Shown here: positions 1 through 52,748 of the stretch, piece after piece
Position numbering within the stretch: the stretch's first letter is position 1
Layout of the letters: each line of letters begins with the position of its first letter
Sequence record: PV660457
Length of the DNA: 52,748 bases
Strand: one strand, 5' to 3'
Source: Escherichia phage LF82-19
The notes under the pieces: generated by a model
Told to the model about the DNA's origin: nothing
What the model saw: only the letters and a program-made list of their open reading frames with translations
Database searches by the model: none
Made by a program: the position numbers and the translations under genes

Positions 1-555
1 ATGTCACATGAAGAAGATAACGAATGGAAAAGCACGAGCGGCGCAGCCAATGAAGCGATCAAGAAAGGGAACTTTAAAGCACTGTATAACAAGAAGTATG
101 GCGACTTGTTTACGGTTTCAAAAAACCATGCTTTCACGCCTGAGCAGCTTTTTGATATGGCTGTTAAATACTTCACCTGGGCGGAAGAGAACGCGCTTAA
201 AGCAGCGGAAACGGCAAGCTTTCAGGGCATTGTGACTGAGAACCTCGTGCATAAGGTGCGCGTATTCACCCTTAACGGACTGTGCCTATTTTGCGGAATC
301 ACAGCCAACGCGATCCACAACTGGCGCAAGCAACCCGGATTTGGTGACGTGGTGGAGTTTATCGACAACGTGATCTATGAGCAGAAATTCCAGCTTGCGG
401 CTAACGGCATCATCAACGCCAGCTTTATTGGCAAGGAGATCGGCATTGATAAAGCGCCGGAAATTAACGTTGCAGCGACGGCGGCGGCTTCTGTTTCAGC
501 GCCAACCACTGAGGAAGTTAAAGACGCGGTGCGTGATATCCTGGGGGAATTATGA
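1..555 (+). CDS. terminase small subunit (putative)
   Basis: 184 aa ORF directly upstream of and overlapping (ATGA) the large terminase; size and position typical of TerS; no diagnostic motif. Confidence 0.5.
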   Translation: MSHEEDNEWKSTSGAANEAIKKGNFKALYNKKYGDLFTVSKNHAFTPEQLFDMAVKYFTWAEENALKAAETASFQGIVTENLVHKVRVFTLNGLCLFCGITANAIHNWRKQPGFGDVVEFIDNVIYEQKFQLAANGIINASFIGKEIGIDKAPEINVAATAAASVSAPTTEEVKDAVRDILGEL

Positions 556-2141
556 TCCAGTGGGAAGACTTGACGGCGGCGCATAAAGCCGCCATTAAAG
601 CGATGAGTGAAACATCGTTCGAGAAGATGCTGCGGATCTGGTTCCAGTTATGCCAGGCGCAGAAGTTCCAAAGCAACTGGCACTTTACCTATCTGTGCTG
701 GAAGGTTGAGCAGATCATCAAGGGTGAGGCTCAAAACGTGATATTCAACATCACGCCAGGATCGGGCAAAACTGAAATCTTCTCTATCCACATGCCTGTT
801 TACGGAATGCTGAAGAGTCCGAAGGTTAGAAACCTAAACCTTTCGTTTTCCGATAGCCTCGTGAAAGATAACGGCATTCGCACGCGTGAGATCATCGGCT
901 CTGACGAATTCCAGGAGCTATGGCCTTGCAAGATGGCGAAAGCCAGCGGTGGAGATATCACGGCGCTAAACGACAACCAGAAAGCGTGGCTTACGCTAAC
1001 CTCCCGCGCCATTGGTGGGCAGGTAACGGGTAAGCGTGGCGGTTACATGGATGATCCTAACAAGCCGTGGGAGTTTACCGGGATGTTGACGCTTGACGAC
1101 CCGGATAAGCCAAAGGATATGTTTTCCGCGATCAAGCGCAAGGCCGCGCACACCTTGCTGAAGAACACCGTGCGATCGCGGCGAATGACAGACCGCACGC
1201 CATGTGTTGTGGTTCAGCAGCGCCTACACGTCAACGATTCAACATGGTTCTTGATGAATGGCGGTATGGGCGGTATGAAGTTTGAGCAGGTTATTATTCC
1301 GGCTCTCGTAACTGAGGAATATAGAGACACGCTTCCTGACTGGTTGAAAGAAGAGTTTGACAATGACGTTTTATCGTCCGATCCGGTCTATATTGACGGC
1401 GTGGCGCATTACTCGTTTTGGCCTGCAAAGGAAAGCGCTGAAAGCCTGTTAGCTTTGCGCGAAGCTGATCTCTACACGTTTGAATCTCAGTACCAGCAGA
1501 AGCCGATCGCGCTTGGTGGTAACGCGTTTAAAGCGGAATGGTTCAAGTATTACGGAGAAAGCGAGAAAGCTGATTTTCCAGTGCCTGACCGCTTCGAATA
1601 CCTGTTTACAACGGCTGATACCGCTCAGAAGGCCGAAGAGATTCACGACTTTTCAGTTTTCGTGTTGTGGGGTAAATATCGCGATCGAATCTATTTCGTC
1701 GATGGGATTCGCGGGAAGTGGGAGGCACCTGATCTGGAAAAGGCCGCGCTGGGCTTCTACAACGAGTCATTCCTGAAGGCTAAGAAGATGAAGGTTGCGA
1801 TCAGAAAGGTTTACATCGAAGACAAGGCGAGCGGAACGGGATTGATTCAGTCGATTAACAAGAAATTGCCGATCGACATTACGCCAGTTCAGCGAAACAC
1901 GGATAAGGTAACGCGAGCTATGGATGCAGCGCCGATACTCAAGTCCGGGCGAGTTGTATTCCCTGATGATCACCCAATGCTTACAGAAATGGAGGCGGAG
2001 TTGGTGGGGTTCACCTTCGACGATAGTCACCCTCACGACGATATAGTTGATAACGTGGTTGACGCGGCAAACTTCGAAATGAACTTGCTTGATGATCCGG
2101 TAGAGCGCATGAAACGCTTAGCAGGAATGAAGAAACAGTGA
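552..2141 (+). CDS. terL: terminase large subunit
   Basis: 529 aa; ATPase N-terminal half and C-terminal RNaseH-like nuclease region with acidic residues; followed by portal. Confidence 0.85.
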   Translation: MIQWEDLTAAHKAAIKAMSETSFEKMLRIWFQLCQAQKFQSNWHFTYLCWKVEQIIKGEAQNVIFNITPGSGKTEIFSIHMPVYGMLKSPKVRNLNLSFSDSLVKDNGIRTREIIGSDEFQELWPCKMAKASGGDITALNDNQKAWLTLTSRAIGGQVTGKRGGYMDDPNKPWEFTGMLTLDDPDKPKDMFSAIKRKAAHTLLKNTVRSRRMTDRTPCVVVQQRLHVNDSTWFLMNGGMGGMKFEQVIIPALVTEEYRDTLPDWLKEEFDNDVLSSDPVYIDGVAHYSFWPAKESAESLLALREADLYTFESQYQQKPIALGGNAFKAEWFKYYGESEKADFPVPDRFEYLFTTADTAQKAEEIHDFSVFVLWGKYRDRIYFVDGIRGKWEAPDLEKAALGFYNESFLKAKKMKVAIRKVYIEDKASGTGLIQSINKKLPIDITPVQRNTDKVTRAMDAAPILKSGRVVFPDDHPMLTEMEAELVGFTFDDSHPHDDIVDNVVDAANFEMNLLDDPVERMKRLAGMKKQ

Positions 2142-2148
2142 TATAATC

Positions 2149-2177
2149 AGCCGGGCTAATAACCCGGCTTTTTTATT
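2149..2177 (+). terminator. hairpin plus T-run between terL and portal
   Basis: AGCCGGG-ctaataa-CCCGGCT followed by TTTTTTATT. Confidence 0.45.
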
Positions 2178-2189
2178 GAGGAAATCGCT

Positions 2190-3506
2190 ATGACTAAGCA
2201 GAAAAAGCCCGTCAAAATGGACTCGTACAACGAGACATTCAAGGGCGCAGGTACAGACCGCGCGCACAGCGGCCTAAACTATTATTACAACGTCACGCAG
2301 TTCTACATTGACAACCCGCTAGCCCGTAAGATTATCGACGTTATACCGGAGGAAATGGTTTTTCCTGGGTTCGGTATCGACGGCGAAACGGATGAGAAGG
2401 AATTTAAATCCCGATGGGATGCGCTGAAGATGAACGAGCAGATTGTTGAAGCGTTTGCGTGGGAACGCCTTTACGGTGGCTCAGCAATCGTGGCTGTGAT
2501 CAATGACCGCCGCGCGCTCACTTCGCCAGCCAAAGAGGGTGCCCCGCTTGAGTCTATCCGAGTGTACGAAAAGGAGCAGGTCAAGATCCAGACGCGAGAA
2601 ACCAACCCGCGTAATGTTCGCTACGGTATGCCGAAGACGTACACCATCAACCCTGGTGGCTCTATGCCTGAGTACGAGATCCACTATTCGCGAATCTACA
2701 TCAACGATGGTGATCGCGTGCCCGGTTCGGTTCGCCGTCAAAATGAGGGGTGGGGTGCTTCCGTTCTTTCTCGCGGAATGATTGATGCCATCACGGACTA
2801 TGACTACTGCGAAGAGCTTGCAACTCAGCTTTTACGCCGTAAGCAGCAAGCGGTGTGGAAGGCTCGCGGCCTGGCTGATTTATGCGATGATGATGAAGGG
2901 CGCTACGCGGCACGAATCAGGCTTGCTCAGGTTGACGATAACAGCGGCGTTGGGCGTGCGGTTGGTATTGATGCCACGGATGAAGAGTACGAAATCTTGA
3001 ACTCCGATATCAACGGCGTTGACGCTTTTCTTGATAAGAAAATGGATCGCATCGTGAACTATTCCGGCATCCATGAAATCATCCTGAAGAATAAGAACGT
3101 GGGCGGCGTTTCAGCGAGCCAAAACACGGCGCTTGAGACATTCTACAAGATGATTGACCGCCGCCGTAACGAGCGATACAGGCCGCTTCTGGAGTGGTTG
3201 TTGCCGTTCATGATTCAAGAGCAAGAATGGTCTATCCGGTTCGACCCTCTCTCTATGCCGTCAGAGAAAGAACAGGCTGAGACATTCGAGCGTTACACCA
3301 ATGCGGTTGACAAGCTGATCACGAATCAGGCTATTGACACCGAAGAGGCGCGCGATACACTTGAATCTGTTTCTGATGTGCTCAAGCTGAAATCCGGCTT
3401 GCCGAAGTTGCCGCCGCGCGATAAGACTGGCAAAGATCAGCAGGGTAAAGAGAAAGTAACCACACTGCCAAAAGGGGCTACAGATGAAGGTTCAGGGGAT
3501 AGCTAA
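2190..3506 (+). CDS. portal protein
   Basis: 438 aa immediately after terL, RBS GAGGAA; size and position. Confidence 0.8.
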   Translation: MTKQKKPVKMDSYNETFKGAGTDRAHSGLNYYYNVTQFYIDNPLARKIIDVIPEEMVFPGFGIDGETDEKEFKSRWDALKMNEQIVEAFAWERLYGGSAIVAVINDRRALTSPAKEGAPLESIRVYEKEQVKIQTRETNPRNVRYGMPKTYTINPGGSMPEYEIHYSRIYINDGDRVPGSVRRQNEGWGASVLSRGMIDAITDYDYCEELATQLLRRKQQAVWKARGLADLCDDDEGRYAARIRLAQVDDNSGVGRAVGIDATDEEYEILNSDINGVDAFLDKKMDRIVNYSGIHEIILKNKNVGGVSASQNTALETFYKMIDRRRNERYRPLLEWLLPFMIQEQEWSIRFDPLSMPSEKEQAETFERYTNAVDKLITNQAIDTEEARDTLESVSDVLKLKSGLPKLPPRDKTGKDQQGKEKVTTLPKGATDEGSGDS

Positions 3507-4248
3507 ACAGTGGCGCTATCCAGAAGCAAGCGAGCGGGAATTATCCCGCTCTCTGGCAACGTTCGCGGGTGAGCTTATCGTGTTTGCTCGCGATCAACTG
3601 GATAAGATGAAGTTTGACGCTAGCGCCGATGAGATAGATCAGGCAGAAAGCGAGCTTGAAGATTACGCCGCGTATCTGATCGCAGGTCTGATGGCCTTGC
3701 TTCCATCGCTGGCGCTGAAGATTTACCGCTTCAACTCGCAGCAGTTTATTGATGTTGCCAAATCTGCTGGCGGGAAAAAGAATCCGGTTGTGGTTCTGCT
3801 TATCGCTCTGGGATATAACGCTAACGAGCCGTGGTATCGTGAGAAAGAAGATAACTGGCTATCTCTCACAGAGGCAAGTTATCGTAAGCTGGCGAATGAT
3901 ATCATTGCTGACTGGTCTAACACCGTAAGGATGGAAAACGCCAAAGGCAAGAGCCGTGAGTATATCGACGATGTGATTGAGCAGCGTTACAAGGTGTATA
4001 CTGGCTGGACGGTAAACAGATCTCGTGGAATCGTTGCGACTTGGAATAGTTTACTGATGCGCGCGCGCCTGGAAGATTCAGGAGTGACGCATTATTTTTG
4101 GCATGGTAAACTTGACGAACGCGAGCGCCTTAAGCACTTGTTATGGGAGAACAAACGAATCGCCATAAACAGCGATCACGTATTCCCAGGTGAAGAATAC
4201 GGTTGCCGATGCTGGGCAACTCCTGACTTTTACAATATCGAGGAATGA
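3484..4248 (+). CDS. minor head / head morphogenesis protein
   Basis: 254 aa overlapping portal stop; position between portal and scaffold. Confidence 0.5.
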   Translation: MKVQGIAKQWRYPEASERELSRSLATFAGELIVFARDQLDKMKFDASADEIDQAESELEDYAAYLIAGLMALLPSLALKIYRFNSQQFIDVAKSAGGKKNPVVVLLIALGYNANEPWYREKEDNWLSLTEASYRKLANDIIADWSNTVRMENAKGKSREYIDDVIEQRYKVYTGWTVNRSRGIVATWNSLLMRARLEDSGVTHYFWHGKLDERERLKHLLWENKRIAINSDHVFPGEEYGCRCWATPDFYNIEE

Positions 4249-5375
4249 AAATGACCACTAAACAACGCTATGATAGCGCACCAATCAAGGCACGATTCGA
4301 TTCAAACGGATATCTTCATGATGAGCCAATCATCGCGCGAATCGGCATTCAATCGTACATGAAACCAGATGGAACCATGCAGCGTGAATTTCGCCCGGCT
4401 AGCGAGGTATTCAGCGAGAAGTCAATGAAGTCTTTTCAAGGGATGCCGATTGTTGAAGGTCACAAGGAGATCACCGTTAAGAACGCGCGAGGTGAGGTTG
4501 TTGGCGCGGTGAGCGGAGCGGCGCGCCGTGACGGAATCGGCTTGCTGTGCCCGATCGTAATTCACGATGGTGAATCAATCGAAAGCGCCAAACGAGGCGA
4601 TGCTGCTGAATTATCCGTAGGCTACAAAACAAACGATATTCATCGCGCCGGGTGGGGCAACGTGGTTACTGGTGAGTACGTATTCAAAGACGATGCGGAA
4701 ATGATGGAGAAGATTTTCCCCAGCGGAACCACGATGAGTGACGAATGGGAAGAGTTCGACGTGCTTCAAACAAACATCGTGCCCAACCACATCGCGAAGG
4801 TTCACAAAGGCCGCGCCGGAATCGCTCGTTTAAACCTTGACGGCTCCGAGGAAATCAAGTACGATTCAAGCGTTGACAATCAACCATCAAAGGAAAATGT
4901 TATGACCGTTAAAATTAAGATCGACTCCGCAGAAGTGGAAGTAACACAGGATGTGGCAAACCACATCGAAGCGCTGAAGGCAACCGCAACGGCAGCCAAA
5001 ACAAAGGCTGATACTCTGGAAGCAGAGCGCGACTCACTGAAAGTTAAGGTTGACGGCCTCCCGGCACTGATTGAAGCCGCGATCGCCGAAGCGAAAACAA
5101 AAGCCGATGCAGAAAACGAAATCAAAACTTTCGCCACTGAAATTGGCGTTAAGTGTGACGGCCTGGATAACAAAGCGATTAAAGTTGCAGTTATCAAAGA
5201 GGTGTTAGGTATCGACGCAGCAGAGAAAAGCGATGCTTATATTGATCAGTCATTTGAAATCGCGCGCGATTCTGATAAGATGGCGGCTAATCGCGTTAAA
5301 ATCTCCGGCTCTAACGGCAAGGAAGACGGCGCTGATACTGGCATCCCTGATGCTCAGGCTCGTTTCCGCAAGTAA
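4245..5375 (+). CDS. prohead protease / scaffold-like protein
   Basis: 376 aa; globular N-terminal half, C-terminal Ala/Lys/Glu-rich coiled-coil-like region typical of scaffolds; upstream of capsid genes. Confidence 0.45.
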   Translation: MKMTTKQRYDSAPIKARFDSNGYLHDEPIIARIGIQSYMKPDGTMQREFRPASEVFSEKSMKSFQGMPIVEGHKEITVKNARGEVVGAVSGAARRDGIGLLCPIVIHDGESIESAKRGDAAELSVGYKTNDIHRAGWGNVVTGEYVFKDDAEMMEKIFPSGTTMSDEWEEFDVLQTNIVPNHIAKVHKGRAGIARLNLDGSEEIKYDSSVDNQPSKENVMTVKIKIDSAEVEVTQDVANHIEALKATATAAKTKADTLEAERDSLKVKVDGLPALIEAAIAEAKTKADAENEIKTFATEIGVKCDGLDNKAIKVAVIKEVLGIDAAEKSDAYIDQSFEIARDSDKMAANRVKISGSNGKEDGADTGIPDAQARFRK

Positions 5376-5433
5376 TAAAACAAGCGGCTGAAATATGCCG
5401 CTTCACTCTCTCTGAAGAAAAGGAAAAATAATC

Positions 5434-5967
5434 ATGGCACTTATTCAAGCAAGCTACACCGTTCACCGTTCAAAGGCATACGCTGGTATGCACGCCGACA
5501 CCTCAGCTTACAACATCGACGGCACTTGCTGCGCTGGTGTTGACAAACTCCCGGTTGGCGTATTCGTCGCACTCGATCCGGCTGGCGGCGTTGTTGACGG
5601 TCACAAGGTAGTAACCAACGTTATCGACACTGCGGCAAGCAACCCTAATCTGGTTGGCGCAACTCTGATGAGCCACGCTTATTCACCTGAAGGTGTTTAC
5701 GATGAAGGTTCAGCAGTGAACGTAATGACCGCCGGGCGCATTTGGGTGCTGTGTGCTAAGTCTTTGGCTGATGCAAACAAGGCATTCAACGTTCAGGTTA
5801 ACATTAACGCAAAAGGTGAAGTTGTTAACCCTGGCTCCGGCGCAATCGGCACTGTTTACACCACCACTGGCGAATGGCTGAAGACTGACGATCCGAATTA
5901 CGACCTGATCAAGGTTCAGCTTACACAGGCTCAGTTCCAGCTTCCGGCATCCGGTGGCGGCGCGTAA
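5434..5967 (+). CDS. capsid-associated protein (decoration-like)
   Basis: 177 aa Gly/Ala/Val-rich protein immediately before the major capsid gene. Confidence 0.4.
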   Translation: MALIQASYTVHRSKAYAGMHADTSAYNIDGTCCAGVDKLPVGVFVALDPAGGVVDGHKVVTNVIDTAASNPNLVGATLMSHAYSPEGVYDEGSAVNVMTAGRIWVLCAKSLADANKAFNVQVNINAKGEVVNPGSGAIGTVYTTTGEWLKTDDPNYDLIKVQLTQAQFQLPASGGGA

Positions 5968-5974
5968 TTAAACA

Positions 5975-5997
5975 GGGAGCTTCGGCTCCCTTTTTAT
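5975..5997 (+). terminator. rho-independent terminator
   Basis: GGGAGC-ttcg-GCTCCC then TTTTTATTT. Confidence 0.55.
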
Positions 5998-6028
5998 TTA
6001 TGTCTACCACAAAAAGATATTGACCGTT

Positions 6029-6043
6029 TAGCAAAAAGTGCTA
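6029..6043. promoter_or_regulatory. palindrome TAGCAAAAAGTGCTA within major-capsid promoter region
   Basis: lies in the spacer between TTGACC (6020-6025) and TATTAT (6042-6047); followed by hairpin GCGTGA ... TCACGC. Confidence 0.45.
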
Positions 6044-6090
6044 TTATTGACGCGTGACCTAATCACGCATTCAATCAAAAGGAAAATGTT

Positions 6091-7044
6091 ATGACCATGA
6101 AACTTGATTCATTCGAGCAGAACGAAATTACGGTAGGCCTTCGCAAGATGGGTGTTGCGGCAAGCAAAGCGGATCGCCTGGGTATCTGGACTGTAGAGCA
6201 GATGAAGCAGACGCTTAAGCGTCAGTATGAAGCGGCTTATCCCGAAACATCAGCGCTGGCGCTCTTCCCGGTTACAACCGAAATTGCACCAACAACCCGC
6301 ATCTTCGAATACATGAAGATTGACGGCGTGACCATGGCGAAAATCATCGCGGATTATACTGACGATCTGCCTCTGGTTGATGCGACCCATAGCCTGGAAA
6401 CAGGCCGCGTACACCGCCTGGGTAACGCGTGGATGATTTCCATTGACGAAATCAAAACTGGTGCGGCGCTGGGTTCTTCCCTGTCTGACCGCAAGGCAAC
6501 ACTGGCGCGCGAAGCGCACGAAACGCTGGTGAATACTCTGGTGTTCCAGGGTTCCAAGCCTCACAAAATTCTGTCTGTGTTCGACAACCCGAACATCACC
6601 CGCGTAACTTCAGCGGCTGGCGCGTGGGCTGACCCTGAAAAGGCAAGCGACGAACTGACGGATCTGATTGAGAAAATGGAAACCCTGACCAAAGGCAAGC
6701 ACAAGATCACCGATATTGTGATCCCGCCTTCTCAGCGTAAGATCCTGGCTAAGCGCATGCCGGAAACCACGATGAGTTACTTGCAGTGGTTTGAGTCTCA
6801 GAACGGCGGTATCACAATTAGCTCAATCTCTGAGCTTGAAGATATCGACGGCATCGGTACCAAAGGCATTCTTGCCTACGAGAAAGACCCGATGAACATG
6901 AGCATCGAGATCCCGGAAGCATTCAACATGCTCCCAATGCAGCCTAAAGACCTGCATTTCAAAGTGCCTTGTACGTCCAAGACTACTGGCCTGATCGTTT
7001 ATCGTCCTCTGACGATTATCTTGCTGGTTGGCGTAGGTAAGTAA
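6091..7044 (+). CDS. major capsid protein
   Basis: 317 aa, strong RBS, flanked by terminators, position in head module. Confidence 0.6.
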   Translation: MTMKLDSFEQNEITVGLRKMGVAASKADRLGIWTVEQMKQTLKRQYEAAYPETSALALFPVTTEIAPTTRIFEYMKIDGVTMAKIIADYTDDLPLVDATHSLETGRVHRLGNAWMISIDEIKTGAALGSSLSDRKATLAREAHETLVNTLVFQGSKPHKILSVFDNPNITRVTSAAGAWADPEKASDELTDLIEKMETLTKGKHKITDIVIPPSQRKILAKRMPETTMSYLQWFESQNGGITISSISELEDIDGIGTKGILAYEKDPMNMSIEIPEAFNMLPMQPKDLHFKVPCTSKTTGLIVYRPLTIILLVGVGK

Positions 7045-7050
7045 GACGAA

Positions 7051-7079
7051 GCCCCTGATTAATTTCAGGGGCTTTTTTG
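7051..7079 (+). terminator. rho-independent terminator
   Basis: GCCCCTGA-ttaatt-TCAGGGGC then TTTTTTG. Confidence 0.6.
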
Positions 7080-7147
7080 TTGACACGCTGCCGGAAAGTT
7101 TTGTATATTGACGGCTCACAAACAAGTAAACCAAAAGGTGAATTATC

Positions 7148-7414
7148 ATGGCTGCAAAGAAAAACGTAATGAAGAACATTGGCGCTTGCCTGGTGCGTAT
7201 CGGCATGGTGGATGTTAAGCCGAACGAAACGATTGAGCTGACAGACGAACAGCTAAATTCACAGGGTGTTAAATCCCTGCTACACCGTGAGGTTTTGGAG
7301 TTCGAAGATGATCCGAAGCGCACGCGTGAACTTCTCGAAGTGATTCGCAAGAAGGCGAAACCAAAAGAAGAGAAGACCATTGAACAGCGTGAGAAAGCGC
7401 CGGATATCGAATAA
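7148..7414 (+). CDS. hypothetical head-region protein
   Basis: 88 aa, charged C-terminus, between two terminators. Confidence 0.45.
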   Translation: MAAKKNVMKNIGACLVRIGMVDVKPNETIELTDEQLNSQGVKSLLHREVLEFEDDPKRTRELLEVIRKKAKPKEEKTIEQREKAPDIE

Positions 7415-7419
7415 CCGAA

Positions 7420-7446
7420 AGGGGGCGTAATGCTCCCTTTTTTTAT
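7420..7446 (+). terminator. rho-independent terminator
   Basis: GGGGGCG-taat-GCTCCC then TTTTTTTAT. Confidence 0.5.
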
Positions 7447-7460
7447 ACCTGGAGGAAACC

Positions 7461-7868
7461 ATGAACGAAGATGAAATGAAGATCGCAGAGATTATGCGAA
7501 AGCTTGCGCCAGCGCTAAAGAACGTGCCAGATCAGACGATTGTTGTTTGGATTAACCTTGCGGAAATGTTCGTGTGTGCCAATAAGTTTGGCGACAAGTA
7601 TCACCAGGCCGTCGCACTCTATACGATGCACCTGATGTTCCTTGATGGCGCGATGAAGGGCGAGAAAGAAACTCTTGAGAGTTATTCACGTCGTGTAACG
7701 TCATTCACTCTGAGCGGTGAATTTTCCACGAGCTACGGGGCAGTGACCGCCAATAATACCGGGCGATCAATCCATGATACGCCATGGGGCAAAATGTACG
7801 ATATTCTCAACAAGAAAAAAGGCGGCGGGTTCGGCCTGATTTCAGGAATCAGAGGTTGTGGGCGATGA
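7461..7868 (+). CDS. head-tail connector / adaptor (putative)
   Basis: 135 aa, position between capsid and tail genes. Confidence 0.4.
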   Translation: MNEDEMKIAEIMRKLAPALKNVPDQTIVVWINLAEMFVCANKFGDKYHQAVALYTMHLMFLDGAMKGEKETLESYSRRVTSFTLSGEFSTSYGAVTANNTGRSIHDTPWGKMYDILNKKKGGGFGLISGIRGCGR

Positions 7869-8245
7869 TAAATTATGCAGAGATTCAGAATCTGACCGAT
7901 CAGGGGATCAACGCTTTTGCTGGTGATGGCGGAGAGTTCGACGTGATCTTAACTGGTGGCGGCGTGCGGGTTGGCGACGATGGAAAGGAAATTGTCGTGC
8001 CGCCTCGGATGGGCAAAGTGCATGGCGCGGTTCGTGCGATCTCCTATCGCTACATCGACGGCGAAAACATACGGTTCGGTGACAAGCGCGCATTCTTCTC
8101 GAACGTCACGCCGCTTGAGAATGGAATGATCGTAATCATCGACGGCGAGCACTGGCGCATAGTTGACACGCGCCCGGTTAACCCTACACAAACGCACGTT
8201 ATCGCATATCGTCCTATACTGCGAAAGGTTGCGGCTCATGTCTAA
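7865..8245 (+). CDS. head-tail joining protein (putative)
   Basis: ATG at 7865 overlaps previous stop (ATGA); track ORF 7784 is an upstream extension. Confidence 0.4.
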   Translation: MINYAEIQNLTDQGINAFAGDGGEFDVILTGGGVRVGDDGKEIVVPPRMGKVHGAVRAISYRYIDGENIRFGDKRAFFSNVTPLENGMIVIIDGEHWRIVDTRPVNPTQTHVIAYRPILRKVAAHV

Positions 8246-8681
8246 TTACCAGGTGCGCAAGTTTCACGGTGATATTTCTCGTTGGATTCTGCGCACTCAG
8301 AAGGGGCTAGAGGACGTGGTTAGAGAGTTCGTTAAATCGGTTCACGCGGAGCTTGTAAAGACCTCACCAGTAGATACAGGGCGATTCCGAGCTAACTGGC
8401 AGATAACCTATAACCACGTACCGCTATACGCTCTCAATGAGTACGACAAAACCGGAGAGAAAACGATCGCGTCAGGGGTTCGAATTGCAAACGCGTTGCC
8501 GTTGGGCAGAGGTGGCGCGGTTACTTCAATCTACTTTTCGAACATGTTAATCTATGCCAACGCGCTCGAATACGGGCATTCACGGCAAGCGCCAGCGGGT
8601 GTGCTGGGGTTGGTGGCGATACGCTTACGATCTCACATGGCGGCGGCGATTAAACAATCAAGGATTAAAAATGGTTTATGA
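8238..8681 (+). CDS. neck / tail component (putative)
   Basis: internal ATG at 8238 overlapping previous stop; track ORF 8163 extension rejected. Confidence 0.4.
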   Translation: MSNYQVRKFHGDISRWILRTQKGLEDVVREFVKSVHAELVKTSPVDTGRFRANWQITYNHVPLYALNEYDKTGEKTIASGVRIANALPLGRGGAVTSIYFSNMLIYANALEYGHSRQAPAGVLGLVAIRLRSHMAAAIKQSRIKNGL

Positions 8682-9081
8682 TGATCTGGATATGTCAGAG
8701 GCGGCGCGCTCCGCTCTCTTCGCTGAGTTCAGGCCGCGATTCGCCATCATGGCTGAAAACGTGGATTTCACAGAGCCTAGCCAGGGTCAGACCTGGCTAA
8801 AGTTCGACTACATCCCGGCTGATAAGATCTACCGCACTATTGACCGCAAGTGCATTTCTTTGCTTGCCATGGTTCAGATCGGCATAGTGTTTGCGCCGGG
8901 CAAGGGCATGACTGAGGCGCGCACCATTGCGAAAGAGATTGCAAACTTTTTCAGTGATGGTAAAATTCTCAACGTGGGTTATGTTTATGAGGGCGCAAGT
9001 TCTAAACCCGTACAGAAATCAGAGCGCGGCTGGATGTTACCAGTACGCTTCACAATGCGATACGATGAAAAGGAGCAGTAA
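8671..9081 (+). CDS. tail completion / terminator protein (putative)
   Basis: ATG 8671 overlapping previous gene end; immediately precedes major tail protein. Confidence 0.4.
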   Translation: MVYDDLDMSEAARSALFAEFRPRFAIMAENVDFTEPSQGQTWLKFDYIPADKIYRTIDRKCISLLAMVQIGIVFAPGKGMTEARTIAKEIANFFSDGKILNVGYVYEGASSKPVQKSERGWMLPVRFTMRYDEKEQ

Positions 9082-9083
9082 TT

Positions 9084-9764
9084 ATGGCACTTCCTAACGG
9101 TTCACAGGTCTTCATTGAGCAGACACGATCCATAACCGAAGTTGAAGCAACGAGCATCACCAACTCGAAAGAGCCAGTTGCGACGGTTGCCGATATTGGC
9201 GATCTGGTAAATGGTGATTACGTGCTGGTTCTCGAATCAGTATGGGCAGGTCTGAAAAACCGCGTCCTTCGCGTCAAGTCTATTGATGCGCTGAAGGTAA
9301 CTCTTGAGGGTGACGGCAGCACGGACACGAGCAACATCAACAAGTTCCCGGCTGGCGGCGCATCAACGCTGGTGAAGATCACAAGCTGGATTGAAATCCC
9401 ATGTATCAGCGACATCGCCAAAACTGGTGGCGAACAGCAGTTTTACACCAAGCAGTGTTTAGCTGATGAGCGAGAGAAGCAAACGCCAACCTTCAAGTCT
9501 GCAACGTCGATCGGCTACACGTTCGATTTCGACTACGCAAACCCGATTACTCAACTCCTGATCGGTTACGACGAAGACGGCAAAACCCGCGCGATGCGTA
9601 TGTTCGTTCCAAAGGCGAGCTACCCGATCCGCACCTTCTCTGGCGTGCCATCGTTCGACGATGTGCCAAACACGGTGATGAACGAAGACGAAACAACCGT
9701 CCTCAACATTTCCCTTGATGGCAAGTATACGCACATGAAGGAATATGTTGCACCGACACCATAA
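9084..9764 (+). CDS. major tail protein
   Basis: 226 aa, followed by terminator then chaperone pair and tape measure (lambda V-G-T-H order). Confidence 0.6.
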   Translation: MALPNGSQVFIEQTRSITEVEATSITNSKEPVATVADIGDLVNGDYVLVLESVWAGLKNRVLRVKSIDALKVTLEGDGSTDTSNINKFPAGGASTLVKITSWIEIPCISDIAKTGGEQQFYTKQCLADEREKQTPTFKSATSIGYTFDFDYANPITQLLIGYDEDGKTRAMRMFVPKASYPIRTFSGVPSFDDVPNTVMNEDETTVLNISLDGKYTHMKEYVAPTP

Positions 9765-9768
9765 TCCG

Positions 9769-9798
9769 AAGGGGGGCTATTGCTCCCCTTTTTCTTTT
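9769..9798 (+). terminator. rho-independent terminator
   Basis: GGGGGGC-tatt-GCTCCCC then TTTTTCTTTT. Confidence 0.5.
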
Positions 9799-9840
9799 GT
9801 GATTTAATACGCGAAACACAACCAATCAGAGGATTTAATT

Positions 9841-10158
9841 ATGTCATTCAAAGTTAAACTGTCCGAGCGCCTCCCTGACTTCCCGCTTGATGTGAAATTC
9901 AACCTTCCGAACGGCACCGAGGCCGAAATTAAATTCACCGTCAAATCACTGAAGGCAAGCGAAGTTCAGGAGCTTTACACCAAGGCTGGCGAGGGCACTG
10001 GCGCTGAGTTCATTACCGCGCTGGCTACCGGGTGGAACCTGGAGGATGAATTTAACGAAGCCAACCAGAACGAGCTGGTAGACAGCTACCCGGCTGTAGT
10101 TCTTGCGCTGGTTTCCGCATACATGGAAGCGCTAGCGGGGTATCGAGCAAAAAACTAA
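9841..10158 (+). CDS. tail assembly chaperone (G-like)
   Basis: 105 aa acidic protein before tape measure; ends just after slippery heptamer. Confidence 0.6.
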   Translation: MSFKVKLSERLPDFPLDVKFNLPNGTEAEIKFTVKSLKASEVQELYTKAGEGTGAEFITALATGWNLEDEFNEANQNELVDSYPAVVLALVSAYMEALAGYRAKN

Positions 10159-10469
10159 AAAGGGCAGTCGAGCTAATGTATCGACGAGTGCCCACAGAAG
10201 CAGAGCTTGCCGATTACGGCCTGACAATGGAAGATTACCTAAATGAAGACCCTGAGATCTTAGAGTTTGATTCAGAGCTTTATGCGTCATGGGAAATGTT
10301 TTGCGCGATGCAAACACAGTGGCGATCTTCCGGCGTTGGCGCAATTGGCCTTGATTATAACGTGTTGCCTATGTTGTTCCGAATCTATAAAATAGAAGAC
10401 GAAGAACTAGCCTTAAACGACGTGCGAATCATGGAAGCGGAAGCGCTGAAACGTATGCACAAAAAATAA
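9841..10469 (+). CDS. tail assembly chaperone fusion (GT-like) via -1 frameshift at 10149-10155
   Basis: heptamer A_AAA_AAC in frame at 10149-10155; -1 frame continues into ORF 10176-10469 without a stop. Confidence 0.5.
10149..10155 (+). other. programmed -1 ribosomal frameshift slippery site
   Basis: X_XXY_YYZ = A_AAA_AAC in correct phase, 3 nt before the G-like stop codon. Confidence 0.55.
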
Positions 10470-10490
10470 GCGCCTTCGGGCGCTTTTCTT
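10470..10490 (+). terminator. rho-independent terminator
   Basis: GCGCC-ttcg-GGCGC then TTTTCTT. Confidence 0.5.
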
Positions 10491-10503
10491 ATATGGGGGT
10501 TTT

Positions 10504-13203
10504 ATGACCGAACAGTATGCAGGTTTGAGCCTTGAAGTTGACGTGTCGCAGGTTGACAAAGCTGCGGTTTCGCTTGAGAACTTCGCGAAGGCGAATGACA
10601 CGGCTGCGAAGGGTGTTGATAAGTTTATCAACCAGGAGCAGGTTGCACGCCAGAAACAAAAGGAATACGTAGAGGAGATCAAGAAGGGTAACGCCGAGTT
10701 TGCCAGGATCGAGAAGGTCATTGACCCGGCAGTGTCAAAGATCAAGCAATTGCAAACCGCTGGCGCAGATCTCGAAAAGCTATGGCAGAAAGGGCTTGTG
10801 CCTGATGAGCGCTTTTTCCAGTTGGGTGACGTTATCGACACTCAGATCGGGGCGCTGAAGAAGTCACAGCAAGCACTGACTGAGGAAGGCCGCGCAGCAC
10901 TGGAAAACGCGAAGGCGAAAGCACAGGCGCAACGTGACGGCGATCGCTTCATCAAGCAGTTGCAGGAGCAAGCCAACGCCGCAACCATGACCAAGACCGA
11001 GATCTTAGAAATGAAGGCCGCGCAGTTGGGCGTTACGGCACAGGCCGCGCCACTGATCGCAGCCATGAACAAGCAGACTAGCGCCATCAATCTTGCTGGC
11101 ATTTCGGCTGGGCAGTACAACCAGGCAATGCGAATGCTTCCGGCGCAGATCACGGACGTTGTGACTTCATTAGCATCAGGGATGCCTGTTTGGCTTGTTG
11201 CCATCCAGCAGGGCGGCCAGATCAAGGACAGCTTCGGCGGAATCGGTAACACGTTCAAAGTGTTGTTGTCTTACCTCAATCCGCTTAATGTTGGCATTGG
11301 CCTGACGGTTGGCGCGCTGGGCGCTCTCATCTTCCAGGTTGTGAAGGCTCGCGGAGAGATTACGGCAGCGCAGAAAGCCGTTGCAGAGTCATTGGGCATG
11401 ACTGGTGATTACGCCGATAAGCTGGCGTTAAACCTTCGCAACATTGCTGACGCTTCAAAGCAGACAGCAGAGGAGGCGGCTAAGGCTTTCATTTCCACGA
11501 AAGATAAAGCGGCAGAGGCACAGGCCAAACTGATTGATGTTGGTTTCAGCTACGACGAAGCGCGCCAGATGGTTGAGAAGTACAAAGGATCGTCTGATTT
11601 CACTTTCCTTAACACGGAGATTGAGCGCCATCGCCTTGAGGTGCTGGGCATTAAAGATGCGTGGAGTGATGCGGCTGAGGAAGTCAAGAACTACTACACC
11701 GGGGCGAAGGAAGGCAAGCAAAGCGTAGCGCTGGGCGGCGCGATTGACCCTATCATCAAGATCATCGAGCGTGCCAAAAATCTCCAGGTTGAGACTAACA
11801 AGGCGCGAATCGAAGGTAACAAGATCGTAAATGATACCGTCAACCTCGTTGAAAAAGAGTACCTTGCAAGCAACCGCGTTGCTGCGGCTAAGAAGGCTCT
11901 TACTGAGGCCGAGAAGTACGCGAAAACAATCGCGGCATCCGGCAACGCTGAGGCGATCAAGCAGTCGAAAGAGCTGATTGAGATTCGCAAGAAGGAGATC
12001 AAGCAAGCTGAGGAGGCTGAAGCGAAGAAGAACAAGCCTAAGAAAGTTTCACAGGGCGCAATTGTTCGATCGCCTGAAGAGCAGCTTGACAAAGAGCTTT
12101 ACACGCTCAAAGCTCAGTTGAAGGTGTTGCAGGAGCATCAAAACATCGGTGAGCGCATTTCAAGCCAGCGTAAATCATTGTGGAGCGTTGAGGCTCAGAT
12201 CTCAATCCTTCAGGAAGCGCAGAGTAAGCGCCGATTGTCGAATGAGGAAAAGGCGTTGCTGACGAGCCAGCAAAAGGTGCTGGCGATGGCTCAGGAGAAA
12301 GCGGAGTTAGGCGATCAGATTTTGGCTCAAGAGAAGTTAAACGCTCTTAATGACAAATCGCTTGCCTTTGTGATCCAAATGAACCAGTCAGCACAAGCCC
12401 TCAACGAAACACGCGCCATGGGCAACCGTGAGGCAGAGCGTGCGGCGGCGAAGGCTAAGATCACCTCTGATTACATGGCGCAGGGTGGCGGCAAGGATGA
12501 TGCAGCGTTGCAGAAGATGATCAAAGCACAGGACGACTACTACGCGGCTGAAGATGCGAAGCGTGCAGACTGGTTAGCCGGGGCGAAAAACGCCTTTGCC
12601 AACTACGGTGACGCGGCAACGGATATGTACTCCAACGTTGGGCAGATTGCCAGCAGCGCGCTTAACGGAATGTCAGATATGATGGCGGAGTTTCTCATGA
12701 CGGGCAAAGCCAACTTTGAGGACTTCGCGAAGAGCATCATCAGCCAGATCATTAAGATGATCACACAGATGGTAATCTTTAACAGCATTTCCGGCATGAT
12801 GGGCGGCGGCGGTTGGTCATTCGCTGGTGCTGGTTTCTCTGGTGGTGGCTACACTGGCGACGGCGGGAAGTATCAGCCAGCCGGAACGGTTCACCGTGGC
12901 GAGTTTGTCATGACCAAGGAAGCAACAAAGAGGATTGGCGTTGACAACCTGTATCGACTGATGCGAGGCTATGCTAACGGCGGTTATGTTGGCGGCTCAT
13001 CTTCCGGCACTGGTGCTGGCGGTAGCTTCGGCGGCGGATTCTCTCTGACGATTGGCAGCATCCCGGTTGACGTGAACAACGGAGGCGATCCGAAAGGCAT
13101 GGAGCAGGGAATTAAGGCAATCTTCCAGCAGATGATTCAGGAGTCATGCGCGCAGGGAGGAGAGGTTTACAACTTCATTCAACAGAAAACAGGAGCGGGT
13201 TAA
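10504..13203 (+). CDS. tail tape measure protein
   Basis: 899 aa, long coiled-coil Ala/Lys/Glu/Gln-rich region, C-terminal Gly-rich segment, position after chaperones. Confidence 0.85.
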   Translation: MTEQYAGLSLEVDVSQVDKAAVSLENFAKANDTAAKGVDKFINQEQVARQKQKEYVEEIKKGNAEFARIEKVIDPAVSKIKQLQTAGADLEKLWQKGLVPDERFFQLGDVIDTQIGALKKSQQALTEEGRAALENAKAKAQAQRDGDRFIKQLQEQANAATMTKTEILEMKAAQLGVTAQAAPLIAAMNKQTSAINLAGISAGQYNQAMRMLPAQITDVVTSLASGMPVWLVAIQQGGQIKDSFGGIGNTFKVLLSYLNPLNVGIGLTVGALGALIFQVVKARGEITAAQKAVAESLGMTGDYADKLALNLRNIADASKQTAEEAAKAFISTKDKAAEAQAKLIDVGFSYDEARQMVEKYKGSSDFTFLNTEIERHRLEVLGIKDAWSDAAEEVKNYYTGAKEGKQSVALGGAIDPIIKIIERAKNLQVETNKARIEGNKIVNDTVNLVEKEYLASNRVAAAKKALTEAEKYAKTIAASGNAEAIKQSKELIEIRKKEIKQAEEAEAKKNKPKKVSQGAIVRSPEEQLDKELYTLKAQLKVLQEHQNIGERISSQRKSLWSVEAQISILQEAQSKRRLSNEEKALLTSQQKVLAMAQEKAELGDQILAQEKLNALNDKSLAFVIQMNQSAQALNETRAMGNREAERAAAKAKITSDYMAQGGGKDDAALQKMIKAQDDYYAAEDAKRADWLAGAKNAFANYGDAATDMYSNVGQIASSALNGMSDMMAEFLMTGKANFEDFAKSIISQIIKMITQMVIFNSISGMMGGGGWSFAGAGFSGGGYTGDGGKYQPAGTVHRGEFVMTKEATKRIGVDNLYRLMRGYANGGYVGGSSSGTGAGGSFGGGFSLTIGSIPVDVNNGGDPKGMEQGIKAIFQQMIQESCAQGGEVYNFIQQKTGAG

Positions 13204-13550
13204 TGGCACTTGATATTTTTAAATGGTGCGTGCAGTTGCAGAATGGCGGTGGCGTGATGAGCGTCACCAACAATGACAGGCAAGTGCAGTTTGGCAACGG
13301 TTTCCGGCAGGTAGGATCTGCTGGGTTCAACACGGAGCGGCGAGAGTATGCGATCGTCTATTTCGGTGAGGACTGGCGCGAGGTTCGGCAATTCCTGCGA
13401 GATCACCGATTGAAACCTTTCGCATTCACGCCACCAGAGGACACGATCGGAATATTCTTGCTGAAGCCTGACACTCTGGCAACCGCACCAAAGGGTAAAG
13501 GTTTGCTTGAGGTAACTTGCACACTTGTAGAACAATTCACAGCAGCGTAA
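13203..13550 (+). CDS. minor tail protein (lambda M-like)
   Basis: ATG 13203 overlapping TMP stop (TAATG); first of M-L-K-I-J order. Confidence 0.65.
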   Translation: MALDIFKWCVQLQNGGGVMSVTNNDRQVQFGNGFRQVGSAGFNTERREYAIVYFGEDWREVRQFLRDHRLKPFAFTPPEDTIGIFLLKPDTLATAPKGKGLLEVTCTLVEQFTAA

Positions 13551-13555
13551 AATAA

Positions 13556-13581
13556 AGCCTCCTAACGGGGGCTTTTTTATT
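13556..13581 (+). terminator. hairpin plus T-run
   Basis: AGCCTCC-taac-GGGGGCT then TTTTTATT. Confidence 0.45.
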
Positions 13582-13590
13582 GGGGGTAAT

Positions 13591-14337
13591 ATGTCACCAG
13601 CATTTGAGAACGCACTAGCCAGTTTATACCCTGGCGAAATCATCACATTGATAGAGGTTGACGGCACCAAGTTTGGCGCGCAGGTCTACCGCTTCCACGG
13701 CGAAAACATCGCCTTTACTCCTGAAGAGATTCTTGCGGCTACTCAGCCGGGCGGAAGTCTTCAGCCGAAAACAATCACGTTCCAGGGTAACGAATACGGC
13801 GCGCGCCCGTTCGGGATTTCTGGCGTTAACTTCAACGGCAACGGCAAGGCAGGAAAGGTCACGCTCACGCTGTCAAACATTGATAGCCAGGTATCGGCGC
13901 TTATCCGCTCGTATAACGGGATGATGCAAGCGAAGGTCACTATCTGGATAACTCAGAAAGATTTGCTTGCCGACGATGGCACCGTTTCGCCAGGTGACTT
14001 CAGAAAGCTTGTGTACTTCATCGAGCGACCAAATTTTGTGGATCAGAACGTGGCGCGGTTCGAGCTTACCAGCCCATACGATATGGATGGCATCATGATC
14101 CCGGCGCGAATCACTCAGAGCGTTTGCTATTGGGCGCAGCGCGGTTGGTATCGCTCAGGTAAGGGTTGCAGCTACAACGGCAACCGATATTTCGATAAAG
14201 ACAACAATCCGACAGACGACCCAAGCCAGGACGTTTGCGCAGGAACAGCAACGGCGTGCAAGCTTCGCTTCGGCTCAGATCAGGAACTTGATTTCGGCGG
14301 TTGCGCAGTGGCTTCACTTGACAGAAGGAATCAATGA
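13591..14337 (+). CDS. minor tail protein (lambda L-like)
   Basis: 248 aa with C-terminal Cys cluster; gene order. Confidence 0.7.
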   Translation: MSPAFENALASLYPGEIITLIEVDGTKFGAQVYRFHGENIAFTPEEILAATQPGGSLQPKTITFQGNEYGARPFGISGVNFNGNGKAGKVTLTLSNIDSQVSALIRSYNGMMQAKVTIWITQKDLLADDGTVSPGDFRKLVYFIERPNFVDQNVARFELTSPYDMDGIMIPARITQSVCYWAQRGWYRSGKGCSYNGNRYFDKDNNPTDDPSQDVCAGTATACKLRFGSDQELDFGGCAVASLDRRNQ

Positions 14338-15062
14338 TGTTACAGCCAAAAATTAAGATGGCAATCTTCGAACATGCGAAAGAGGTTTACCCGCACGAGT
14401 GTTGCGGCGTGGTGACTCAAAAGGGGCGAGTGCAGAAATATTGGCGAGTGGATAACGTACACTCTGATCCTGAAAATCATTTCCAGATGCATCCTGTGCA
14501 ATACGCCGAAATCGAAGACGACGCGGAGCTAACCACGATCGCCATCGTTCACAGTCACACAGGAGACGGTGCAACAACGCTACCGAGCGCGCACGACAAG
14601 TGCATAATGAATGAAATGCAAGTGCCATGGGTTATCGTTAGCTTGCCGGAGGGTGATTTGAGGGTTGTTAATCCAGAGTCAATCCCTCTGATTGGTAGAC
14701 CCTGGGCGCTTGGATCGTATGATTGCTGGGGGCTGGTGATGGCGTGGCACCGTGAGCAGGGCGTGATCTTGAATGACTTCAGAAAGCCCTACGAGTGGTG
14801 GAAGCCGGAGCATGGAGAAAACCTCTATCAAGAAAACTATCTTGCGGAGGGGTTCGTTGAAACAGGTAAAGATCCAGAGCCAGGGGATATGGTAATATTC
14901 CAGCTACAGGCTAACGTATGGAACCATGCGGGAATCTACGTGGGCAACAACCAAATCCTTCATCACGCATTCGGAAAGCTGTCAAGGCACGATATTTATT
15001 CTGGATGGTATCAGGATCACGCGGTAATGATTTGCAGACATAAGGACTTAAAACCATGCTGA
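14334..15062 (+). CDS. tail assembly protein (lambda K-like; MPN/JAMM + NlpC/P60)
   Basis: E..ECCG and HSHTGDGATTLPSAHD JAMM-like motif; C-terminal YDCWGL ... H ... H NlpC/P60-like Cys-His. Confidence 0.8.
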   Translation: MMLQPKIKMAIFEHAKEVYPHECCGVVTQKGRVQKYWRVDNVHSDPENHFQMHPVQYAEIEDDAELTTIAIVHSHTGDGATTLPSAHDKCIMNEMQVPWVIVSLPEGDLRVVNPESIPLIGRPWALGSYDCWGLVMAWHREQGVILNDFRKPYEWWKPEHGENLYQENYLAEGFVETGKDPEPGDMVIFQLQANVWNHAGIYVGNNQILHHAFGKLSRHDIYSGWYQDHAVMICRHKDLKPC

Positions 15063-15649
15063 AGACGATTAAACTTTCAGGCTCGTTGGGCAAACGCTTT
15101 GGCGTATTCCACAAATTTTGCGTAGACAGCTACCCGGAGGCAATTCGGGCGCTTTCATCCCAGGTTGAAGGATTTAAGGAATACATGCAAAGCGAGGTTG
15201 GATCGCGAATGAGCTACGCAATTTTTGTGGACGGCAAGAACATTGGCGCTACGGATGAGCACGCCTTCGCCATCGCGAAAGAGATTCGCATCATCCCGGT
15301 TCCGACTGGCTCAAAATCTGGCGGACTGTTTCAGATTGTGGTTGGCGCTGTGATCATGGTTGCGGCATTCTATACTGGCGGAGCGTCGCTGGCGCTAATG
15401 GGAACGTTCGCAACGTCAGCTTTCATGATGGGCGGTGCAATGGTGCTGGGCGGCGTGATGCAGATGATCTCACCGCAGCAGGGCGGAATGAAGATGGAAA
15501 TGCAGAGCAGCAAGAACAAGCCATCATACGCATTCGGCGGAGCAGTAAATACCACGGCGGCTGGCTATCCTTTGCCGCTACCATACGGACGACGAACGAA
15601 CGGCGGCGCGGTGTATTCAGCCGCGAGTGTTGCCGAAGATATGAGCTAA
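15056..15649 (+). CDS. tail assembly protein (lambda I-like)
   Basis: 197 aa with hydrophobic Gly/Ala/Met-rich C-terminal half; between K-like and J-like. Confidence 0.65.
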   Translation: MLKTIKLSGSLGKRFGVFHKFCVDSYPEAIRALSSQVEGFKEYMQSEVGSRMSYAIFVDGKNIGATDEHAFAIAKEIRIIPVPTGSKSGGLFQIVVGAVIMVAAFYTGGASLALMGTFATSAFMMGGAMVLGGVMQMISPQQGGMKMEMQSSKNKPSYAFGGAVNTTAAGYPLPLPYGRRTNGGAVYSAASVAEDMS

Positions 15650-15654
15650 CAGAA

Positions 15655-15678
15655 GCCCGCCTTGCGCGGGTTTTTTTT
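15655..15678 (+). terminator. rho-independent terminator
   Basis: GCCCGC-cttg-CGCGGG then TTTTTTTT; TATAAT at 15685-15690 follows. Confidence 0.5.
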
Positions 15679-15726
15679 CGCCTGTATAATGGGTTCTTCT
15701 ATAAACCGCACGAAAAGGTAAACACA

Positions 15727-18700
15727 ATGAATAAAAAAGTGTTAGTGCATGGCTCAAAGGGTGGTTCACCAAAGCCGCACACGCCACAGGAAATGGAAGA
15801 CAACTTAATTTCAATCAACAAAATTAAGGTGCTTCTGGCTATTTCTGACGGTGAGATTGATCCTGATTTCAGCCTTAAAGATCTGTATCTCAATGACGTT
15901 CCTGTGCAGTCGAAAGAAGGAACGATGAACTACGATGGCGTGATTGCCGAGTTTAGACCGGGAACGCAAACGCAATCTTACATTCAGGGTTTTACTGACA
16001 CGGCAAGCGAGGTGACTGTAAACCGAGCGCTGAAGCAAGATAACCCTTTCATCTTCCCGGTAACGAACAAAAGCATTTCAGCGGTACGCGTTAAGATCTT
16101 CATGCCTCGCGGCGTAAAGACAGAATCAAATGGAGATATGGTTGGCGTTAGGGTTGAATACGCGATTGATTTCGCGGTTGATGGTGGATCATACCAGGAG
16201 GTTCTTAAGGACGTAATCGACGGTAAGACGATGAGCGGCTACGACAGAACCAAACGGATTAACCTTCCTGAATTCAACGATCAGGTATTGGTGCGCGTGC
16301 GTCGTGTAACGATGGATTCAACAGACGCAAGATTGATTGATGAGATCAGCGTGCAATCATATGCTCAAGTTGTCGATGCTAAATTCCGTTACCCCCTGAC
16401 CGGGCTGTTATACGTTGAGCTGAACAGCGCAATGTTCCCACAAATGCCAAATATCAGCGTCAAGAAAAAATGGAAGCTGGTGAAGGTTCCGAGCAACTAC
16501 GATCCAGTAGCGCGCGAGTATCACGGCACATGGGATGGCAGTTTTAAACAGGCATGGAGCAATAACCCTGCATGGGTGCTTTACGACTTGATCACCAATC
16601 AGAGATACGGACTCGACCAGCGCGAATTAGGGATTGATGTTGATAAGTGGAGCTTGTACGAAGCCGGGCAGTATTGCGATCAGCTCGTGCCGGACGGCAA
16701 AGGCGGAACAGAACCGCGCTACCTGTGCGACGTTGTGATTCAGTCTCAGATTGAAGCGTACACGCTAGTGCGTGATATTTGCTCTATCTTCCGTGGGATG
16801 AGCTTTTGGAACGGTGAAAGCCTATCTATCGTGATTGACAGGCCGCGTGATGCGTCTTACATCTTCACGAATGATAACGTGGTGGGCGGTTCATTCTCCT
16901 ACACGTTCGCCAGTGAAAAGAGCATGTACACAACATGCAACGTGACGTTTGACGATGAGCTGAACATGTACCAGCAGGACGTTGAAGCTGTGTTTGATCT
17001 GGATGCGTCTATTCGATTCGGGCACAACCCGACAAGCATAACGGCGATCGGATGCACGCGACGGAGTGAGGCAAACCGCCGAGGGCGCTGGATTCTGAAA
17101 ACGAACTTGCGCAGCACGACAGTTAGCTTTGCTACCGGGCTTGAAGGTATGATCCCAATGGTGGGCGATGTGATTGCGGTTGCGGATAACTTCTGGCAAA
17201 GCAATCTGACGCTTTCCCTTTCCGGGCGATTGATGGAGGTTTCAGGCATTCAGTGCTTCACTCACTTCCGAGTTGATGCGCGGCCAGGTGATTTCATTAT
17301 CGTTAACAAGCCTGATGGTAAGCCAGTGCGCCGCACGATTGCTAACGTATCAGCAGACGGAAAGACCATTGAACTAAATATCGGCTTCGGCTTTGCGGTT
17401 CAGCCAAACGCGGTATTCGCGATTGACCGTCAAGATCTGGCGCTTCAGCAGTATGTTGTTACCGGAATCAGCAAGGGTGATGGAGACGAGGAGTTTACTT
17501 ACTCGATCACGGCGGTTGAGTACGACCCGAACAAGTATGACGAGATTGATTACGGCGTTAACATCGACGACAGGCCGACGAGCATCATCGACCCTGACAA
17601 CATGCAGCCGCCAGAAAATATCAGCGTTTCGTCATATTCCAGGATCGTGCAGGGCATGAGCGTTGAGACGATGGTTATCGGGTGGGATAAGGCGCAGTAC
17701 GCGAGCACATACGATGTTCAATGGCGCAAGGATAATGGTAACTGGATTAACACTCCACGCACCGCAAACACAGAGGTTGAGGTTGAAGGCATCTATGCTG
17801 GCGTTTACCACGTCCGAGTAAGATCGACTTCAGCGGCTGGTAACTCTTCGCCATGGTCAAGCGTAGTGACGGTGAGCTTAACTGGCAAGGTTGGAAAGCC
17901 AGGAGCGCCGACGAGCATCACGGCGAGCACGGATGAGGTGTTTGGTATTCGCGTTAAGTGGGGTATGCCAGCAGGATCAGAGGACACGGCCTACATCGAG
18001 CTTCACCAGTCGAAAGACGGAACGCCGGACAATGCAAGCCTGTTAACGATGATTCCTTATCCTCAGTTTGAATACTGGCACGCGGTGCTCCCGGCTGGTT
18101 ATGTGAACTGGTATCGGGCGCGAGCAGTTGACCGAATCGGCAACGTCTCTGATTGGTCTGACTTCGCACGCGGCATGGCTTCGGATGATGTGGATCAGAT
18201 TTTGGACGTTATCAAGATTGACATTGAGGACAGCGAGATTTTCAAAGAGCTTGCCGAAAATGCAGTTGATACCGCCAACAAGATCAAAGACCAGGCGCAG
18301 ACGGATATTCAGAACGCATTAGCGAATGACTACAACCTGCAATGGACTCGCAAGCAGAACGGCGCACGTAAGGCCGAATACGGTCAAGCGGTGATTCTCA
18401 TTGCCAATGAGACAGAAGCTCGTGTAGCGGCGATTGAGGAGCTTAGAGCGTCAATCAATGACGATATCATTGCTCAAATCAAAACGATTCGAGAAGCGGT
18501 AGCAAATGAGGAGGAGGCACGAGTTAAGGCGGTTCAGGAGCTTGACGCTAAGTTTGCCGGGCAGATTGGAGACTTGCAGACAGCAACAGAGGCGAGCGTA
18601 TCGCGTCTGGATGAGGCGATCGCAAATGAGTCAGAGGCAAGAACTCAGGCAATTTCACAACTCGATGCGAAGTTCCAGGGCGTCATTGATGGAGTTAAGG

Positions 18701-19278
18701 CCGACACTGAAGCCAGCATTACGCGAGTTGATAAAGCCATTGCTAGCGAGACTCAAGCCAGGGTTGAGGCAGATACAGCGCTTGGTGTTCGGGTTGGTAA
18801 CACTGAATCCGCCATCACGCAAAAGCTTGATTCATGGATTCAGAACGGGCAGCCGGGAGCGTCGTATAACGTCAAGTTGGGTATCAAGTACAACGGGCAG
18901 GAGTATAGCGCAGGGATGGGGATGCAGTTGGTTAGCGATCAGTATGGCGTTAGATCGCAAATCCTGTTTGACGCTGACCGATTCGCAGTTGGCAAGATTG
19001 AGAATGGCTCTATTCGTCAGTTGCCGTTTGTGATTGAGGGTAATCAGGTATTCATTCGTGATGCGCTGATTAAAAACGGCTCCATCACTAACGCAATGAT
19101 CGGAAACGTCATTCAGTCAAACAACTATGTTGCTGGTTGGGCTGGTTGGAGAATGGACAAGAACGGAAACCTTGAGATTAACGGCAGCGCCGGAAACGGA
19201 AGGCTGACCATTAACAACAACATCATTGCCGTATATGATGGTAACGGTGTGTTAAGAGTTCGAATGGGATTGTTCTAA
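15727..19278 (+). CDS. tail tip / host specificity protein (lambda J-like)
   Basis: 1183 aa after I-like gene; fibronectin-like middle region and C-terminal coiled repeats. Confidence 0.85.
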   Translation: MNKKVLVHGSKGGSPKPHTPQEMEDNLISINKIKVLLAISDGEIDPDFSLKDLYLNDVPVQSKEGTMNYDGVIAEFRPGTQTQSYIQGFTDTASEVTVNRALKQDNPFIFPVTNKSISAVRVKIFMPRGVKTESNGDMVGVRVEYAIDFAVDGGSYQEVLKDVIDGKTMSGYDRTKRINLPEFNDQVLVRVRRVTMDSTDARLIDEISVQSYAQVVDAKFRYPLTGLLYVELNSAMFPQMPNISVKKKWKLVKVPSNYDPVAREYHGTWDGSFKQAWSNNPAWVLYDLITNQRYGLDQRELGIDVDKWSLYEAGQYCDQLVPDGKGGTEPRYLCDVVIQSQIEAYTLVRDICSIFRGMSFWNGESLSIVIDRPRDASYIFTNDNVVGGSFSYTFASEKSMYTTCNVTFDDELNMYQQDVEAVFDLDASIRFGHNPTSITAIGCTRRSEANRRGRWILKTNLRSTTVSFATGLEGMIPMVGDVIAVADNFWQSNLTLSLSGRLMEVSGIQCFTHFRVDARPGDFIIVNKPDGKPVRRTIANVSADGKTIELNIGFGFAVQPNAVFAIDRQDLALQQYVVTGISKGDGDEEFTYSITAVEYDPNKYDEIDYGVNIDDRPTSIIDPDNMQPPENISVSSYSRIVQGMSVETMVIGWDKAQYASTYDVQWRKDNGNWINTPRTANTEVEVEGIYAGVYHVRVRSTSAAGNSSPWSSVVTVSLTGKVGKPGAPTSITASTDEVFGIRVKWGMPAGSEDTAYIELHQSKDGTPDNASLLTMIPYPQFEYWHAVLPAGYVNWYRARAVDRIGNVSDWSDFARGMASDDVDQILDVIKIDIEDSEIFKELAENAVDTANKIKDQAQTDIQNALANDYNLQWTRKQNGARKAEYGQAVILIANETEARVAAIEELRASINDDIIAQIKTIREAVANEEEARVKAVQELDAKFAGQIGDLQTATEASVSRLDEAIANESEARTQAISQLDAKFQGVIDGVKADTEASITRVDKAIASETQARVEADTALGVRVGNTESAITQKLDSWIQNGQPGASYNVKLGIKYNGQEYSAGMGMQLVSDQYGVRSQILFDADRFAVGKIENGSIRQLPFVIEGNQVFIRDALIKNGSITNAMIGNVIQSNNYVAGWAGWRMDKNGNLEINGSAGNGRLTINNNIIAVYDGNGVLRVRMGLF

Positions 19279-19283
19279 TAGAA

Positions 19284-19312
19284 AAGGGAGCCTTGCGGCT
19301 CCCTCTTTTTTT
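19284..19312. terminator. bidirectional terminator between convergent J and minus-strand genes
   Basis: GGGAGCC-ttgc-GGCTCCC flanked by T-run on + and A-run (T on minus). Confidence 0.55.
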
Positions 19313-19643
19313 ACATCACTTTATTGTAGATAACCGGGCTTCGGCTGGTTTGCTGGGTAATCATGTCAAGCTTGTATTCAGCGCCGCGATTCCACTCGAA
19401 GCGTAGCGTATAAGTGTTTACGTCGCCGTAGCACATTACGTGTTTGAACTTGCGCAGGTGCTTATCAAATATCACGTTTGTGCTTTCTTCAATATTCACC
19501 GTCCGATCCTGGCAGTTTACAACCGCCACGGTTGAGCCAGTAAGAGACATTCTGGAAGCGTCAACCGGATATCCGATATTAACGTTCAAAGCCATAGCGT
19601 TTAAAGGAGCTAAGAGAGCCATAGCGAGCATGATTTTTTCCAT
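19311..19643 (-). CDS. secreted small protein (signal peptide)
   Basis: start at MEKIM (RBS GAGGAA 7 nt upstream); N-terminus MLAMALLAPLNAMA looks like a signal peptidase I substrate; track ORF to 19688 is an extension. Confidence 0.45.
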   Translation of the reverse strand: MEKIMLAMALLAPLNAMALNVNIGYPVDASRMSLTGSTVAVVNCQDRTVNIEESTNVIFDKHLRKFKHVMCYGDVNTYTLRFEWNRGAEYKLDMITQQTSRSPVIYNKVM

Positions 19644-19674
19644 TGGTGTTTCCTCGATTCGTTTATTTAAATTG

Positions 19675-19717
19675 ATTATATCCACCAATCAGGGCGCGTG
19701 CTTAGCAATTCGTGCTA
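19675..19717 (-). promoter_or_regulatory. palindrome TAGCA-N5-TGCTA plus -10 TATAAT (22-nt gap)
   Basis: on minus: TAA-TAGCACGAATTGCTA, 22 nt, TATAAT; precedes secreted protein gene. Confidence 0.5.
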
Positions 19718-20368
19718 TTAGTTCCACCCAAGGAATCGAGCCATTGGAATCTTTAGGTTTCCGCGACCGTTGAAAATATCATTAAACCCTCGCTGATTTC
19801 GTCTGATCCATGTAGTCTGCAACTCCGAGCCAGTCCAGCGCATGAGGTTGCCAGAGTAACCAGAGGCAACGCCATCCGTTGACATTTCACCCATGCAGGA
19901 CTCCCACAGAAAGAATGGGTTGTAACCAGGTGATACGCTGGCAACGTTACCCTCAAGAGGCCAATTCCCGGCAACCTCAAGGAAGCCAGTTACACGAGGC
20001 ATTGAGGCAGCGCCCAAAGCAGACCAGATCAGTTGCCCGGAACCGTCGAACACGTCAAGCACGCCAGATGGAAAGTTTGCGTTTCTGGTTGTCCTGATCA
20101 CGCGGATTGAGTTTGGTAGGAACATATCAGATCCCGGAAACCCCCACGCGCCGTTAGAAAGAAATTGCACCCAATGCAAATATCCGTCTTGCTTCCTCGT
20201 GTTTTGGTTTAGGTAAGCCAGTGAGCTTATGTTGCCAAAAGGTGTGTTTAGGTTGTAGTCACCAGTATTTAAATATGACGGGTTGAAAGATGAGTGGTAG
20301 ATCGTGTGTTTCTGATCTGAGTTAATCATCATCGCCCCGGCGTTATTGTATACCTCAAAACCAGGCAT
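19718..20368 (-). CDS. hypothetical protein (MPG-paralog, long)
   Basis: 216 aa; shares MPG(F/L) N-terminus and (F/W)DGSG(Q/N)LI motif with the upstream 99-aa ORF. Confidence 0.45.
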   Translation of the reverse strand: MPGFEVYNNAGAMMINSDQKHTIYHSSFNPSYLNTGDYNLNTPFGNISSLAYLNQNTRKQDGYLHWVQFLSNGAWGFPGSDMFLPNSIRVIRTTRNANFPSGVLDVFDGSGQLIWSALGAASMPRVTGFLEVAGNWPLEGNVASVSPGYNPFFLWESCMGEMSTDGVASGYSGNLMRWTGSELQTTWIRRNQRGFNDIFNGRGNLKIPMARFLGWN

Positions 20369-20377
20369 ATTGCCCCC

Positions 20378-20677
20378 TCAGTTAAATTTGTAAATTTCGA
20401 TATCCATCGTCACATCGTTAAACGGGTTGCTTGTTGGTAGGTAGATAACATCAACAGCATTCTCACGCGTTACGCAAGCGTAAGCACTCCCTATGTAGAT
20501 GTTTGCGTATTTGATGCAAGCAAACGAGTTGTAACCGTTTATTCCGACAACAGCAAAAGACACGATCGAAGTCGAGCGCGGGAACACGATTTGCTGACGA
20601 TGCACAAAGCGAGTGCTGAAATCTCCGAGATCCACAATCAGATTTCCCGACCCATCCCATGCTTGTAAACCAGGCAT
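20378..20677 (-). CDS. hypothetical protein (MPG-paralog, short)
   Basis: 99 aa; RBS GAGGTGG; paralog of 19718-20368. Confidence 0.45.
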   Translation of the reverse strand: MPGLQAWDGSGNLIVDLGDFSTRFVHRQQIVFPRSTSIVSFAVVGINGYNSFACIKYANIYIGSAYACVTRENAVDVIYLPTSNPFNDVTMDIEIYKFN

Positions 20678-20712
20678 AATGCCACCTCGTGAGTTTGTTT
20701 GATTGAGTGCAA

Positions 20713-20741
20713 ATAATACACCAGCGAGCAGACAAAATCAA
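20713..20741 (-). promoter_or_regulatory. sigma70-like promoter for the minus-strand MPG operon
   Basis: on minus: TTGATT - 17 nt - TATTAT. Confidence 0.35.
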
Positions 20742-21115
20742 AGTCAACATGTCGTTCCTGTAGTTAGCTGTTAAGAAAATCACTTTCCGGCGATTTCGAT
20801 ACACGCAACTACAGAAAACTACAGCGTTATACATTGCGTAAGTATATATATAATAAGGGTTTATCTAATATTATTATTATTACTATATTCATGTTGTAGT
20901 TAGTGTAACGGTATCGTTTGGTGATTCCCGGATATCTTTTCGAATAGTTGAGTTAATTGTGTGGTTATTAGGATGCCGATACCTGGCTACCCCTCCGCAA
21001 TCCGCGTTAAAATCGATACACGCAACTACAGTCAGCATTCATGCGGGTTTGAAGGGTGTTTTTTGTAACGAATGCCATTATCGACAAAAAATAACACTAA
21101 CGACACGTTATATAT

Positions 21116-21143
21116 TTGACAAAGCGAATGAACCGCGTATACT
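21116..21143 (+). promoter_or_regulatory. strong sigma70-like early promoter
   Basis: TTGACA - 16 nt - TATACT, about 35 nt upstream of the exonuclease gene. Confidence 0.55.
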
Positions 21144-21176
21144 CAGCCACATCAACCACAACTGAGGAATAAAGTG

Positions 21177-22232
21177 ATGAATCCAACAAGACCTGAATCA
21201 GATTTTTTCTGGTTCACCAGCGATAAAATGCCGAACGATTTTTACCACGACAAAGAGGCATGGACTTTTGATTTCGTATCAGGCTCCAGCCTTTGCGACA
21301 TTCACCAATCGTCACCCGCTTCATGGTTCTTCGCCAAAAACGAGATCACAAAGGCGCTTGAGTTTGGTACTCAGTCACACACCAACTTTGAATCGAAGTC
21401 GCTGTTTGATGCAACGTATCGACGCGCACCAGCCCCGGAAGACTTCGAAAACTTGATTACGTCTCAGGCAGCGCTGGCTACGAAGTTGAAATCATTCGGC
21501 CTGACTGGTACAAGCGGGAAGCAATATCCAGAGCTGATCAAAATGATGGTTGATTGCGGTGAAGATCTTAACGTGTTGTGGCTTATTGATATGATCGCAC
21601 AGTGCCAGGCTTGGGCTGATGGCGTTGAGTTGGTCAAGGCTGAGGATTACGACAAGTGCAAGATGATGCGCGCCGTTCTGGAATCAGTGCCGGAATACGC
21701 AATGATGATGGAAAGCCCAACGGCAATGCACGAGCTTTCATTGTTCGGAAAGATCAGCGGCGTTGACGTAAAAGTCAGACTTGACTACGTTGACACGGTT
21801 ACTGATCCAAACCTCATTCGTCATTTTGGGTACGATCCAGAGCTACACCCTGAAATCATTGTGATTATGGACTACAAAACGACGAGCAGCGCCAACCCGG
21901 CAGATTTTGACCGAAAGGCATTCGATCTTGGGTATTATCTGAAGATGGCATTGCAGCGTGATTTATTCGTCAAAGTGTACGATGAGAAGCGCCCCGTTTG
22001 CTTGGTTCTGCTTACACAGGAAAAGAAAGAGCCATTCTTGCCACTTGGAAGGCCAATGACGCGCGAGCAGCTTCTTTTAGGCCGCAAGCAGTATATGGGT
22101 GTCATTCACACTTACTCGATCTGCAAGGAATCAAACGTTTGGCCTGGCTATGCAAACGGCGCTCCTTTCGTTAGCCTTGAAACGCCTGACTACATCAAGC
22201 GCCAGCATAAGGATATTTTCGGCGGAGAGTAA
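21177..22232 (+). CDS. PD-(D/E)xK-type exonuclease (putative recombination exonuclease)
   Basis: ATG 21177 with RBS GAGGAA; D ... IMDYKTT motif resembles D-(D/E)xK; adjacent to annealase and SSB. Confidence 0.45.
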   Translation: MNPTRPESDFFWFTSDKMPNDFYHDKEAWTFDFVSGSSLCDIHQSSPASWFFAKNEITKALEFGTQSHTNFESKSLFDATYRRAPAPEDFENLITSQAALATKLKSFGLTGTSGKQYPELIKMMVDCGEDLNVLWLIDMIAQCQAWADGVELVKAEDYDKCKMMRAVLESVPEYAMMMESPTAMHELSLFGKISGVDVKVRLDYVDTVTDPNLIRHFGYDPELHPEIIVIMDYKTTSSANPADFDRKAFDLGYYLKMALQRDLFVKVYDEKRPVCLVLLTQEKKEPFLPLGRPMTREQLLLGRKQYMGVIHTYSICKESNVWPGYANGAPFVSLETPDYIKRQHKDIFGGE

Positions 22233-22274
22233 TAGCACTAAAAGCTAAACAAAAGCGGTGATGTTTGGTATAAT
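22233..22274 (+). promoter_or_regulatory. palindrome variant TAGCA-N5-AGCTA plus hairpin with TATAAT
   Basis: TAA-TAGCACTAAAAGCTA, 21 nt, TATAAT inside hairpin AGCGGTGA ... TCACCGCT. Confidence 0.45.
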
Positions 22275-22311
22275 CACCGCTCAATCAAACGAACGAAAAG
22301 AGGCATAAGCA

Positions 22312-22971
22312 ATGCGAACTTCAGAAAGTATTATCAATGTTTCAAAGGCTCTCATCGAGGCGAAAAAGAAATTTGCCATCGCCAAAAAATCCGGTTTTAA
22401 CAAACACCTCAACTCCCATTATTCAAACCTGACGGATGTATTGGAGGCGATCGAGCCAGCGCTGAAAGAGCTTGATTTGATGGTTATTCAGTCAAACCTT
22501 GAAAGCACGACAGATAAGGTTATGCACATCGAAACGCTGATCCTTCATACATCCGGCGAATGGCTTGCATTCCAGTACAACATGCCTATAGAGAAAATCC
22601 AGGCTCAGGCATACGGCTCAACAACATCATACGGGCGACGTTATGCACTTTGTGCCGCGCTCAGCATCACTCAGAGCGACGACGACGCAGAGATCGCGAA
22701 ACGCACCGCGTCGGATTACAAAAAGCTGGTAGCAGATTGCAACGATATCGAGGCGCTTGGAACCATTTACCAAAGTGCCAAGCAATCACTCGGAGCGGCA
22801 GAGTGGAAAATTGCAGAGGAGCATTTGCGCAAACGCAAAGCAGAATTGCAAGCCGGAACGGCGCGAGGATTTAACCCACCTCAAAAGCAGGAAGCGCCAA
22901 AGAAACAAAATCAGGTTGAAGAGAAGCCACAACATCCGGTAGACTCTCAAAACATCGAAGACTTTAACTAA
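22312..22971 (+). CDS. single-strand annealing protein (ERF-like, putative)
   Basis: 219 aa between exonuclease and SSB; YGRRYAL segment; Lys/Gln-rich C-terminus. Confidence 0.45.
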   Translation: MRTSESIINVSKALIEAKKKFAIAKKSGFNKHLNSHYSNLTDVLEAIEPALKELDLMVIQSNLESTTDKVMHIETLILHTSGEWLAFQYNMPIEKIQAQAYGSTTSYGRRYALCAALSITQSDDDAEIAKRTASDYKKLVADCNDIEALGTIYQSAKQSLGAAEWKIAEEHLRKRKAELQAGTARGFNPPQKQEAPKKQNQVEEKPQHPVDSQNIEDFN

Positions 22972-23012
22972 ACCAAAGGGGGCGAAAGCCCCCTCACTAA
23001 CAGGAAATCAAA

Positions 23013-23498
23013 ATGCCGCACATCATCACAGGTGAGATCAAAAAAGCCCCGTACACCAAAGACGGAAGCAACAATAACGGGCGATGGAAAATGTACATTG
23101 TCGATCTGAGTGAGCGCATGAAAGTGCGCAACCCTGACACACAGGCCGATGAAGTTGTTTACACAAACTACAAGGCAACCTTCTTTGCAAAAGAAAACGT
23201 CATGCAGTGGTACGATGAAGCGTTCCAGGTTGGCAAGGTAATCAGCGTAACGTGTGACACGCTGCAAATCACCAGCCGAGATCACAACGGCAATACGTAT
23301 CTTACGGCTGAAATGATCCGGCCTCAACTGACCTTCAGCCAGCGAGAGGCTCAGCAGCAGGGATGGGGGCAACCACAGCAGCCGCAAGGCAATCAGCAAC
23401 AAAGCCAGCACAGACCACCACAGCAGCGACCACAGCAGCGACCACAGCAGCAACAGCCACAGCAGGGAAATCAGTTTGACGATGACATTCCATTCTGA
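23013..23498 (+). CDS. ssb: single-stranded DNA-binding protein
   Basis: C-terminal DDDIPF acidic tip, the E. coli SSB-type tip, preceded by Gln/Pro-rich linker; OB-fold-sized N-terminal domain. Confidence 0.7.
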   Translation: MPHIITGEIKKAPYTKDGSNNNGRWKMYIVDLSERMKVRNPDTQADEVVYTNYKATFFAKENVMQWYDEAFQVGKVISVTCDTLQITSRDHNGNTYLTAEMIRPQLTFSQREAQQQGWGQPQQPQGNQQQSQHRPPQQRPQQRPQQQQPQQGNQFDDDIPF

Positions 23499-23509
23499 CG
23501 GGTAAAAAT

Positions 23510-23535
23510 AAAGGAGCCTTTCGGCTCCTTTTTTA
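23510..23535. terminator. bidirectional terminator between ssb and tail fiber
   Basis: AGGAGCC-tttc-GGCTCCT then TTTTTTATTT. Confidence 0.55.
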
Positions 23536-25752
23536 TTTCAGCAATAACGACTCAAGTTTAGCAAGGCGCTCTTCCATTTCCTCCATTCTGTTACCCATGT
23601 AAACCATAGCACAGGCCATATCAGTAAGCATGACGTTTGAATCAAGAGCTAGCGTATCGTCCTTAAATCCAGTCTCGATCTGCCTGGCAACGTACTCCTC
23701 ACCATTCTCGTTGACTCCGATAACATCTTCAAAGATCGGAGCGCCAGGGACTACTTTCACATACTGACTATCAACTTTATTCAAGTCCTGAGCAATCAGA
23801 CCGAATCTCTGTGTGTCAGATCCCTTATACTTGAACATGGTTGGGAGCCACTGCATTACGCGATCATAGCTCTCCTTTCCTTCGGTGTATTTGATATCCC
23901 ACTTAAGATCCCGGTCAGACGTTGGCGCTTTCTGGAATGTATACCCCCCATCCCATCCTCCACCCTGACCCCATGAGATAATATCTGATGATGGTGCATG
24001 GAATTCAAATCCGCGATGGTACGCACCATCACCAAGCATCTTAATTACTGCGCGAGGCCATCCGTTGTTCCCGCTAGAAATCATACCAAGAGAGGTATTC
24101 ATTCGATACCCGCCAGTTGATGTGGTTGCCCCTGAGATCAATGAAGCATATCCGGCATCATTACCCGTTACATCACCAGCAAAGAACGTACTCCCCATGT
24201 AATCATTTGGCTGCGCCCAACCTCCTTGAGTTAACTTACCAAGAAACCCCCTTGGAGAAGATATGTGACCGCCGTATGAGTTTATGAATTTAAACTCCTT
24301 CCAGTCACTTCCTTGGTTGTTCACTCCGATCTTGAAGTGATCAATATCAGTGCCACTACCGCGAACCCCCCCAATCTGCCAGTAACCAGAGTACCAGTTA
24401 CCTTGAACCAGGTTAACCCAACTATTAACAGAGCCATCACCAGCAGCGTTTTGAATCAGGATGTTTTTGTTTCCGCCACTCTGAGTTGAAACAACGATCG
24501 ATTTACCCTGCTTTGCCTCTACGTTTCCGTTTGTTGCAACCAGAGCGCCGCCGCTAATCGTTCCGACGGCTGTCAGCGATGCAACTCCGGTAATGTTCCC
24601 CGCCTCATCAAACTGATAGTAGTTCCCCTTTCCTCCAGCCGTGTTTGCCGTGTGAATCGTTGTCTTTACAACGCCGCCTTGTAGTTCATTGTAAAATCTT
24701 GAGTTTGATTGCAGCGTTGCGCCGTCAGCAGAAAGCCTTTTACTCTCAATCAGCCCCCCACTAGTTGCTGAGCCAAGTGTTGTAGCCTCCACGCCTCCAA
24801 ATCTCACCGCTTGACCCGAGCCGATACCAAGATTGTTTCTTGCTCCGTCAGCAGTTGTTGATCCAGTGCCACCAGATCCGATAGGGATCGGGATTACATT
24901 TCCGTTACTATCCTGCCACTGGAAAATCCCATCATCGCCAATCGTCAGCCTTTTTGTTCTATCTGGCGTGCTAATGTAGTTACGCGTTCCAATGTGGCGC
25001 AGCCAGTCAAGATCAAGGTTCGTCCTCGCGGCTTGTACGTCAGTAAGATCAGATAGGTTATTTGCCTTCTTTAGCTGTTCGTCAGGGTTAGCCGTTGCTG
25101 CGCGGTCTGCTTCAGCCTTGGCTCGTGCTGCATCGTCACGAGCGGCGGCGGCAGATTGCCCGGCGCTGGTTTCGCTGTTTGCTGCATTCGTCTCGCTTAC
25201 CCTGGCGGCATCCTTGCTGGCTCCGGCTTGGGTTGCGGCAACTTCGGCGGCAACGCGTTGCTGATAAGCTTGCTGGTTCTGGCTTCCGGCCTCGCTTGCA
25301 CTTTGTGCGGCGGCGTTCTTGCTTGCCTCAGCTTCGTTTGCGTTAACTTCAGTACGATCAGCATCAACGCGAACGGCAGACTGAAGATCTTTCAGCTCTT
25401 GCAGGTTAAAGTTCTTGAAGAAATCCATAGCCTCCTCGATCACAGTTTCCTTGCTTTGGTAGTAGCGCAGAGTTTCAGCCACATCTTGAGCAAGGCCATC
25501 AACAGTGATTGAGTCATGCAGCAGGATTACATAGTTCGTACCATCCGGCACAACTGCATCATCCGTTTGGATCGCTCGCATTTCCGTGTCACTCACGATC
25601 GCGGAAATAGTAACCAGCGTTAGTGGTTGAGTTAAAAACACCATCGTTGCCCCAACGCGAATCAGAGACAGCTTGTCTTGCCATTTCGTATCAACGCCAG
25701 TTACAACGCCGTTAGCGGCCAATCCCGCCGTTCCTCTACGATAAATCGCCAT
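23533..25752 (-). CDS. tail fiber with C-terminal peptidase S74 intramolecular chaperone domain
   Basis: C-terminus DRDLKWDIKY ... GLIAQDL ... LAKLESLL typical of the autocleaving chaperone domain of fibers/endosialidases; Gly/Ser/Thr-rich beta-like middle; start at ATG 25752. Confidence 0.75.
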   Translation of the reverse strand: MAIYRRGTAGLAANGVVTGVDTKWQDKLSLIRVGATMVFLTQPLTLVTISAIVSDTEMRAIQTDDAVVPDGTNYVILLHDSITVDGLAQDVAETLRYYQSKETVIEEAMDFFKNFNLQELKDLQSAVRVDADRTEVNANEAEASKNAAAQSASEAGSQNQQAYQQRVAAEVAATQAGASKDAARVSETNAANSETSAGQSAAAARDDAARAKAEADRAATANPDEQLKKANNLSDLTDVQAARTNLDLDWLRHIGTRNYISTPDRTKRLTIGDDGIFQWQDSNGNVIPIPIGSGGTGSTTADGARNNLGIGSGQAVRFGGVEATTLGSATSGGLIESKRLSADGATLQSNSRFYNELQGGVVKTTIHTANTAGGKGNYYQFDEAGNITGVASLTAVGTISGGALVATNGNVEAKQGKSIVVSTQSGGNKNILIQNAAGDGSVNSWVNLVQGNWYSGYWQIGGVRGSGTDIDHFKIGVNNQGSDWKEFKFINSYGGHISSPRGFLGKLTQGGWAQPNDYMGSTFFAGDVTGNDAGYASLISGATTSTGGYRMNTSLGMISSGNNGWPRAVIKMLGDGAYHRGFEFHAPSSDIISWGQGGGWDGGYTFQKAPTSDRDLKWDIKYTEGKESYDRVMQWLPTMFKYKGSDTQRFGLIAQDLNKVDSQYVKVVPGAPIFEDVIGVNENGEEYVARQIETGFKDDTLALDSNVMLTDMACAMVYMGNRMEEMEERLAKLESLLLK

Positions 25753-25775
25753 TGTCAACACCTCTTGTTAGTAAA

Positions 25776-25790
25776 TAGCACGAATTGCTA
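25776..25790. promoter_or_regulatory. palindrome TAGCACGAATTGCTA downstream of tail-fiber -10
   Basis: lies between the extended -10 and the RBS of the tail fiber gene, opposite in orientation to early-promoter copies. Confidence 0.45.
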
Positions 25791-25796
25791 AAACGC

Positions 25797-25805
25797 ATTA
25801 TATCA
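25797..25805 (-). promoter_or_regulatory. extended -10 element (TGATATAAT) for tail fiber gene
   Basis: TGnTATAAT on minus strand about 45 nt upstream of ATG. Confidence 0.4.
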
Positions 25806-25817
25806 GGCATTCAGGCA

Positions 25818-25841
25818 ATAAAAAACCCTCCGAAGAGGGTT
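25818..25841 (-). terminator. rho-independent terminator after primase
   Basis: on minus: AACCCTC-ttcg-GAGGGTT then TTTTTTATT. Confidence 0.5.
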
Positions 25842-25851
25842 GTTGTTCGAT

Positions 25852-26787
25852 TTACTCCAGTCTGTCAATAAGAGATTGCGGATCGTATAGCCTACGCTGC
25901 ATCCCCTGGCGGAAATTGTCATTGTTCGGCAAGATTACCCTCAGATCCCGATCGTCAGCCATGCACAGGGTTTGGTAATCGGTAGACAGGCAAGCAACGC
26001 GAAGCTCACGATCTCCTTTGTATCGCCAAGCCACAATTTCAAGGTTCTCGGGCGTGAAAGTGACCCATACTTCCTGATTGGTTGCCGTCGCTACGCGATG
26101 CCCTTCGATTATGTCGCACACCAGATAAATAGAGCCAGTGCCAGCACCAAGCTTAACAACTGAACCGCGAGAATGATCGCGAGCCATAAAAGAATATTCC
26201 CCACTTTCATTAACAAACAGGATATTACACATTTCATCATCCAATCCTTCCGGTTGAGCGAGATAGCACGGATATGCATGAATAAGCGATTCTCCGCCAT
26301 TCTCGCGAGGTTTTACGCCTACAATGAATGATTCATCCAATAGGCACTCATAAACGCTTAGAGGCGTGCTGGCTCGCAATTCAGTGCGCTCCATAACAGC
26401 CATACAGGCATCGTGATCAACTTGCTTGCCAATATTGGCATCGGTTGTTCTCGCTATGCGCTTGTAAGCCTTCACGCGGTACTCTTGCGGAACCTTGCCC
26501 AAGAAGCGCCCCAGGATGTTAACCGCCTCGCTGTATGGCTCACCAGTCAGCTTCATGACCCAGCCAATGCCTTTATCGTTACCGCATGCGTTACAGATCG
26601 CCCCGCCGTCACCCTTCGACTCAAGGTTATCAGTCCAGCGGAAGCGGTCATTGCCGCCACAGTTTGGGCATGGCTGGTGTTTGCCATTGAATACGGTTGA
26701 GGGAAGAGCGCATATTGACTGCAACGCCTCGCGCCATAATCCTTTCATGTATGGCAAAACTTCCTCTTTCTGGTACATCATCGACAT
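25852..26787 (-). CDS. DNA primase (zinc ribbon + TOPRIM-like)
   Basis: N-terminal CPNCGG ... CNACG four-Cys zinc ribbon; followed by acidic-motif catalytic region. Confidence 0.6.
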   Translation of the reverse strand: MSMMYQKEEVLPYMKGLWREALQSICALPSTVFNGKHQPCPNCGGNDRFRWTDNLESKGDGGAICNACGNDKGIGWVMKLTGEPYSEAVNILGRFLGKVPQEYRVKAYKRIARTTDANIGKQVDHDACMAVMERTELRASTPLSVYECLLDESFIVGVKPRENGGESLIHAYPCYLAQPEGLDDEMCNILFVNESGEYSFMARDHSRGSVVKLGAGTGSIYLVCDIIEGHRVATATNQEVWVTFTPENLEIVAWRYKGDRELRVACLSTDYQTLCMADDRDLRVILPNNDNFRQGMQRRLYDPQSLIDRLE

Positions 26788-26842
26788 CGCAAAAACTCCA
26801 GTATAAAAAAGGGTTGCACCGATTATGGCACAACCCGCGAGA

Positions 26843-27301
26843 TCATTGATTAGCTTTTCGTGCTTTCAGTGTTTTCCAGGATGGTTGCTCCGGCTTGGTT
26901 TCTAACTCTTCCTTTCTCACCACGCGCAGCATGTGACGCTTTTTGCATCGGACTGTTAGCGGCTTGCCGTTGCCGTCGAATGACAGATCAGGGCGGCACC
27001 ACGACGCGCGGAAACCTCCGCCATTTCGTTTATATGCGTTGTGCGCCAGTTGCGCGCCTCGCGCTGAAATCATGCCGCGTTGCCGCCACTCATAAACAAC
27101 CTGAAGCGAAACGCGCAATTCTTTCGCCAGCTTTGCAGGTGAGCCGTAGAATTCAAGGATGGTATCTAATCTAGCCTTAAGCCCGGCCTTTACTTCGTCT
27201 CGTAAAACATAGTAACCTACTGGACGTTTTCGGCGCTTAGCGTCACTTCCGCGCTTCGTTCCATTGTTCCCATTAAGCGTGCGTTTATCTACGGTTTCCA
27301 T
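26843..27301 (-). CDS. HTH DNA-binding protein (Cro/YdaS-like, putative regulator)
   Basis: AKLAKELRVSLQVVYEWRQRG HTH-like segment; basic N- and C-termini; divergent from helicase promoter. Confidence 0.5.
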   Translation of the reverse strand: METVDKRTLNGNNGTKRGSDAKRRKRPVGYYVLRDEVKAGLKARLDTILEFYGSPAKLAKELRVSLQVVYEWRQRGMISARGAQLAHNAYKRNGGGFRASWCRPDLSFDGNGKPLTVRCKKRHMLRVVRKEELETKPEQPSWKTLKARKANQ

Positions 27302-27314
27302 AATTATTCCTCAA

Positions 27315-27356
27315 TAGCATTTTTTGTTAAAACTGGATTGTTGAGGCGTGTATTAT
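27315..27356 (+). promoter_or_regulatory. palindrome TAGCA-N5-TGTTA plus -10 TATTAT
   Basis: TAGCATTTTTTGTTA, 21 nt, TATTAT; upstream of helicase operon. Confidence 0.5.
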
Positions 27357-27393
27357 ATCAATCAAACGAACGAACATCAAAGGCATTAACACG

Positions 27394-29463
27394 ATGAAAA
27401 TCAAGAGCATCAAGAAGCAGATTGAGGAGTTAGGCGAGGATAAGATCGCAGAGCTTCAAAAGAAATTCACTTTTGGTGACATTGTTCCTTATGCGTATCA
27501 GTGCGTCATGTACGACGAGATCGCAAAGCGCATTTCCGCATACAAACACCCATTCTTTGTTAAGGCTTCCGTGTCGGCTGGCAAAACAGTTGGGTTTGCC
27601 ATGGTGGCGGCGCGGTGCAGGGAAATGACTAGCGCAAAGTTTCCAAAGGGTTTATCAATGGCAATCCTCGCTCGCCAGGGTGAGATCGTATCTCAGGATA
27701 GCCAGGAGCTAACAAACTTCGGCGTGCCGAATAGCGTTTACTGCGCCGGGCTTGGTACTAAATCTGCATACTTCCCGATCGTCGTTGGCTCTGAGGGTTC
27801 AGTTGCAAACGGGCTTTTCAAGGCTCTCGGAGACTTCGCGCCAATGGTTGTCGGCATCGACGAATGTCACCAGGTGGATTGGGAAGACCTTGCAGACTCG
27901 ATCGAGAAGAACGAAAGCTATGAGGAAATGAGCAGACCAAAGGATGAGGCTTACATGATCAATGGCGAAGTAGTCGATCGCGGGTTGAAGATATCAAGCC
28001 TCATGGAAACCCTGGGAACAGTTGCACCAGGTGCCGGGCGCTCTCAGTACACGATAATCATTCGTGAGTTGCAGCGTCGATGCCTGGAAGTTCACGGAAA
28101 GGAACTACGCATATTCGGCATGACTGGTTCAGAGTTTCGCGGCACAACTCCGATCCTTGTTGAGAATATGAAACTCAAAGGCTTCTGGCGCGAGCAGGTA
28201 ACGAACATTGATACGAACTACCTCATTGAGTTTGGCTCGGTTGTTCCAACCGTCTTCGGCTCAACTGGCGGGTTAGGCTACGATCTGGAAGAGTTCAAAG
28301 CGTCAAGCGAAGATGGAACAAAAGACTTTGACGCGAAAGTAATGAAGAAGATGGAGGAGAAGATCCACAAGGATGCTTCCATGACGGCAAGAATTATGGC
28401 GGCGGTTGTGGAGGAAGCGAAGAAGCGAAACGGCGTTCTAATTACTTGCTCAGGGCAACGACACTGTAAAGAGGCGGCTAGTTACCTGCCTGAAGGCTCA
28501 ACGTATGCGATCATTACTGAGAAGACCGGAACGAAACAGCGCCAGCAAATCCTTGATGATGCAAACCAGGGAAAGATAAAGTACATCTTCCAGGTTGTGG
28601 CATTGACGACTGGCGTTAACGTGCCGTTTTGGGATTTCTCCGTGATACTCCGTAAGATTGGCTCTCTCACATTGCTGATACAGTTGCTTGGGCGCGGAAT
28701 GCGACTTTTAAAGGCGTGGCAAATCGCAATGGGGATGGTGAAGACAGATCACCTTGTTTGGGATTTTGCCGGAACTATGGACGAATTAGGCCAACTTTAC
28801 TTTGACCCGATTCTTGAGGAAGCTCAGTATCAACGCCGTTTCGACTCGAAGAAGGAGCCTAAAAAATGCCCTATTTGCGGTCATGAAAACAGTTTCTTTG
28901 CTCGTCGCTGTATCAGTCGGGATTTGAACGGAAACAGATGTGAGTATTTCTGGAAGTCGAGAACGTGCGAGGATCAGGTTGACGATCGAACCGGGAAAGT
29001 TATTGTGAAGGGTTGCGGTGTTCAAAATGATGTTGTAGCTCGAATCTGTAGGGGTTGTGATGCTAGCCTAACAGATCCCAACGCCAACTTAACCGGGAAG
29101 GCGTACACAAAAAACGACTGGTGCCAGGTTCTCAGCTTTGAGGTTGGGCTTACCAAAAACCAGACCGGGATCATTTATAAATATCGCTTGCGTGATATGC
29201 TCGGAGAGGAGTTTAACGCATACGAGAAGTTTTTCCCTGAGTCTCAGGCTCAGGTATGCCACACGATATGGAAAACAAAAGGCGTGCTTCCACACGTTCA
29301 CGATTCGAAAGTGGCAAAGCTTATGGCAGCATACAGGAGCGCGCGCCTGATCTTACAAAACGCGCACCACATCGCGCACCCGGTACGGGTTACGCATCGC
29401 AAAAACGCAAAGGGCGAAGATATCATTTCGCGCAAGGACTTCGGTCTTAATGAGGGCTTATGA
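27394..29463 (+). CDS. DExH-box SF2 helicase with C-terminal Cys-rich zinc-ribbon cluster
   Basis: Walker A SVSAGKT, DECH box, helicase C-terminal region, then CPICGH ... C ... C ... GCG ... CRGC cluster. Confidence 0.75.
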   Translation: MKIKSIKKQIEELGEDKIAELQKKFTFGDIVPYAYQCVMYDEIAKRISAYKHPFFVKASVSAGKTVGFAMVAARCREMTSAKFPKGLSMAILARQGEIVSQDSQELTNFGVPNSVYCAGLGTKSAYFPIVVGSEGSVANGLFKALGDFAPMVVGIDECHQVDWEDLADSIEKNESYEEMSRPKDEAYMINGEVVDRGLKISSLMETLGTVAPGAGRSQYTIIIRELQRRCLEVHGKELRIFGMTGSEFRGTTPILVENMKLKGFWREQVTNIDTNYLIEFGSVVPTVFGSTGGLGYDLEEFKASSEDGTKDFDAKVMKKMEEKIHKDASMTARIMAAVVEEAKKRNGVLITCSGQRHCKEAASYLPEGSTYAIITEKTGTKQRQQILDDANQGKIKYIFQVVALTTGVNVPFWDFSVILRKIGSLTLLIQLLGRGMRLLKAWQIAMGMVKTDHLVWDFAGTMDELGQLYFDPILEEAQYQRRFDSKKEPKKCPICGHENSFFARRCISRDLNGNRCEYFWKSRTCEDQVDDRTGKVIVKGCGVQNDVVARICRGCDASLTDPNANLTGKAYTKNDWCQVLSFEVGLTKNQTGIIYKYRLRDMLGEEFNAYEKFFPESQAQVCHTIWKTKGVLPHVHDSKVAKLMAAYRSARLILQNAHHIAHPVRVTHRKNAKGEDIISRKDFGLNEGL

Positions 29464-29879
29464 TTACTGACAAGGGCGATTATCTTGAATATTACACCCC
29501 TGATAAGGGGTGTACCCTGAAGGAAGAGACTCACCAGGTTAACGGCGTTTCGTGGCTAAAGTACCACTACCCAAACCTGATGTTTTGGCACACGGTCAAC
29601 GAGGGGCAGAAGCACATAAACACAGCCCTAAAAGATGAGCAAGCCGGGCTTAAGAAAGGTGTCAGCGACTTCGTATTTCTGATTGGTCATTTCGATCGGA
29701 AATATTGCTTTGGGGCTATTGAGCTGAAGCGCACCAACAAGAGCGGAAAGTACAAGGCATCACCAGTCAGTAAGGAGCAGAAAGCTTTCCTTCTCGGTGT
29801 GCGTGAACGTGGGGGGTTCGCGGCTGTGGCTTACGGATTCGAGGAGTTGAAGAAAGCCGTTGAGGACATGATGAAATAG
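29460..29879 (+). CDS. VRR-NUC-like nuclease
   Basis: 139 aa with D ... SDFVFL ... IELK PD-(D/E)xK-like motif; overlaps helicase stop. Confidence 0.55.
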   Translation: MITDKGDYLEYYTPDKGCTLKEETHQVNGVSWLKYHYPNLMFWHTVNEGQKHINTALKDEQAGLKKGVSDFVFLIGHFDRKYCFGAIELKRTNKSGKYKASPVSKEQKAFLLGVRERGGFAAVAYGFEELKKAVEDMMK

Positions 29880-29919
29880 CACTATTTGCTAAACCTGTGC
29901 CGGAACAATCCGGCATAAT
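29877..29919 (+). promoter_or_regulatory. palindrome TAGCA-N5-TGCTA plus hairpin with CATAAT
   Basis: stop codon TAG is the first half-site; 22-nt gap; upstream of dam. Confidence 0.5.
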
Positions 29920-29949
29920 GCAACTACACAAACAAACAGGAATGAGATC

Positions 29950-30663
29950 ATGATTGACGAGAACGATAAAGACACAATGACGTTTGAAGAAATGGAGCAC
30001 GGCTTGTATTCAACTCGCGCACTGGTTGCCGGGTGCCACTACCAGCCAGTGAAGCCGGAAACGTACTATCGCGTTTCAGGGCATCGTTACGTTGGCAGCA
30101 AAACGCCTGACGTTGTGCGTGACTTGTGGGCAACCGATCGCGAATTGATTTCGTGGATGGAAGAGCGTTACGGAAAGTATGATATCGACGCAGCGGCAAG
30201 CGCGAATAATGCCGTGTGCGAAAAGTTCTACGACGAGCAACGTAACTGCCTGAAAATCTGGTGGGGAAAGAATAAGCACATCTGGCTTAACCCTCCGTAC
30301 TCACATCCTGATCCATTCGTGAAGAAGGCCATTGAGCAGATGGAGCATGACAACCAGATTGATATGCTTCTTCCTGGCGACAACTCAACGGCATGGTTTG
30401 CAGAGGCGCGCAAAAACGCTGCTGAGATCATCTGGATTGAGGCTGAGATCACAGAGATTGACCAGCAGGAATATTGCCGAACCGGGCGACTCGCTTTTAT
30501 TTCCGGCCTAACCGGAAAGCCAGTTGACGGCAACAACAAAGGGAGTGTGATTTTCATCATGCGCAAACTGAAAGAGGGTGAGACGCAACAAACACACTAT
30601 GTGAGCGTTTCTGAGATCTGCCCAGGCGTAAGCCGCAAGAAACCACGTAAACGGAGCGTTTAA
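29950..30663 (+). CDS. dam: DNA N6-adenine methyltransferase (phage Dam-type)
   Basis: NPPYS catalytic motif; 237 aa. Confidence 0.75.
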   Translation: MIDENDKDTMTFEEMEHGLYSTRALVAGCHYQPVKPETYYRVSGHRYVGSKTPDVVRDLWATDRELISWMEERYGKYDIDAAASANNAVCEKFYDEQRNCLKIWWGKNKHIWLNPPYSHPDPFVKKAIEQMEHDNQIDMLLPGDNSTAWFAEARKNAAEIIWIEAEITEIDQQEYCRTGRLAFISGLTGKPVDGNNKGSVIFIMRKLKEGETQQTHYVSVSEICPGVSRKKPRKRSV

Positions 30664-30665
30664 AA

Positions 30666-30878
30666 ATGGCTACTGCATTCGGACTGTATAAGGCAAAAGT
30701 TATTCGCGCTCTGATGGCGGCTGGATTCAAGCACAACGCGGAGGAATTCGCTGATTGCCTTGATATGAGCTTTGACGAGATCAAGCATCTTCACCACACG
30801 CAATGGGGAGAATCAATCAAGCGCGATCTCGAAGAGTACCGGAAAGAGAATCCGCACGAATTCGCAACACAGCACTAA
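30666..30878 (+). CDS. hypothetical protein
   Basis: 70 aa ORF, 2 nt after dam stop. Confidence 0.4.
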   Translation: MATAFGLYKAKVIRALMAAGFKHNAEEFADCLDMSFDEIKHLHHTQWGESIKRDLEEYRKENPHEFATQH

Positions 30879-30912
30879 TTGCTAAACGTACCCGGCGAAA
30901 GTCGGGTATTAT
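30870..30912 (+). promoter_or_regulatory. palindrome cAGCA-N5-TGCTA plus -10 TATTAT
   Basis: stop TAA inside spacer; 22-nt gap. Confidence 0.45.
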
Positions 30913-30940
30913 TATTTTACACCAACAAGAGGAATCACCC

Positions 30941-31189
30941 ATGAAAACCAAACTCACCATCAAAGACACCATGAGCACTTACAACTTTACTGAGTCTCGC
31001 GGTAAAGTGCTGATGCCTCACATGCTGAAGCTTGCACAGCAGACCGCGCGCGAGTCCATTGAGCTTGGATCTGATGGCGGCCTTCATGAGGTGATTTCAG
31101 TTGTATACCTCCGCGCAGCGTATGGTCACTTGGAGGTTTCCACCCTTGAGCAAATGGCGGAGGCGTTCGATCTGTATGGTAATAGTTGA
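30941..31189 (+). CDS. hypothetical protein
   Basis: start MKTKL with RBS AAGAGGAA; track ORF 30803 runs through the promoter and is rejected. Confidence 0.4.
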   Translation: MKTKLTIKDTMSTYNFTESRGKVLMPHMLKLAQQTARESIELGSDGGLHEVISVVYLRAAYGHLEVSTLEQMAEAFDLYGNS

Positions 31190-31409
31190 AGAGGGTAAAC
31201 GCGCCGTTTGGGAGCACTGCAAAGAGGCTGGCATTGACGGCGACATAGCGCTAATCGCAAAGTATTTCGATATCAAGGATATTTGCCTGATCTACAATGG
31301 CAAAATGACCTACATCGAAGATAGGCCGCGAAAGATGGTTAGGATCGCGGTAGCCACCAAGCCGGATAAAGACGTAGCGGCGTACATCAAGGAAACAAAG
31401 AAAAAATGA
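31176..31409 (+). CDS. hypothetical protein
   Basis: internal ATG overlapping previous gene end. Confidence 0.35.
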   Translation: MVIVEEGKRAVWEHCKEAGIDGDIALIAKYFDIKDICLIYNGKMTYIEDRPRKMVRIAVATKPDKDVAAYIKETKKK

Positions 31410-31663
31410 ACCTCCCGCACCTGGATTTCAACCCGCATGATTACGATGAATACTCAGGGCAGGTAACAGACGGCGATTACCGAATGATTCCGTTCGCTGA
31501 CTGGTTGCCTCCTGACTTTGAAGACGTTCTATGCAGTCGAGGCGGCGCGTTCAAACTGATGTACTTTAGCCCGGCTACTGGTATGATGGTTCCCAGCGAA
31601 ACAGAATGCGCAAGCGAAGCGCTTGAACCTTCACAGCTCACTATATGGTTGAAAAAGATTTGA
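31406..31663 (+). CDS. hypothetical protein
   Basis: 85 aa, ATGA overlap with previous gene. Confidence 0.4.
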   Translation: MNLPHLDFNPHDYDEYSGQVTDGDYRMIPFADWLPPDFEDVLCSRGGAFKLMYFSPATGMMVPSETECASEALEPSQLTIWLKKI

Positions 31664-31746
31664 TGCGCTGTTTAATTCCTGTATTATTACCGCCGATTAT
31701 CGGTTTTATTATTATCTATCAACTAATTATGAGTTAAGGATTTGTT

Positions 31747-32883
31747 ATGTCACTGAAGAAAATCACCGACGAGCAGTTAAACGCCGAGCGAGAGTCGGGT
31801 AAAACTTACCGCCAGATCGCGGAAGAGTACGGAATGAACATACGCACCGTCGAGGCTCGCGGCGCACGCCTGGCTAAGAAAGGTTTCGGTCACGGTAACG
31901 GCGATGCATCGCGATTTGTTCCAGAAGGCTTCATGGTTAAGGGCACATCAACCATGCACCGCGCGAACGGAGAGGTTATCGTTAGCTGGACGAAAACCAA
32001 TCAGGATCATGAGAAGTTAGCCGCCATGCTTGAGCACGCGATCGAGGCGTTTTGCGTTGAGCTTCCACGCGCAGCCGCTACACCTTCCAACGTTGGTGAG
32101 GTGATGGAGAACCAGCTCGCGCTTTATCCTGTATTCGATCTGCATATCGGTGCAATGGCTCATAAGCATGAGTGCGGCGAGAACTACTCAACCGATATTG
32201 CCGAGAAGGTTTTGGGCGATTTCTTCAAGTACGCTGTGAACGTTGCGCCGAAGGCGAAGAAGGCGGTTGTGCTGGTTGGCGGTGACTACCTCCACTCTGA
32301 CGGCCTGGACGCTGTAACACCCGCAAGCGGTCACGTTCTGGATCAGGACTCACGTTACGCTAAGCTGGTTCACGTTGCCATTCGCTCACTCCGTCGCGGC
32401 GTTGCGCTTCTGCTTGATAAGCATGAAGAGATTGAGATCCAGATTATCGAAGGCAACCACGATCAGGCGGGTATGATTTGGCTACGCGCTGCAATGGCGG
32501 CATACTTCGAAGATGAGCCGCGCGTCACGGTTGACACATCGCCTATGATCCTTCACCGTACCAAGTGGGGCAAAACGCTGTTAGGCTACACTCACGGTCA
32601 CACGATGAAGAAAGCAGAAACCCGCCTCCAGGCGCTGGCTACTGACTTCCGTTCTGAGTTCGGCACGAGTGAATTCGTTTATACTCACTCAGGGCATTGG
32701 CATCACCAGACGCTTACAGAGCACACCTTAGGCATTGACGAGGTTCACGGTCAGTTAGGTGCCAAAGATGCGTATGCGGCTCGCGGTGGATGGCGCTCAT
32801 ATCGCCAGGCGGCGGTAATTGTCTATGATAAAGAATTTGGCGAGGTAGGCCGATTCGTTTATCGTCCTCAGATGAGCAAATAG
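31747..32883 (+). CDS. HTH domain fused to calcineurin-like metallophosphoesterase
   Basis: N-terminal TYRQIAEEYGMNIRTVEARGARL HTH; then DLHIG, GGDYLHSDG, EGNHD, GHTH, GHWHH metallophosphatase motifs. Confidence 0.6.
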   Translation: MSLKKITDEQLNAERESGKTYRQIAEEYGMNIRTVEARGARLAKKGFGHGNGDASRFVPEGFMVKGTSTMHRANGEVIVSWTKTNQDHEKLAAMLEHAIEAFCVELPRAAATPSNVGEVMENQLALYPVFDLHIGAMAHKHECGENYSTDIAEKVLGDFFKYAVNVAPKAKKAVVLVGGDYLHSDGLDAVTPASGHVLDQDSRYAKLVHVAIRSLRRGVALLLDKHEEIEIQIIEGNHDQAGMIWLRAAMAAYFEDEPRVTVDTSPMILHRTKWGKTLLGYTHGHTMKKAETRLQALATDFRSEFGTSEFVYTHSGHWHHQTLTEHTLGIDEVHGQLGAKDAYAARGGWRSYRQAAVIVYDKEFGEVGRFVYRPQMSK

Positions 32884-32923
32884 CACTTTTTGTTAAAAGC
32901 CGATCGCGTTGGTCGGCTATACT
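32881..32923 (+). promoter_or_regulatory. palindrome TAGCA-N5-TGTTA plus hairpin with TATACT
   Basis: TAG stop is the first half-site; 22-nt gap. Confidence 0.5.
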
Positions 32924-32952
32924 CATTTCATCAACTCAGAGGAGTAACGGAA

Positions 32953-33057
32953 ATGAAATCTATCTTAATCAACGTGGTCTGTTTTGCATTGGGCGCTGGC
33001 GTAGTTGCTTCCAGCCTTTGGGTTATCAATCTCGCTTCAGTATTCAAGGGCTTCTAA
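32953..33057 (+). CDS. small membrane peptide (34 aa)
   Basis: MKSILINVVCFALGAGVVASSLWVINLASVFKGF, one TM helix; RBS GAGGAG; not in ORF track. Confidence 0.3.
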   Translation: MKSILINVVCFALGAGVVASSLWVINLASVFKGF

Positions 33058-33231
33058 ATGAAAGTTAAATGTATTCGCAATGACTCTAAATCGCTCCCGT
33101 TCCATGTGAACCAGTTTTACTCTATCGGGTTCGATCACGGCGGCGGGAACTTCGAAATTTATGACGGTTGCGGCTCCTGTATTATTGCCCCGCTAAATGG
33201 GCATTATCTGGAATTCGTTATCGTCAAATAA
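33058..33231 (+). CDS. small protein, member of MKVKC family
   Basis: 57 aa starting MKVKCI ... FYSIG; not in ORF track. Confidence 0.4.
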   Translation: MKVKCIRNDSKSLPFHVNQFYSIGFDHGGGNFEIYDGCGSCIIAPLNGHYLEFVIVK

Positions 33232-33256
33232 AGCAACACATTCATCACCTTACCTA

Positions 33257-33286
33257 TCGGGAGCCTTTTACGGCTCCCTTTTTTGC
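33257..33286 (+). terminator. rho-independent terminator
   Basis: GGGAGCC-tttta-CGGCTCCC then TTTTTTG. Confidence 0.5.
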
Positions 33287-33363
33287 TTCTTTTTTATTCC
33301 GAGCCGGGTTACAATCCTTTTACTAACTAAATATTGACATTCAAAGAGTTTAAGGATCTGATC

Positions 33364-33582
33364 ATGAGGGAAGTAATCAATGCAGTAACCAGCGCCACAG
33401 GCGGCGCGTCACTAACCGGAGCGGCTACAGGTCAGTTAGTTATTGCTGGCGCAACGTTCGTGCTATTCGTTGGCTTCGGTGTTTGGGGTGCTTACTGGAA
33501 ATACCAGGACAGCAAAGCAATTCGTGAAGCCCTCAAATCCGGCAATCTGGAAGAGGCGATCAAACTAAACGGGAAAAAGTAA
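33364..33582 (+). CDS. holin (putative)
   Basis: 72 aa with Gly/Ala-rich TM segments and charged C-terminus; immediately upstream of endolysin. Confidence 0.5.
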
Positions 33583-33583
33583 C

Positions 33584-34069
33584 ATGAAGAGATTAGTAGC
33601 CGGGGCTGCATTCGGTGCAGCTCTCGCCTTAACGCCTCCCCTGGTGGAGCAGGTTGAAGGCATTCATTACGATCCATACAAAGACATTGCCGGGATCTGG
33701 ACGGTGTGCGCTGGCATTACCGGGAGCGATGTAGTGCTAGGGAAGCGATATACTCAGCGCGAGTGCGATGCGTTGCTTTTCAAGCATATCGAGATCGCAA
33801 GGAAGGAAGTTGACAAGCGCGTAAACTATCCGATCCCGGACACGATGCGCGCAGCAATGTACAGCTTCACGTTTAACGCTGGCACTGGCGCTTTTCGTGG
33901 CTCTACAATGCTGAAGCTTATCAATCAGGGCAAGTTGCCTGAGGCATGTAATCAGCTTTGGAGCTGGACTTACTACACCAACCCGAAGACCGGGAAAAAA
34001 GAGAAGTCGAAGGGGTTGAAGAACCGCCGCGCCTTTGAATACAACTACTGCATGAAGGAATTAAAATGA
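33584..34069 (+). CDS. endolysin, lysozyme-like with SAR-type N-terminus
   Basis: E-x8-D-x5-T catalytic triad spacing ([16 protein letters not shown]); N-terminal Gly/Ala-rich weakly hydrophobic segment. Confidence 0.75.
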
Positions 34070-34497
34070 AACGCGTAAGCAACTCAATGCTGATCTTCGT
34101 AACCATCCTCGTGTTCGTTGCAGTGACTTCGCTATCTGGTTGCTCAACGGCTGGCGCTCTGACTGGTTTGATCGGCAGCAAGCCGGAAATCTCAGCACAG
34201 GCCGGAGCGGAAAACACGAAACAGACGGTTGGCCTAAACAACAAAGTGGATCAGTCAAGCGAGGTGGAAACCACGATTCGTGATTCAAAGGTTGGAAAGG
34301 TTGACAGCTCTAACGGAAAGAAGACCAGCGCATCAAGCATCACGGCTGAAACCATCAAGGCCGACAAGATCGAGATTCGCAATAGTGATGGAGAGGCGTT
34401 TGGTATTGCGGCTGGTTTCTTCGTCGCTGGTCTGATTGCAGGTTCAAGCGCCGTTGCATACTTAGCAACGAGACGCAGAAACAACAAAGGAGCCTAA
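34066..34497 (+). CDS. unimolecular spanin (lipoprotein with C-terminal TM domain)
   Basis: lipobox LSGC after signal sequence plus C-terminal hydrophobic helix; same architecture as T1 gp11. Confidence 0.65.
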
Positions 34498-34514
34498 CGG
34501 CTCCTTTTTTATTT
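34487..34514. terminator. bidirectional terminator after lysis cassette
   Basis: AGGAGCC-taac-GGCTCCT then TTTTTTATTT. Confidence 0.55.
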
Positions 34515-34721
34515 GTAACGCTTTGCCAGTATCAGAAGTTCACCAGCATCATTGCACAACGTGTGCTCATCCTTCTTCCCGGCTCGCATCGAACTATTCA
34601 GCAGTGACAGCAGGGCGTAATTTAACTCGTCCTCCGTCACCCCTTGAGAGGCGCAAGCCTCAATAATCGCGTTGATTAGGTTTTGAGCAACCAAAAAGTT
34701 CATCGTCGCTGAGCTTGTCAA
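34509..34721 (-). CDS. hypothetical protein (uncertain)
   Basis: 70 aa ORF overlapping terminator and next ORF in another frame. Confidence 0.3.
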   Translation of the reverse strand: MTSSATMNFLVAQNLINAIIEACASQGVTEDELNYALLSLLNSSMRAGKKDEHTLCNDAGELLILAKRYK

Positions 34722-35022
34722 TATTCATCATCTCCCATGTGTAACGATCCTCTTCACCGCCGTAACAGTTGAAATCAAATTCAAAGGGGCGCTTCTGCGC
34801 CCCCTTGCTCCAGTACCAGAGGTTTACGCCGTCAAGGTAGCCCAACCCCATCATCCTTGCAACAAACTCCTTAGAAGCGCTTGAGGCGAAGTAACGAGGG
34901 GTTACGTTAGCGGCCTTTGCAAGCCGCTCGCACTCGTGATGCTTGAAAATGAATTGCGCCAAGTGTTGGCGGTTGAATTTCGTGTAACTCTCACAGAACT
35001 TATACAGATCCAGAAGGAACAT
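34660..35022 (-). CDS. hypothetical protein
   Basis: 120 aa, Trp/Tyr-rich; overlaps downstream ORF by about 60 nt. Confidence 0.4.
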   Translation of the reverse strand: MFLLDLYKFCESYTKFNRQHLAQFIFKHHECERLAKAANVTPRYFASSASKEFVARMMGLGYLDGVNLWYWSKGAQKRPFEFDFNCYGGEEDRYTWEMMNIDKLSDDELFGCSKPNQRDY

Positions 35023-35024
35023 GA

Positions 35025-36611
35025 TTACCCCAGCAAGCGTGGATTAACGTAAATCTTATCACCGATCAGGCAAGTGTAATTCTTCTCGTCAAGCATCGGC
35101 AGCAAGTGATCTTTGATTCGTGTCATTGTTCCGGCCTGGCCTTCGAATGGTCGAACCTTGCGCGCGGCCTCGTAAAGCGCCCGAAGACCAACAACGCCCT
35201 TCCCCTGCTTTCCGCTCTTGATCAGCAAGTCAATAAGCTTGTTCATTTCTGCTGAATCGCCAGCGTGCCCGGCAGACGACGCGGAAGAAAGATAGGTCTT
35301 GCTCAGCTCGTTAAACATGATCACGGCCTCCTGCATTGTGTCAAGCTCAATCTCTCGACTCTTCGGCGCATTGCTTCCGTTTGGTGAGAACCAGTTACGG
35401 ATCACATGCAGAACCGACGCGATACGAATCGCCTGTTTATCGAACTTGCCCAGCGCACCGCGTAACATGGTGTGCGAGTATTTCCCGCCGTCTGCCAAGT
35501 GTGGCTCCATCGCCTGGCGTGCGTTGTTAAGGTACTTCATCGCGCTCTTGCTCACCGTGAGCTTAACGTCAACCTCACTCATGATGGCGTGTATCAGCTT
35601 GAAGTAATCAGCTTTCAGGCCGCCGTCAATAGGCTCGTAAGTTGACTCGCCATTGTCATTCACGAAAACACGCTCACCAAGGAATGACTTCTCACGAACC
35701 AGCAAGAAACGCTCAGAAACACCGATACCGCGCGCACCTGCATTCATGATCGCGTTGATTGTCTCGTCCTGCGCGATAACCGAAATACAACCCATAGCCA
35801 CGAATGACATGTTGTTATCAGCGTTCGCACGAGCGATAGACACGTTCCCTGCATCCCATGCTTTCAGCACAAGCTCGCTGTTTGTCTTCTTCGAACCGTC
35901 ACCATACGTCATGCCCAACAGGCTGTTAACGGATGTCGCTTCGTCCGAGATCACAGCGAAGTTGCCTTGACGGTTGTTAATGCGTGCCAAGCCTTCAGGC
36001 GTGGTATCTGAAACAGGGAAAACGATATCGCAAAGGCGCTCAAGCTTCTCTTCAAGATCCTCTTTCTCCTCAAACAGCGAGGCCATTTCAGATGGCGCTT
36101 TCTCCTGTTTCATTTCCTTCGCCAGCGCAGACAGTTTGGCGAGAATCTTTTTACGCTCACGCTTACGAGCCTCGTTGAGTCGCTCAGTCTCCGCGATCAT
36201 TGGCGCGATGGATAGCGAGTTGATTGCGGATTTCCCCGTTGATGGTGGCTGACTGGTTACAACGTAGAGCGCAGTTGGTTGTTGCGTTCCGTGATAGTCA
36301 ACCGTGAACCTACCCAGCATGGCGGCAGACACGCAACCTACAAAGTGCATATAGGCTGAAGACTCAGGGAATTGAACCGATCTCGCGGCGTTGCGTGAGA
36401 GCTTGCCGACCACATCACTATCGTTGCCCAGGGAAATAACAGGATATTTATCATTACCTGAATCAATCTCTACCGGAGCCTTCCAGAAGGATTGGGATTG
36501 ACGATATCCATTCGCATTTATGGCAACGCGGAGCGGCGGCAACCCTTCGGCCTTTGCAACCTCGATCACTTGTTCCGGCGAAAGTTTATCATCATTGAAA
36601 ATATCGAACAT
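35025..36611 (-). CDS. P-loop NTPase, putative replication helicase/initiator
   Basis: Walker A-like PPSTGKS; 528 aa; in replication gene neighbourhood. Confidence 0.45.
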   Translation of the reverse strand: MFDIFNDDKLSPEQVIEVAKAEGLPPLRVAINANGYRQSQSFWKAPVEIDSGNDKYPVISLGNDSDVVGKLSRNAARSVQFPESSAYMHFVGCVSAAMLGRFTVDYHGTQQPTALYVVTSQPPSTGKSAINSLSIAPMIAETERLNEARKRERKKILAKLSALAKEMKQEKAPSEMASLFEEKEDLEEKLERLCDIVFPVSDTTPEGLARINNRQGNFAVISDEATSVNSLLGMTYGDGSKKTNSELVLKAWDAGNVSIARANADNNMSFVAMGCISVIAQDETINAIMNAGARGIGVSERFLLVREKSFLGERVFVNDNGESTYEPIDGGLKADYFKLIHAIMSEVDVKLTVSKSAMKYLNNARQAMEPHLADGGKYSHTMLRGALGKFDKQAIRIASVLHVIRNWFSPNGSNAPKSREIELDTMQEAVIMFNELSKTYLSSASSAGHAGDSAEMNKLIDLLIKSGKQGKGVVGLRALYEAARKVRPFEGQAGTMTRIKDHLLPMLDEKNYTCLIGDKIYVNPRLLG

Positions 36612-36638
36612 GTTAAAAACTCCTTGTTTGGTTGCTCA

Positions 36639-36682
36639 ATGATAGAGCAACCAATGATAGTGCGTTTTGGCAAAAAGTGCTA
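36639..36682 (-). promoter_or_regulatory. palindrome TAGCA-N5-TGCCA plus long hairpin with TATCAT
   Basis: 23-nt gap; 10-bp stem TTGGTTGCTC/GAGCAACCAA with TATCAT in loop. Confidence 0.45.
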
Positions 36683-36686
36683 TTGG

Positions 36687-37103
36687 TTATAAATATTTTG
36701 CTTCAAATGTTGTGCCGTCTGCGATCGAAAATCCAACCTCCTCGCGGTAAAGGTTCCACGGTGAGCCGTCCTCGTCAAAGATAAGCCCGGCAACCCCACC
36801 AAGCGCCCTGCCTGAATCCACCTGGTAGCGCTTGCCAACCTTAAAGGATTTCTTCATTGGGTTCTTGTGATCCAGCGTCATGCACTTCAGGGTTTTAGTT
36901 TTCATCTCAACGAATGTTGCAGCAACGACGCCATCCGATGAAACGAAAATATCACCGCTTACGCCAACCGAAAGCACGATCTTAGCCTTGCCCTTGCCGA
37001 TTGAAATGTTGCCTTCATCGTCAACTTTCGCCTTATACATGTGGTTAGCGTTGAAGGTTTTAGTTAATGACATGGTGCATTTGATCTTGATTGACTTTGA
37101 CAT
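36687..37103 (-). CDS. hypothetical protein (possible MKVKC-family relative)
   Basis: start MSKSIKIKCT with RBS GAGGAA; track ORF to 37166 runs through promoter. Confidence 0.4.
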   Translation of the reverse strand: MSKSIKIKCTMSLTKTFNANHMYKAKVDDEGNISIGKGKAKIVLSVGVSGDIFVSSDGVVAATFVEMKTKTLKCMTLDHKNPMKKSFKVGKRYQVDSGRALGGVAGLIFDEDGSPWNLYREEVGFSIADGTTFEAKYL

Positions 37104-37132
37104 TTTTAGTTCCTCGTTGTTGGTGTGAATGA

Positions 37133-37175
37133 ATAATAACAAAACCCGCCGAAGCGGGTTTAACAAAAAGTGCTA
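37133..37175 (-). promoter_or_regulatory. palindrome plus terminator-like hairpin plus -10 TATTAT
   Basis: on minus: TAGCACTTTTTGTTA-AACCCGCTTCGGCGGGTTTTG-TTATTAT; same 40-nt element as 48965-49007. Confidence 0.5.
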
Positions 37176-37865
37176 TTTGTAACGGTTGTACTGGAAGACG
37201 GCGCGAGCGAATCCGCGCGGAGTTAGGGAGCGGAGTTGCTTAGTCTTCGCAGACTTTCCGCCGAGGAACTTCCAGCCCCAAAAGAAATGCAAGCCTTCCT
37301 CTTTTGGTAATGGTGCCTTCTCTGGCTCGCGGAAACCGTTGCCATGCCAGATGCAAGTTTTTTTCGTGTAGCCGTCTCGCAGTGGCATTTTGGGGTGCCA
37401 GGAGCCTTCACGCGCATCGACGTATTGCCCGAAGTCACGAGGATGGAAATAGAATTTAGGCTTGCCCAGGTTTTCCGGCTTTGACATTGCCCCTACCGGG
37501 TTTTCAATCATCCACGGGATCTGGTAGCGTTCGCCAATCTCAATGACAACCTTTGCACACTCAAGCGCATATTTCATTTCGGCGTCGTCTCTCTCGTGCT
37601 GCGCGCCAGATTGGGCAAACAGAGTGCAATCCGGGAAGCCAAAAACGATATCAGGCTTGGGCAACCCCAGGATCTCAGCCTTTGTGATGAAATCCTTATC
37701 AATCCACGTATTCACATATCGGATATTTGGGTGATTCATCTTCACGGCGTACTCGCCATGATTGCCGGAGTCAGCGTTGAAGCATATCACCTGACAACCA
37801 ACCTCAGCCCAAGGCAATCCCATAATGCCGGAGCCGTCAAACAGCGACCATACAACACGCTTCAT
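37173..37865 (-). CDS. C5-cytosine methyltransferase-like protein (short)
   Basis: motif I LFDGSG, motif IV FPDCTLF (PC), motif VI ENP (ENV-like); only 230 aa, no obvious target-recognition domain. Confidence 0.55.
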   Translation of the reverse strand: MKRVVWSLFDGSGIMGLPWAEVGCQVICFNADSGNHGEYAVKMNHPNIRYVNTWIDKDFITKAEILGLPKPDIVFGFPDCTLFAQSGAQHERDDAEMKYALECAKVVIEIGERYQIPWMIENPVGAMSKPENLGKPKFYFHPRDFGQYVDAREGSWHPKMPLRDGYTKKTCIWHGNGFREPEKAPLPKEEGLHFFWGWKFLGGKSAKTKQLRSLTPRGFARAVFQYNRYK

Positions 37866-38083
37866 TCTGCCACCTCTTCAAATTTAGCCACGCCCAGGAT
37901 TACCCATCCTTTATGGTGCATAGTAACCGCTTGCCACTCGAATGAGCCGTTGCGGCGCTTCTCATCGCCAGTGATCACAGCATCACCGCCAACCTTCACG
38001 GCATCGTAGATTTTACCTTTCGTGAAGTGTGGCTTTTGCTTCTTATCGGTTGGCGAAACAGCGCCAGTACATTTCAGTTTCAT
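37862..38083 (-). CDS. small protein, MKLKC family member
   Basis: MKLKCTG ... FTKGKIY N-terminal motif. Confidence 0.45.
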   Translation of the reverse strand: MKLKCTGAVSPTDKKQKPHFTKGKIYDAVKVGGDAVITGDEKRRNGSFEWQAVTMHHKGWVILGVAKFEEVAE

Positions 38084-38092
38084 TGCAGATCC

Positions 38093-38332
38093 TTAAAATG
38101 GAATTTCATCTTTGCAAGCTTGACATACTTTCTCAGGCGTGCATGAGCAGTTATAAGCGCAAACAGAAACCGGATTATTGCCGATAACCTTGCTTTCTGA
38201 TTGGTGATCCATTCCACCAAGAGCATCATCAAGCTCTATGCACCCATAGGCAACCATCATTGCCCACTCGTCGTTAAGCCCGGCATCCTTAGCCGCGCGG
38301 TGGCGGCTCCAGAAGTTATTGACGTTCTTCAT
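38093..38332 (-). CDS. hypothetical Cys-containing small protein
   Basis: start MKNVNN with RBS GGGAG; N-terminal part of track ORF 38093-38623 is low-complexity overlap and rejected. Confidence 0.35.
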   Translation of the reverse strand: MKNVNNFWSRHRAAKDAGLNDEWAMMVAYGCIELDDALGGMDHQSESKVIGNNPVSVCAYNCSCTPEKVCQACKDEIPF

Positions 38333-38558
38333 TCTCGCGCTCCCGATCCTGATAGCCGATTTCAACGAGCGCGGAGCCAGCAGCCTCGACGAATTCCATG
38401 TTGCAGCACATAAAGAAAAGTTCCTTGTATTGCTGAGGAACATCAAGCGCATCGATAATCTCTCTTGCGCGATCTTCATCGATATCGTTGCGATATAGCC
38501 CGATCTGGCGCGAATGCATACGGAACGTCGCGCCAGCTTCAATCTTGTTGATAGCCAT
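38316..38558 (-). CDS. hypothetical acidic protein
   Basis: 80 aa. Confidence 0.4.
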   Translation of the reverse strand: MAINKIEAGATFRMHSRQIGLYRNDIDEDRAREIIDALDVPQQYKELFFMCCNMEFVEAAGSALVEIGYQDRERENEERQ

Positions 38559-38561
38559 TTA

Positions 38562-38786
38562 TTAGCTCCAGGAGTTGATAAACATTGCGTTACCTTCAAG
38601 AACCTGAATAACTTCAAACTCACTGTATTTCGTCAGGCCGGAACCTGGGGTTTTGCCAACCACAAAGGAGCCATCACGGCGAGCGGTAATGCAAATCTGA
38701 GTCAGGCCGGATGCGCGATCCAATTTCACGCGAACGGAGCCAGTTTTATCCAGGTGTGCCATGATATTTGCGGTTTTAACTTTCAT
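38562..38786 (-). CDS. hypothetical protein
   Basis: start MKVKT with RBS AAGGAA; track extension to 38831 overlaps promoter. Confidence 0.4.
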   Translation of the reverse strand: MKVKTANIMAHLDKTGSVRVKLDRASGLTQICITARRDGSFVVGKTPGSGLTKYSEFEVIQVLEGNAMFINSWS

Positions 38787-38816
38787 CTTCATTTCCTTGT
38801 TTGTTGGTGTAACTGC

Positions 38817-38859
38817 ATTATTGCAGATCACGCCGATTTAGTTTTAACAAAAAGTGCTA
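38817..38859 (-). promoter_or_regulatory. palindrome TAGCA-N5-TGTTA plus hairpin with AATAAT
   Basis: TAG stop of upstream gene is the first half-site; 22-nt gap. Confidence 0.5.
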
Positions 38860-39204
38860 TTTGATGCCGTCAAAGGTTGTGTATTTCAGGTTCACACTGA
38901 CCTTGCCATCATCGAAATGGAAAGCGGGAGCCTCAAAGCGGATGATGTTATTCATCGTTCCGGCCTCTACGTAGCGTCGTGCGCCATTTCTCATGGGGAT
39001 AACGCTGACTCTCTTTGCCGCATCGAATGGATTTGAAACGCCAAAGTATCGACATACAGCGCCGCGCAACGCCTCATCTTCATGCTTATGCATATCACGG
39101 ATGAGGCGATTTTTAGCGTCCATCATCACATCATAGCTTGCACAGCTAGAGCCGATGTTGCTATATTCGCGCATTCCGCCAACCTTGAATTGATTGTTGT
39201 TCAT
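38857..39204 (-). CDS. hypothetical protein
   Basis: 115 aa. Confidence 0.45.
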   Translation of the reverse strand: MNNNQFKVGGMREYSNIGSSCASYDVMMDAKNRLIRDMHKHEDEALRGAVCRYFGVSNPFDAAKRVSVIPMRNGARRYVEAGTMNNIIRFEAPAFHFDDGKVSVNLKYTTFDGIK

Positions 39205-39449
39205 GGTAACTTTACCTCGTTGTATTCACAGAATTCGATTACATATTCACAGCTATCGGTTGACTCAGTGCCGCGCAGAACATCACAGCCGCCATCACTA
39301 CCCAAGAAGGCCGGGCATGAAGCGCACAGCGCGCCGCCGCAATTCGATTCGACGATTGACATTCCGTTACACCTTCCGCCGCCGAATCGGTGCGGAAAGT
39401 CATAGGCGCGGCAGTCGCACGTAACCTGGTGTCGCTTACGCTTTTGCAT
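39201..39449 (-). CDS. cysteine-rich small protein (putative metal-binding)
   Basis: 12 Cys in 82 aa, including CDC and CxxC-like spacings. Confidence 0.45.
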   Translation of the reverse strand: MQKRKRHQVTCDCRAYDFPHRFGGGRCNGMSIVESNCGGALCASCPAFLGSDGGCDVLRGTESTDSCEYVIEFCEYNEVKLP

Positions 39450-39660
39450 CTGCCAGCCACTTAGCGTATTTTGCGCGCTGATTCATTGAGCAGGTGATCC
39501 CCTCTTCCTTCATGTTGCTCGCGCGGTAGATCTCAACCTGTGATTCCGTGTTTAACTTGCCATCACGAACGTAAACGGAGCCACGGAAGGTGTGGAAAAC
39601 TACATCTTTCATGGTTGCAGCCAGCGCCAGGAATTCAGACTTTTTCATCATATGTGCCAT
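39436..39660 (-). CDS. hypothetical protein
   Basis: 74 aa. Confidence 0.4.
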   Translation of the reverse strand: MAHMMKKSEFLALAATMKDVVFHTFRGSVYVRDGKLNTESQVEIYRASNMKEEGITCSMNQRAKYAKWLADAKA

Positions 39661-39691
39661 TTGCTTATCTCCGTTTCGTTTTAGTGGTTAC

Positions 39692-39734
39692 ATTATGCCG
39701 GGTTTCCGCCCGGCACGTTTAGCAATTAGTGCTA
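39692..39734 (-). promoter_or_regulatory. palindrome TAGCA-N5-TGCTA plus hairpin with CATAAT
   Basis: on minus: TAGCACTAATTGCTA, 22 nt (GTGCCGGG ... CCCGGC hairpin), CATAAT. Confidence 0.5.
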
Positions 39735-39941
39735 TCAGATTGATTCGATTACCGCGTGGAAATCTTTGCGGGTTTTGCAGTCTGCCAGGCGTGCATAACA
39801 TGCTTTAGCGTAGTCAGTATCGGCCTGAGTTTCGAAGATGCCACACTCTTTGGCGATAGCTTTTAATGTACGCTTTCCGCTTTCGATATCAGCCTTGATG
39901 CCGTTGATGGTGTTGATGTCGATGATGTTAAGAGTTGTCAT
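39735..39941 (-). CDS. hypothetical protein
   Basis: 68 aa. Confidence 0.4.
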   Translation of the reverse strand: MTTLNIIDINTINGIKADIESGKRTLKAIAKECGIFETQADTDYAKACYARLADCKTRKDFHAVIESI

Positions 39942-39978
39942 TTTGCTATCCTTTTGTGTGCTTCGTTTCGATGGAGTA

Positions 39979-40021
39979 ATAATAGCAAAAGCCAGATCGG
40001 GAGTTTTAGCAAAAAGTGCTA
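39979..40021 (-). promoter_or_regulatory. palindrome TAGCA-N5-TGCTA plus -10 TATTAT
   Basis: 22-nt gap; palindrome itself flanked by inverted repeat CCGGATCGGGA / TCCCGATCTGG. Confidence 0.5.
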
Positions 40022-40083
40022 TTTTCCCGATCCGGCGCGCGGAACATCTGCCCCATGGTTTGGGGTGTTAACCAGTCAGAGCG

Positions 40084-40512
40084 TCATGCGTAATAAAGCC
40101 CTGATGTTAGTTTCTCAACGTCAACCTTCGCCTTGTACGGCTTATCACACCCAAGGCACCAGGCTATATAATCAGCGCCATGATCACAAGACGAAATCCA
40201 GACGCGCCATTGCTTTGACCCGGCGTGCCAGCGATACAGAACCTTGTAATCCTCACTATGGAAGTAAACGCCATCATCATCATCGCGGATGATATGCCCA
40301 CGCTCAAACAGCTTGAAGCGCTTCACGGTTTCGATGATGTAGCGCGCCTGAGGGTTAGCGCTCCCGGTTTTGTACACGCGCCCGGCTGACATTTTGCCTT
40401 CACTATCACTGATGCGAACCATCGTCATTCCACCATCGACGTGCTGACGGGTAACAGTGGCACCACGGCTTTTGGCGAACTCCAGCGCCTTGATCAGATG
40501 TTTGTTTTTCAC
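40084..40512 (-). CDS. hypothetical protein
   Basis: 142 aa. Confidence 0.45.
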   Translation of the reverse strand: MKNKHLIKALEFAKSRGATVTRQHVDGGMTMVRISDSEGKMSAGRVYKTGSANPQARYIIETVKRFKLFERGHIIRDDDDGVYFHSEDYKVLYRWHAGSKQWRVWISSCDHGADYIAWCLGCDKPYKAKVDVEKLTSGLYYA

Positions 40513-40724
40513 GCTTTATTCCTCGTTAATTTGAAAGTCAATTCAACCTCGCCCACAACCTCCGCCATCCCATGATTTACCATGTAACGAAACTCTTCAT
40601 AGGTAAATGCGGTTTGCGCTGGCAGGCCATCCATGATGCGCATACAAGGCAACTCACTGTAGCGCGTCATTGGGATCGCGTACTCGCGCCCGGTTGTCTT
40701 AATGCGGATAAGTTTCATTTTCAT
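40509..40724 (-). CDS. hypothetical protein
   Basis: 71 aa, overlapping neighbours by 4 nt. Confidence 0.4.
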   Translation of the reverse strand: MKMKLIRIKTTGREYAIPMTRYSELPCMRIMDGLPAQTAFTYEEFRYMVNHGMAEVVGEVELTFKLTRNKA

Positions 40725-40906
40725 TGCGCCTCCATCTCCTCAACTGAACCACAGTACCCTTTCTCATTGTTGATCTCATCCTCACGAGCAACCGCATCAC
40801 TCTCTTTAAGCCATACGCTATCAACCTCTGAGTCTCCGCCACTAAAGAACTCGTGACGCATCACAACGTATACGATCATAACCACTCCATTGCTTTGATG
40901 ATGCAC
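40721..40906 (-). CDS. hypothetical acidic protein
   Basis: 61 aa. Confidence 0.35.
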   Translation of the reverse strand: MHHQSNGVVMIVYVVMRHEFFSGGDSEVDSVWLKESDAVAREDEINNEKGYCGSVEEMEAQ

Positions 40907-41124
40907 TCTGCCTGTGAGCCGATAAACGAGTTGTCTTTGGTATCAGCTCTCCACTGACGCGATCCTTTTGCCACCTGGGTGCACGTAATCATAACGCCAC
41001 CACGATAACCAACCTTGAACGCGTTTGATGTCTTGCCATTACTGCGCTTACGGAAATGGTCAGTAACGATTACTCCGTTGTCAGTTGCAGCGTCGATTGC
41101 TTGCTGAATGGTTAACTTGCTCAT
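40876..41124 (-). CDS. hypothetical protein
   Basis: 82 aa. Confidence 0.4.
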   Translation of the reverse strand: MSKLTIQQAIDAATDNGVIVTDHFRKRSNGKTSNAFKVGYRGGVMITCTQVAKGSRQWRADTKDNSFIGSQAECIIKAMEWL

Positions 41125-41127
41125 AAA

Positions 41128-41367
41128 TTACCCCTTGATAGTCAGGCCGAAAGCCTCAACCAGAATGTCACTTGCAGCGTGCATTTCGCAACGAGCAACC
41201 TCACGGTCATCAAAATTCTCTACAGCGTACATCACAACACCACGAGCCTGATCAGCTTCTACAAACTGGTTGCAACGGTCATTCAGTTCTTTCGCTAACT
41301 CAGCGTCAAAATCAGCCGTTACGCCTTCGATAAACTCCGCCTCGGTGATGATGTTCATGTAGCGCAT
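41128..41367 (-). CDS. hypothetical protein (first gene of minus-strand early operon)
   Basis: 79 aa, RBS GAGGAA. Confidence 0.45.
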   Translation of the reverse strand: MRYMNIITEAEFIEGVTADFDAELAKELNDRCNQFVEADQARGVVMYAVENFDDREVARCEMHAASDILVEAFGLTIKG

Positions 41368-41398
41368 TGCTGTTTCCTCAGTTCGTTTCGTTGAGATA

Positions 41399-41441
41399 AC
41401 TATAGCCGAAACATCCTGAGTGGTTTTAGCAAAAAGTGCTA
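41399..41441 (-). promoter_or_regulatory. palindrome TAGCA-N5-TGCTA plus -10 TATAGT
   Basis: 22-nt gap; leftmost promoter of the minus-strand early operon. Confidence 0.5.
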
Positions 41442-41562
41442 TTGATTCGATTTATCCAATTATTCCATTATTCCAACTATTCTGGAATATTCCTGAATAA
41501 CCGAATATCTGGAATAGTCAAAATGACTATGGCTCTCCGTTCGTTTTAGCGAACAAACGTTC

Positions 41563-41582
41563 GATGTGATGTGATGTGATGT
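41563..41582. repeat. (GATGT)x4 tandem repeat
   Basis: GATGTGATGTGATGTGATGT in divergent control region. Confidence 0.6.
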
Positions 41583-42015
41583 GAATGAGGGTGAGGAGGC
41601 GATCAGATCTGATCCCGAAACTTTTTCCCTCACCGCACGATTTGCTAATGAATTGTCGTGCCTGTAGTTGTATGTTGTGTTTTACGTTTTCCGTGGAAAT
41701 CGGTACGCGCTACTACGCGGAATAACAATGTTATGCTTTATATATAGATATATAAGTATATATAAAATAAAGGTTTTTTATTATATATATTATCTAATTT
41801 CATAACACTTTATAACGTGTTGTGTTTGTTCCGCCGGACGCGGAGTGATTGATATGTTTCGCGGCCTATTTATGCCTATATTGTGAAATATGGGTAGGGG
41901 GATATATACCCCTCCGAAATCCGCAACAAACGCTTAATACGCACTACAACCCAGCAGGAATGCACCATGTAGAGGAGATTTTGTTGATAATGGCAATAAT
42001 CGACACAAATTAATC

Positions 42016-42044
42016 TTGACTACAATTAAGCTTTTCCGCATTAT
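42016..42044 (+). promoter_or_regulatory. strong sigma70-like early promoter
   Basis: TTGACT - 17 nt - CATTAT, about 30 nt upstream of first plus-strand early gene. Confidence 0.55.
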
Positions 42045-42076
42045 GGCGGCTCAACCAATCAGATGAGGTATCACCC

Positions 42077-42574
42077 ATGACACTTGCAGAAGTATTGCGC
42101 TATATGGCAACCGAAGCCATGAAATCCCCTGAGAAGGAGATCACCGTGCCAGTGTGGCAAATCCTGGTTCAGGCACACAATCTGGACGCTGACGAGCGCC
42201 GCGCATTACAGGCAGACTTTGACAAGCGCGTTGAGCTGGTAGCAAGTGAGAAGCGCCTGACCAACTCGTACATCACCAACACCTGCAACCGCATGAAGGA
42301 AATGATCGCGGCTGACCTATCCATCACCACAAAGCGTGGCGAGGACGACGGCGGGAATCGGACGCTCACCCTGGGCGTTAAGCCCGGCGCAATGAAGCTG
42401 GGCAGTCGGAGCAAGTCGGAGAACATCGCGGCGAAGAATGCAGTGCAGGATTTTGCCCGGCGCATCATGGAGATTGCCCCAGCACTAGATAGCCTGAGCG
42501 ATGATCGCGTTGCTGGTGCCGTCGATGGCGTGCGCATGATGAAAGAGCTGATTGCCAGGGAGGCCGGACTATGA
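42077..42574 (+). CDS. hypothetical protein (first plus-strand early gene)
   Basis: 165 aa. Confidence 0.5.
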   Translation: MTLAEVLRYMATEAMKSPEKEITVPVWQILVQAHNLDADERRALQADFDKRVELVASEKRLTNSYITNTCNRMKEMIAADLSITTKRGEDDGGNRTLTLGVKPGAMKLGSRSKSENIAAKNAVQDFARRIMEIAPALDSLSDDRVAGAVDGVRMMKELIAREAGL

Positions 42575-42783
42575 AGCTTCGAATAGCTATCGTTTCCGTT
42601 GTGCTGCCATTCAGCGGCGAGCGCAAAAACACATACGCCGTTCAAAAGCGGATCGGCTTCTTCTGGTGGCAGACGCTTACCCTGTGTGACAGCTTGCCCC
42701 AGGCGCGCCACTATGTACGCCACACCCTGGAAGATCGCAGTGGTGAAAAGCTGGTCAAGGTTCTGAATCGTTATTCCTCTTGA
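42571..42783 (+). CDS. hypothetical protein
   Basis: 70 aa, ATGA overlap. Confidence 0.35.
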   Translation: MKLRIAIVSVVLPFSGERKNTYAVQKRIGFFWWQTLTLCDSLPQARHYVRHTLEDRSGEKLVKVLNRYSS

Positions 42784-42798
42784 ATGGAATAATTGGAA

Positions 42799-42841
42799 TA
42801 GCACGAACTGCTAAAACACCAGATCGGGGCTATGCCATAAT
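42799..42841 (+). promoter_or_regulatory. palindrome TAGCA-N5-TGCTA plus hairpin with CATAAT
   Basis: 22-nt gap; hairpin GGGGCTA ... TAGCCCC. Confidence 0.5.
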
Positions 42842-42872
42842 AGCCCTACACCAACAAAACGAGGTTAGCACA

Positions 42873-43088
42873 ATGGAAACTGTAACAATCGGCGCTAAGC
42901 CGCCATCATTTGACAACTTCCCGTCGCAATTCGTTGAGGATGAATACGGTGACGAAACAGAGGTGTCTTTAATTCACTCGTCAGGCAACAAGTCTGTACT
43001 CATGGAAAGCGGCAACATGATTTTCACGCCAGATCAGGCGCGCGAACTGGCTGCGGCTCTCATCAAGGCGGCTGAGGTGTGCGAATGA
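42873..43088 (+). CDS. hypothetical protein
   Basis: start METVT; track extension from 42780 covers the promoter. Confidence 0.4.
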   Translation: METVTIGAKPPSFDNFPSQFVEDEYGDETEVSLIHSSGNKSVLMESGNMIFTPDQARELAAALIKAAEVCE

Positions 43089-43294
43089 AGTTCAAAACTA
43101 CATACGTATCACCGCGCGCTCGCGTTGCATTCAACCTGCGCAAGGGTATGACATACGACGCTGAGAAGATTGGCAATCAGATTTCGGTGCGCGTGCCTAT
43201 CGGTAGGCTCATCATCAAGCTCCAGGGAGAGAGGTTCATGAGTCGCTCAATGACGGGCGAATTACTCGCGGCATGGGAGGAAGTGAAAAAATGA
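43085..43294 (+). CDS. hypothetical protein
   Basis: ATG overlapping previous stop (ATGA). Confidence 0.4.
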   Translation: MKFKTTYVSPRARVAFNLRKGMTYDAEKIGNQISVRVPIGRLIIKLQGERFMSRSMTGELLAAWEEVKK

Positions 43295-43599
43295 TGATTT
43301 TGAATGACCGAGAGGAGCTACAGGAAGCCGTGAGACTGGCGCTAAAATCAGACGTGCCATTTATCGAAGTTGTGCTTTGCGTGGCTGCCAGCCTCGATGT
43401 ACGGCCCCGTGTGGCTGCTTTCATGGTTCACTCTAACACCTTCGATATGGCTGGCACATTCCAGGGTGATAAATTCCTTGAATTCTTGATGCAGCTAACC
43501 GATAAGTTCGAAGCCATGCATCCTGACCGGATAAGCGCCAGTGGGCAGATCCTGATCGAGGAGTTCACCAACTTTGTGATTCGCGGTACATGGCGATAG
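43291..43599 (+). CDS. hypothetical protein
   Basis: ATGATG start overlapping previous stop. Confidence 0.45.
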   Translation: MMILNDREELQEAVRLALKSDVPFIEVVLCVAASLDVRPRVAAFMVHSNTFDMAGTFQGDKFLEFLMQLTDKFEAMHPDRISASGQILIEEFTNFVIRGTWR

Positions 43600-43639
43600 C
43601 ACTTTTTGTTAAACGTGTGCCGGGCTAATCCGGCATACT
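43597..43639 (+). promoter_or_regulatory. palindrome TAGCA-N5-TGTTA plus hairpin with CATACT
   Basis: TAG stop is the first half-site; hairpin TGCCGG ... CCGGCA; 22-nt gap. Confidence 0.5.
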
Positions 43640-43669
43640 GTCACCACACCAACCAATCAAGAAGTCAAC

Positions 43670-43948
43670 ATGAAGACGTTAAAAGAGATTTTGGCAGAAA
43701 TTGACGAGGCTGCGCTCAAGGATAATGACGACGAGGCCACAACAAGCAAGAAGATCCTGACTTGCGGAGCCACTCACATTGCGCAAGATGCAGACGGCGC
43801 AGTATTCGCATTCAGGGGTAAGCCAACCGCCACGAAAATTGAGGATATGACGGAGTGGTTTAGCGGCGAAAAAGGTGAAGTGCTGTTATTCTGCGCAGAC
43901 CTGGAAAAGCCAGAAGATTGGACGCAGTGCATTTGGGAGCTGCCATAA
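43670..43948 (+). CDS. hypothetical acidic protein
   Basis: 92 aa. Confidence 0.45.
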   Translation: MKTLKEILAEIDEAALKDNDDEATTSKKILTCGATHIAQDADGAVFAFRGKPTATKIEDMTEWFSGEKGEVLLFCADLEKPEDWTQCIWELP

Positions 43949-44268
43949 TGAAAAAGTTTGTCGGATCGTGTTTGCTGGTTTCTGTCCTGGCGCTGGCGTT
44001 CATCGCTCTCGCAGGGTGTGACGACTCAACCCGCGTGCCTCGTGAGCAGCGTAGCAAGGTGCGGGTCACAACGGCTGAATCCGGGCGCGTGCAGGTGCGC
44101 AAGATCAGCGAATTCCGTGACGACCTGGCTTATGACAGCTATCGAGGCGTGTACATCATCACGGACACTGAAACCGGGCAGGAGTTCATAGGCGTTAGCG
44201 GTGTTGGTATCAGTGCTATCGGGCAACACAATTGCGGCAAAAACTGCTGGAAGAAAGATGAGAGATAG
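43948..44268 (+). CDS. lipoprotein (early-expressed)
   Basis: MKKFVGSCLLVSVLALAFIALAGC: signal peptide with lipobox LAGC. Confidence 0.55.
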   Translation: MKKFVGSCLLVSVLALAFIALAGCDDSTRVPREQRSKVRVTTAESGRVQVRKISEFRDDLAYDSYRGVYIITDTETGQEFIGVSGVGISAIGQHNCGKNCWKKDER

Positions 44269-44308
44269 CACTTTTTGTTAAAACTGCCCGGAGCGATTCG
44301 GGCATAAT
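44266..44308 (+). promoter_or_regulatory. palindrome TAGCA-N5-TGTTA plus hairpin with CATAAT
   Basis: hairpin GCCCG ... CGGGC; 22-nt gap. Confidence 0.5.
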
Positions 44309-44337
44309 GATTTCACACCAAACGAGAGGAAGTGAAA

Positions 44338-44952
44338 ATGTTTAAATTAGTTCGCGGCGTAACAACTCCAAATGACATTCTTATCCATGTTGCATCCGGC
44401 GCACGCTATGACGTTCCTGACAACACCAAACAGGTTGCAGTAGATCAGGATGGAGAAATATACGCCTATGAATCCGGCATGGCTAAAGTAGAGCACGGGC
44501 ACACCGGATGGAGTGATAACGGATATGATGGTTTTGTCAAGTGCATCGGTAAGATTCCGAGCGATCAGGAAAACATGCCGAAAGGTGTATTCCCTGGATG
44601 GCTGGACTCATTGACAAGCATCGACGCGCTTAAGCTTTCGCCGGAATACGCCCCGCTAGGCAGTAAGAAAAAGATTGAGATCGCAACACCCGTTCGCATT
44701 GGCGGCTCACAACTCCGCGCTCGTGTCACGGAATATCTTGACCGCAAGATGAAGGATAACGTTGTCGGATCTGTTCGGGCGCGCCACTTCCTTTCTGACA
44801 TTCGAAGCGAGGGCTTCACGTTCGAGAACTACCGCACAGCCGATCTCGTCCTGGCTCTGGTTACTATCGGGTGCGATCTCAAGCTGGCTCGTGACTATGC
44901 AGCATTCCGCGCCATTGATGATGCGGTTCACTTTGTGCGAGGTGAGGCATGA
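44338..44952 (+). CDS. hypothetical protein
   Basis: 204 aa; ATG 44338 preferred over GTG 44332. Confidence 0.5.
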   Translation: MFKLVRGVTTPNDILIHVASGARYDVPDNTKQVAVDQDGEIYAYESGMAKVEHGHTGWSDNGYDGFVKCIGKIPSDQENMPKGVFPGWLDSLTSIDALKLSPEYAPLGSKKKIEIATPVRIGGSQLRARVTEYLDRKMKDNVVGSVRARHFLSDIRSEGFTFENYRTADLVLALVTIGCDLKLARDYAAFRAIDDAVHFVRGEA

Positions 44953-45080
44953 ACCTAACAACTCTTGAGGCGATCATTGTCGCTACCGCTGGCTTACTCG
45001 TTGCTGGCATCATCATTGAGCAAATTGCCTATACCTGGTTGCAGATTGTTAAGCGCCGGAAGGAGAAAGGTGATGATTAA
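44949..45080 (+). CDS. small membrane peptide (43 aa)
   Basis: MNLTTLEAIIVATAGLLVAGIII ... single TM helix; overlapped by a second 34-aa TM ORF at 45073-45177. Confidence 0.3.
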   Translation: MNLTTLEAIIVATAGLLVAGIIIEQIAYTWLQIVKRRKEKGDD

Positions 45081-45174
45081 TGCAATCGGCGCGGCATGTC
45101 TTCTTGCTTCCGTCACTGTGGTTGCGGTTGGCGCTGTTTGGCTAATGGCAAAAATATTGCGTGAGATTGACGAA

Positions 45175-45217
45175 TAGCACGAATTGCTAAAACGGCATGG
45201 CTCCTGAGTGGTATCAT
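45175..45217 (+). promoter_or_regulatory. palindrome TAGCA-N5-TGCTA plus hairpin with TATCAT
   Basis: hairpin ACGGCATG ... CATGCCGT; 22-nt gap. Confidence 0.5.
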
Positions 45218-45249
45218 GCCGTTACACCAAACAAACAGGAGTCACCCAA

Positions 45250-45615
45250 ATGAAAGTTAAATGCATTAGTTCAGACGTTTTGCTTGATGGTTACTACACC
45301 CCAGGTAGAGTCTACCGATTAAGGCGAGAAAGGGGCAAAAGCTATAGAACCGTTAAATCAAACAGAGGCGTTGATCTTGGTGTTATCCACGACCCATTAA
45401 AAAGAGGTCGGTTTTTCGTTGCTGGATTTGAACGTTGTGTGTTTGATTCGGCTCCGCACCGATTCGTGAAGCGCAACCAAAGCGCCGCGCTGGGGCAGAT
45501 TGAGATCGACTATACGCGATGCAAGCGCAGCATTCGCAATCAGGCTCGCAACATCGCAAAAGAGCACTTCTCGTGCGGCAAGCTTGAGAAGATTGCGCGA
45601 GGCTATAAGCGATAG
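45250..45615 (+). CDS. small basic protein, MKVKC family member
   Basis: MKVKCI ... YYTPGRVY; Arg/Lys-rich. Confidence 0.5.
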   Translation: MKVKCISSDVLLDGYYTPGRVYRLRRERGKSYRTVKSNRGVDLGVIHDPLKRGRFFVAGFERCVFDSAPHRFVKRNQSAALGQIEIDYTRCKRSIRNQARNIAKEHFSCGKLEKIARGYKR

Positions 45616-45655
45616 CACTTTTTGCTAAAACTTCCGCAAGGGCATTTGATATAGT
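45613..45655 (+). promoter_or_regulatory. palindrome TAGCA-N5-TGCTA plus hairpin with TATAGT
   Basis: hairpin AAGGGCA ... TGCCCTT; 22-nt gap. Confidence 0.5.
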
Positions 45656-45695
45656 GCCCTTATTGAAGCAGAGCAAACCAATCAGAGGATTCAAC

Positions 45696-45905
45696 ATGGC
45701 AATACCAACATTTACCCGTAAGCAGTTTACCGAGTTCTTCCGCCTGGTTAACATGAGCGGCAGCCCGCACCAGATGGATCGCATCACTAGCCGCCTTGAA
45801 ATGCCCAAGTTCGTTGAGGCAGTCGGGCGCAAGAATTGCAATAGCATGTGGGCGCTGATTAATGGCGGCGTTACACCATCAACCTTAGACCCGGAGATCA
45901 AATAA
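45696..45905 (+). CDS. hypothetical protein
   Basis: start MAIPTF; track ORF 45654 overlaps promoter. Confidence 0.45.
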   Translation: MAIPTFTRKQFTEFFRLVNMSGSPHQMDRITSRLEMPKFVEAVGRKNCNSMWALINGGVTPSTLDPEIK

Positions 45906-46270
45906 TGCGCATTCGTTTATTAAACCCGTCAATCTATACCGGAATGGAGCTGAGCAAATACAACTCAGATCCTATGCACGACGAAAGCAACTACCCGGTT
46001 ATTGTTGAAGCGTCAGAGAAGGATCACAACGGCTTTGAATTCACAGGCCGGGCGCATGTAAGCTACAAGGAGCTTGATCGCGTATTCCCATACGGATTCG
46101 AGCGCGACAAGTGCGAACCTGGGAAGGGCATTGGCTGGTGGAATAACCCGGTAAAACGAGACGCTAAAACGCCTCAAATCTCATGGGAGCCAGTATCACC
46201 GTTTGACTACTGGAACAAGCTGAAATCATCCCGCCCGGTTGGTGACGTGGTTCCGGCGGGGTACTTATGA
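45905..46270 (+). CDS. hypothetical protein
   Basis: 121 aa, Trp-rich. Confidence 0.45.
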   Translation: MRIRLLNPSIYTGMELSKYNSDPMHDESNYPVIVEASEKDHNGFEFTGRAHVSYKELDRVFPYGFERDKCEPGKGIGWWNNPVKRDAKTPQISWEPVSPFDYWNKLKSSRPVGDVVPAGYL

Positions 46271-46518
46271 GAAAATTAACCCGCGATGAGGAGCGTTTTA
46301 AATCGTGCCTCAAGAAGTCAAAGCAGAAGGCTATCATCATGGATCGCAACTCATCCGGTCAAGCCTTCTGGCATTTCCCGGACGTTGAGCAAACGGGATG
46401 GCACCCGGACACTATACGAGATCTCATGCGTGATGATCTTGTTGAGTTCGGGTTAATGGATAGTGGGCACCCTAACGGACAGCCGCGATACAGTAACGCA
46501 AAGTGGATAGGGGGTTGA
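46267..46518 (+). CDS. hypothetical protein
   Basis: 83 aa. Confidence 0.4.
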   Translation: MRKLTRDEERFKSCLKKSKQKAIIMDRNSSGQAFWHFPDVEQTGWHPDTIRDLMRDDLVEFGLMDSGHPNGQPRYSNAKWIGG

Positions 46519-46519
46519 T

Positions 46520-46708
46520 ATGCAGATCTACAAATCGCCAGGCGGAGCAAGATATGTCGTTGTTGATGGCGTTGTTTACTGCAAGCCAGCAGATGGAAGC
46601 ATGGTTTACAGGCCGCGCATGACGGTTGAGCGATATCTTGAGCTTATCGCTGGCGGTCTTCTGACATTCCATTGCGTTATTCGCCCGGTAATGTTCAAAA
46701 AGCACTAA
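46520..46708 (+). CDS. hypothetical protein
   Basis: 62 aa. Confidence 0.4.
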   Translation: MQIYKSPGGARYVVVDGVVYCKPADGSMVYRPRMTVERYLELIAGGLLTFHCVIRPVMFKKH

Positions 46709-46742
46709 TTGCTAAAACTTGCTAAGAGGCATTTGTTATAGT
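46700..46742 (+). promoter_or_regulatory. palindrome aAGCA-N5-TGCTA plus hairpin with TATAGT
   Basis: stop TAA inside spacer; hairpin AAGAGGCA ... TGCCTCTT; 22-nt gap. Confidence 0.5.
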
Positions 46743-46780
46743 GCCTCTTGTCGAGTTAACACAAATACAGAGGATTTGAA

Positions 46781-47485
46781 ATGAGCATTCAACGCTACTA
46801 CCCTGAAGTGAAGTACACAGTGCGGGAAACTCGCGTTAATATGGCTCCACACGAGCGCGGAAGCTATGTGACCTATGAATCACACATCGAAGAATTGCGC
46901 CGCGTACAGGCCGAATTAGACGCCTTAAAAGCGATGCAAAAAAGCGATTTTTTCTATCACCTAAAGCCAGTCTTCGAAAAGGCGCTTGAAGAGGCGATTG
47001 CTATCGTCGTGAAGCAAGCCAGCCAATCAGTTTTCAAGGTTGACGCTGAGGCGCTAATTGCTGCTGACGTTGGCCGTTGGATGGAGAAGCACATGAACGA
47101 GCGCGCCGGATTTGCAACTGGCAGCCTGTTTGTGGGTGATGTAGAGGTTGATTTCGACAACAACAAAGTCAAGATCACCGATGCGCTAATCAAGAGCGGC
47201 GTTGTGACTGAAAGCGAATTATTCTCTTTCCCTAAGGCACGAAAGAACATTGTCGTTTGCACAAGCGCCGATGAAGGTAGCGGTTTCACTATTGGAAAGA
47301 AATACGCATTCGATCGCAATGAAGGGAACATTATCCGAATCTGCCAGGATGATTTTGTTTCAGATCTCGCAGAGGATGATTGCTGGATTGCAAGCCGCCG
47401 CCGAAACCTGGTAAGCGGTGAATTCAGATACTTCTTACAGGGGCATACAGAAGGCAAGCGCGCATCTTTCGAGATCGTTGAATAG
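46781..47485 (+). CDS. hypothetical protein with C-terminal MKVKC-family-like segment
   Basis: 234 aa; internal VVCTSADEGSGFTIGKKY matches the family motif. Confidence 0.5.
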   Translation: MSIQRYYPEVKYTVRETRVNMAPHERGSYVTYESHIEELRRVQAELDALKAMQKSDFFYHLKPVFEKALEEAIAIVVKQASQSVFKVDAEALIAADVGRWMEKHMNERAGFATGSLFVGDVEVDFDNNKVKITDALIKSGVVTESELFSFPKARKNIVVCTSADEGSGFTIGKKYAFDRNEGNIIRICQDDFVSDLAEDDCWIASRRRNLVSGEFRYFLQGHTEGKRASFEIVE

Positions 47486-47525
47486 CACGAATTGTTAAAC
47501 GGGCATGTGTTCCGACTGGTATCAT
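47483..47525 (+). promoter_or_regulatory. palindrome TAGCA-N5-TGTTA plus -10 TATCAT
   Basis: 22-nt gap; CCGACTGGTATCAT resembles 45175 and 49742 copies. Confidence 0.5.
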
Positions 47526-47555
47526 GTGCCAACACAAACAAGCAAGGGGCTTTAA

Positions 47556-47723
47556 ATGTTCGAAGAAAAGAAACACAGGCCGGAACAAGCTTACTCAAGG
47601 GTATCACGCACCGTTAAAGAGCGTAGGCGCTGGGTTAAGTATTTCATGAATCAAGGCCACACCAGATCGGTTGCGATTGGCCTGGCTAAGTGGGCAACAA
47701 ACAACTACAACGGGAAAAACTGA
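47556..47723 (+). CDS. small basic protein (55 aa)
   Basis: MFEEKKHR ... ; stop overlaps next ATG (TGATG); not listed separately in track. Confidence 0.35.
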   Translation: MFEEKKHRPEQAYSRVSRTVKERRRWVKYFMNQGHTRSVAIGLAKWATNNYNGKN

Positions 47724-48355
47724 TGAACTTTCAAATGTACACTATGATCAAGCATCACTTACTTACTCATCCAGATCAGCCAGTCTACATCTTCGACTAT
47801 GACGGCACGCTTTCGGATGGCTCTCACCGACTGGACAAGTTGCCAACAAAAGATTTGCACCTCACCGAAAGCTGGGAAGAGTTCAATCGCCTTGCTTCAT
47901 TCGATGAGCCGATCGAAACAACCATTCAGGTGATGAATTCACTTTATAAGGCTGGCGCTTTCGTTATCGTGTTAACCGGGCGCGCCGATAGCGTTGTTGA
48001 AGAGTCAACACAATGGCTGCATGATGCTGGGGCGAAATATACAGTGATGGTGATGCGTGGGCGTGACGACAATCGCAAGGACACGATCATCAAGGAGGAA
48101 TTCTTGCGCTACATCGGACTTGAGCGAATTACAGCGGCGTGGGATGATAGCCCAAAAGTGATCGAGCATTTCCGATCGCTGGGCATCACAACCTACCAGG
48201 TTTGTGATTATGGCGATAAGACTCACGCGCATCTACAGTCACACGGCGTGAAAGATGCTGGCGGAGAGTGTGAGCATATTTGGGAGCGTCACAGTATTGG
48301 TGACGATTATTATGAATGCTGTGTTTCATGCGGCAGATCAAGAGGCATTAAGTAA
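47723..48355 (+). CDS. HAD-family phosphatase (polynucleotide 3'-phosphatase-like)
   Basis: FDYDGTL (DxDGT) motif I near N-terminus; start at 47723 not 47690. Confidence 0.6.
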   Translation: MNFQMYTMIKHHLLTHPDQPVYIFDYDGTLSDGSHRLDKLPTKDLHLTESWEEFNRLASFDEPIETTIQVMNSLYKAGAFVIVLTGRADSVVEESTQWLHDAGAKYTVMVMRGRDDNRKDTIIKEEFLRYIGLERITAAWDDSPKVIEHFRSLGITTYQVCDYGDKTHAHLQSHGVKDAGGECEHIWERHSIGDDYYECCVSCGRSRGIK

Positions 48356-48963
48356 TGGCAACTATCATCATTCTGAATGCGCCGCCGCGCGCCGGGAAAG
48401 ACACGATCGCGAAAATCATCGACGAGCAATACGGCTTGCCAGTTGTGAGCTTCAAAACTCCGATGTTCAACATTGCTCGCGGCATCTTGGGCGAAGCGGA
48501 TTTTAAAGAGTTCATGGCGGTTTACGAAACAGACCGCAAGGACACACAGCCGTTAAGTATTCTGCATGGCAGCACTTGCCGCGAGTTTATGATCTGGATT
48601 AGCGAATCCGTGATTAAGCCTCATTTCGGCAAGAAGCATTTCGGCTGGCTTATGGCTGATTTGCTCAGCGAAATGGAGGATGATGTTGATCTCACAATTT
48701 GCAGCGATGGCGGGTTCCCGGATGAGGTAGAGGCGTTGATTGACTTCGGGCACCGTGTCAAGCTGGTTCGTATGCACCGTGAAGGCTTCGACTTCTCGAA
48801 AGATAGCCGTGACTACATCTACCTTTCCGAAGAGTACAAGAGCAAGCCTGGTGTTGTTGAGTTCGATCTGACATTGCAGGACGGTTGCCCTAATCTGGCT
48901 GCTGAGACTATCGCGTCATTGTTCATTGCCCATCATAAACCAGATAACGAGATCCCTTGGTAA
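48355..48963 (+). CDS. P-loop kinase (polynucleotide or nucleotide kinase-like)
   Basis: Walker A-like NAPPRAGKDT; ATGA-coupled to the phosphatase. Confidence 0.55.
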   Translation: MATIIILNAPPRAGKDTIAKIIDEQYGLPVVSFKTPMFNIARGILGEADFKEFMAVYETDRKDTQPLSILHGSTCREFMIWISESVIKPHFGKKHFGWLMADLLSEMEDDVDLTICSDGGFPDEVEALIDFGHRVKLVRMHREGFDFSKDSRDYIYLSEEYKSKPGVVEFDLTLQDGCPNLAAETIASLFIAHHKPDNEIPW

Positions 48964-48964
48964 A

Positions 48965-49007
48965 TAGCACTTTTTGTTAAACCCGCTTCGGCGGGTTTTG
49001 TTATTCT
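48965..49007 (+). promoter_or_regulatory. palindrome plus terminator-like hairpin plus -10 TATTCT
   Basis: TAGCACTTTTTGTTA-AACCCGCTTCGGCGGGTTTTG-TTATTCT; inverted duplicate of 37133-37175. Confidence 0.5.
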
Positions 49008-49036
49008 TGCTTTAACGAAACGAAATGGAGTGAAGA

Positions 49037-49267
49037 ATGAAAACTTTATCAGAGCTGAAGTCGATCGCGGCTGACTTGCAGGAGCGAATGAAGCCACTAA
49101 ACCACAAGCTGGAAAACTCGCGCATTACTATAGCCTCAAGAATGTCTATCGAGTGCTCACTGCGCGAACTTAAAATCATGTGGCATGATGCCATGTGCGA
49201 CGTTCACGCTCACCCTGAGTACGAAGGTGAGTTTAAATTCCAGAAAGAAAACAACCCATACCGATAA
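49037..49267 (+). CDS. hypothetical protein
   Basis: 76 aa. Confidence 0.4.
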   Translation: MKTLSELKSIAADLQERMKPLNHKLENSRITIASRMSIECSLRELKIMWHDAMCDVHAHPEYEGEFKFQKENNPYR

Positions 49268-49277
49268 GGATTCAATA

Positions 49278-49574
49278 ATGAACACTATCAAAAAGTTGAC
49301 TCCAAACATGGCAACCAAAATCAAGTACGAGATCCCGGAGGATGGCACATTCTTAGCCGTCTGGACTTATCGCGAGATCCCGTACTCCGGTACTTATCAA
49401 TGGCGAAACGGCGAGCTTGCCGTGTGGGTTGATGGCGTTGGCTGGGAAATTGCCGGGCATGGAGCGGCGGAGGACTATTACGATTTCAACTGCCTCGTGT
49501 CTATGGCTAGTGGTGAGAATTACGGCGGTGCTTGTCACTTTGTTGCGGTTGTAGTGGTTGAGGAAACAGCGTGA
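49278..49574 (+). CDS. hypothetical protein
   Basis: start MNTIKK with RBS TAAGGA; track ORF 49185 is an extension. Confidence 0.4.
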   Translation: MNTIKKLTPNMATKIKYEIPEDGTFLAVWTYREIPYSGTYQWRNGELAVWVDGVGWEIAGHGAAEDYYDFNCLVSMASGENYGGACHFVAVVVVEETA

Positions 49575-49744
49575 AGACTTTTATTATTTTCCTAGTTGGC
49601 GCTTGCATGGTTAGCGTTTCTGATAACTTCACAGTTTTCGTTGGCGCTGCGATGGTGTCGTGGGCTTACTACCGATGCGGAAAGGCTGACGGAATAGCGG
49701 AAGGTAAACGCCAGGCGCTGGCATCCGGCACTAAGTTAAAGTAG
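49571..49744 (+). CDS. small membrane peptide (GTG start, 57 aa; uncertain)
   Basis: GTGA overlap with previous stop; two hydrophobic segments; ends at TAG that forms the next palindrome half-site. Confidence 0.25.
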   Translation: MKTFIIFLVGACMVSVSDNFTVFVGAAMVSWAYYRCGKADGIAEGKRQALASGTKLK

Positions 49745-49784
49745 CACGATTTGTTAAAAGGGGATTCGTCCTGACTGGTATAAT
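49742..49784 (+). promoter_or_regulatory. palindrome TAGCA-N5-TGTTA plus hairpin with TATAAT
   Basis: hairpin GGGGATT ... AATCCCC; 22-nt gap. Confidence 0.5.
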
Positions 49785-49814
49785 CCCCACATCAACCAAG
49801 CAGAGGAAACGATC

Positions 49815-50267
49815 ATGAAATTAGTTTGCACATCATCACGCGTCAAAAGCTTCACCGTTGGAAAGAAATATGAAAGCCGCACAGTCGAGCATTACGGAAT
49901 TGTTACGCACGAGGTGGACGGAGACACCGCTTGCGGCTGGGTGATTAACGATGGCCTGAGCATTTGCGGAGCTGATCACTCAAACCCAATGGCAACTTTC
50001 CGCAAGGATAAGAGCATGATGAAGATGCTTGTTCGCGCATTCGTATTGGTTGCAAAGGCTCGCGGTTGGGGTGATAGCAAGAGCGGGGCTTACAAATCCT
50101 GGAGCGGCACACCTTACAAAAACTCCAGAGATTGGGCGCGAGCTATTGCCTTCAGCTACGATGTTGGGAGTGTTGCGCGCGAGATAATTGATGAAGATCC
50201 TAACGTGAAACTCATCGACCAGGAAGCGGTAAACCTGTTTGCCGAAAACGAGATCGACAACTGGTAA
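49815..50267 (+). CDS. MKLVC family protein
   Basis: MKLVCTSSRVKSFTVGKKY N-terminal motif; 150 aa. Confidence 0.5.
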   Translation: MKLVCTSSRVKSFTVGKKYESRTVEHYGIVTHEVDGDTACGWVINDGLSICGADHSNPMATFRKDKSMMKMLVRAFVLVAKARGWGDSKSGAYKSWSGTPYKNSRDWARAIAFSYDVGSVAREIIDEDPNVKLIDQEAVNLFAENEIDNW

Positions 50268-50329
50268 TTTGCGCAAGGCCGTTTATAATAGCGGCCTTAC
50301 TCAGACAAACCAATCAGAAGGAAATCACC

Positions 50330-50758
50330 ATGAAATTACGTTGCACATTCCTTGAGCCAGCTTTCGCAAAAGCTCTGGCTGAGTTCTACACCATCGGCAA
50401 AACTTACGCCGCATCCATCAAGCCGGGATCAAAGGTTGGCGCTGTGCTGGTGGAGTCAAACGAAGGCAATGAAGGCGATCAGCTTGCAGCAGTTCCGAGC
50501 CGCTCAGGGTTCGAGGTTCAAATTAAGAACCAAATTCCGATCGCAAAGTTCGAGGTTGTTGGCAAGCGTGCGGTGAAGCTTGTTAAGACTGAGAAGCGCG
50601 TAACGCTGAAACTTGATGGCGTGGGGAAATCAGATAAGCGCCGATTCCGCCGTGTTTGCCGCCAGTATCGAAAGTTGAAATTCATCAACCCTGGATTCTA
50701 TTATGATCTGGAATCCGATCGCCACATGGCTAAACTTGCGCGACATCACCGCCGATAG
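50330..50758 (+). CDS. MKLRC family protein
   Basis: MKLRCT ... FYTIGKTY; basic C-terminus; preceded by hairpin AAGGCCG-tttataatag-CGGCCTT. Confidence 0.5.
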   Translation: MKLRCTFLEPAFAKALAEFYTIGKTYAASIKPGSKVGAVLVESNEGNEGDQLAAVPSRSGFEVQIKNQIPIAKFEVVGKRAVKLVKTEKRVTLKLDGVGKSDKRRFRRVCRQYRKLKFINPGFYYDLESDRHMAKLARHHRR

Positions 50759-50798
50759 CACTTTTTGCTAAAACTCGAAATCGGGGTTGCGATATAGT
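50756..50798 (+). promoter_or_regulatory. palindrome TAGCA-N5-TGCTA plus hairpin with TATAGT
   Basis: hairpin GGGGTT ... AACCCC; 22-nt gap. Confidence 0.5.
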
Positions 50799-50831
50799 AA
50801 CCCCATCGAAACGCAACGGAGCAAACGAAAA

Positions 50832-51062
50832 ATGAAAAAGTACCCAACTGCGATGATTATCCGCACCACTAACCGCGTAGAAGCCGATGCACTCACCCTG
50901 GCCGAATGTGGTTTCAAGGTTGGTGATATCATCGAGCTTGACGGATGCTACTGCGACGGCACAGCAAGTGCAAAAGCGATTCGCGAAGGGCTTGGGATTC
51001 GCGTAGGCGATAACGTCAGCCTTGAGGCTTGCGAATATGTTGTTGTGGAGGGTTCTATATGA
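50832..51062 (+). CDS. hypothetical protein
   Basis: start MKKYP; track ORF 50787 starts inside the promoter -10. Confidence 0.4.
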   Translation: MKKYPTAMIIRTTNRVEADALTLAECGFKVGDIIELDGCYCDGTASAKAIREGLGIRVGDNVSLEACEYVVVEGSI

Positions 51063-51364
51063 TTTGGGTTCACACTTACGGCGTGGGCAAGTTCGGCAAG
51101 CGCATTATAAAAACCATCCACGAGAGCGCCGAAAGCGCTGAGGACTCACAAAAAGTCCTTGGTGGAACGGTTGAGCAGTTCATGAGCACAGAAGAGGTTG
51201 CGATCGAGAAATACCATATCGCCAACGCTGCGCGCCAGGAAGTTAGCGATATCATTGACGACTTCAGCAAGCACGATCCGGCATCCTACGGTTCGCCGGG
51301 ATGGGATGCGAAAAAGCTGAAGGCGTGCAACATGATCAACCAGATTATCGAAGGGGATTTTTGA
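51059..51364 (+). CDS. hypothetical protein
   Basis: ATGA overlap start; 101 aa. Confidence 0.4.
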   Translation: MIWVHTYGVGKFGKRIIKTIHESAESAEDSQKVLGGTVEQFMSTEEVAIEKYHIANAARQEVSDIIDDFSKHDPASYGSPGWDAKKLKACNMINQIIEGDF

Positions 51365-51598
51365 ATGTTCGGACTGAGTGAGCCGCACTGGAACATAGTT
51401 AAGAGCCAGGCGCGAAAGCTGAATGAAGCGGTTAAAGCAATGCCGGAGAAAGATCGCAAAAATGACCGCCTGATGATTCAGGTTATCGACAAGCATCACC
51501 AGCCGATCGCCACCATCATTGAGCGCTTGAAATTCACTTGGACGGCTGGATATTTAGCCGGGCGCGTGGGAAATAAAACTAACGGAGATTATGAGTAA
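51365..51598 (+). CDS. hypothetical protein
   Basis: 77 aa. Confidence 0.4.
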   Translation: MFGLSEPHWNIVKSQARKLNEAVKAMPEKDRKNDRLMIQVIDKHHQPIATIIERLKFTWTAGYLAGRVGNKTNGDYE

Positions 51599-51780
51599 TG
51601 GCAGGATTTGACAGCACGAAAAAAGACGCTACGCAAGAAGAGTGGAAGGAACAGCTTGATTGCATCGTCGAACTAAACGGCTACAACCCTGATTTCATCC
51701 CTGATTCATGGCTTGATGCATATGATGGCGGCGCTGAAGTGGCTGATTTCTTTTACGATAACTATGACTCGGAGGAATAA
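51598..51780 (+). CDS. hypothetical acidic protein
   Basis: 60 aa. Confidence 0.35.
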   Translation: MAGFDSTKKDATQEEWKEQLDCIVELNGYNPDFIPDSWLDAYDGGAEVADFFYDNYDSEE

Positions 51781-51986
51781 TGTTTAAGCATCTGCCAAAG
51801 AAAGGCGAAATCATTCGCTGTGATTCAGTAGTTGGAGCCGCGCCGTTTATGGTTGGCGTTGAGTACACCGTTGAACATGTTGATCGCAAAGTTGGTCACA
51901 TCTACGTTTACGGTGACGAAGGCAACCTCGAGGCGATCGACTACCCGCAAGACGCTGTACACGGAAAGTTTTCAAAAGTTGATTGA
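51780..51986 (+). CDS. small protein, possible MKVKC-family relative
   Basis: IIRCDSVVGAAPFMVGVEY segment. Confidence 0.4.
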   Translation: MFKHLPKKGEIIRCDSVVGAAPFMVGVEYTVEHVDRKVGHIYVYGDEGNLEAIDYPQDAVHGKFSKVD

Positions 51987-52150
51987 CGACACCTTCGCTG
52001 AGTGGTAAATTAAAAAGCGTAGACAGAAGAGGCGCTTAGAGCGCAACGGGCATCACGTTTGATGCAACTTAGTTTACAGCGTCATTGATGGCGCTTTCAT
52101 TCGGTGCATAGTGGTAAGCACGCCGTAGACCCGTAAGCGGCACAAATTCA

Positions 52151-52238
52151 GGAAGGTTGGCAGAGTGGACGATCGCGCACGGTTGCTAACCGTCAAGCCG
52201 GAAACGGCTCAAGGGTTCGAATCCCTTACCTTCCACCA
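52151..52238 (+). tRNA. tRNA-Ser (anticodon GCU), class II with long variable arm
   Basis: acceptor GGAAGGT/ACCTTCC, anticodon loop TTGCTAA, variable stem GCCG-gaaa-CGGC, T-arm AAGGG-TTCGAAT-CCCTT, encoded ACCA end; D-stem and anticodon stem slightly imperfect. Confidence 0.6.
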
Positions 52239-52252
52239 ATCAAAGAGGTTTG

Positions 52253-52432
52253 CATGTTTGATGTTAAACTCACTATCTTGTTAATGGGGCGCTCATGCGC
52301 ATCATGCAAGCAACACTTCGAGTGCACCGTTGAGGCGGAAACATCCGAAGATGCCGTGTCAAAGGCAAAGGCAATGGCGGGAGCCGATCCCACTACTCAC
52401 AAGTTTTTAGTTAACTACGTAAGGAAAAAGTA
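52253..52432 (+). CDS. small Cys-containing protein (59 aa)
   Basis: RBS AAGAGG; CASCKQHFEC segment; not in ORF track. Confidence 0.35.
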
Positions 52433-52434
52433 AA

Positions 52435-52668
52435 ATGCTGAATTCAATTTTGTTTATCGTCCTGGGTGTGATTATTGGCGTTATCGTCGTTGTTGCGTGG
52501 GCTGGCCTGTGGTCGCGAAAGCTACTGGCAAAGAACCAATTCGCCTCAGCGCGCTTCGATACGAAATCAAAAGAATGGCGCATTTGCGGCAAGTACGCAA
52601 AGATCGCACAGGAGTTGGTAGACATTCGCGAAGGACGAAAGCCTGGCGCGATTAAGTACATCGACTGA
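52435..52668 (+). CDS. small membrane protein
   Basis: N-terminal TM helix LFIVLGVIIGVIVVVAWAGLW; 77 aa. Confidence 0.4.
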   Translation: MLNSILFIVLGVIIGVIVVVAWAGLWSRKLLAKNQFASARFDTKSKEWRICGKYAKIAQELVDIREGRKPGAIKYID

Positions 52669-52674
52669 TAAACA

Positions 52675-52697
52675 ACCCGCTTCGGCGGGTTTTTTTG
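52675..52697 (+). terminator. rho-independent terminator
   Basis: ACCCGC-ttcg-GCGGGT then TTTTTTTG; third copy of this hairpin. Confidence 0.5.
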
Positions 52698-52708
52698 CGT
52701 CTGCAATC

Positions 52709-52717
52709 TGGTATAAT
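52709..52717 (+). promoter_or_regulatory. extended -10 promoter (TGgTATAAT) reading toward window end and terS
   Basis: followed by RBS AGGAGG at 52734-52739, 9 nt before the window end, which abuts the ATG at position 1. Confidence 0.45.
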
Positions 52718-52748
52718 CGAACCTCATCAACAAAGGAGGGAAGGAACA

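What the first reader, a model, noticed from the sequence alone, without database searches (positions are those of the whole stretch)
6020..6047. Inverted-orientation palindrome copies sit inside late promoters (major capsid, tail fiber)
At the major capsid gene the palindrome (6029-6043) has the opposite spacer polarity to the early copies and lies between a TTGACC -35-like hexamer and a TATTAT -10, overlapping the -10. At the tail fiber gene (palindrome 25776-25790) it lies just downstream of an extended -10 (TGATATAAT, minus strand, 25797-25805) and before the RBS. Operator-within-promoter placement is what a repressor site looks like, so the same DNA-binding factor might activate early promoters and repress or time late genes.
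Basis: inference. Interest (0 to 1): 0.5.

Follow-up and report, generated by a model that had tools for sequence, protein, structure and literature searches.

The report
Reversed marbox-like sites in late promoters
The two "inverted palindromes" are real, family-wide conserved reversed copies of the T1-like phages' unexplained 21-base repeat, which matches the binding site and promoter geometry of the host stress regulators MarA/SoxS/Rob, so one factor could switch early genes on and capsid and tail-fibre genes off.

Summary
Observation confirmed. The window is a T1-like (Drexlerviridae) coliphage. TAGCA-N5-TGCTA occurs 24 times with at most 1 mismatch (1.3 expected).

- **Forward copies:** 22 copies point with the downstream gene and lie exactly 22 nt from an extended -10.
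- **Reversed copies:** the capsid copy fills the spacer of TTGACC-16-TGcTATTAT. The tail-fibre copy starts 6 nt after TGATATAAT. A third lies in the leader of the phage regulator gene. All three positions recur in related phages (capsid 77/78 loci).
- **Identity:** the element is the known 21-nt repeat of TLS/T1, whose function is an open question. It is not a true palindrome. Its consensus, ATAGCACkwwTTGyTAAAm, matches both published marbox definitions. The forward copies reproduce the E. coli micF class II geometry: 18 bp to the -10, centre -40.5.
- **Precedent:** marboxes inside core promoters repress (pbpG). The MarA/SoxS-repressed rob promoter shares 17/19 bases with the capsid promoter core.

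Best reading: host MarA/SoxS/Rob-type proteins activate from forward sites and repress from reversed ones. The main rival is the phage Cro-like regulator Pir. No binding was tested here, and timing remains inference.

The parts
6025..6044 (-). It occupies about -29 to -10 of the capsid promoter.
   Evidence: 0 mismatches to AYnGCACnnWnnRYYAAAYn and to gcannwwntgnnaaa. Conserved in 77/78 related capsid loci.
6020..6025 (+). -35 hexamer TTGACC of the capsid promoter.
   Evidence: TTGNNN at this register in all 48 distinct related sequences.
6039..6047 (+). Extended -10, TGcTATTAT, of the capsid promoter. Its TGcTA is the GTGCTA arm of the site.
   Evidence: TG present in 48/48 distinct related sequences. 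KP36 annotators mark a promoter at the same place.
5974..5991 (+). Intrinsic terminator stem-loop insulating the capsid promoter from upstream transcription.
6091..7044 (+). Major capsid protein gene.
25775..25794 (+). 20-bp marbox-like site ATAGCACGAATTGCTAAAAC (15-mer 25776-25790), reversed relative to the minus-strand tail-fibre gene. It occupies about -4 to +16 of that promoter.
   Evidence: Conserved in T1, Rtp, NBD2, HazelMika and 8/13 further loci, at 6-12 nt after the -10.
25797..25805 (-). Extended -10, TGATATAAT, of the tail-fibre promoter; no -35 hexamer.
   Evidence: TGnTAnAAT-type element at the same place in relatives.
25824..25841 (-). Intrinsic terminator stem-loop after the primase gene, upstream of the tail-fibre promoter.
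23533..25752 (-). Tail-fibre gene. Start taken as the ATG at 25752, which follows AGAGG and encodes MAIYR as in relatives.
27314..27333 (+). Marbox-like site ATAGCATTTTTTGTTAAAAC (15-mer 27315-27329). It is forward, in class II position, for the helicase promoter, and reversed at about +12 to +31 of the regulator (pir) promoter.
   Evidence: Present with 0 mismatches in 13/13 related loci and all named genomes.
27352..27380 (-). Regulator promoter TTGATG-17-TGaTATAAT. Its -10 overlaps, face to face, the helicase -10 TATTAT (27351-27356, + strand).
   Evidence: 10/12 with TG. KP36 annotators mark a promoter here.
26843..27301 (-). Cro-like HTH regulator, homolog of T1 Orf23/Pir (55% identity). 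It is the rival candidate for binding the site.
   Evidence: T1 experiments in PMC6737242.
19703..19717 (-). Forward (class II-type) copy: 22 nt, then TATAAT.
22233..22247 (+). Forward copy: 21 nt, then TGgTATAAT (erf/ssb operon).
29877..29891 (+). Forward copy: 22 nt, then CATAAT (before the Dam methylase gene; the equivalent of T1 Pdam).
30870..30884 (+). Forward copy: 22 nt, then TATTAT.
32881..32895 (+). Forward copy: 22 nt, then TATACT.
36668..36682 (-). Forward copy: 23 nt, then TATCAT.
37161..37175 (-). Forward copy: 22 nt, then TATTAT.
38845..38859 (-). Forward copy: 22 nt, then AATAAT.
39720..39734 (-). Forward copy: 22 nt, then CATAAT.
40007..40021 (-). Forward copy: 22 nt, then TATTAT.
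41427..41441 (-). Forward copy: 22 nt, then TATAGT.
42799..42813 (+). Forward copy: 22 nt, then CATAAT.
43597..43611 (+). Forward copy: 22 nt, then CATACT.
44266..44280 (+). Forward copy: 22 nt, then CATAAT.
45175..45189 (+). Forward copy: 22 nt, then TGgTATCAT.
45613..45627 (+). Forward copy: 22 nt, then TGaTATAGT.
46700..46714 (+). Forward copy: 22 nt, then TGtTATAGT.
47483..47497 (+). Forward copy: 22 nt, then TGgTATCAT.
48965..48979 (+). Forward copy: 22 nt, then TATTCT.
49742..49756 (+). Forward copy: 22 nt, then TGgTATAAT.
50756..50770 (+). Forward copy: 22 nt, then TATAGT.

Best explanation
The element is a 20-bp asymmetric protein-binding site, ATAGCAC-kww-TTGyTAAAm. In sequence, orientation and spacing it cannot be told apart from the enterobacterial marbox, the site bound as a monomer by the host AraC-family regulators MarA, SoxS and Rob (RamA in Klebsiella).

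- Forward sites (22 promoters): the site is centred at about -40.5, replaces the -35 hexamer, and lies 18 bp upstream of an extended -10. This is the class II arrangement, in which the bound protein contacts sigma-70 region 4 and an alpha C-terminal domain and stimulates initiation.
- Capsid promoter: the same site is turned round and placed in the -35/-10 spacer. Its GTGCTA arm is itself the TGnTA of the extended -10. A bound protein would therefore compete with sigma-70 and repress.
- Tail-fibre promoter: the reversed site covers the start point (about -4 to +16) and would block open-complex formation or promoter escape.
- Regulator promoter: the third reversed copy lies in the leader. It also serves as the forward site of the divergent helicase promoter, whose -10 overlaps the regulator's, giving a small switch.

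Shown here: the sequences, the geometry, the conservation and the match to the marbox. Inferred: that MarA/SoxS/Rob-type proteins are the binders, and that the reversed sites repress.

Further inferred: late promoters would be released when the factor runs out. This could happen by titration on replicating genomes carrying 24 sites each, or because MarA and SoxS are Lon-labile and stop being made once the phage shuts the host down.
For: 1. A weight matrix from 88 forward modules in five genomes gives A T A G C A C K W W T T G Y T A A A M, then 18 nt, TGnTAnaaT, 6 nt, and A at +1.
2. This satisfies AYnGCACnnWnnRYYAAAY (PMC3709825) at 13 of 14 specified positions. It satisfies gcannwwntgnnaaa (PMC12052159) at every position. 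The latter pattern matches 22 times in the window against 1.2 expected, always at copies of the motif.
3. Asymmetry: G3 is 88/88, but its mirror position is C in only 50/88. C6 is 83/88, but its mirror is G in 2/88. A0 is 81/88, and its mirror is A, not T, in 85/88. The marbox is described as non-palindromic and bound by a monomer.
4. Geometry: the E. coli micF class II promoter reads ACAGCACTGAATGTCAAAAC, 18 bp, TAGAAT. The phage modules have the same 18 bp, and micF's site centre is about -41. Class II is defined as a forward site overlapping the -35.
5. The chromosomal mar marbox ATGCCACGTTTTGCTAAATC is 16/20 identical to the phage consensus.
6. Precedent for repression: the pbpG marbox lies in the promoter spacer and the promoter is repressed by MarA/SoxS/Rob. 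rob is repressed by MarA and SoxS, and its promoter core CAGCAAAAAATGCTATTAT matches the capsid promoter core at 17/19 in the same register.
7. Conservation of the reversed copies: capsid 77/78 loci with fixed -35, TG and -10; tail fibre; regulator leader 13/13.
8. The motif and its geometry are unchanged in E. coli and Klebsiella phages of different genera. In KP36, 13/13 exact marbox matches are followed by a -10 at 18+/-1 bp.
9. Forward-module promoters (Pdam, Porf65) are active in phage-free E. coli, so host proteins suffice.
Against: - No binding or expression experiment exists for any of these sites.
- In unstressed laboratory cells MarA and SoxS are low, and Rob is held in inactive aggregates. 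T1-like phages nevertheless grow very well, so these factors cannot be strictly required.
- 85% of the forward promoters carry a TG-extended -10 and may work without any activator.
- The 5+5 symmetric arms are more regular than the marbox consensus requires, and would suit a dimeric HTH protein.
- In T1, the phage regulator Pir activates Pdam and represses its own promoter, which is what a Pir-binding site would give.
- Position 19 of the marbox (Y) is A in 64% of phage copies, although micF also has A there.
- At tail-fibre copies the third A of the AAA element is often G or T.
- The accessible literature does not link rob, marA or soxS to T1-like phage growth.
Confidence: 0.5

Rival explanations
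1. The site is the operator of the phage's own Cro-like regulator (homolog of T1 Orf23/Pir, window 26843-27301). The regulator would bind as a dimer to the TAGCA-N5-TGCTA arms. It would activate from about -42, as lambda cI does at PRM, and repress when the site lies inside a promoter.
For: - The protein is a single Cro/cI-type HTH domain: Pfam P22_Cro/YdaS hits; AlphaFold model at pLDDT 87 with best PDB matches to Xfaso-1 Cro and N15 Cro.
- Its gene is conserved next to a copy of the site in every genome examined.
- In T1, plasmid-borne Pir activates Pdam, a forward-copy promoter, and represses its own promoter, which has a reversed copy in its leader.
- The arms are 10 bp apart centre to centre, as expected for a dimer.
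Against: - The HTH helices are the least conserved part of the family: mean column identity 0.53-0.54, against 0.75-0.83 elsewhere. Exposed positions of helix 3 are hypervariable. The DNA motif, by contrast, is invariant across the same phages.
- Conserved positions outside the arms (A0, C6, T10, A16, A17) are not symmetric.
- In T1, Porf65, a perfect forward copy, does not respond to Pir. Phol and PrecE, which have no copy, do respond. Pir response therefore does not track the motif.
- If a phage protein made after infection were the repressor, the capsid and tail-fibre promoters would fire first and be shut off later, which is the wrong order.
Confidence: 0.2
2. No trans-acting factor acts at the reversed copies. 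The sequence is conserved because it is itself a good core promoter (TGnTA of an extended -10 plus an A-tract spacer). Alternatively, the reversed copies are relics of a duplicated module, and the capsid and tail-fibre promoters are simply constitutive.
For: - The GTGCTA arm supplies the TG and the first two bases of the -10 in every capsid promoter.
- Rtp has a capsid promoter without the motif, and the TLS group has a tail-fibre promoter without it.
- The Webervirus capsid copies are degenerate.
Against: - The half of the site that has no promoter role (TARCAA plus the preceding gtt) is as conserved as the -35 and -10 in 48 distinct sequences, while the flanks vary freely.
- At the tail fibre the whole 15-mer lies downstream of the -10 at variable distance (6-12 nt), yet is conserved with 0 mismatches across subfamilies.
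Confidence: 0.1
3. Another conserved factor reads the site: a different host protein (for example Lrp, whose remembered consensus YAGHAWATTWTDCTR fits the arms) or an unidentified phage protein.
For: - The arms TAGCA/TGCTA fit YAGHA/TDCTR (from memory, not checked against a source).
- Many small early phage proteins have no assigned function.
Against: - The invariant C6 and the K at position 7 violate the W and A of the Lrp consensus, and the flanking AAA is left unexplained.
- The full 20-bp match and the 18-bp geometry are specific to the marbox.
- T1 Orf65, the other regulator reported in T1, has no homolog in this window, NBD2, HazelMika or Rtp.
Confidence: 0.12
4. The element acts as an RNA hairpin: a 5'-terminal stabiliser on the tail-fibre mRNA, or a 3' structure on upstream transcripts.
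For: - The tail-fibre copy begins at about +1, so it would be transcribed.
- The arms can pair.
Against: - The hairpin is weak: -3.0 kcal/mol, falling to -0.5 in the half of forward copies with TTGTTA. It is not used in the minimum-energy fold of the tail-fibre leader.
- Variation at position 13 (C/T) is not compensated at position 3.
- The capsid copy lies in a promoter spacer behind a terminator and would not be transcribed.
Confidence: 0.04

Closest known systems
Class II marbox promoters of the E. coli mar/sox/rob regulon (micF, lpxC, lpxL, rfaY)
   Same: 20-bp asymmetric site matching AYnGCACnnWnnRYYAAAY. Forward orientation, overlapping and replacing the -35. 18 bp to the -10 hexamer, as in micF. 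Centre about -41. Measurable activator-independent activity.
   Different: About 20 such promoters are packed into one 50-kb virulent phage genome and drive nearly all early and middle genes. The phage sites are far less degenerate than chromosomal marboxes and have perfectly symmetric 5-bp arms. Binding by MarA/SoxS/Rob has not been tested.
Promoters repressed by MarA/SoxS/Rob through a marbox in the core promoter (pbpG; rob; purA and hdeA from memory)
   Same: Marbox inside the core promoter, in the spacer for pbpG. The rob promoter core CAGCAAAAAATGCTATTAT matches the capsid promoter core TAGCAAAAAGTGCTATTAT at 17/19, with the same TGcTATTAT extended -10.
   Different: Which bases form the published rob marbox could not be checked, because the paper is not held. 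Read in the same register as the phage site, the rob sequence has 4 mismatches to the 20-bp consensus. The phage sites control virion genes.
The 21-nt intergenic direct repeats of phage TLS, also reported for T1, Rtp and Rogue1 (PMC11447400)
   Same: Same consensus, aaATAGCACnnnTTGnTAAAA. Same T, G and A subtypes of the central triplet. Same position between genes.
   Different: That paper describes copies in the direction of transcription only and leaves their function open (stoperator, enhancer or UP element). The reversed copies in late promoters, the fixed 22-nt distance to a -10, and the match to the marbox are not described there.
Lambda cI at OR (and Mu Mor/C): one phage protein activating from about -42 and repressing from sites within a promoter
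   Same: Site centred near -42 at activated promoters. The same site inside the -35/-10 region of repressed promoters. Autoregulation at a divergent promoter pair.
   Different: Those sites are two-fold symmetric and read by a dimer whose recognition helix is conserved with its operators. Here the site is asymmetric, and the candidate phage protein's HTH is hypervariable.
T4 middle promoters (MotA box with AsiA)
   Same: A phage-wide promoter class that keeps a sigma-70 -10 and replaces the -35 with a conserved box (from memory: TTTGCTTTA at -30).
   Different: The box position differs (-30 against -40.5). The T4 system needs two phage proteins, and no homologs are annotated here. The phage promoters here are active in uninfected cells.

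Membership tests
Drexlerviridae 21-nt intergenic repeat (TLS 'DR' element) | Consensus aaATAGCACnnnTTGnTAAAA | tested here: met
   Both copies in the finding and the 22 forward copies fit it.
Drexlerviridae 21-nt intergenic repeat (TLS 'DR' element) | Lies in the direction of transcription, about 76 nt upstream of a start codon | tested here: not met
   Met by the 22 forward copies. The capsid and tail-fibre copies point against the flanking gene and lie 47 and 23 nt from the ATG.
Marbox (MarA/SoxS/Rob/RamA binding site) | Matches AYnGCACnnWnnRYYAAAY and gcannwwntgnnaaa | tested here: met
   Capsid copy: 0 mismatches to both. Tail-fibre copy: 1 and 0 mismatches. 22 exact matches to the second pattern in the window, against 1.2 expected.
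Marbox (MarA/SoxS/Rob/RamA binding site) | Non-palindromic, with a defined orientation | tested here: met
   Conserved positions 0, 6, 10, 13, 16 and 17 break two-fold symmetry in 88 modules.
Marbox (MarA/SoxS/Rob/RamA binding site) | Bound by MarA, SoxS or Rob | not testable with these tools
   Needs gel-shift, footprinting or ChIP experiments. No such data were found.
Class II marbox promoter | Forward site overlapping the -35 position, centre about -41, 18 bp before the -10 as in micF | tested here: not met
   Not met by the two copies in the finding, which are reversed and centred at about -19.5 and +6. Met by the 22 forward copies of the window and by 88 modules in five genomes.
Marbox-repressed promoter (pbpG/rob type) | Marbox centred between -35 and +25 of an activator-independent sigma-70 promoter | tested here: met
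   Capsid: site in the spacer of TTGACC-16-TGcTATTAT. Tail fibre: site at about -4 to +16 after TGATATAAT. Positional criterion taken from PMC12052159.
Marbox-repressed promoter (pbpG/rob type) | Transcription falls when the regulator is present | not testable with these tools
   Needs reporter assays or in vitro transcription.
Operator of a dimeric Cro/cI-type phage regulator | Two-fold symmetric site | tested here: inconclusive
   The 5+5 arms are symmetric. The remaining conserved positions are not.
Operator of a dimeric Cro/cI-type phage regulator | The cognate protein's recognition helix is conserved together with the operator | tested here: not met
   Helix 3 of the Pir family is hypervariable, while the motif is invariant.
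Sigma-54 promoter (TGGCAC-N5-TTGC) | GG and GC dinucleotides with 10 bases between them (11 bp start to start), about 12 bp upstream of the start point | tested here: not met
   The spacing is 2 bp too short, AG replaces GG, and a sigma-70 extended -10 follows at a fixed distance.

The most novel reading that the evidence does not exclude
T1-like phages have built nearly their whole transcription programme on the host's MarA/SoxS/Rob/RamA stress regulators.

- About 20 early and middle promoters are class II marbox promoters.
- The capsid, tail-fibre and regulator promoters carry the same site reversed, as an operator.
- Site orientation would therefore encode early-on and late-off.
- Phage development would be coupled to antibiotic, bile and oxidative stress signals.
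- Loss or titration of a labile host factor would act as the early-to-late timer.
- The capsid promoter may even descend from, or converge on, the host rob promoter.
Probability: 0.4. Interest if true: 0.8.

Novelty: new variant of a known kind. Interest (0 to 1): 0.62.

Why it matters
The function of the 21-base repeats of T1-like phages is listed as an open question in the 2024 TLS paper. T1 is a classical phage whose transcriptional control is almost unknown.

Reading the repeats as marbox-type sites turns that question into simple experiments:
- gel shifts with MarA, SoxS, Rob and Pir;
- reporter fusions in a rob marA soxS triple mutant;
- point mutations that separate a monomeric marbox reader from a symmetric dimer.

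The forward copies sit in class II geometry and the reversed copies sit inside late promoters. If the host-factor reading holds, a common family of coliphages and Klebsiella phages, including therapy candidates and laboratory contaminants, would tie its gene expression to the regulators that control multidrug resistance. These regulators also act on efflux and porin genes; the efflux channel TolC is the TLS receptor. Antibiotic, salicylate or bile exposure could then change infection outcome.

Tried and rejected
- **Sigma-54 promoter.** TAGCAC-N3-TTGC resembles TGGCAC-N5-TTGC, but the spacing is 2 bp short and a sigma-70 extended -10 follows at a fixed distance.
- **TTGYTA as a displaced -35.** A 22-bp spacer is outside the sigma-70 range. 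The true -35 position reads AAAACN.
- **Lrp site.** Only the arms fit a consensus recalled from memory. C6 and the flanking AAA do not fit. Kept only as a minor rival.
- **RNA hairpin.** It is weak and shows no compensatory changes.
- **Antisense promoter from the reversed copies.** There is no -10 at 22 nt: TAGACA at the capsid site and AGGCAA at the tail-fibre site.
- **A phage-encoded MarA, SoxS or Rob homolog.** Pfam found no AraC-type domain in the seven proteins scanned.
- **T1 Orf65 as the general reader.** It has no homolog in the window, NBD2, HazelMika or Rtp.
- **A k-mer shared by the Pir-responsive T1 promoters (hol, dam, pir, recE).** None of 8 nt or more was found.
- **Literature.** No transcription-start map for Drexlerviridae. 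No paper linking marboxes or MarA/SoxS to T1-like phages. A bare search for ATAGCAC was uninformative. The rob-repression papers (Schneiders and Levy 2006; Chubiz 2012) are not held, so the exact published rob marbox could not be verified.
Full report
**Source and observation**

The window is a T1-like siphophage. It is identical over the 4-kb region tested to Escherichia phage LF82-10 and related to vB_EcoS_NBD2 (Vilniusvirus, Drexlerviridae).

- 6029-6043 is TAGCAAAAAGTGCTA. It lies between TTGACC (6020-6025) and TATTAT (6042-6047).
- 25776-25790 is TAGCACGAATTGCTA. On the minus strand it follows TGATATAAT (25805-25797) after 6 nt, and it precedes the ribosome-binding site and ATG of the tail-fibre gene.
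- The promoter scan reports TTGACC-16-TATTAT with an upstream TG (10/12) as the only hit near the capsid gene. It also finds an intrinsic terminator just upstream.
- TAGCA-N5-TGCTA occurs 11 times exactly (0.05 expected) and 24 times with at most one mismatch (1.3 expected).

**Anatomy of the ordinary copies**

Printed in the direction of the downstream gene, 22 of the 24 copies read TAGCAC-nnn-TTGYTA-AAA and usually overlap the stop codon of the preceding gene. They are followed after 22 nt (21 or 23 in three cases) by a good -10, often with TG. A CA-rich leader, a Shine-Dalgarno sequence and the ATG come next.

A weight matrix was built from 88 such modules in this phage, T1, TLS, Rtp and NBD2. 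It gives A T A G C A C K W W T T G Y T A A A M, then 18 unconserved nt, then T-G-n-T-A-n-a-a-T with G at -14 in 85% of modules, then A at the predicted +1 in 86%. These are therefore real sigma-70 promoters that lack a -35 hexamer and carry a conserved box centred at about -40.5.

**What the literature says about the repeat**

The repeat is already known. The 2024 re-annotation of phage TLS describes a 21-nt direct repeat, aaATAGCACnnnTTGnTAAAA, at 21 places, 18 of them intergenic. The copies lie in the direction of transcription, about 76 nt upstream of start codons. The repeat is also present in T1, Rtp and Rogue1. The authors suggest stoperators, enhancer sites or UP elements, and they list its function among the open questions about T1-like phages.

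They do not describe reversed copies, a fixed distance to a -10, or any candidate binding protein.

**The box is a marbox in sequence and geometry**

The element is not a true palindrome. Only the arms TAGCA/TGCTA are symmetric, and the other conserved positions are not (all counts):
- G3 is 88/88, while its mirror position is C in 50 and T in 35.
- C6 is 83/88, while its mirror is G in only 2/88.
- A0, A16 and A17 are all A.

The 20-bp consensus satisfies the published consensus for the MarA/SoxS/Rob site, AYnGCACnnWnnRYYAAAY (PMC3709825), at 13 of 14 specified positions. It satisfies the ChIP-derived definition gcannwwntgnnaaa (PMC12052159) at every position. That second pattern matches 22 times in the window against 1.2 expected, and every match is a copy of the motif.

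The same papers describe the marbox as non-palindromic, oriented and bound by a monomer. At class II promoters it lies forward and overlaps the -35. At micF it is centred at about -41.

I fetched the chromosomal micF promoter. It reads ACAGCACTGAATGTCAAAAC, 18 bp, TAGAAT, which is exactly the 18 bp found in the phage modules. The chromosomal mar marbox, ATGCCACGTTTTGCTAAATC, is 16/20 identical to the phage consensus.

In Klebsiella phage KP36 (Webervirus), all 13 exact marbox matches are followed by a -10 at 18+/-1 bp.

**The reversed copies**

Across the five named genomes, the strong copies not followed by a -10 at 22 nt are mainly the capsid and tail-fibre ones. T1 also has non-canonical copies at 105-119 (minus strand) and at 8363-8377 (forward, abutting the terS ribosome-binding site).

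Capsid copy:
- In 77 of 78 related capsid loci (capsid protein identity 54-92%), the reversed copy lies in the same register.
- The architecture is an A-tract, TTGNNN, 3 nt, TARCAAwwwRTGCTA, with the final TA being the first two bases of the -10. TG is present in all 48 distinct sequences, while the flanks vary.
- The GTGCTA arm therefore doubles as the TGnTA of an extended -10, so a bound protein and sigma-70 would compete for the same bases.
- Rtp keeps the promoter but lacks the motif.

Tail-fibre copy:
- It is present with no mismatch in T1, Rtp, NBD2, HazelMika and 8 of 13 further loci.
- It always follows a terminator and a TGnTAnAAT element, at 6 to 12 nt.
- It is absent from the TLS group.

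Third reversed copy:
- The site at 27315-27329 is the forward box of the helicase promoter.
- It also lies at about +12 to +31 of the divergent promoter of the regulator gene, TTGATG-17-TGaTATAAT (10/12 with TG). The -10 of that promoter overlaps the helicase -10 face to face.
- This arrangement is present in 13/13 loci and in all named genomes examined (T1, TLS, Rtp, NBD2).

T1 also has a copy in the spacer of a promoter before the tape-measure chaperone gene.

**Precedents for repression**

PMC12052159 treats marboxes centred between -35 and +25, in either orientation, as candidate repressor sites. It shows that the pbpG marbox, which overlaps the promoter spacer, mediates repression by MarA, SoxS and Rob.

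rob itself is repressed by MarA and SoxS. From memory of Schneiders and Levy 2006, which is not held here, its marbox lies between the -35 and -10 hexamers. The rob promoter fetched from MG1655 reads CAGCAAAAAATGCTATTAT. This is 17/19 identical to the capsid promoter core TAGCAAAAAGTGCTATTAT, in the same register.

**Who binds?**

*Host MarA/SoxS/Rob (RamA in Klebsiella).*
- This explains every conserved position, the asymmetry, the 18-bp geometry and the invariance of the motif across phage genera and hosts.
- It also fits the report that the forward-copy promoters Pdam and Porf65 of T1 are active in phage-free E. coli.
- The phage encodes no detectable MarA-like protein.

*The phage regulator.*
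- The window protein 26843-27301 is 55% identical to T1 Orf23/Pir. Its confident AlphaFold model (pLDDT 87) best matches the all-helical Cro proteins of Xfaso-1 and N15.
- In T1, Pir activates Phol and Pdam and represses Ppir and PrecE. Porf65 does not respond to Pir (PMC6737242).
- Pdam and Ppir carry the motif, but so does Porf65, while Phol and PrecE do not. Pir response therefore does not track the motif.
- The HTH helices are the least conserved part of the Pir family, with mean column identity 0.53-0.54 against 0.75-0.83 elsewhere and hypervariable exposed positions in helix 3. A protein reading 24 invariant sites per genome should have a frozen recognition helix.
- The iterons upstream of recE, in contrast, differ between T1 and this phage. 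They are better candidates for Pir sites.

*Against the host reading.*
- MarA and SoxS are scarce without stress, and Rob is held in inactive aggregates without an inducer.
- T1-like phages nevertheless grow well in the laboratory.
- The promoters' extended -10 elements may make them largely independent of any activator.

I put the host-factor reading at 0.5, Pir at 0.2 and other readings at the remainder.

**Mechanism and timing (inferred)**

Forward sites at -40.5 recruit RNA polymerase by the class II route. The reversed site in the capsid promoter spacer (about -29 to -10) occludes sigma-70 regions 2.4 and 3.0. The reversed site at the tail-fibre start point (about -4 to +16) blocks open-complex formation or promoter escape.

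A factor already present at infection would hold the virion-gene promoters down while the early promoters run. Release could come from two sources:
- Titration on replicating genomes, each carrying 24 sites.
- Decay of Lon-labile MarA and SoxS once host expression stops.

None of this has been tested.

**Rejected readings**

The following readings were considered and set aside:
- a sigma-54 promoter: the spacing is 2 bp short;
- TTGYTA as a displaced -35;
- an antisense promoter from the reversed copies: there is no -10 at 22 nt;
- an RNA hairpin: -3.0 kcal/mol, falling to -0.5 in half the copies, with no compensatory change;
- T1 Orf65 as the general reader: it has no homolog here.

**Verdict**

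The placement is that of an operator, and the same site is in activator position elsewhere. However, the site is an oriented marbox-like element rather than a palindrome, the binder is unproven, and the timing role is inference.
- The repeat itself is known. New, as far as the accessible literature shows, are its fixed class II geometry, its identity with the marbox, and the conserved reversed copies in the capsid, tail-fibre and regulator promoters.

Noticed in passing
window 44281-44308, 45628-45660, 48980-49007 and most other forward modules: The 22-nt spacer between the box and the -10 usually contains a GC-rich hairpin of variable sequence, and the hairpin sometimes encloses the -10. T1 and KP36 annotators label several of these as rho-independent terminators. 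Terminator and promoter therefore appear to overlap in one intergenic module.
   Followed up: partly
window, downstream of each forward-module -10 (e.g. 44309-44331): There is a conserved C/A-rich leader (ACACCAAACAAAC...) lacking G and T, between a conserved A at the predicted +1 and the Shine-Dalgarno sequence. It may act as a translational enhancer.
   Followed up: no
window 20755-21031: Iterons AACTACAG/CTGTAGTT (at least 5 copies, including a 19-nt exact repeat TCGATACACGCAACTACAG) flank a TA-rich tract upstream of recE. T1 has different iterons (TGTAACA) at the same place. This may be an origin, or the true operators of the variable Pir HTH; in T1, Pir represses PrecE.
   Followed up: partly
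window 41442-42076: A 635-bp non-coding divergent region contains ATTATTCC repeats, (GATGT)x4.4 at 41563-41584 and a TA-rich tract at 41739-41765. It also holds a degenerate forward box at 41633 and a plain sigma-70 promoter, TTGACT-17-CATTAT, before the gene at 42077. That promoter is a likely immediate-early start.
   Followed up: no
window 52151-52238: A tRNA-Ser (anticodon GCT) gene lies upstream of the terminase genes. NBD2 has one at the equivalent place.
   Followed up: yes
L102 (E. coli MG1655 rob promoter) versus window 6029-6047: The host rob promoter core CAGCAAAAAATGCTATTAT matches the phage capsid promoter core at 17/19 in the same register. It is preceded by a similar A-tract followed by CAC. 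This could reflect promoter capture or convergence.
   Followed up: partly
L002 (T1) 18835-18849 and 8363-8377: T1 has an extra reversed copy in the spacer of a TTAACT-16-TGcTATCAA promoter before the tape-measure chaperone gene. It also has a forward copy abutting the terS ribosome-binding site, with no room for a promoter. Neither is present in this window.
   Followed up: partly
window 27351-27357: The -10 hexamers of the divergent regulator (minus strand, TATAAT) and helicase (plus strand, TATTAT) promoters occupy the same bases (gtgTATTATAtc). This is conserved across genera. The two promoters should be mutually exclusive.
   Followed up: partly
window 26843-27301 (protein residues 5-24): The N-terminal arm of the Pir family (DKRtxNGNNGTxRG..K..RKR) is much more conserved than its HTH, with invariant or nearly invariant D5 K6 R7 N10 G11 N12 N13 G14 R17 R24. 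It has low model confidence. It may contact a conserved partner.
   Followed up: no
window 52669-52717: The terS promoter is a terminator followed by the extended -10 TGGTATAAT, with no box. Other box-free sigma-70 promoters lie at 2118-2147 (before the portal gene), 7080-7109 and 21116-21143 (recE).
   Followed up: no
window 23533-25761 versus PV660453.1 23533-25899: The window is about 147 bp shorter than the deposited LF82-10 genome, and the difference lies within the tail-fibre gene.
   Followed up: no

Follow-up and report, generated by a model that had tools for sequence, protein, structure and literature searches.

A repeated promoter element of a T1-like phage as a putative class II marbox for the host regulators MarA, SoxS, and Rob

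Introduction

Phages of the T1 type (Drexlerviridae) belong to the most frequent phages of E. coli and Klebsiella and have found use in therapy cocktails; to our knowledge, their transcription is essentially uncharted. What, then, is the role of a short sequence that recurs 24 times in the genome of such a phage? The window analyzed here is the whole stretch of 52,748 nt from Escherichia phage LF82-19, which is T1-like.

The original prediction was not aware of a description of the element for T1-like phages, but the accessible part of the TLS paper (PMC11447400, 2024) already describes this 21-nt repeat for TLS, T1, Rtp, and Rogue1 and leaves its function as an open question. The repeat described there has an identical consensus (aaATAGCACnnnTTGnTAAAA), is oriented with transcription, falls into the same spacer subgroups, and lies about 76 nt before start codons, which in the present phage are found at cassette positions 72-84. 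The TLS genome itself was also scanned, and the copies studied here agree with the T1-like repeat in aaATAGCACnnnTTGnTAAAA, orientation, and distance to the ATG. As far as the accessible text of that paper goes, it gives no function and draws no link to a -10 hexamer, a start site, hairpins, or a marbox, and its authors found just three sigma-70-like promoters (PMC11447400). The repeat itself has thus already been reported; new here is its identity as a putative consensus marbox.

Results and Discussion

An asymmetric 21-nt repeat family

The motif TAGCA-N5-TGCTA was present in 11 exact copies (0.05 expected) and, with at most one mismatch, in 24 copies (1.3 expected; largest shuffle, 4), and the latter search reproduced exactly the 24 palindrome coordinates listed by the original prediction. 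The position-weight-matrix scan that had been proposed as a check was bimodal and separated the 24 copies (23-35 bits) cleanly from all else (<11 bits). All copies except those at 6029 and 25776 (22/24) pointed toward the downstream gene, and the described fusion to stop codons was also found: the in-frame stop of the upstream ORF was the TAG of the element (positions 1-3) in 11/24 copies, and an upstream stop codon lay within 7 nt of the element in 17/24. The majority of the early and middle transcription units appear to be driven by the family, which has hardly any copies in the structural operon, in agreement with the earlier reading.

The symmetric palindrome, on the other hand, did not survive the ungapped alignment of the 24 copies (position 1 = T of TAGCA). 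The conserved unit is not the 15-bp palindrome but an asymmetric sequence of 21 nt with the consensus AATAGCAC-www-TTGYTAAAAC. Its symmetry is broken by the strongly conserved C6, A16, A17, and A0, as well as by C6 versus T10, and position 13 is C or T, whereas its partner, position 3, is invariably G. Both sides of the element carry an A-rich flank. Conservation was therefore not two-fold symmetric, as a symmetric operator for a dimer would require, and its asymmetry fits a monomer site such as the marbox bound by MarA, SoxS, or Rob.

Promoter geometry of the cassettes

As predicted, a -10-like hexamer (tATaaT, positions 38-43) lies 22 nt after the palindrome; it is accompanied by G at position 36 and by A at position 50, the inferred +1, each in 22/24 copies, with a pyrimidine before the A. 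In a wider survey of 95 copies from seven phage sequences, the gap between the end of the element and the -10 was 18 bp in 70 copies, 17 bp in 9, and 19 bp in 4, while G at -14 and A at +1 occurred in 79 (83%) and 76 copies, respectively. The cassettes have an extended (TGn) -10, and many hexamers are weak (CATAAT, CATACT, TATTCT). The lack of a TTGACA-like -35 was borne out by a mean of 2.7 matches out of 6, compared with 2.4 for random sequence and a mean of 1.9 for published class II promoters. Relative to the inferred +1, the 21-nt element spans -51 to -31, has an A/T-rich spacer with an AAAA run, and is centered at about -40.5 to -42, which agrees with the class II activator-type geometry proposed earlier. 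These data support the view that the elements are promoter cassettes that have, instead of a -35, an activator-type site in class II geometry upstream of a predicted +1.

Two other promoter elements were compared and did not match. The sigma-54 consensus, TGGCAC-N5-TTGCW, has GG and GC motifs at a fixed spacing; the element reads AG rather than GG and its spacing is 2 bp shorter. The UP element is A/T-rich, covers about -59 to -38, and has no conserved G/C; the invariant G/C positions and the span of -51 to -31 do not fit it. Activator sites that likewise replace or abut the -35 at promoters with a good -10 are the T4 MotA box at -30, the Mu Mor/C site near -43.5, and the lambda cI site at PRM near -42. 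These are bound by phage-encoded proteins, in contrast to the present site, which matches a host regulator consensus. The cassettes and other features are listed in Table 1.

Table 1. Predicted promoter cassettes and associated features in the window.
Feature	Coordinates	Strand	Details
Reversed copy	5994..6044	-	Marbox 6025-6044, within spacer of major-capsid promoter; predicted repression position
Major-capsid promoter	6020-6047	+	TTGACC 6020-6025, 16 bp, TGcTATTAT 6039-6047
Class II cassette	19668..19718	-	Marbox 19699-19718; -10 TATAAT 19675-19680; predicted +1 19668
Class II cassette 5' of Erf gene	22232..22282	+	Marbox 22232-22251; TGgTATAAT one base nearer (17-bp gap)
Copy reversed relative to tail-fibre gene	25775..25805	+	Marbox 25775-25794, just downstream of tail-fibre extended -10 TGATATAAT (25797-25805, - strand), over predicted start site; predicted repression position
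Only recognizable phage transcription factor (152 aa, phrog_2856)	26843..27301	-	One Cro-like HTH
Class II cassette, helicase gene	27314..27364	+	Marbox 27314-27333; -10 region overlaps opposite-strand TGATATAAT (27352-27360, -) of HTH regulator gene
Class II cassette, Dam methylase gene	29876..29926	+	15-mer GCACTATTTGCTAAA
Class II cassette	30869..30919	+	GAAA-loop hairpin, then TATTAT
Class II cassette	32880..32930	+	Exonuclease-gene stop codon is the TAG
Class II cassette, DNA helicase gene	36633..36683	-	19-bp gap, TATCAT
Class II cassette	37126..37176	-	Canonical UUCG-loop intrinsic terminator hairpin; T-run merges into TGtTATTAT
Class II cassette	38810..38860	-	
Class II cassette	39685..39735	-	
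Class II cassette	39972..40022	-	Without strong hairpin
Outermost leftward class II cassette, divergent early region	41392..41442	-	GGAATA repeats before
Sole canonical sigma-70-like promoter match, divergent early region	42016..42044	+	TTGACT-17-CATTAT, upstream of DUF7174 gene
First rightward class II cassette	42798..42848	+	GGAATA repeats before
Class II cassette	43596..43646	+	
Class II cassette	44265..44315	+	
Class II cassette	45174..45224	+	Hairpin loop contains -10
Class II cassette	45612..45662	+	Hairpin loop contains -10; stem covaries with T1 and TLS orthologues
Class II cassette	46699..46749	+	Hairpin loop contains -10; covarying stem
Class II cassette	47482..47532	+	G.U pairs in stem, valid in sense RNA only
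Class II cassette	48964..49014	+	UUCG-loop terminator hairpin
Class II cassette	49741..49791	+	TGgTATAAT
Last class II cassette ahead of packaging and structural genes	50755..50805	+	

Match to the host marbox

The published marbox, GCANNWWNTGNNAAA, was matched by 22/24 copies (0.96 expected), and GCAHWWWWTGYYAAA was matched by 17/24 (0.08 expected). With a matrix built solely from 87 Salmonella MarA/SoxS/Rob/RamA ChIP-seq sites, all 24 copies scored at or above the host-site median, the family median exceeded 95% of the host sites, and three copies exceeded the host maximum. One phage 15-mer, GCACTATTTGCTAAA in cassette 29876..29926, recurred without any change in a SoxS ChIP-seq site of Salmonella (rmbA), and the marRAB marbox of E. 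coli K-12, ATGCCACGTTTTGCTAAATC, has TTTTGCTAAA in common with the phage consensus. In K-12, 18 bp separate the marbox of micF from the downstream -10, a distance that equals the commonest phage gap.

Class II Mar/Sox/Rob promoters of E. coli and Salmonella (micF, lpxC P2, and others) have the same marbox, orientation, and -35 overlap, and lack a -35. The phage sites are likewise forward in 22/24 copies, overlap the -35 position, are centered within about -36 to -55, and have no recognizable -35 hexamer. Host marboxes, however, are degenerate and scattered, whereas the phage has about 21 near-consensus copies that would drive most units of a 52-kb virus; unlike at host class II promoters, each putative marbox of the phage is joined to both a stop codon and a hairpin. 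In sequence, orientation, and spacing, the repeat matches a MarA/SoxS/Rob site as placed at the host promoters that these proteins activate.

Queries with approximate MarA and SoxS sequences found no homologue in the six-frame translation of the phage, and neither phmmer nor Pfam gave a match to an AraC-type protein. The phage probably switches on most of its early genes via host regulators rather than its own, with binding and activation deduced from these matches. The same cassette was found in unrelated enterobacterial phages, namely IME_EC2 (six copies) and RB43/CfP1 (at least four of marbox type).

Alternative binders and functions

The original prediction had named two phage proteins as candidate binders. 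That encoded at 31747-32883 is a member of a DNA-repair exonuclease family with a below-threshold match to sigma-70 region 4, and a regulatory role for it is not supported. In a second model, the HTH protein (26843-27301) would bind the palindrome as a dimer and act as the class II activator of a phage-specific regulon. Its Cro-like fold is usually dimeric on DNA, the half-sites are one helical turn apart, and it is the only phage transcription factor and a core gene of the family. Moreover, the overlap with the promoter on the opposite strand places marbox 27314-27333 in the 5' leader DNA of its own gene, an autoregulation-like layout that is kept in T1, TLS, NBD2, and others. However, conservation of the site is asymmetric. 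The protein has conserved N- and C-terminal regions beside the single HTH; its recognition helix varies among homologues, and the protein falls to 46% identity across T1, TLS, NBD2, STSR3, and ESP2949-1, while the DNA motif is invariant. No homologue was found in IME_EC2 (tblastn best E 0.19) despite its six cassettes, and the outermost early units would be left without an activator when infection starts. The protein is probably not the binder of the element, and a regulon of this kind is unlikely.

It is slightly less likely that an unrecognized phage or virion protein mimics MarA at a marbox-like site, which would make the phage independent of the host stress state. For about 60 small ORFs no function is known, and A2 and T10 are conserved more than marbox definitions demand, which leaves room for a second binder. 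Against such a mimic stand the lack of an AraC-type match by phmmer or Pfam and the fact that IME_EC2 shares with the phage only replication/recombination proteins and one 70-aa protein, in which no DNA-binding signature was found.

An equally low probability is given to a promoter that needs no activator, in which the extended -10 is enough and the element upstream of it works in a UP-like manner or through DNA shape on the alpha subunit; such a role is one suggestion in the accessible part of the TLS paper (PMC11447400). The G at -14 in 83% of copies, the A/T-rich spacer with its AAAA run, and the success of T1 in unstressed cells are in its favor, but neither the near-invariant GCAC and TG nor the position at -50 to -31 agrees with the UP consensus, and many of the hexamers are weak.

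A pure repressor or roadblock site of the "stoperator" type, or a decoy that sequesters host MarA/SoxS/Rob, is very improbable: the copies are intergenic and oriented as are L5 stoperators, three are in repression positions, and 24 high-affinity sites per genome could titrate a factor, but the fixed 18-bp register to the extended -10 and the +1 A in about 75% of the 95 copies is a promoter property, and the phages are lytic, with no repressor known from them. Finally, a palindrome working in RNA, as a small stem-loop beside the stop codon or as a processing site, is scarcely credible, even though the C-to-T change at position 13 preserves a G.U pair and the element is fused to stop codons, because the stem has only 5 bp, there is no complementarity between the conserved flanks, and C/T at position 13 is exactly the marbox "Y".

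Hairpins between marbox and start site

The variable hairpins noted earlier proved real, with a mean MFE of -10.6 kcal/mol compared with -5.8 kcal/mol for random 39-mers, a mean z of -2.6, and z < -2 in 66%. The sense RNA folded better than the antisense in 70 versus 23 copies (p about 1e-7), the stems covary, and UUCG and GAAA loops occur; in the T1 GenBank record, the same hairpins are annotated as terminators. Covariation and better folding as sense RNA suggest that the hairpins are probably terminators of upstream transcription.

A comparable composite is the PeSL cassette of T4-like phages, which reaches from stop codon to ATG, has a stem-loop between the -35 and -10 or over the -10, flanks small ORFs, and has shown promoter and terminator activity with lacZ fusions (PMC2839356, PMC4122927). 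The present cassettes also combine a promoter and a stem-loop between a stop codon and the next ATG; however, PeSLs have a consensus sigma-70 -35 (PMC2839356, PMC4122927), whereas the phage cassettes have the marbox in its place.

Proposed mechanism of activation by host factors

We consider it fairly likely, on the strength of these sequence matches, that the copies are class II marboxes for host MarA/SoxS/Rob that recruit host RNA polymerase to the early and middle units. Each copy would form the upstream half of an intergenic cassette of roughly 75 bp. This cassette would begin with the upstream stop codon (often the TAG of the element), followed by a 20-bp consensus marbox (about -50 to -31) and the variable hairpin; next would come the extended -10, with its G at -14 and its hexamer occupying -12 to -7, and the +1 A, with a CA-rich leader and then a Shine-Dalgarno sequence between it and the ATG. 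The marbox would be an asymmetric site for MarA, SoxS, and Rob, monomeric activators of the AraC family (in Klebsiella and Salmonella also RamA), placed forward over the missing -35 as at the class II promoter of micF, where the bound activator substitutes for -35 recognition and makes contact with both sigma-70 region 4 and the C-terminal domain of alpha.

Since the outermost early units use the element, the factor must precede phage protein synthesis, and a host factor that is already there at infection would bring sigma-70 RNA polymerase to about 21 early/middle units. The obvious choice would be Rob, which is constitutive, supplemented by MarA or SoxS under stress. The hairpins in the sense RNA would act as terminators or attenuators of incoming upstream transcription, so that each unit would be insulated. 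The three reversed copies over the capsid, tail-fibre, and HTH-regulator core promoters should allow the same factor to repress. The arrangement within the capsid-promoter spacer is kept in T1 (15071) and TLS (15027), and the reversed tail-fibre copy is conserved in T1, NBD2, and L005; it is also there in STSR3, but no clear -10 was found for it.

Unstressed laboratory E. coli supports good growth of T1-like phages, yet published work places Rob mostly in inactive aggregates in standard growth, with low MarA and SoxS without stress. Activation may thus be dispensable or otherwise supplied, and the extended -10 by itself may give enough activity. We know of no host-factor screen that names rob, marA, or soxS for T1-like phages. 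It is possible, although doubtful as a whole, that T1-like phages, and some unrelated enterobacterial phages through the cassettes they share, have nearly all of their early/middle program wired to Mar/Sox/Rob, that the reversed sites repress the capsid, tail-fibre, and regulator promoters, that replicating genomes with 24 sites each titrate the factor to bring about an early-to-late switch, and that phage development responds to bile, antibiotics, and oxidative stress.

Significance

The class II marbox reading offers a concrete and cheaply testable answer to the question that the TLS authors printed about the 21-nt repeat. If true, it would mean that a lytic phage borrows a stress regulon of its host on a genome-wide scale, and it would explain the movement of cassettes between unrelated phages of the same hosts. 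It would also tie phage gene expression to gut bile salts and antibiotic stress, and link it to the same regulators by which multidrug resistance is conferred.

Repeat Family and Promoter Register

The exact sequence TAGCA-N5-TGCTA occurred 11 times in the window (0.05 expected), and 24 copies were found with one mismatch allowed (1.3 expected), at the coordinates of the original prediction. In a weight-matrix scan, these copies scored 23-35 bits and everything else less than 11 bits, which bears out the 24-copy family. The orientation toward the downstream gene (22 of 24 copies) and the fusion to stop codons were likewise recovered: in 11 copies, the upstream ORF ends in frame with the TAG of the element; start codons lay at element positions 72-84, counted from the T of TAGCA. 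The element had been described as a 15-bp palindrome; the repeat itself stood, whereas the unit conserved in an ungapped alignment was longer and asymmetric (AATAGCAC-t/g-w-w-TTG-Y-TAAA-a/c-c).

The predicted -10-like hexamer appeared in the same alignment as tATaaT at positions 38-43. A G at position 36, beyond a variable stretch, and an A at position 50, preceded by a pyrimidine, were each present in 22 of 24 copies. These positions thus fit an extended -10, its G at -14, followed by a discriminator of 6 nt and by an A at +1, a register that places the element at about -51 to -31. Among 95 copies pooled from seven phage sequences, the element was separated from the -10 by 18 bp in 70 copies, by 17 bp in nine and by 19 bp in four; 79 copies had G at -14, and 76 had A at +1. 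The predicted absence of a -35 hexamer also held in this set, where the match to TTGACA at that position was no better than random. TTGCTA was rejected as a -35 because 22 bp to the -10 is too long, and a sigma-54 reading (TGGCAC-N5-TTGC) because its spacing is 2 bp short and AG replaces GG.

Features of the phage sequence and their positions
Feature	Position	Strand	Observation
Element copy	6029		Reversed; inside the 16-bp spacer of a canonical promoter (TTGACC ... TGcTATTAT) for the major capsid gene; also in T1 and TLS
Element copy, reversed	25776		Directly after the TGATATAAT of the tail-fibre gene
Element copy, reversed	27315		Leader DNA of the regulator gene
Extended -10, tail-fibre gene	25797-25805	-	Perfect TGATATAAT, without -35
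Extended -10, regulator gene	27352-27360	-	Identical TGATATAAT, without -35
Element copy	29877		Identical to the rmbA site of the Salmonella ChIP-seq set
Degenerate element copy	about 41633-41649		CCGCACGATTTGCTAAT
GGAATA(A/T)T repeat clusters	41455-41520 and 42772-42800		Include a 15-nt perfect inverted pair
GATGT tandem run and extremely AT-rich TATATA-type region	41563-41582 and 41720-41800		Inside the 450-bp gene-free early intergenic region
CA-rich leader (example)	44315-44327		Cassette positions 50-62
Region of the 147-bp length difference from PV660453.1 (tail-fibre gene)	23533-25852		
Phage HTH protein (regulator)	26843-27301	-	Cro-like
Second candidate regulator	31747-32883		Exonuclease family member

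Resemblance to the Marbox

By its sequence, the element is a marbox, the asymmetric site of the host regulators MarA, SoxS and Rob. The definition 5'-gcannwwntgnnaaa-3' (PMC12052159) picked out 22 of the 24 copies and no other site in the window (0.96 matches expected), and 5'-GCAHWWWWTGYYAAA-3' (PMC6900184) matched 17 (0.08 expected). On a matrix built solely from 87 Salmonella MarA/SoxS/Rob/RamA ChIP-seq sites (PMC10268841), none of the 24 copies scored below the host median, the median of the family was higher than 95% of host sites, and three copies outscored the best host site. Besides the two published definitions, the comparison draws on the actual sequences of micF and mar: the marbox of marRAB in E. 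coli K-12, given as the top strand's reverse complement, is ATGCCACGTTTTGCTAAATC, against a phage consensus of ATAGCACTTTTTGCTAAAAC. A 20-bp consensus, AYnGCACnnWnnRYYAAAYn, and an '18-19 bp' rule were reportedly given by Martin et al. in 1999. The apparent palindrome follows almost automatically from a marbox, since GCA is the reverse complement of TGC and the downstream half is commonly TGCTAAA; beyond this, just the A in front of GCA adds a constraint. Symmetry is broken at C6, Y13 and A15-A17, the very positions specified by the marbox, and A2 and T10 are conserved beyond its requirements.

Class II marboxes lie over the -35 in forward orientation, clustering near -41, and their promoters have no -35, as sigma region 4 is displaced by the activator. 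In K-12 micF, 18 bp separate the marbox ACAGCACTGAATGTCAAAAC from TAGAAT, the same distance as in the phage cassettes, so that the class II geometry of the original prediction was upheld. The repeats are quite probably class II-type promoter cassettes. The extended -10 alone may be sufficient for promoter activity. A base-pair-distortion mechanism for MarA, as outlined in PMC12781870, was judged inapplicable.

The original prediction knew of no description of the element for T1-like phages, but it is not new. A direct repeat of 21 nt, aaATAGCACnnnTTGnTAAAA, was reported in the genome paper on phage TLS (PMC11447400); of its 21 copies, 18 are intergenic, and it runs in the direction of transcription, about 76 nt ahead of start codons. 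The repeat is present also in T1, Rtp and Rogue1. Its authors found only three sigma-70-like promoters, suggested stoperators, enhancer sites or UP elements, and left the function as an open question. Literature searches yielded nothing relevant on transcriptomics or mapped start sites in Drexlerviridae, or on any connection of phage T1 with marboxes or SoxS/MarA.

Candidate Binding Proteins

A monomeric host factor is the likely partner at these cassettes, and MarA, SoxS or Rob is reasonably probable in that role, as judged from the site; in unstressed cells, most Rob is in aggregates. The window showed no detectable homologue of MarA or SoxS. The phage HTH protein, originally proposed as the binder, is an unlikely partner. 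Its model showed a single Cro-like HTH (pLDDT 87; closest to Xfaso 1 Cro and N15 Cro) and no AraC-type double HTH. Among 24 homologues the recognition helix was variable, whereas the DNA motif was constant even in phages whose regulator is only 46-55% identical, and no homologue was found in the Murrayvirus IME_EC2, which carries the cassettes. The motif is invariant in T1, TLS, NBD2, STSR3 and ESP2949-1, which leaves no motif changes to set against those of the helix. Unrelated N- and C-terminal motifs of the regulator were invariant, and its best-conserved parts lay outside the HTH (DKRTxNGNNGTxRG...GYYVLKDEVKAGL and GFRASFCRPDLxFDxNGKP, respectively). A related-locus search with the regulator alone returned only 2 loci.

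The second proposed regulator belongs to an exonuclease family, a 70-aa protein common to the window and IME_EC2 lacked a DNA-binding signature, and Pfam found no DNA-binding domains in ten further ORFs of 108-150 aa.

Hairpins and Leaders

Positions 16-54 folded with a mean of -10.6 kcal/mol, against -5.8 kcal/mol for random 39-mers (mean z -2.6), and sense RNA folded better than antisense in 70 versus 23 copies (p about 1e-7). In 13 same-register cassettes, 92% of cells paired versus 72% in shuffles, and 6 of 7 pairs carried double changes, a count biased by picking these cassettes by register; slid controls collapsed. UUCG and GAAA loops occurred among the hairpins, several of which are rho-independent terminators in the T1 GenBank annotation. 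Lying upstream of +1, the hairpins can act only on transcripts from upstream. This architecture matches the PeSLs (promoter-terminator stem-loops) of T4-like phages, in which the stem-loop either separates -35 from -10 or covers the -10, and in which terminator activity was measured (PMC2839356, PMC4122927). The leaders can be sorted into a small number of conserved CA-rich types (ACACCAACAA, ATCGAAACGAA, AATCAAACGAACGAA), which are apparently unstructured and translation-enhancing. In ESP2949-1 and IME_EC2, their place is taken by a GC-rich hairpin.

Reversed Copies and the Early Region

Three copies stand in reversed orientation at the promoters of the major capsid, tail-fibre and regulator genes. 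The TGATATAAT of the regulator gene overlaps the helicase-cassette -10 on the opposite strand. From their placement, a factor bound at the 6029, 25776 and 27315 copies would repress, and the idea that replicating genomes titrate it and release late promoters is attractive but speculative.

The GGAATA(A/T)T clusters lie directly upstream of the two cassettes flanking the divergent early region and may be sites for another factor, possibly the Cro-like regulator. The GATGT and TATATA-type region is possibly an origin or packaging signal.

Distribution of the Cassettes

Over its first 20 kb, the window matched Escherichia phage LF82-10 (PV660453.1) and its sibling phages at 100% identity; for NBD2 and further T1-like phages the figure was about 75%. 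The LF82-10 annotation has the usual T1 layout; its record is 147 bp longer, and a downstream offset of 147 places the difference in the tail-fibre gene. Scans found 23 cassettes in T1 and about 20 in TLS, as well as cassettes in NBD2, STSR3 and ESP2949-1.

Cassettes also occurred in unrelated phages outside Drexlerviridae. The 41.5-kb IME_EC2, which has only replication and recombination genes in common with the window, contained six, in which the -14 G and a TATAGT occupied the same positions, and T4-like RB43/CfP1 (Escherichia phage RB43 and Citrobacter phage CfP1; 180 kb) at least four. Complete units of marbox, hairpin, extended -10 and CA-rich leader were seen in a T4-like myovirus and a Murrayvirus. 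This distribution suggests horizontal transfer of cassettes with their ORFs among unrelated enterobacterial phages. Dependence on a host factor makes a promoter portable among unrelated phages of the same hosts, whereas dependence on a private regulator does not.

Follow-up and report, generated by a model that had tools for sequence, protein, structure and literature searches.

The -1 frameshift that joins the G and T reading frames of phage lambda is reportedly described in work by Levin, Hendrix and Casjens (1993) and by Xu, Hendrix and Duda (2004, 2013 and 2014), and the 2004 study is said to present the tail chaperone G/GT frameshift as conserved among long-tailed dsDNA phages. A spiral fold for tail assembly chaperones was reportedly described by Pell et al. 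in 2013. In lambda, the ratio of G to GT is 30:1, and the partners that G and T bind are the tape measure protein and the tube protein, respectively (PMC5009743). A tail chaperone frameshift has already been described in T1-like phages (PMC4319613, PMC8104045), and that of E. coli phage U136B is annotated likewise (PMC8104045). The genes of Citrobacter phage Stevie (gp15/gp16) and of Klebsiella phage Sanco are annotated as joined coding sequences in two pieces, 632 and 641 nt long; both lengths are 2 mod 3 and thus fit a -1 shift. Further afield, gp12/gp13 of Acinetobacter phage Loki carry AAAAAAC adjacent to the stop codon (PMC5313236).

We analyzed a stretch of 52,748 nt from Escherichia phage LF82-19 (PV660457), referred to here as the window, which is 100% identical to Escherichia phages LF82-10, -11, -12 and -40. 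Relatives of these LF82 phages include two genera of Drexlerviridae, Vilniusvirus (NBD2) and Nouzillyvirus (TH27, 50EP). Based upon the evidence set out below, we consider it highly probable that the locus uses a real -1 programmed frameshift to make a short and a long tail chaperone, namely a short G protein and a 209-aa GT protein. The features of the locus are as follows:

9084 to 9764, + strand: tail tube (major tail) gene, the upstream neighbor (Phage_tail_3, E=1.6e-47; named major tail protein in PV660453)
9768 to 9791, + strand: terminator-like hairpin with a T-run, between the tube and G-like genes (same layout annotated in T1 and Stevie)
9841 to 10158, + strand: zero-frame ORF of 105 aa for the G-like tail assembly chaperone (Phage_TAC_4)
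10149 to 10155, + strand: slippery heptamer A_AAA_AAC, in phase, ending with the last sense codon
10155 to 10469, + strand: T-like part of the fusion, in the -1 frame, with 104 codons and a stop (DUF1799; phrog_17368; -1 periodicity)
10156 to 10158, + strand: zero-frame stop TAA directly 3' of the heptamer, with a possible 'shifty stop' contribution
10162 to 10193, + strand: RNA hairpin found by folding energy, a candidate stimulatory structure separated from the heptamer by a 6-nt spacer
10176 to 10178, + strand: ATG given as the start of a separate T coding sequence in the GenBank record
10468 to 10485, + strand: terminator-like hairpin overlapping the T stop, just 5' of the tape measure gene
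10504 to 13203, + strand: tape measure gene, the downstream neighbor and presumed chaperone client (TMP_2, E=1e-34; Tape_meas_lam_C, E=3.8e-25)

The G-like ORF starts at ATG 9841, with a Shine-Dalgarno (SD) sequence, GAGGA, 8 nt upstream (-5.8 kcal/mol). Its last codons are GCA (10147), AAA (10150), AAC (10153) and TAA (10156), which places the heptamer in the phase X_XXY_YYZ, as the initial annotation had it. The same annotation put the heptamer 3 nt before the stop; this is best taken to mean that AAC is the last sense codon, as the heptamer adjoins TAA without a gap. Its account of the -1 frame as open from 10155 to 10469 is correct at the downstream end, but the frame is already open from 10056 and runs to the TAA at 10467-10469, so that it overlaps the G-like ORF by 100 nt, or 34 codons. 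Exactly one slippery heptamer within this overlap is in phase, the A_AAA_AAC at 10149-10155, and no other candidate slip site in the overlap has the proper phase. A -1 shift at this position would give a fusion of 209 aa, made up of 105 upstream residues and 104 new ones.

Protein families and gene order both place the two reading frames in a tail module. The G-like ORF matches Pfam Phage_TAC_4 (PF08748, T1 gp40-like) with E=1.9e-28 and 99.6 bits against a gathering cut-off of 21.1, its residues 1-105 aligning to profile positions 1-124 of 124, and it also matches phrog_569. The -1 segment matches DUF1799 (PF08809, TLS TfmB-like) with E=9.4e-13 and 48.6 bits against a cut-off of 26, its residues 22-101 covering profile positions 2-80 of 80. 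In the 213-position profile of phrog_17368, G aligns to positions 4-107 and T to positions 109-211; since G and then T are covered by a single profile, this family was built from fused products. The two chaperone ORFs sit between the tube and tape measure genes, and further neighbors match Pfam families of a tail terminator protein and of lambda M- and L-like minor tail proteins (Phage_min_tail, Phage_tail_L). These Pfam matches, rather than the frameshift, are what confirm the tail module, contrary to the initial suggestion that the shift does so independently. The central proposal that a -1 frameshift joins two tail chaperone ORFs is supported by the families, the synteny, the reading frame, the conserved heptamer and the annotated homologues. 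Structure added little: an AlphaFold2 single-sequence model was poor (mean pLDDT 63), a Foldseek search of this model against the PDB gave no match at E<=0.001, and a PDB sequence search found no relative of the chaperone proteins.

The locus has the sequence features of the G/GT class, with its position between the tube and tape measure genes, a -1 overlap and an in-phase slippery site near the end of the ORF. As in lambda, there are two overlapping ORFs, the first of which has a heptamer of the form X_XXY_YYZ close to its 3' end, so that a short and a C-terminally extended product are predicted from the sequence. By their Pfam matches (Tape_meas_lam_C, Phage_min_tail, Phage_tail_L), the neighboring tape measure and minor tail proteins are also of the lambda type. 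Yet the heptamer is A_AAA_AAC rather than the G_GGA_AAG of lambda, and in lambda a few codons separate the slip site from the G stop, while here the heptamer adjoins it. Chaperone function and product ratio, moreover, are measured quantities for lambda only. The lambda gpG and gpT families, which we take to be Pfam Phage_TAC_2 and Phage_tail_T, were not matched in a Pfam scan of both segments at E<=0.01, which returned only PF08748 and PF08809. Thus, the claim that the locus reproduces the conserved lambda G/GT mechanism holds for the mechanism and the synteny, but not for the proteins, which show no detectable sequence homology and belong to other Pfam families.

The closest counterparts are the T1-like Drexlerviridae, with which the locus shares orthologous proteins (53-66% identity in the G part and 61-77% in the T part for the closer relatives), the gene order, the LKRAV start of the -1 segment and often a downstream hairpin. 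Stevie and T1 (genes 40/39) also have A_AAA_AAC adjoining the stop. Sanco differs from this phage in having A AAA GTT and no canonical heptamer. A_AAA_AAC likewise serves the tail chaperone shift of Loki gp12/gp13 and of the haloarchaeal virus HCTV-2 (g-t), although the hosts of both are unrelated to that of this phage. E. coli dnaX provides a parallel of another kind, with a heptamer rich in Lys codons that is decoded in E. coli and followed by a hairpin at 6-nt spacing. It differs in that the last codon of its A_AAA_AAG heptamer is AAG, instead of the AAC (Asn) found here, in that the SD-like element is not conserved and the hairpin not universal among the relatives of this phage, and in that the efficiency expected here is far lower. 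Given its T1-like counterparts, the locus is orthologous to a signal that has been annotated and published before; it is of a kind already known and involves no new principle.

Could the heptamer be there by chance? AAAAAAC occurs 9 times on the two strands of the window, compared with 13.0 +/- 3.3 in shuffled sequences, and as there is no enrichment we dropped its raw occurrence as an argument. Position is more informative: over the 34 codons of overlap, an in-phase X_XXY_YYZ of any kind is expected 0.14 times, and at a single specified position 0.004 times. Of the roughly 58 heptamers that lie in phase across all ORFs of 80 aa or longer, the one at 10149-10155 alone is located at the very end of its ORF and opens a 104-codon -1 extension. 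In these sequence comparisons, however, the decisive evidence against chance is conservation across relatives. A tblastn search with the fused protein matched 1143 phage records, 919 of which cover at least 80% of the query, and of the 46 high-coverage records listed in an evenly spaced sample, 41 match in two pieces, in two frames. For the junction itself, we compared this phage with 17 distinct relatives (from the tblastn sample and IMG/VR) and T1, giving 19 junctions that keep the -1 arrangement. AAAAAAC followed directly by the stop is present in 15 of the 19, including T1, and extends over Tempevirinae, Tunavirinae (T1 itself), Braunvirinae, Rogunavirinae and one Dhillonvirus. Two distant relatives have other canonical heptamers at the same place, AAAGGGT in Klebsiella phage KLB22 and GGGAAAC in a Ralstonia phage. 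Whatever the heptamer, the stop adjoins the shift site in 18/18 relatives with the -1 arrangement (17 loci and T1). Wherever both halves could be placed in a relative, the arrangement is -1, except in an unverified assembly of phage HCF1.

The slip site and the two-frame layout are conserved beyond what the protein sequences need. Across the relatives, the base 5' of AAA is always A, even though the codon that it completes may specify Ala, Val or Glu, and the codons involved are minority choices in this phage (AAA is 39% of Lys, GTA 17% of Val and GCA 25% of Ala codons). Counting only 5 clades as independent, the joint probability of such retention of the heptamer is about 1e-6. Downstream, all Drexlerviridae-like relatives have LKRAV encoded by the -1 frame of the 21 nt after the heptamer. 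Their entropies at the three codon positions of the -1 frame are 0.32/0.11/1.33, so that variation falls mostly at third positions and the periodicity begins at the slip site. By this measure, the 21 nt after the heptamer evolve as -1-frame coding sequence. The comparative data offer a clean illustration of selection at the nucleotide level on a slippery site, and of candidate stimulators that vary with lineage.

The main rival to frameshifting holds that all T is a free protein of 97 aa that starts at ATG 10176, by independent initiation or by termination-reinitiation. The LF82-10/NBD2 lineage does differ from other T1-like relatives in having this extra in-frame ATG at +20, counted from the first base of the G stop, and AAGGG is located upstream of the ATG; the distance between stop and ATG (18 nt) is short enough for reinitiation, and PV660453 and NBD2 annotate a separate T from a start of this type. 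We nevertheless judge this reading improbable. Among the loci compared, an ATG is found at that place only in this phage and NBD2 (three NBD2 copies), the codon replacing Phe, Tyr, Leu or Gln of other relatives. The T frame of 16 other loci has no ATG until 47-272 nt beyond the G stop, where the conserved DUF1799 is already under way, and in Sanco the sole T-frame ATG is upstream, inside the overlap. The 21 nt 5' of ATG 10176 are themselves under -1-frame coding constraint, with the conserved LKRAV. As a start site, ATG 10176 has the weakest and worst-spaced SD sequence of 8 starts tested (-4.4 kcal/mol at 11 nt), and it lies in the apical loop of the hairpin, where its SD sequence is partly buried. 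A separate T would also leave the conservation of the heptamer against codon preference unexplained. Thus, ATG 10176 is probably just an internal Met codon of GT, though free T could be made from it alongside frameshifting in this phage.

Two other readings concern the A6 run itself. If RNA polymerase added one A to this homopolymer, T would be in frame on some mRNAs, with a junction reading ...AKKLKR. For bacterial RNA polymerase to slip productively, some 9 or more consecutive A or T are required, and a run of six is short for it; at the same site, distant relatives have GGGAAAC or AAAGGGT, neither of which contains a long homopolymer. Conservation, moreover, extends to the X_XXY_YYZ phase and its final C rather than to the length of the run. 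For these reasons we hold transcriptional slippage to be very unlikely. Least credible of all is that the heptamer simply reflects an Ala-Lys-Asn C-terminus and has no recoding function. Its count in the window (9, compared with 13 expected) would fit such a coincidence, but the nucleotide-level conservation persists against codon preference and across amino-acid changes, and DUF1799 is conserved while lacking a start of its own in most relatives. The comparative data effectively refute this reading, leaving ribosomal -1 frameshifting as the preferred explanation of the locus.

We also considered elements that could stimulate the shift. A search for a downstream structure, which the initial annotation had proposed as a check, did yield a hairpin at a 6-nt spacer, within the 5-9 nt that a signal of the dnaX type would call for, but one that is neither universal among relatives nor, in this phage, more stable than synonymous recodings would lead one to expect. 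Its folding energy is -15.1 kcal/mol (z=-4.2), and 0 of 200 shuffled sequences were as stable. An outer stem of GGGCGG/CCGCCC at 6-7 nt spacing is found in about 10 of 18 relatives and in T1, and the hairpin is absent from NBD2, DTL, UDF157lw and others among the relatives compared. As RNAalifold gave no consensus structure on 14 relatives, we assessed the hairpin sequence by sequence, by its outer stem and by synonymous recoding. Outer-stem positions pair in 69% of cells, compared with 32-49% when the partners are slid, and covariation is limited to one pair (GC, UA and AU types). In the T1/TLS clade, only 0-2 of 500 synonymous recodings were as stable as the natural sequence, whereas in this phage 49 of 500 were, so that its hairpin does not exceed the expectation from coding constraint. 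The inner stem here is A-U where relatives have G-C, with a Val codon in place of Pro. Hairpin 10162-10193 may stimulate the shift, as an element that is not universal and is weakly supported in this lineage.

An upstream SD-like element of the dnaX type, sought about 10 nt 5' of the heptamer, was rejected as a family feature: it is present in this phage, as GGGG (-6.9 kcal/mol), but is not conserved, the relatives having values of -2.5 to -6.1 kcal/mol, much like the coding background (mean -3.2 kcal/mol, with 16% of windows at or below -6). The adjacent stop is the one accompanying feature that is kept in every compared relative with the -1 arrangement. It is possible that it either stimulates shifting or merely minimizes the overlap. 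Somewhat more speculatively, the stop-adjacent placement, which extends to relatives with no more than A_AAR left of the heptamer, could itself be functional: slow termination would drive the last tRNA to slip in the P site (a 'shifty stop'), the variable hairpin would act as a clade-specific tuner, and the ATG at +20 in LF82-10/NBD2 would add a third product, free T, by termination-reinitiation. We regard this combination as doubtful. If true, free T made by reinitiation at the added ATG would change the chaperone stoichiometry in the LF82-10/NBD2 lineage.

In the scheme that we infer, which takes in the occurrence and efficiency of the shift, the roles of both protein parts and a possible stimulatory effect of the stop or the hairpin, ribosomes would translate the G-like gene at 9841-10158, and most would stop at the TAA at 10156 and release the 105-aa chaperone. 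A minority would slip back one base on A_AAA_AAC, so that the next codon read is CUA at 10155 (10155-10157). These ribosomes would then continue through the DUF1799 segment to 10469, giving the 209-aa GT-type fusion. The expected junction is ...AGYRAKN-LKRAVELMYRR..., and the Glu-C junction peptide is predicted to be ALAGYRAKNLKRAVE. By analogy with lambda, the shared G part would bind the tape measure protein and the T part would recruit the tube protein, with a low shift rate setting the G:GT ratio. According to a review of recoding (PMC5009743), E. coli ribosomes shift far less readily on A_AAA_AAC than on A_AAA_AAG. A low-level shift would fit this reported weak slipperiness and would be compatible with a lambda-like ratio of 30:1.

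Some relatives deviate at the junction. Klebsiella phage Sanco reads GCA AAA GTT TAA (L012 700-720) and Escherichia phage UDF157lw reads GCA AAG GTC TAA (L013 690-710), in both cases without a canonical heptamer. Both retain the -1 two-frame architecture and the LKRAV/LRRAV start of T, and only A_AAR is conserved. As only A_AAR is kept, these sequences suggest that one Lys-tRNA slips alone in the P site. The query matches about 435 records of Klebsiella phages, those sampled scoring like Sanco, and non-canonical sites of the Sanco type may be common. In Citrobacter phage HCF1 (MN545971, L014 680-700), T is instead in frame 0 after the G stop, the sequence being GCG TAA AAA CTA AAA CGG, with A5 in place of A6. 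We set HCF1 aside as evidence for natural in-frame fusions, given that its record is flagged UNVERIFIED_ASMBLY and differs in homopolymer length; the layout probably stems from misassembly of the homopolymer rather than from natural variation. The matches also include 21 records named as Campylobacter phages (e.g. MG065670 A121 and MG065679 A13a), whose GT pair is about 60% identical to that of this phage. Their host label seems doubtful, as these records look like T1-like enterobacterial phages.

What is new at this locus is only the missing annotation of the join; the signal itself is genuine and known. The LF82-10 record has 9841-10158 and 10176-10469 as two coding sequences, both named 'tail length tape measure protein' and not joined, and separate G and T coding sequences are also found in the records of LF82-11, -12 and -40, T1 and NBD2. 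PV660453 gives this name to both chaperone ORFs as well as to the true tape measure gene (9841-13203), and G and T are misnamed in the same way in the records of LF82-11, -12 and -40 and in the RefSeq copies of T1 and NBD2. Because the name matches the PHROG descriptions (phrog_569, 680 and 17368), the chaperones have been misnamed through name propagation. The T1 RefSeq record (NC_005833, L025 18872-19506) shows gene 40 and a truncated gene 39 (19339-19506) without a join, the annotated start of gene 39 being 150 nt after the gene 40 stop. The T1 sequence at this place is GCA AAA AAC TAA, followed by the GGCGGTTT...AAACCGCC hairpin. Since T1 retains the heptamer with no annotated join, even the family's type phage lacks this annotation. 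The correct annotation would be a joined -1 frameshift coding sequence (9841..10155,10155..10469) with the name 'tail assembly chaperone'. The main value of this result is practical; biologically, it is one more instance of a well-known recoding event.

The flanks of the G/T pair provide some minor observations. T1 and Stevie have annotated terminators at places equivalent to 9768-9791 and 10468-10485. The stem of the hairpin at 10468-10485 is palindromic, and hence it scores on both strands. These terminator-like hairpins on either side of the G/T pair may tune the relative transcript levels of the tube, chaperone and tape measure genes. Downstream, the longest form of the lambda M-like minor tail ORF (13146-13550) has its start inside the tape measure gene. 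The annotated and better-supported start of this protein, at 13203, overlaps the tape measure stop in an ATGA-type coupling.

Follow-up and report, generated by a model that had tools for sequence, protein, structure and literature searches.

Immediately after the J-like gene of Escherichia phage LF82-19 (PV660457), a cassette of three genes lies on the minus strand, between J and exonuclease VIII (exoVIII start at 21174), and is convergent with J (Table 1). The whole stretch of 52,748 nt that was analyzed is referred to here as the window. The J-like gene is annotated as a tail protein, and its counterpart in phage Bas11 is a J-like tail tip protein. We refer to the cassette genes as RBP-2-like, RBP-1-like, and SIP-1-like after the names used for phage Bas10, where RBP denotes receptor-binding protein. 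A preliminary description of this DNA had placed three genes of 99, 216, and 110 codons here, convergent with the tail operon, and the open reading frames (ORFs), their Shine-Dalgarno (SD) sites, and their homologues confirmed this layout. In phage records, homologues numbered 49 for the 99-aa protein, 58 for the 216-aa protein, and 43 for the 110-aa protein, and the sequence evidence indicates that the three ORFs are real conserved genes and not chance ORFs. GenBank record PV660453 (LF82-10, Drexlerviridae), which is 100% identical to the window, has all three coding sequences annotated as hypothetical. The earlier statement that none of the products is recognizable by sequence also held: searches of Pfam, PHROGs, NCBIfam, and PADLOC returned no named function for the three cassette proteins, and PDB sequence searches with all three returned no match. 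The 216-aa family has a precomputed Pfam label, PF28254.

Table 1. Genes and other sequence features at the J-downstream locus, in window positions.
Feature	Position	Strand	Basis
J-like central tail fibre / tail-tip gene, 1183 aa	15727-19278	+	ORF; annotation
Bidirectional intrinsic terminator, hairpin AGGGAGCC-TTGC-GGCTCCCT	19285-19304	both	Terminator scan; T-runs on both strands
SIP-1-like gene, 110 aa	19311-19643	-	ORF; SD site
74-nt conserved spacer between RBP-1-like and SIP-1-like genes	19644-19717	-	Alignment with Bas11, Bas10, and IME347
RBP-1-like gene, 216 aa	19718-20368	-	ORF; SD site
RBP-2-like gene, 99 aa	20378-20677	-	ORF; SD site
Promoter-like site TTGATT-17-TATTAT	20713-20741	-	Consensus scan only; weak

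The convergent J and 110-aa genes are separated by a terminator, located by terminator scan and by reading the sequence, and the gap between the 99-aa and 216-aa genes is 7 nt. The third ORF is open up to a TTG at 19688, which would give a 125-aa alternative; the 110-aa form, starting at the ATG at 19643, is favored because a GAGGA Shine-Dalgarno sequence precedes this ATG and because homologues start with MKK. The conserved spacer upstream of the 110-aa gene contains an invariant GCACGAATTGCTAA, a hairpin, and a TATAAT-like hexamer, and may provide for separate regulation of this gene. A sigma-70 promoter before the 110-aa gene was considered and rejected, as the spacing of 22 nt between the TTGCTA and TATAAT hexamers is too long. 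Another promoter-like site, which lies at the boundary of the exchanged block described below, closely precedes the 99-aa gene; the number of sites in this consensus scan was not above the shuffled expectation.

Conservation and exchange of the cassette

All three genes have homologues in Bas10, Bas11, and IME347, in the same order and at the same position after gpJ, with amino acid identities of 60–90% for RBP-1, 49–85% for RBP-2, and 59–89% for SIP-1. Klebsiella phages carry near-identical cassettes (88% amino acid identity). We assessed linkage in a sample of 80 IMG/VR loci carrying a 216-aa homologue, among which the 110-aa homologue was present in 80 and adjacent in 79, and a ~100-aa gene was found directly upstream of the 216-aa homologue in 79. 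Such a ~100-aa gene also precedes the RBP-1 homologue in HK639 and in Acinetobacter phage Presley.

At the DNA level, the cassette was 84% identical to that of BASEL phage Bas11 and 82–84% identical across Bas11, Samwise, and Skenny, whereas its flanks were nearest to NBD2 and KLB19 at ~75%, a backbone different from those of Bas10, Bas11, and IME347. The megablast block common to Bas11, Samwise, and Skenny begins at window position 19063, and the exchanged module includes the final ~215 nt of J (19063–19278). The GC content drops across the cassette. Judged from these sequence comparisons, the block at 19063–20721, which takes in the 3′ ~215 nt of J and reaches a little past the start codon of the 99-aa gene into its upstream region, behaves as a horizontally swapped unit. 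Gene structure, homology, synteny, and these mosaic boundaries, as well as the fold similarity of RBP-1 given below, were established in this analysis. Because it is discrete and can be swapped, the cassette lends itself to the engineering of receptor specificity.

The putative receptor-binding pair and its predicted receptor

The 99-aa and 216-aa proteins had been described as a paralog pair with a common DGSG motif. This holds for their first ~31 residues, as the two families align over residues 1–31 of each (hhalign probabilities of 90–92%, E = 8e-7 and 2e-6). Full-length paralogy was rejected, since BLASTP over the full length was not significant (E = 1.7), full-length hhalign gave a probability of 5%, and an RBP-1 profile searched against 1.84 billion representatives found no ~100-aa family. 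The motif does occur in both proteins but at different positions, with WDGSGNLI at residues 7–14 of the 99-aa protein and FDGSGQLI at residues 107–114 of the 216-aa protein. These comparisons suggest that the two proteins have only an N-terminal module of ~31 residues and a recurring hairpin motif in common. We also discarded the possibility that this N-terminal module heads Cronobacter "tail fibre" proteins, as the matches are unannotated small ORFs just after J, which the annotated tail-fibre feature merely overlaps.

[quoted passage not shown] Both Bas10 and Bas11 are YncD-dependent according to BASEL table S1; yncD complementation has been demonstrated for Bas10, and IME347 has been cited as YncD-dependent. 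The RBP-1-like protein shared 90% identity with its Bas11 counterpart, 67% with that of IME347, and 60% with that of Bas10, each over 100% of the length, and falls within the YncD-specific RBP family as delimited by >30% identity and >99% coverage (preprint 10.64898/2026.04.02.716166). The 99-aa protein shared 64% amino acid identity with Bas10 RBP-2 (QXV80561). Models of the Bas10 proteins place an RBP-1/RBP-2 heterodimer at the extracellular side of PqqU (PMC12124388, 2025) and assign SIP-1, as a superinfection-exclusion factor, to the periplasmic side; the published PqqU complexes with Bas10 proteins are AlphaFold models (PMC12124388). The YncD/PqqU module type is therefore already described in a sister phage, by computer modelling only.

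Our fold searches agreed with the published RBP and SIP-1 assignments of the Bas10 orthologues, and RBP-1 was structurally similar to the solved LptD-binding RBP of Oekolampad (9rpt_C), with a sequence identity of 8%. RBP-1 homologues are also found in Acinetobacter podoviruses, which indicates that the fold is a general adhesin scaffold, such that the fold alone is no proof of YncD specificity. Considering modelling and homology together, we predict that the 216-aa protein is an all-beta, main receptor-binding protein for YncD/PqqU, and that the 99-aa protein is its partner subunit in a receptor-binding heterodimer. The earlier proposal of receptor-binding accessory proteins thus agrees with these predictions as to receptor binding but not as to "accessory," given that the pair is predicted to be the receptor-binding unit itself.

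Alternatively, only the 216-aa protein could be a virion RBP, while the 99-aa protein would be a non-structural assembly chaperone or adaptor that folds RBP-1 or attaches it to J without contacting the receptor. A small gene tightly coupled to RBP-1 and located upstream of it in 79 of the 80 loci has the traits of a chaperone gene, and in the LptD type a single 311-aa protein (Rtp44/RBP_Oeko) suffices, binding LptDE alone in vitro. We nevertheless consider this scenario unlikely, given that the AF2-multimer model has both RBPs at the PqqU interface (PMC12124388), that the 31 N-terminal residues in common with RBP-1 suggest a structural subunit of the same kind, and that 99 and 216 aa together approximate the length of single-chain Rtp44.

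The exported protein and the proposed exclusion mechanism

The N-terminal signal peptide previously noticed on the 110-aa protein was borne out by its sequence (MEKIMLAMALLAPLNAMA, followed by LN), in which an n-region and a hydrophobic core precede an A-x-A cleavage site. This Sec signal peptide comprises residues 1–18 (19590–19643) and leaves a mature protein of 92 aa with two invariant Cys; the Bas10 orthologue is likewise given a signal peptide by SignalP (PMC12124388). We found no lipobox in the 110-aa protein, in which cleavage falls between NAMA and LN with no Cys near the site. Most homologues in HK639-like prophages have an LLAGC-type lipobox, and the HK639-like homologues are convergent to the RBP gene, which is the cor position in T1. 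Most SIP-1 relatives in temperate phages are lipoproteins at the T1 cor position, which is possibly a new observation. It is conceivable, if on balance doubtful, that the TonB-like exclusion factor was originally anchored in the outer membrane as a lipoprotein, in temperate phages, and that the lipid anchor was lost in virulent T1-like phages. Among 5426 E. coli genomes, 3 carried the exclusion lipoprotein gene of the HK639 type, a rarity that makes it an uncommon cause of resistance there.

Structure prediction, which the preliminary description had proposed as a check, yielded a low-confidence model of the 110-aa protein (pLDDT 61, pTM 0.46) that matched almost only TonB/TolA C-terminal domains (CTDs); Bas10 SIP-1 is likewise TonB-CTD-like by Foldseek (PMC12124388). 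The family-invariant YPV[DE]A......G aligns with TonB YPARAQALRIEG, at only P = 0.008 in hhalign. A profile search with the 110-aa family retrieved no TonB among PDB sequences, a Pfam scan of 18 family members returned no family named TonB, and hhalign probabilities against T1 Cor and Rtp45 were <1%. The earlier suggestion that the secreted protein is a candidate exclusion factor is in line with the modelling of Bas10 SIP-1 (PMC12124388) and with the fold searches, and we predict from these models that the 110-aa protein is a TonB-CTD-like exclusion factor on the periplasmic face of YncD/PqqU.

It is quite improbable that the 110-aa protein instead serves as a TonB mimic altering host physiology, for example by general shutdown of TonB-dependent uptake or by protection from TonB-dependent colicins or other phages, or that it has another envelope role. 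Its gene accompanied the RBP-1 family in all 80 IMG/VR loci, was not found in Cronobacter, Pantoea, Enterobacter, and Acinetobacter phages with distant RBP homologues, and occupies the cor/llp/rtp45 position, and AF2 placed the orthologue specifically on PqqU (PMC12124388). On the other hand, a TonB-CTD-like fold might, in theory, interact with the Ton boxes of many different transporters, the protein in T1-like phages is soluble and without an outer-membrane anchor, and in a few phages the gene is located ~28 kb from the RBP genes.

Overall, we estimate a probability of about 0.8 that the cassette is the horizontally swapped host-recognition module of a T1-like siphovirus, is of the YncD (=PqqU) type, and combines an RBP-1/RBP-2 heterodimer with exclusion by SIP-1. 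In the mechanism that we propose, in which the heterodimer, its attachment to J, the physical contacts with the receptor, and the exclusion activity are inferred or modelled only, RBP-2 and RBP-1 would be made together, and the heterodimer of the two would sit at the distal end of trimeric J, the tail-tip protein. This heterodimer would bind the extracellular face of open, ligand-free YncD/PqqU, a TonB-dependent PQQ importer, and such binding would commit the phage to DNA injection. SIP-1 would be exported to the periplasm via its cleavable signal peptide, fold like the TonB CTD, bind the periplasmic face of YncD/PqqU, and lock the transporter in a state unusable by the phage's own RBP, and infected cells as well as lysis debris would stop adsorbing phages that use the same receptor, a superinfection exclusion like that exerted by Llp of T5, Cor of T1, and Rtp45. 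Exclusion via a blocked TonB-dependent infection step was rejected, given that Bas10 (IsaakIselin) infects a tonB deletion strain (PMC12124388), indicating that TonB is not needed for infection.

It is very unlikely that, owing to the quick divergence of RBP alleles, the allele of this phage recognizes a receptor other than YncD/PqqU, even though its RBP-1 is only 60% identical to that of Bas10 and 67% to that of IME347 and has its closest relatives besides Bas11 in Klebsiella phages, given that the 90% identity is to a YncD-dependent phage, that Bas10 still uses YncD at 60% identity and the clade therefore spans such divergence without a receptor switch, that SIP-1 is 85–89% identical to its Bas10 and Bas11 counterparts, and that pqqU belongs to the E. 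coli core genes, with 5414 of 5426 complete genomes carrying it. As a YncD/PqqU-type host-recognition module, the cassette would decide which outer-membrane protein is used, here predicted to be this PQQ importer, and knowledge of the receptor would make host range and resistance routes predictable for phages obtained with LF82, a Crohn's-associated strain, as isolation host. If the proposed role of SIP-1 is true, the phage copies an energy-transducing domain of its host to switch off its own receptor.

Comparison with known receptor-binding modules

The same roles as proposed here have been predicted for RBP-1 (QXV80560), RBP-2 (QXV80561), and SIP-1 (QXV80559) of Bas10, which together with Bas11 (JohannLBurckhardt) and IME347 carries a YncD/PqqU-type RBP locus; the phage studied here differs from these three in its host of isolation, the pathogenic strain LF82. 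The FhuA type of T1, N15, and HK022 likewise consists of J, a ~100-aa gene, a ~220-aa gene, and a small exported protein, which in T1 are ST32 (101 aa), ST31 (229 aa), and the Cor lipoprotein after J. Both types have G-x-x-x-[WFY]-[DN]-x-x-G at the start of the small protein and of the large protein, with the hairpin motif again at about residue 105–112 of the large protein, and hhalign links the motif regions of the two cassette types (E = 5e-5 to 9e-5). Outside this motif of ~12–16 residues, however, the YncD type has no detectable similarity to the FhuA type, and the receptor of the T1 type is FhuA. Additionally, the T1 pair has the same orientation as J, in contrast to the cassette studied here, all of which is inverted, and Cor of the T1 type, a lipoprotein of ~75 aa, has no sequence relationship to SIP-1. 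The LptD type (Rtp44/Oekolampad RBP, PDB 9rpt) has a single RBP of 311 aa in contrast to the pair of 99 and 216 aa, and its receptor is not a TonB-dependent transporter. Its 6-kDa exclusion lipoprotein, Rtp45, has a different fold and no similarity to SIP-1.

The gpJ-downstream receptor-binding modules were previously called "unrelated families." In the YncD- and FhuA-type modules, three ~100-aa units each open with the same hairpin motif, which is possibly a new observation across these two types, and a looser resemblance to the motif is seen by eye in the LptD type. The module is split 1+2 in the YncD (99 and 216 aa) and FhuA (ST32 and ST31) types and fused in the LptD type. It is conceivable, if on balance doubtful, that these modules are divergent forms of one ancestor composed of three ~100-residue beta units. 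A pseudo-threefold cap built from three similar units could fit the trimeric tip of J to one asymmetric receptor in the outer membrane. Homology of the whole ~100-aa unit across the YncD, FhuA, and LptD types was rejected, as hhalign supports only the first 12–31 residues.

Compared with the TonB CTD (E. coli residues ~150–239), SIP-1 would be a separate exported domain that has neither the membrane anchor nor the proline-rich linker of TonB and that carries an added disulfide pair; at the HMM level, there is no sequence match. In T5, pb5 is a 640-aa monomer acting on FhuA, and the lipoprotein Llp jams the unfolded plug, leaving the TonB box untouched, whereas SIP-1 is predicted to be TonB-CTD-like and is unlipidated in this phage. 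Similar to Cor, Llp, and Rtp45, the 110-aa protein is small and exported, and its gene lies beside an RBP gene. However, these proven exclusion proteins are all lipid-anchored, while the 110-aa protein has no lipid anchor and, if its predicted role is true, would represent the first non-lipoprotein exclusion factor of this class.

A predicted receptor-specific locus downstream of J

The preliminary description, which proposed receptor-binding accessory proteins and an envelope-modifying or exclusion factor, was essentially right in its functional interpretation: such a cassette is a known type of receptor-specific RBP and exclusion locus after gpJ (PMC8594841, PMC12124388). In small siphoviruses, "bona fide RBP loci" lie directly downstream of gpJ, their alleles agree with the terminal receptor with no exceptions, and cognate superinfection-exclusion genes accompany them (Maffei et al. 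2021, PMC8594841). A YncD-specific RBP family with accessory proteins has been defined at this locus (2026 preprint, 10.64898/2026.04.02.716166), YncD being PqqU, which imports pyrroloquinoline quinone in a TonB-dependent manner (Sci Adv 2025, PMC12124388). The cassette DNA was 84% identical to that of BASEL phage JohannLBurckhardt (Bas11). Protein identities to Bas11, IsaakIselin (Bas10) and IME347, respectively, were 90%, 60% and 67% for RBP-1 (216 aa), 85%, 64% and 49% for RBP-2 (99 aa), and 89%, 85% and 59% for SIP-1 (110 aa). YncD dependence is on record for Bas10, where complementation was shown, and for Bas11, and it is cited for IME347. The cassette is, in its predicted function, a further YncD/PqqU-type RBP and exclusion locus. 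Of 5426 complete E. coli genomes, 5414 carried pqqU/yncD, the gene for the predicted receptor.

For a sister phage, an interpretation of this cassette type has already been published, in silico only, the assignments of RBP-1, RBP-2 and SIP-1 all being computational (PMC12124388). In IsaakIselin, QXV80560 (the 217-aa RBP-1 orthologue) and QXV80561 (RBP-2, 101 aa) form an AlphaFold-multimer heterodimer placed on the open extracellular face of PqqU, while QXV80559 (SIP-1, 110 aa, SignalP-positive) was modelled on the periplasmic face; SIP-1 resembles the TonB C-terminal domain by Foldseek, and the authors of that study read it as a repurposed TonB domain blocking superinfection (PMC12124388). The J tip would accordingly carry RBP-2 and RBP-1, which would bind PqqU in its open form, and exported SIP-1 would bind PqqU from the periplasm and render it unusable. 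Given that IsaakIselin infects tonB deletion cells (PMC12124388), exclusion via denial of TonB energy is unlikely. By analogy with Llp on FhuA and Rtp45 on LptD, for which jamming or allosteric closure has been shown, one of these modes is more likely.

Gene layout, conservation and mosaicism

The window was 100% identical to LF82-10 and also to LF82-11, -12 and -40. This phage is a T1-like siphovirus that, judging from its relatives, belongs with Drexlerviridae subfamily Tempevirinae. All three cassette genes are annotated as hypothetical in GenBank, and each has a Shine-Dalgarno site; the 99-aa and 216-aa genes are 7 nt apart. The lateral tail fibre gene, a second host-range determinant distinct from the cassette, is placed as in T1, Rtp and Bas11.

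Features of the cassette and its surroundings
Feature	Position	Strand	Remark
J-like tail-tip gene	15727-19278	+	
Bidirectional hairpin terminator	19285-19304		between cassette and convergent J gene
SIP-1-like gene	19311-19643	-	110 aa
RBP-1-like gene	19718-20368	-	216 aa
RBP-2-like gene	20378-20677	-	99 aa
Exonuclease VIII gene	21174-22232	+	
Lateral tail fibre gene	23533-25899	-	after recombination genes

The three-gene minus-strand cassette noticed at the outset was confirmed by homologues in phage records (58 for the 216-aa protein, 49 for the 99-aa and 43 for the 110-aa) and by linkage across the 80 IMG/VR loci retrieved with the 216-aa family. All 80 had a 110-aa homologue, which adjoined an RBP gene in 79, and a ~100-aa gene lay directly upstream of the 216-aa homologue on the same strand in 79/80. 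An exception to this otherwise tight SIP-1/RBP linkage was seen in the ~45-kb phages KW1E_UTAR (MZ506873), vB_KM5a1-KLB22 and vB_KM5a1-KLB16, where the SIP-1 homologue is ~16-29 kb from the RBP-1/RBP-2 genes. The 216-aa family is small, with 60 clusters in a set of 1.84 billion representative proteins. Searches of Pfam, NCBIfam, PADLOC and PDB sequences with the cassette proteins gave no match, and PHROGs matches were to families of unknown function only.

Matches of 82-84% to Bas11, Samwise, Skenny and mtp phages were confined to window positions 19063-20721, a block that takes in the final ~215 nt of J and stops a little upstream of the 99-aa gene; on either side, the body of J and the recombination genes were nearest NBD2, KLB19 and HazelMika (~75%). 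GC content was 0.435-0.467 across the cassette (19000-21000) compared to ~0.50 elsewhere in the genome, in keeping with a horizontal origin of the module. The mosaic pattern fits how the literature regards this locus, namely as a unit exchanged horizontally together with the J tip, which has to fit the RBP (2026 preprint, 10.64898/2026.04.02.716166).

The 216-aa and 110-aa genes are separated by a 74-nt spacer (19644-19717) that is conserved in Bas11, Bas10 and IME347. It contains an invariant GCACGAATTGCTAA, a TATAAT/TATACT hexamer with a non-canonical -35/-10 spacing of 22 nt, and a hairpin that remains paired even though its stem varies between phages (GCCCCG-N4-CGGGGC in Bas10 and IME347); the spacer may allow expression of the exclusion gene independently of the RBP genes. 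On the other side of the cassette, a ~500-bp AT-rich divergent intergenic region (20678-21173) extends to exonuclease VIII. An (ATA)n run is found there near 20860-20880, and both strands have promoter-like sites, among them a near-consensus TTGACA-16-TATACT facing exoVIII at 21116-21143.

SIP-1 and its relatives in temperate phages

The invariant YPV(D/E)A......G of the SIP-1 family aligned in register with YPARAQALRIEG of E. coli TonB (hhalign P=0.008 in a single targeted comparison), a relationship not seen by HMM searches alone. SIP-1 resembled neither Cor nor Rtp45 in sequence and is therefore not a member of those families; it is predicted to work like a Cor/Llp/Rtp45-type exclusion factor from outside them. 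In temperate phage HK639 and 74 related IMG/VR loci, J is followed by co-oriented ~100-aa and ~213-aa genes, with a convergent SIP-1 homologue right behind the RBP pair. In T1 the same position is taken by cor, which follows J, ST32 and ST31 on the opposite strand. Most HK639-type homologues start with lipoprotein signals such as MKRLFAAALLLLAGC, whereas T1-like versions, including that of the window, have a cleavable non-lipoprotein signal. This lipoprotein versus soluble split and the cor-like placement in temperate phages may be new. The HK639-type lipoprotein gene was found in only 3 of 5426 complete E. coli genomes, all from pig isolates, so prophage-borne protection of PqqU is rare in E. 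coli.

Two small ORFs lack annotation: in the GenBank record of HK639 the SIP-1 homologue itself, a 120-aa lipoprotein (MKLLFAAALLLVAGC...) convergent to HK639_25 (HM208537 ~23535-23897, minus strand; 520-882 of locus L009), and an RBP-2-like ORF just after J in Cronobacter phage ENT39118 (~3501-3790 of locus L245).

Paralogy and architecture shared with other cassettes

The 99-aa and 216-aa proteins had been described as paralogs with a shared motif. Their first 31 residues were indeed homologous by profile-profile comparison of the two families (probability 90-92%, E ~1e-6), but the full-length comparison was not significant. Both motif copies exist, at non-equivalent positions: WDGSGNLI at residues 7-14 of the 99-aa protein and FDGSGQLI at residues 107-114 of the 216-aa protein. 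The hairpin motif G-x-x-x-[WFY]-[DN]-x-x-G, which opens the ~100-aa units, appears again where the second half of the 216-aa protein begins, at motif level only (P ~0.002-0.004). This motif resembles the QxDGNLV motif of bulb-type lectins.

The RBP-1 model (m70c20d5aa6c3) matched the fold of ~15 uncharacterised 200-310-aa phage proteins in BFVD, from Acinetobacter, Pseudomonas, Achromobacter and Proteus phages, along with one "bulb-type lectin domain" protein. A 2179-aa protein of the representative library (P0084) has 12 separate stretches matching RBP-1 profile positions 62-103, so that part of the RBP-1 fold may be tandemly repeated within a giant protein. Acinetobacter N4-like phage Presley has an RBP-2/RBP-1-type gene pair after a large tail protein, an occurrence that may be new.

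The pattern present three times in the YncD cassette was also carried by the FhuA-type proteins of T1, in ST32 (MAYGISTWDANG), at the ST31 N-terminus (MSYGAFIDVNGN) and at ST31 ~residue 110 (WGMAIWDASGKLVL). Several unit starts of the YncD and FhuA types aligned in register (hhalign E 5e-5 to 9e-5), as did a unit start with one third of LptD-type Rtp44 (E 9e-4). In Rtp44, a single chain of 311 aa (~99 + 216), related segments were discerned, by eye only, at ~residues 1, 113 and 208. This architecture, shared between the YncD, FhuA and LptD cassette types, may be new.
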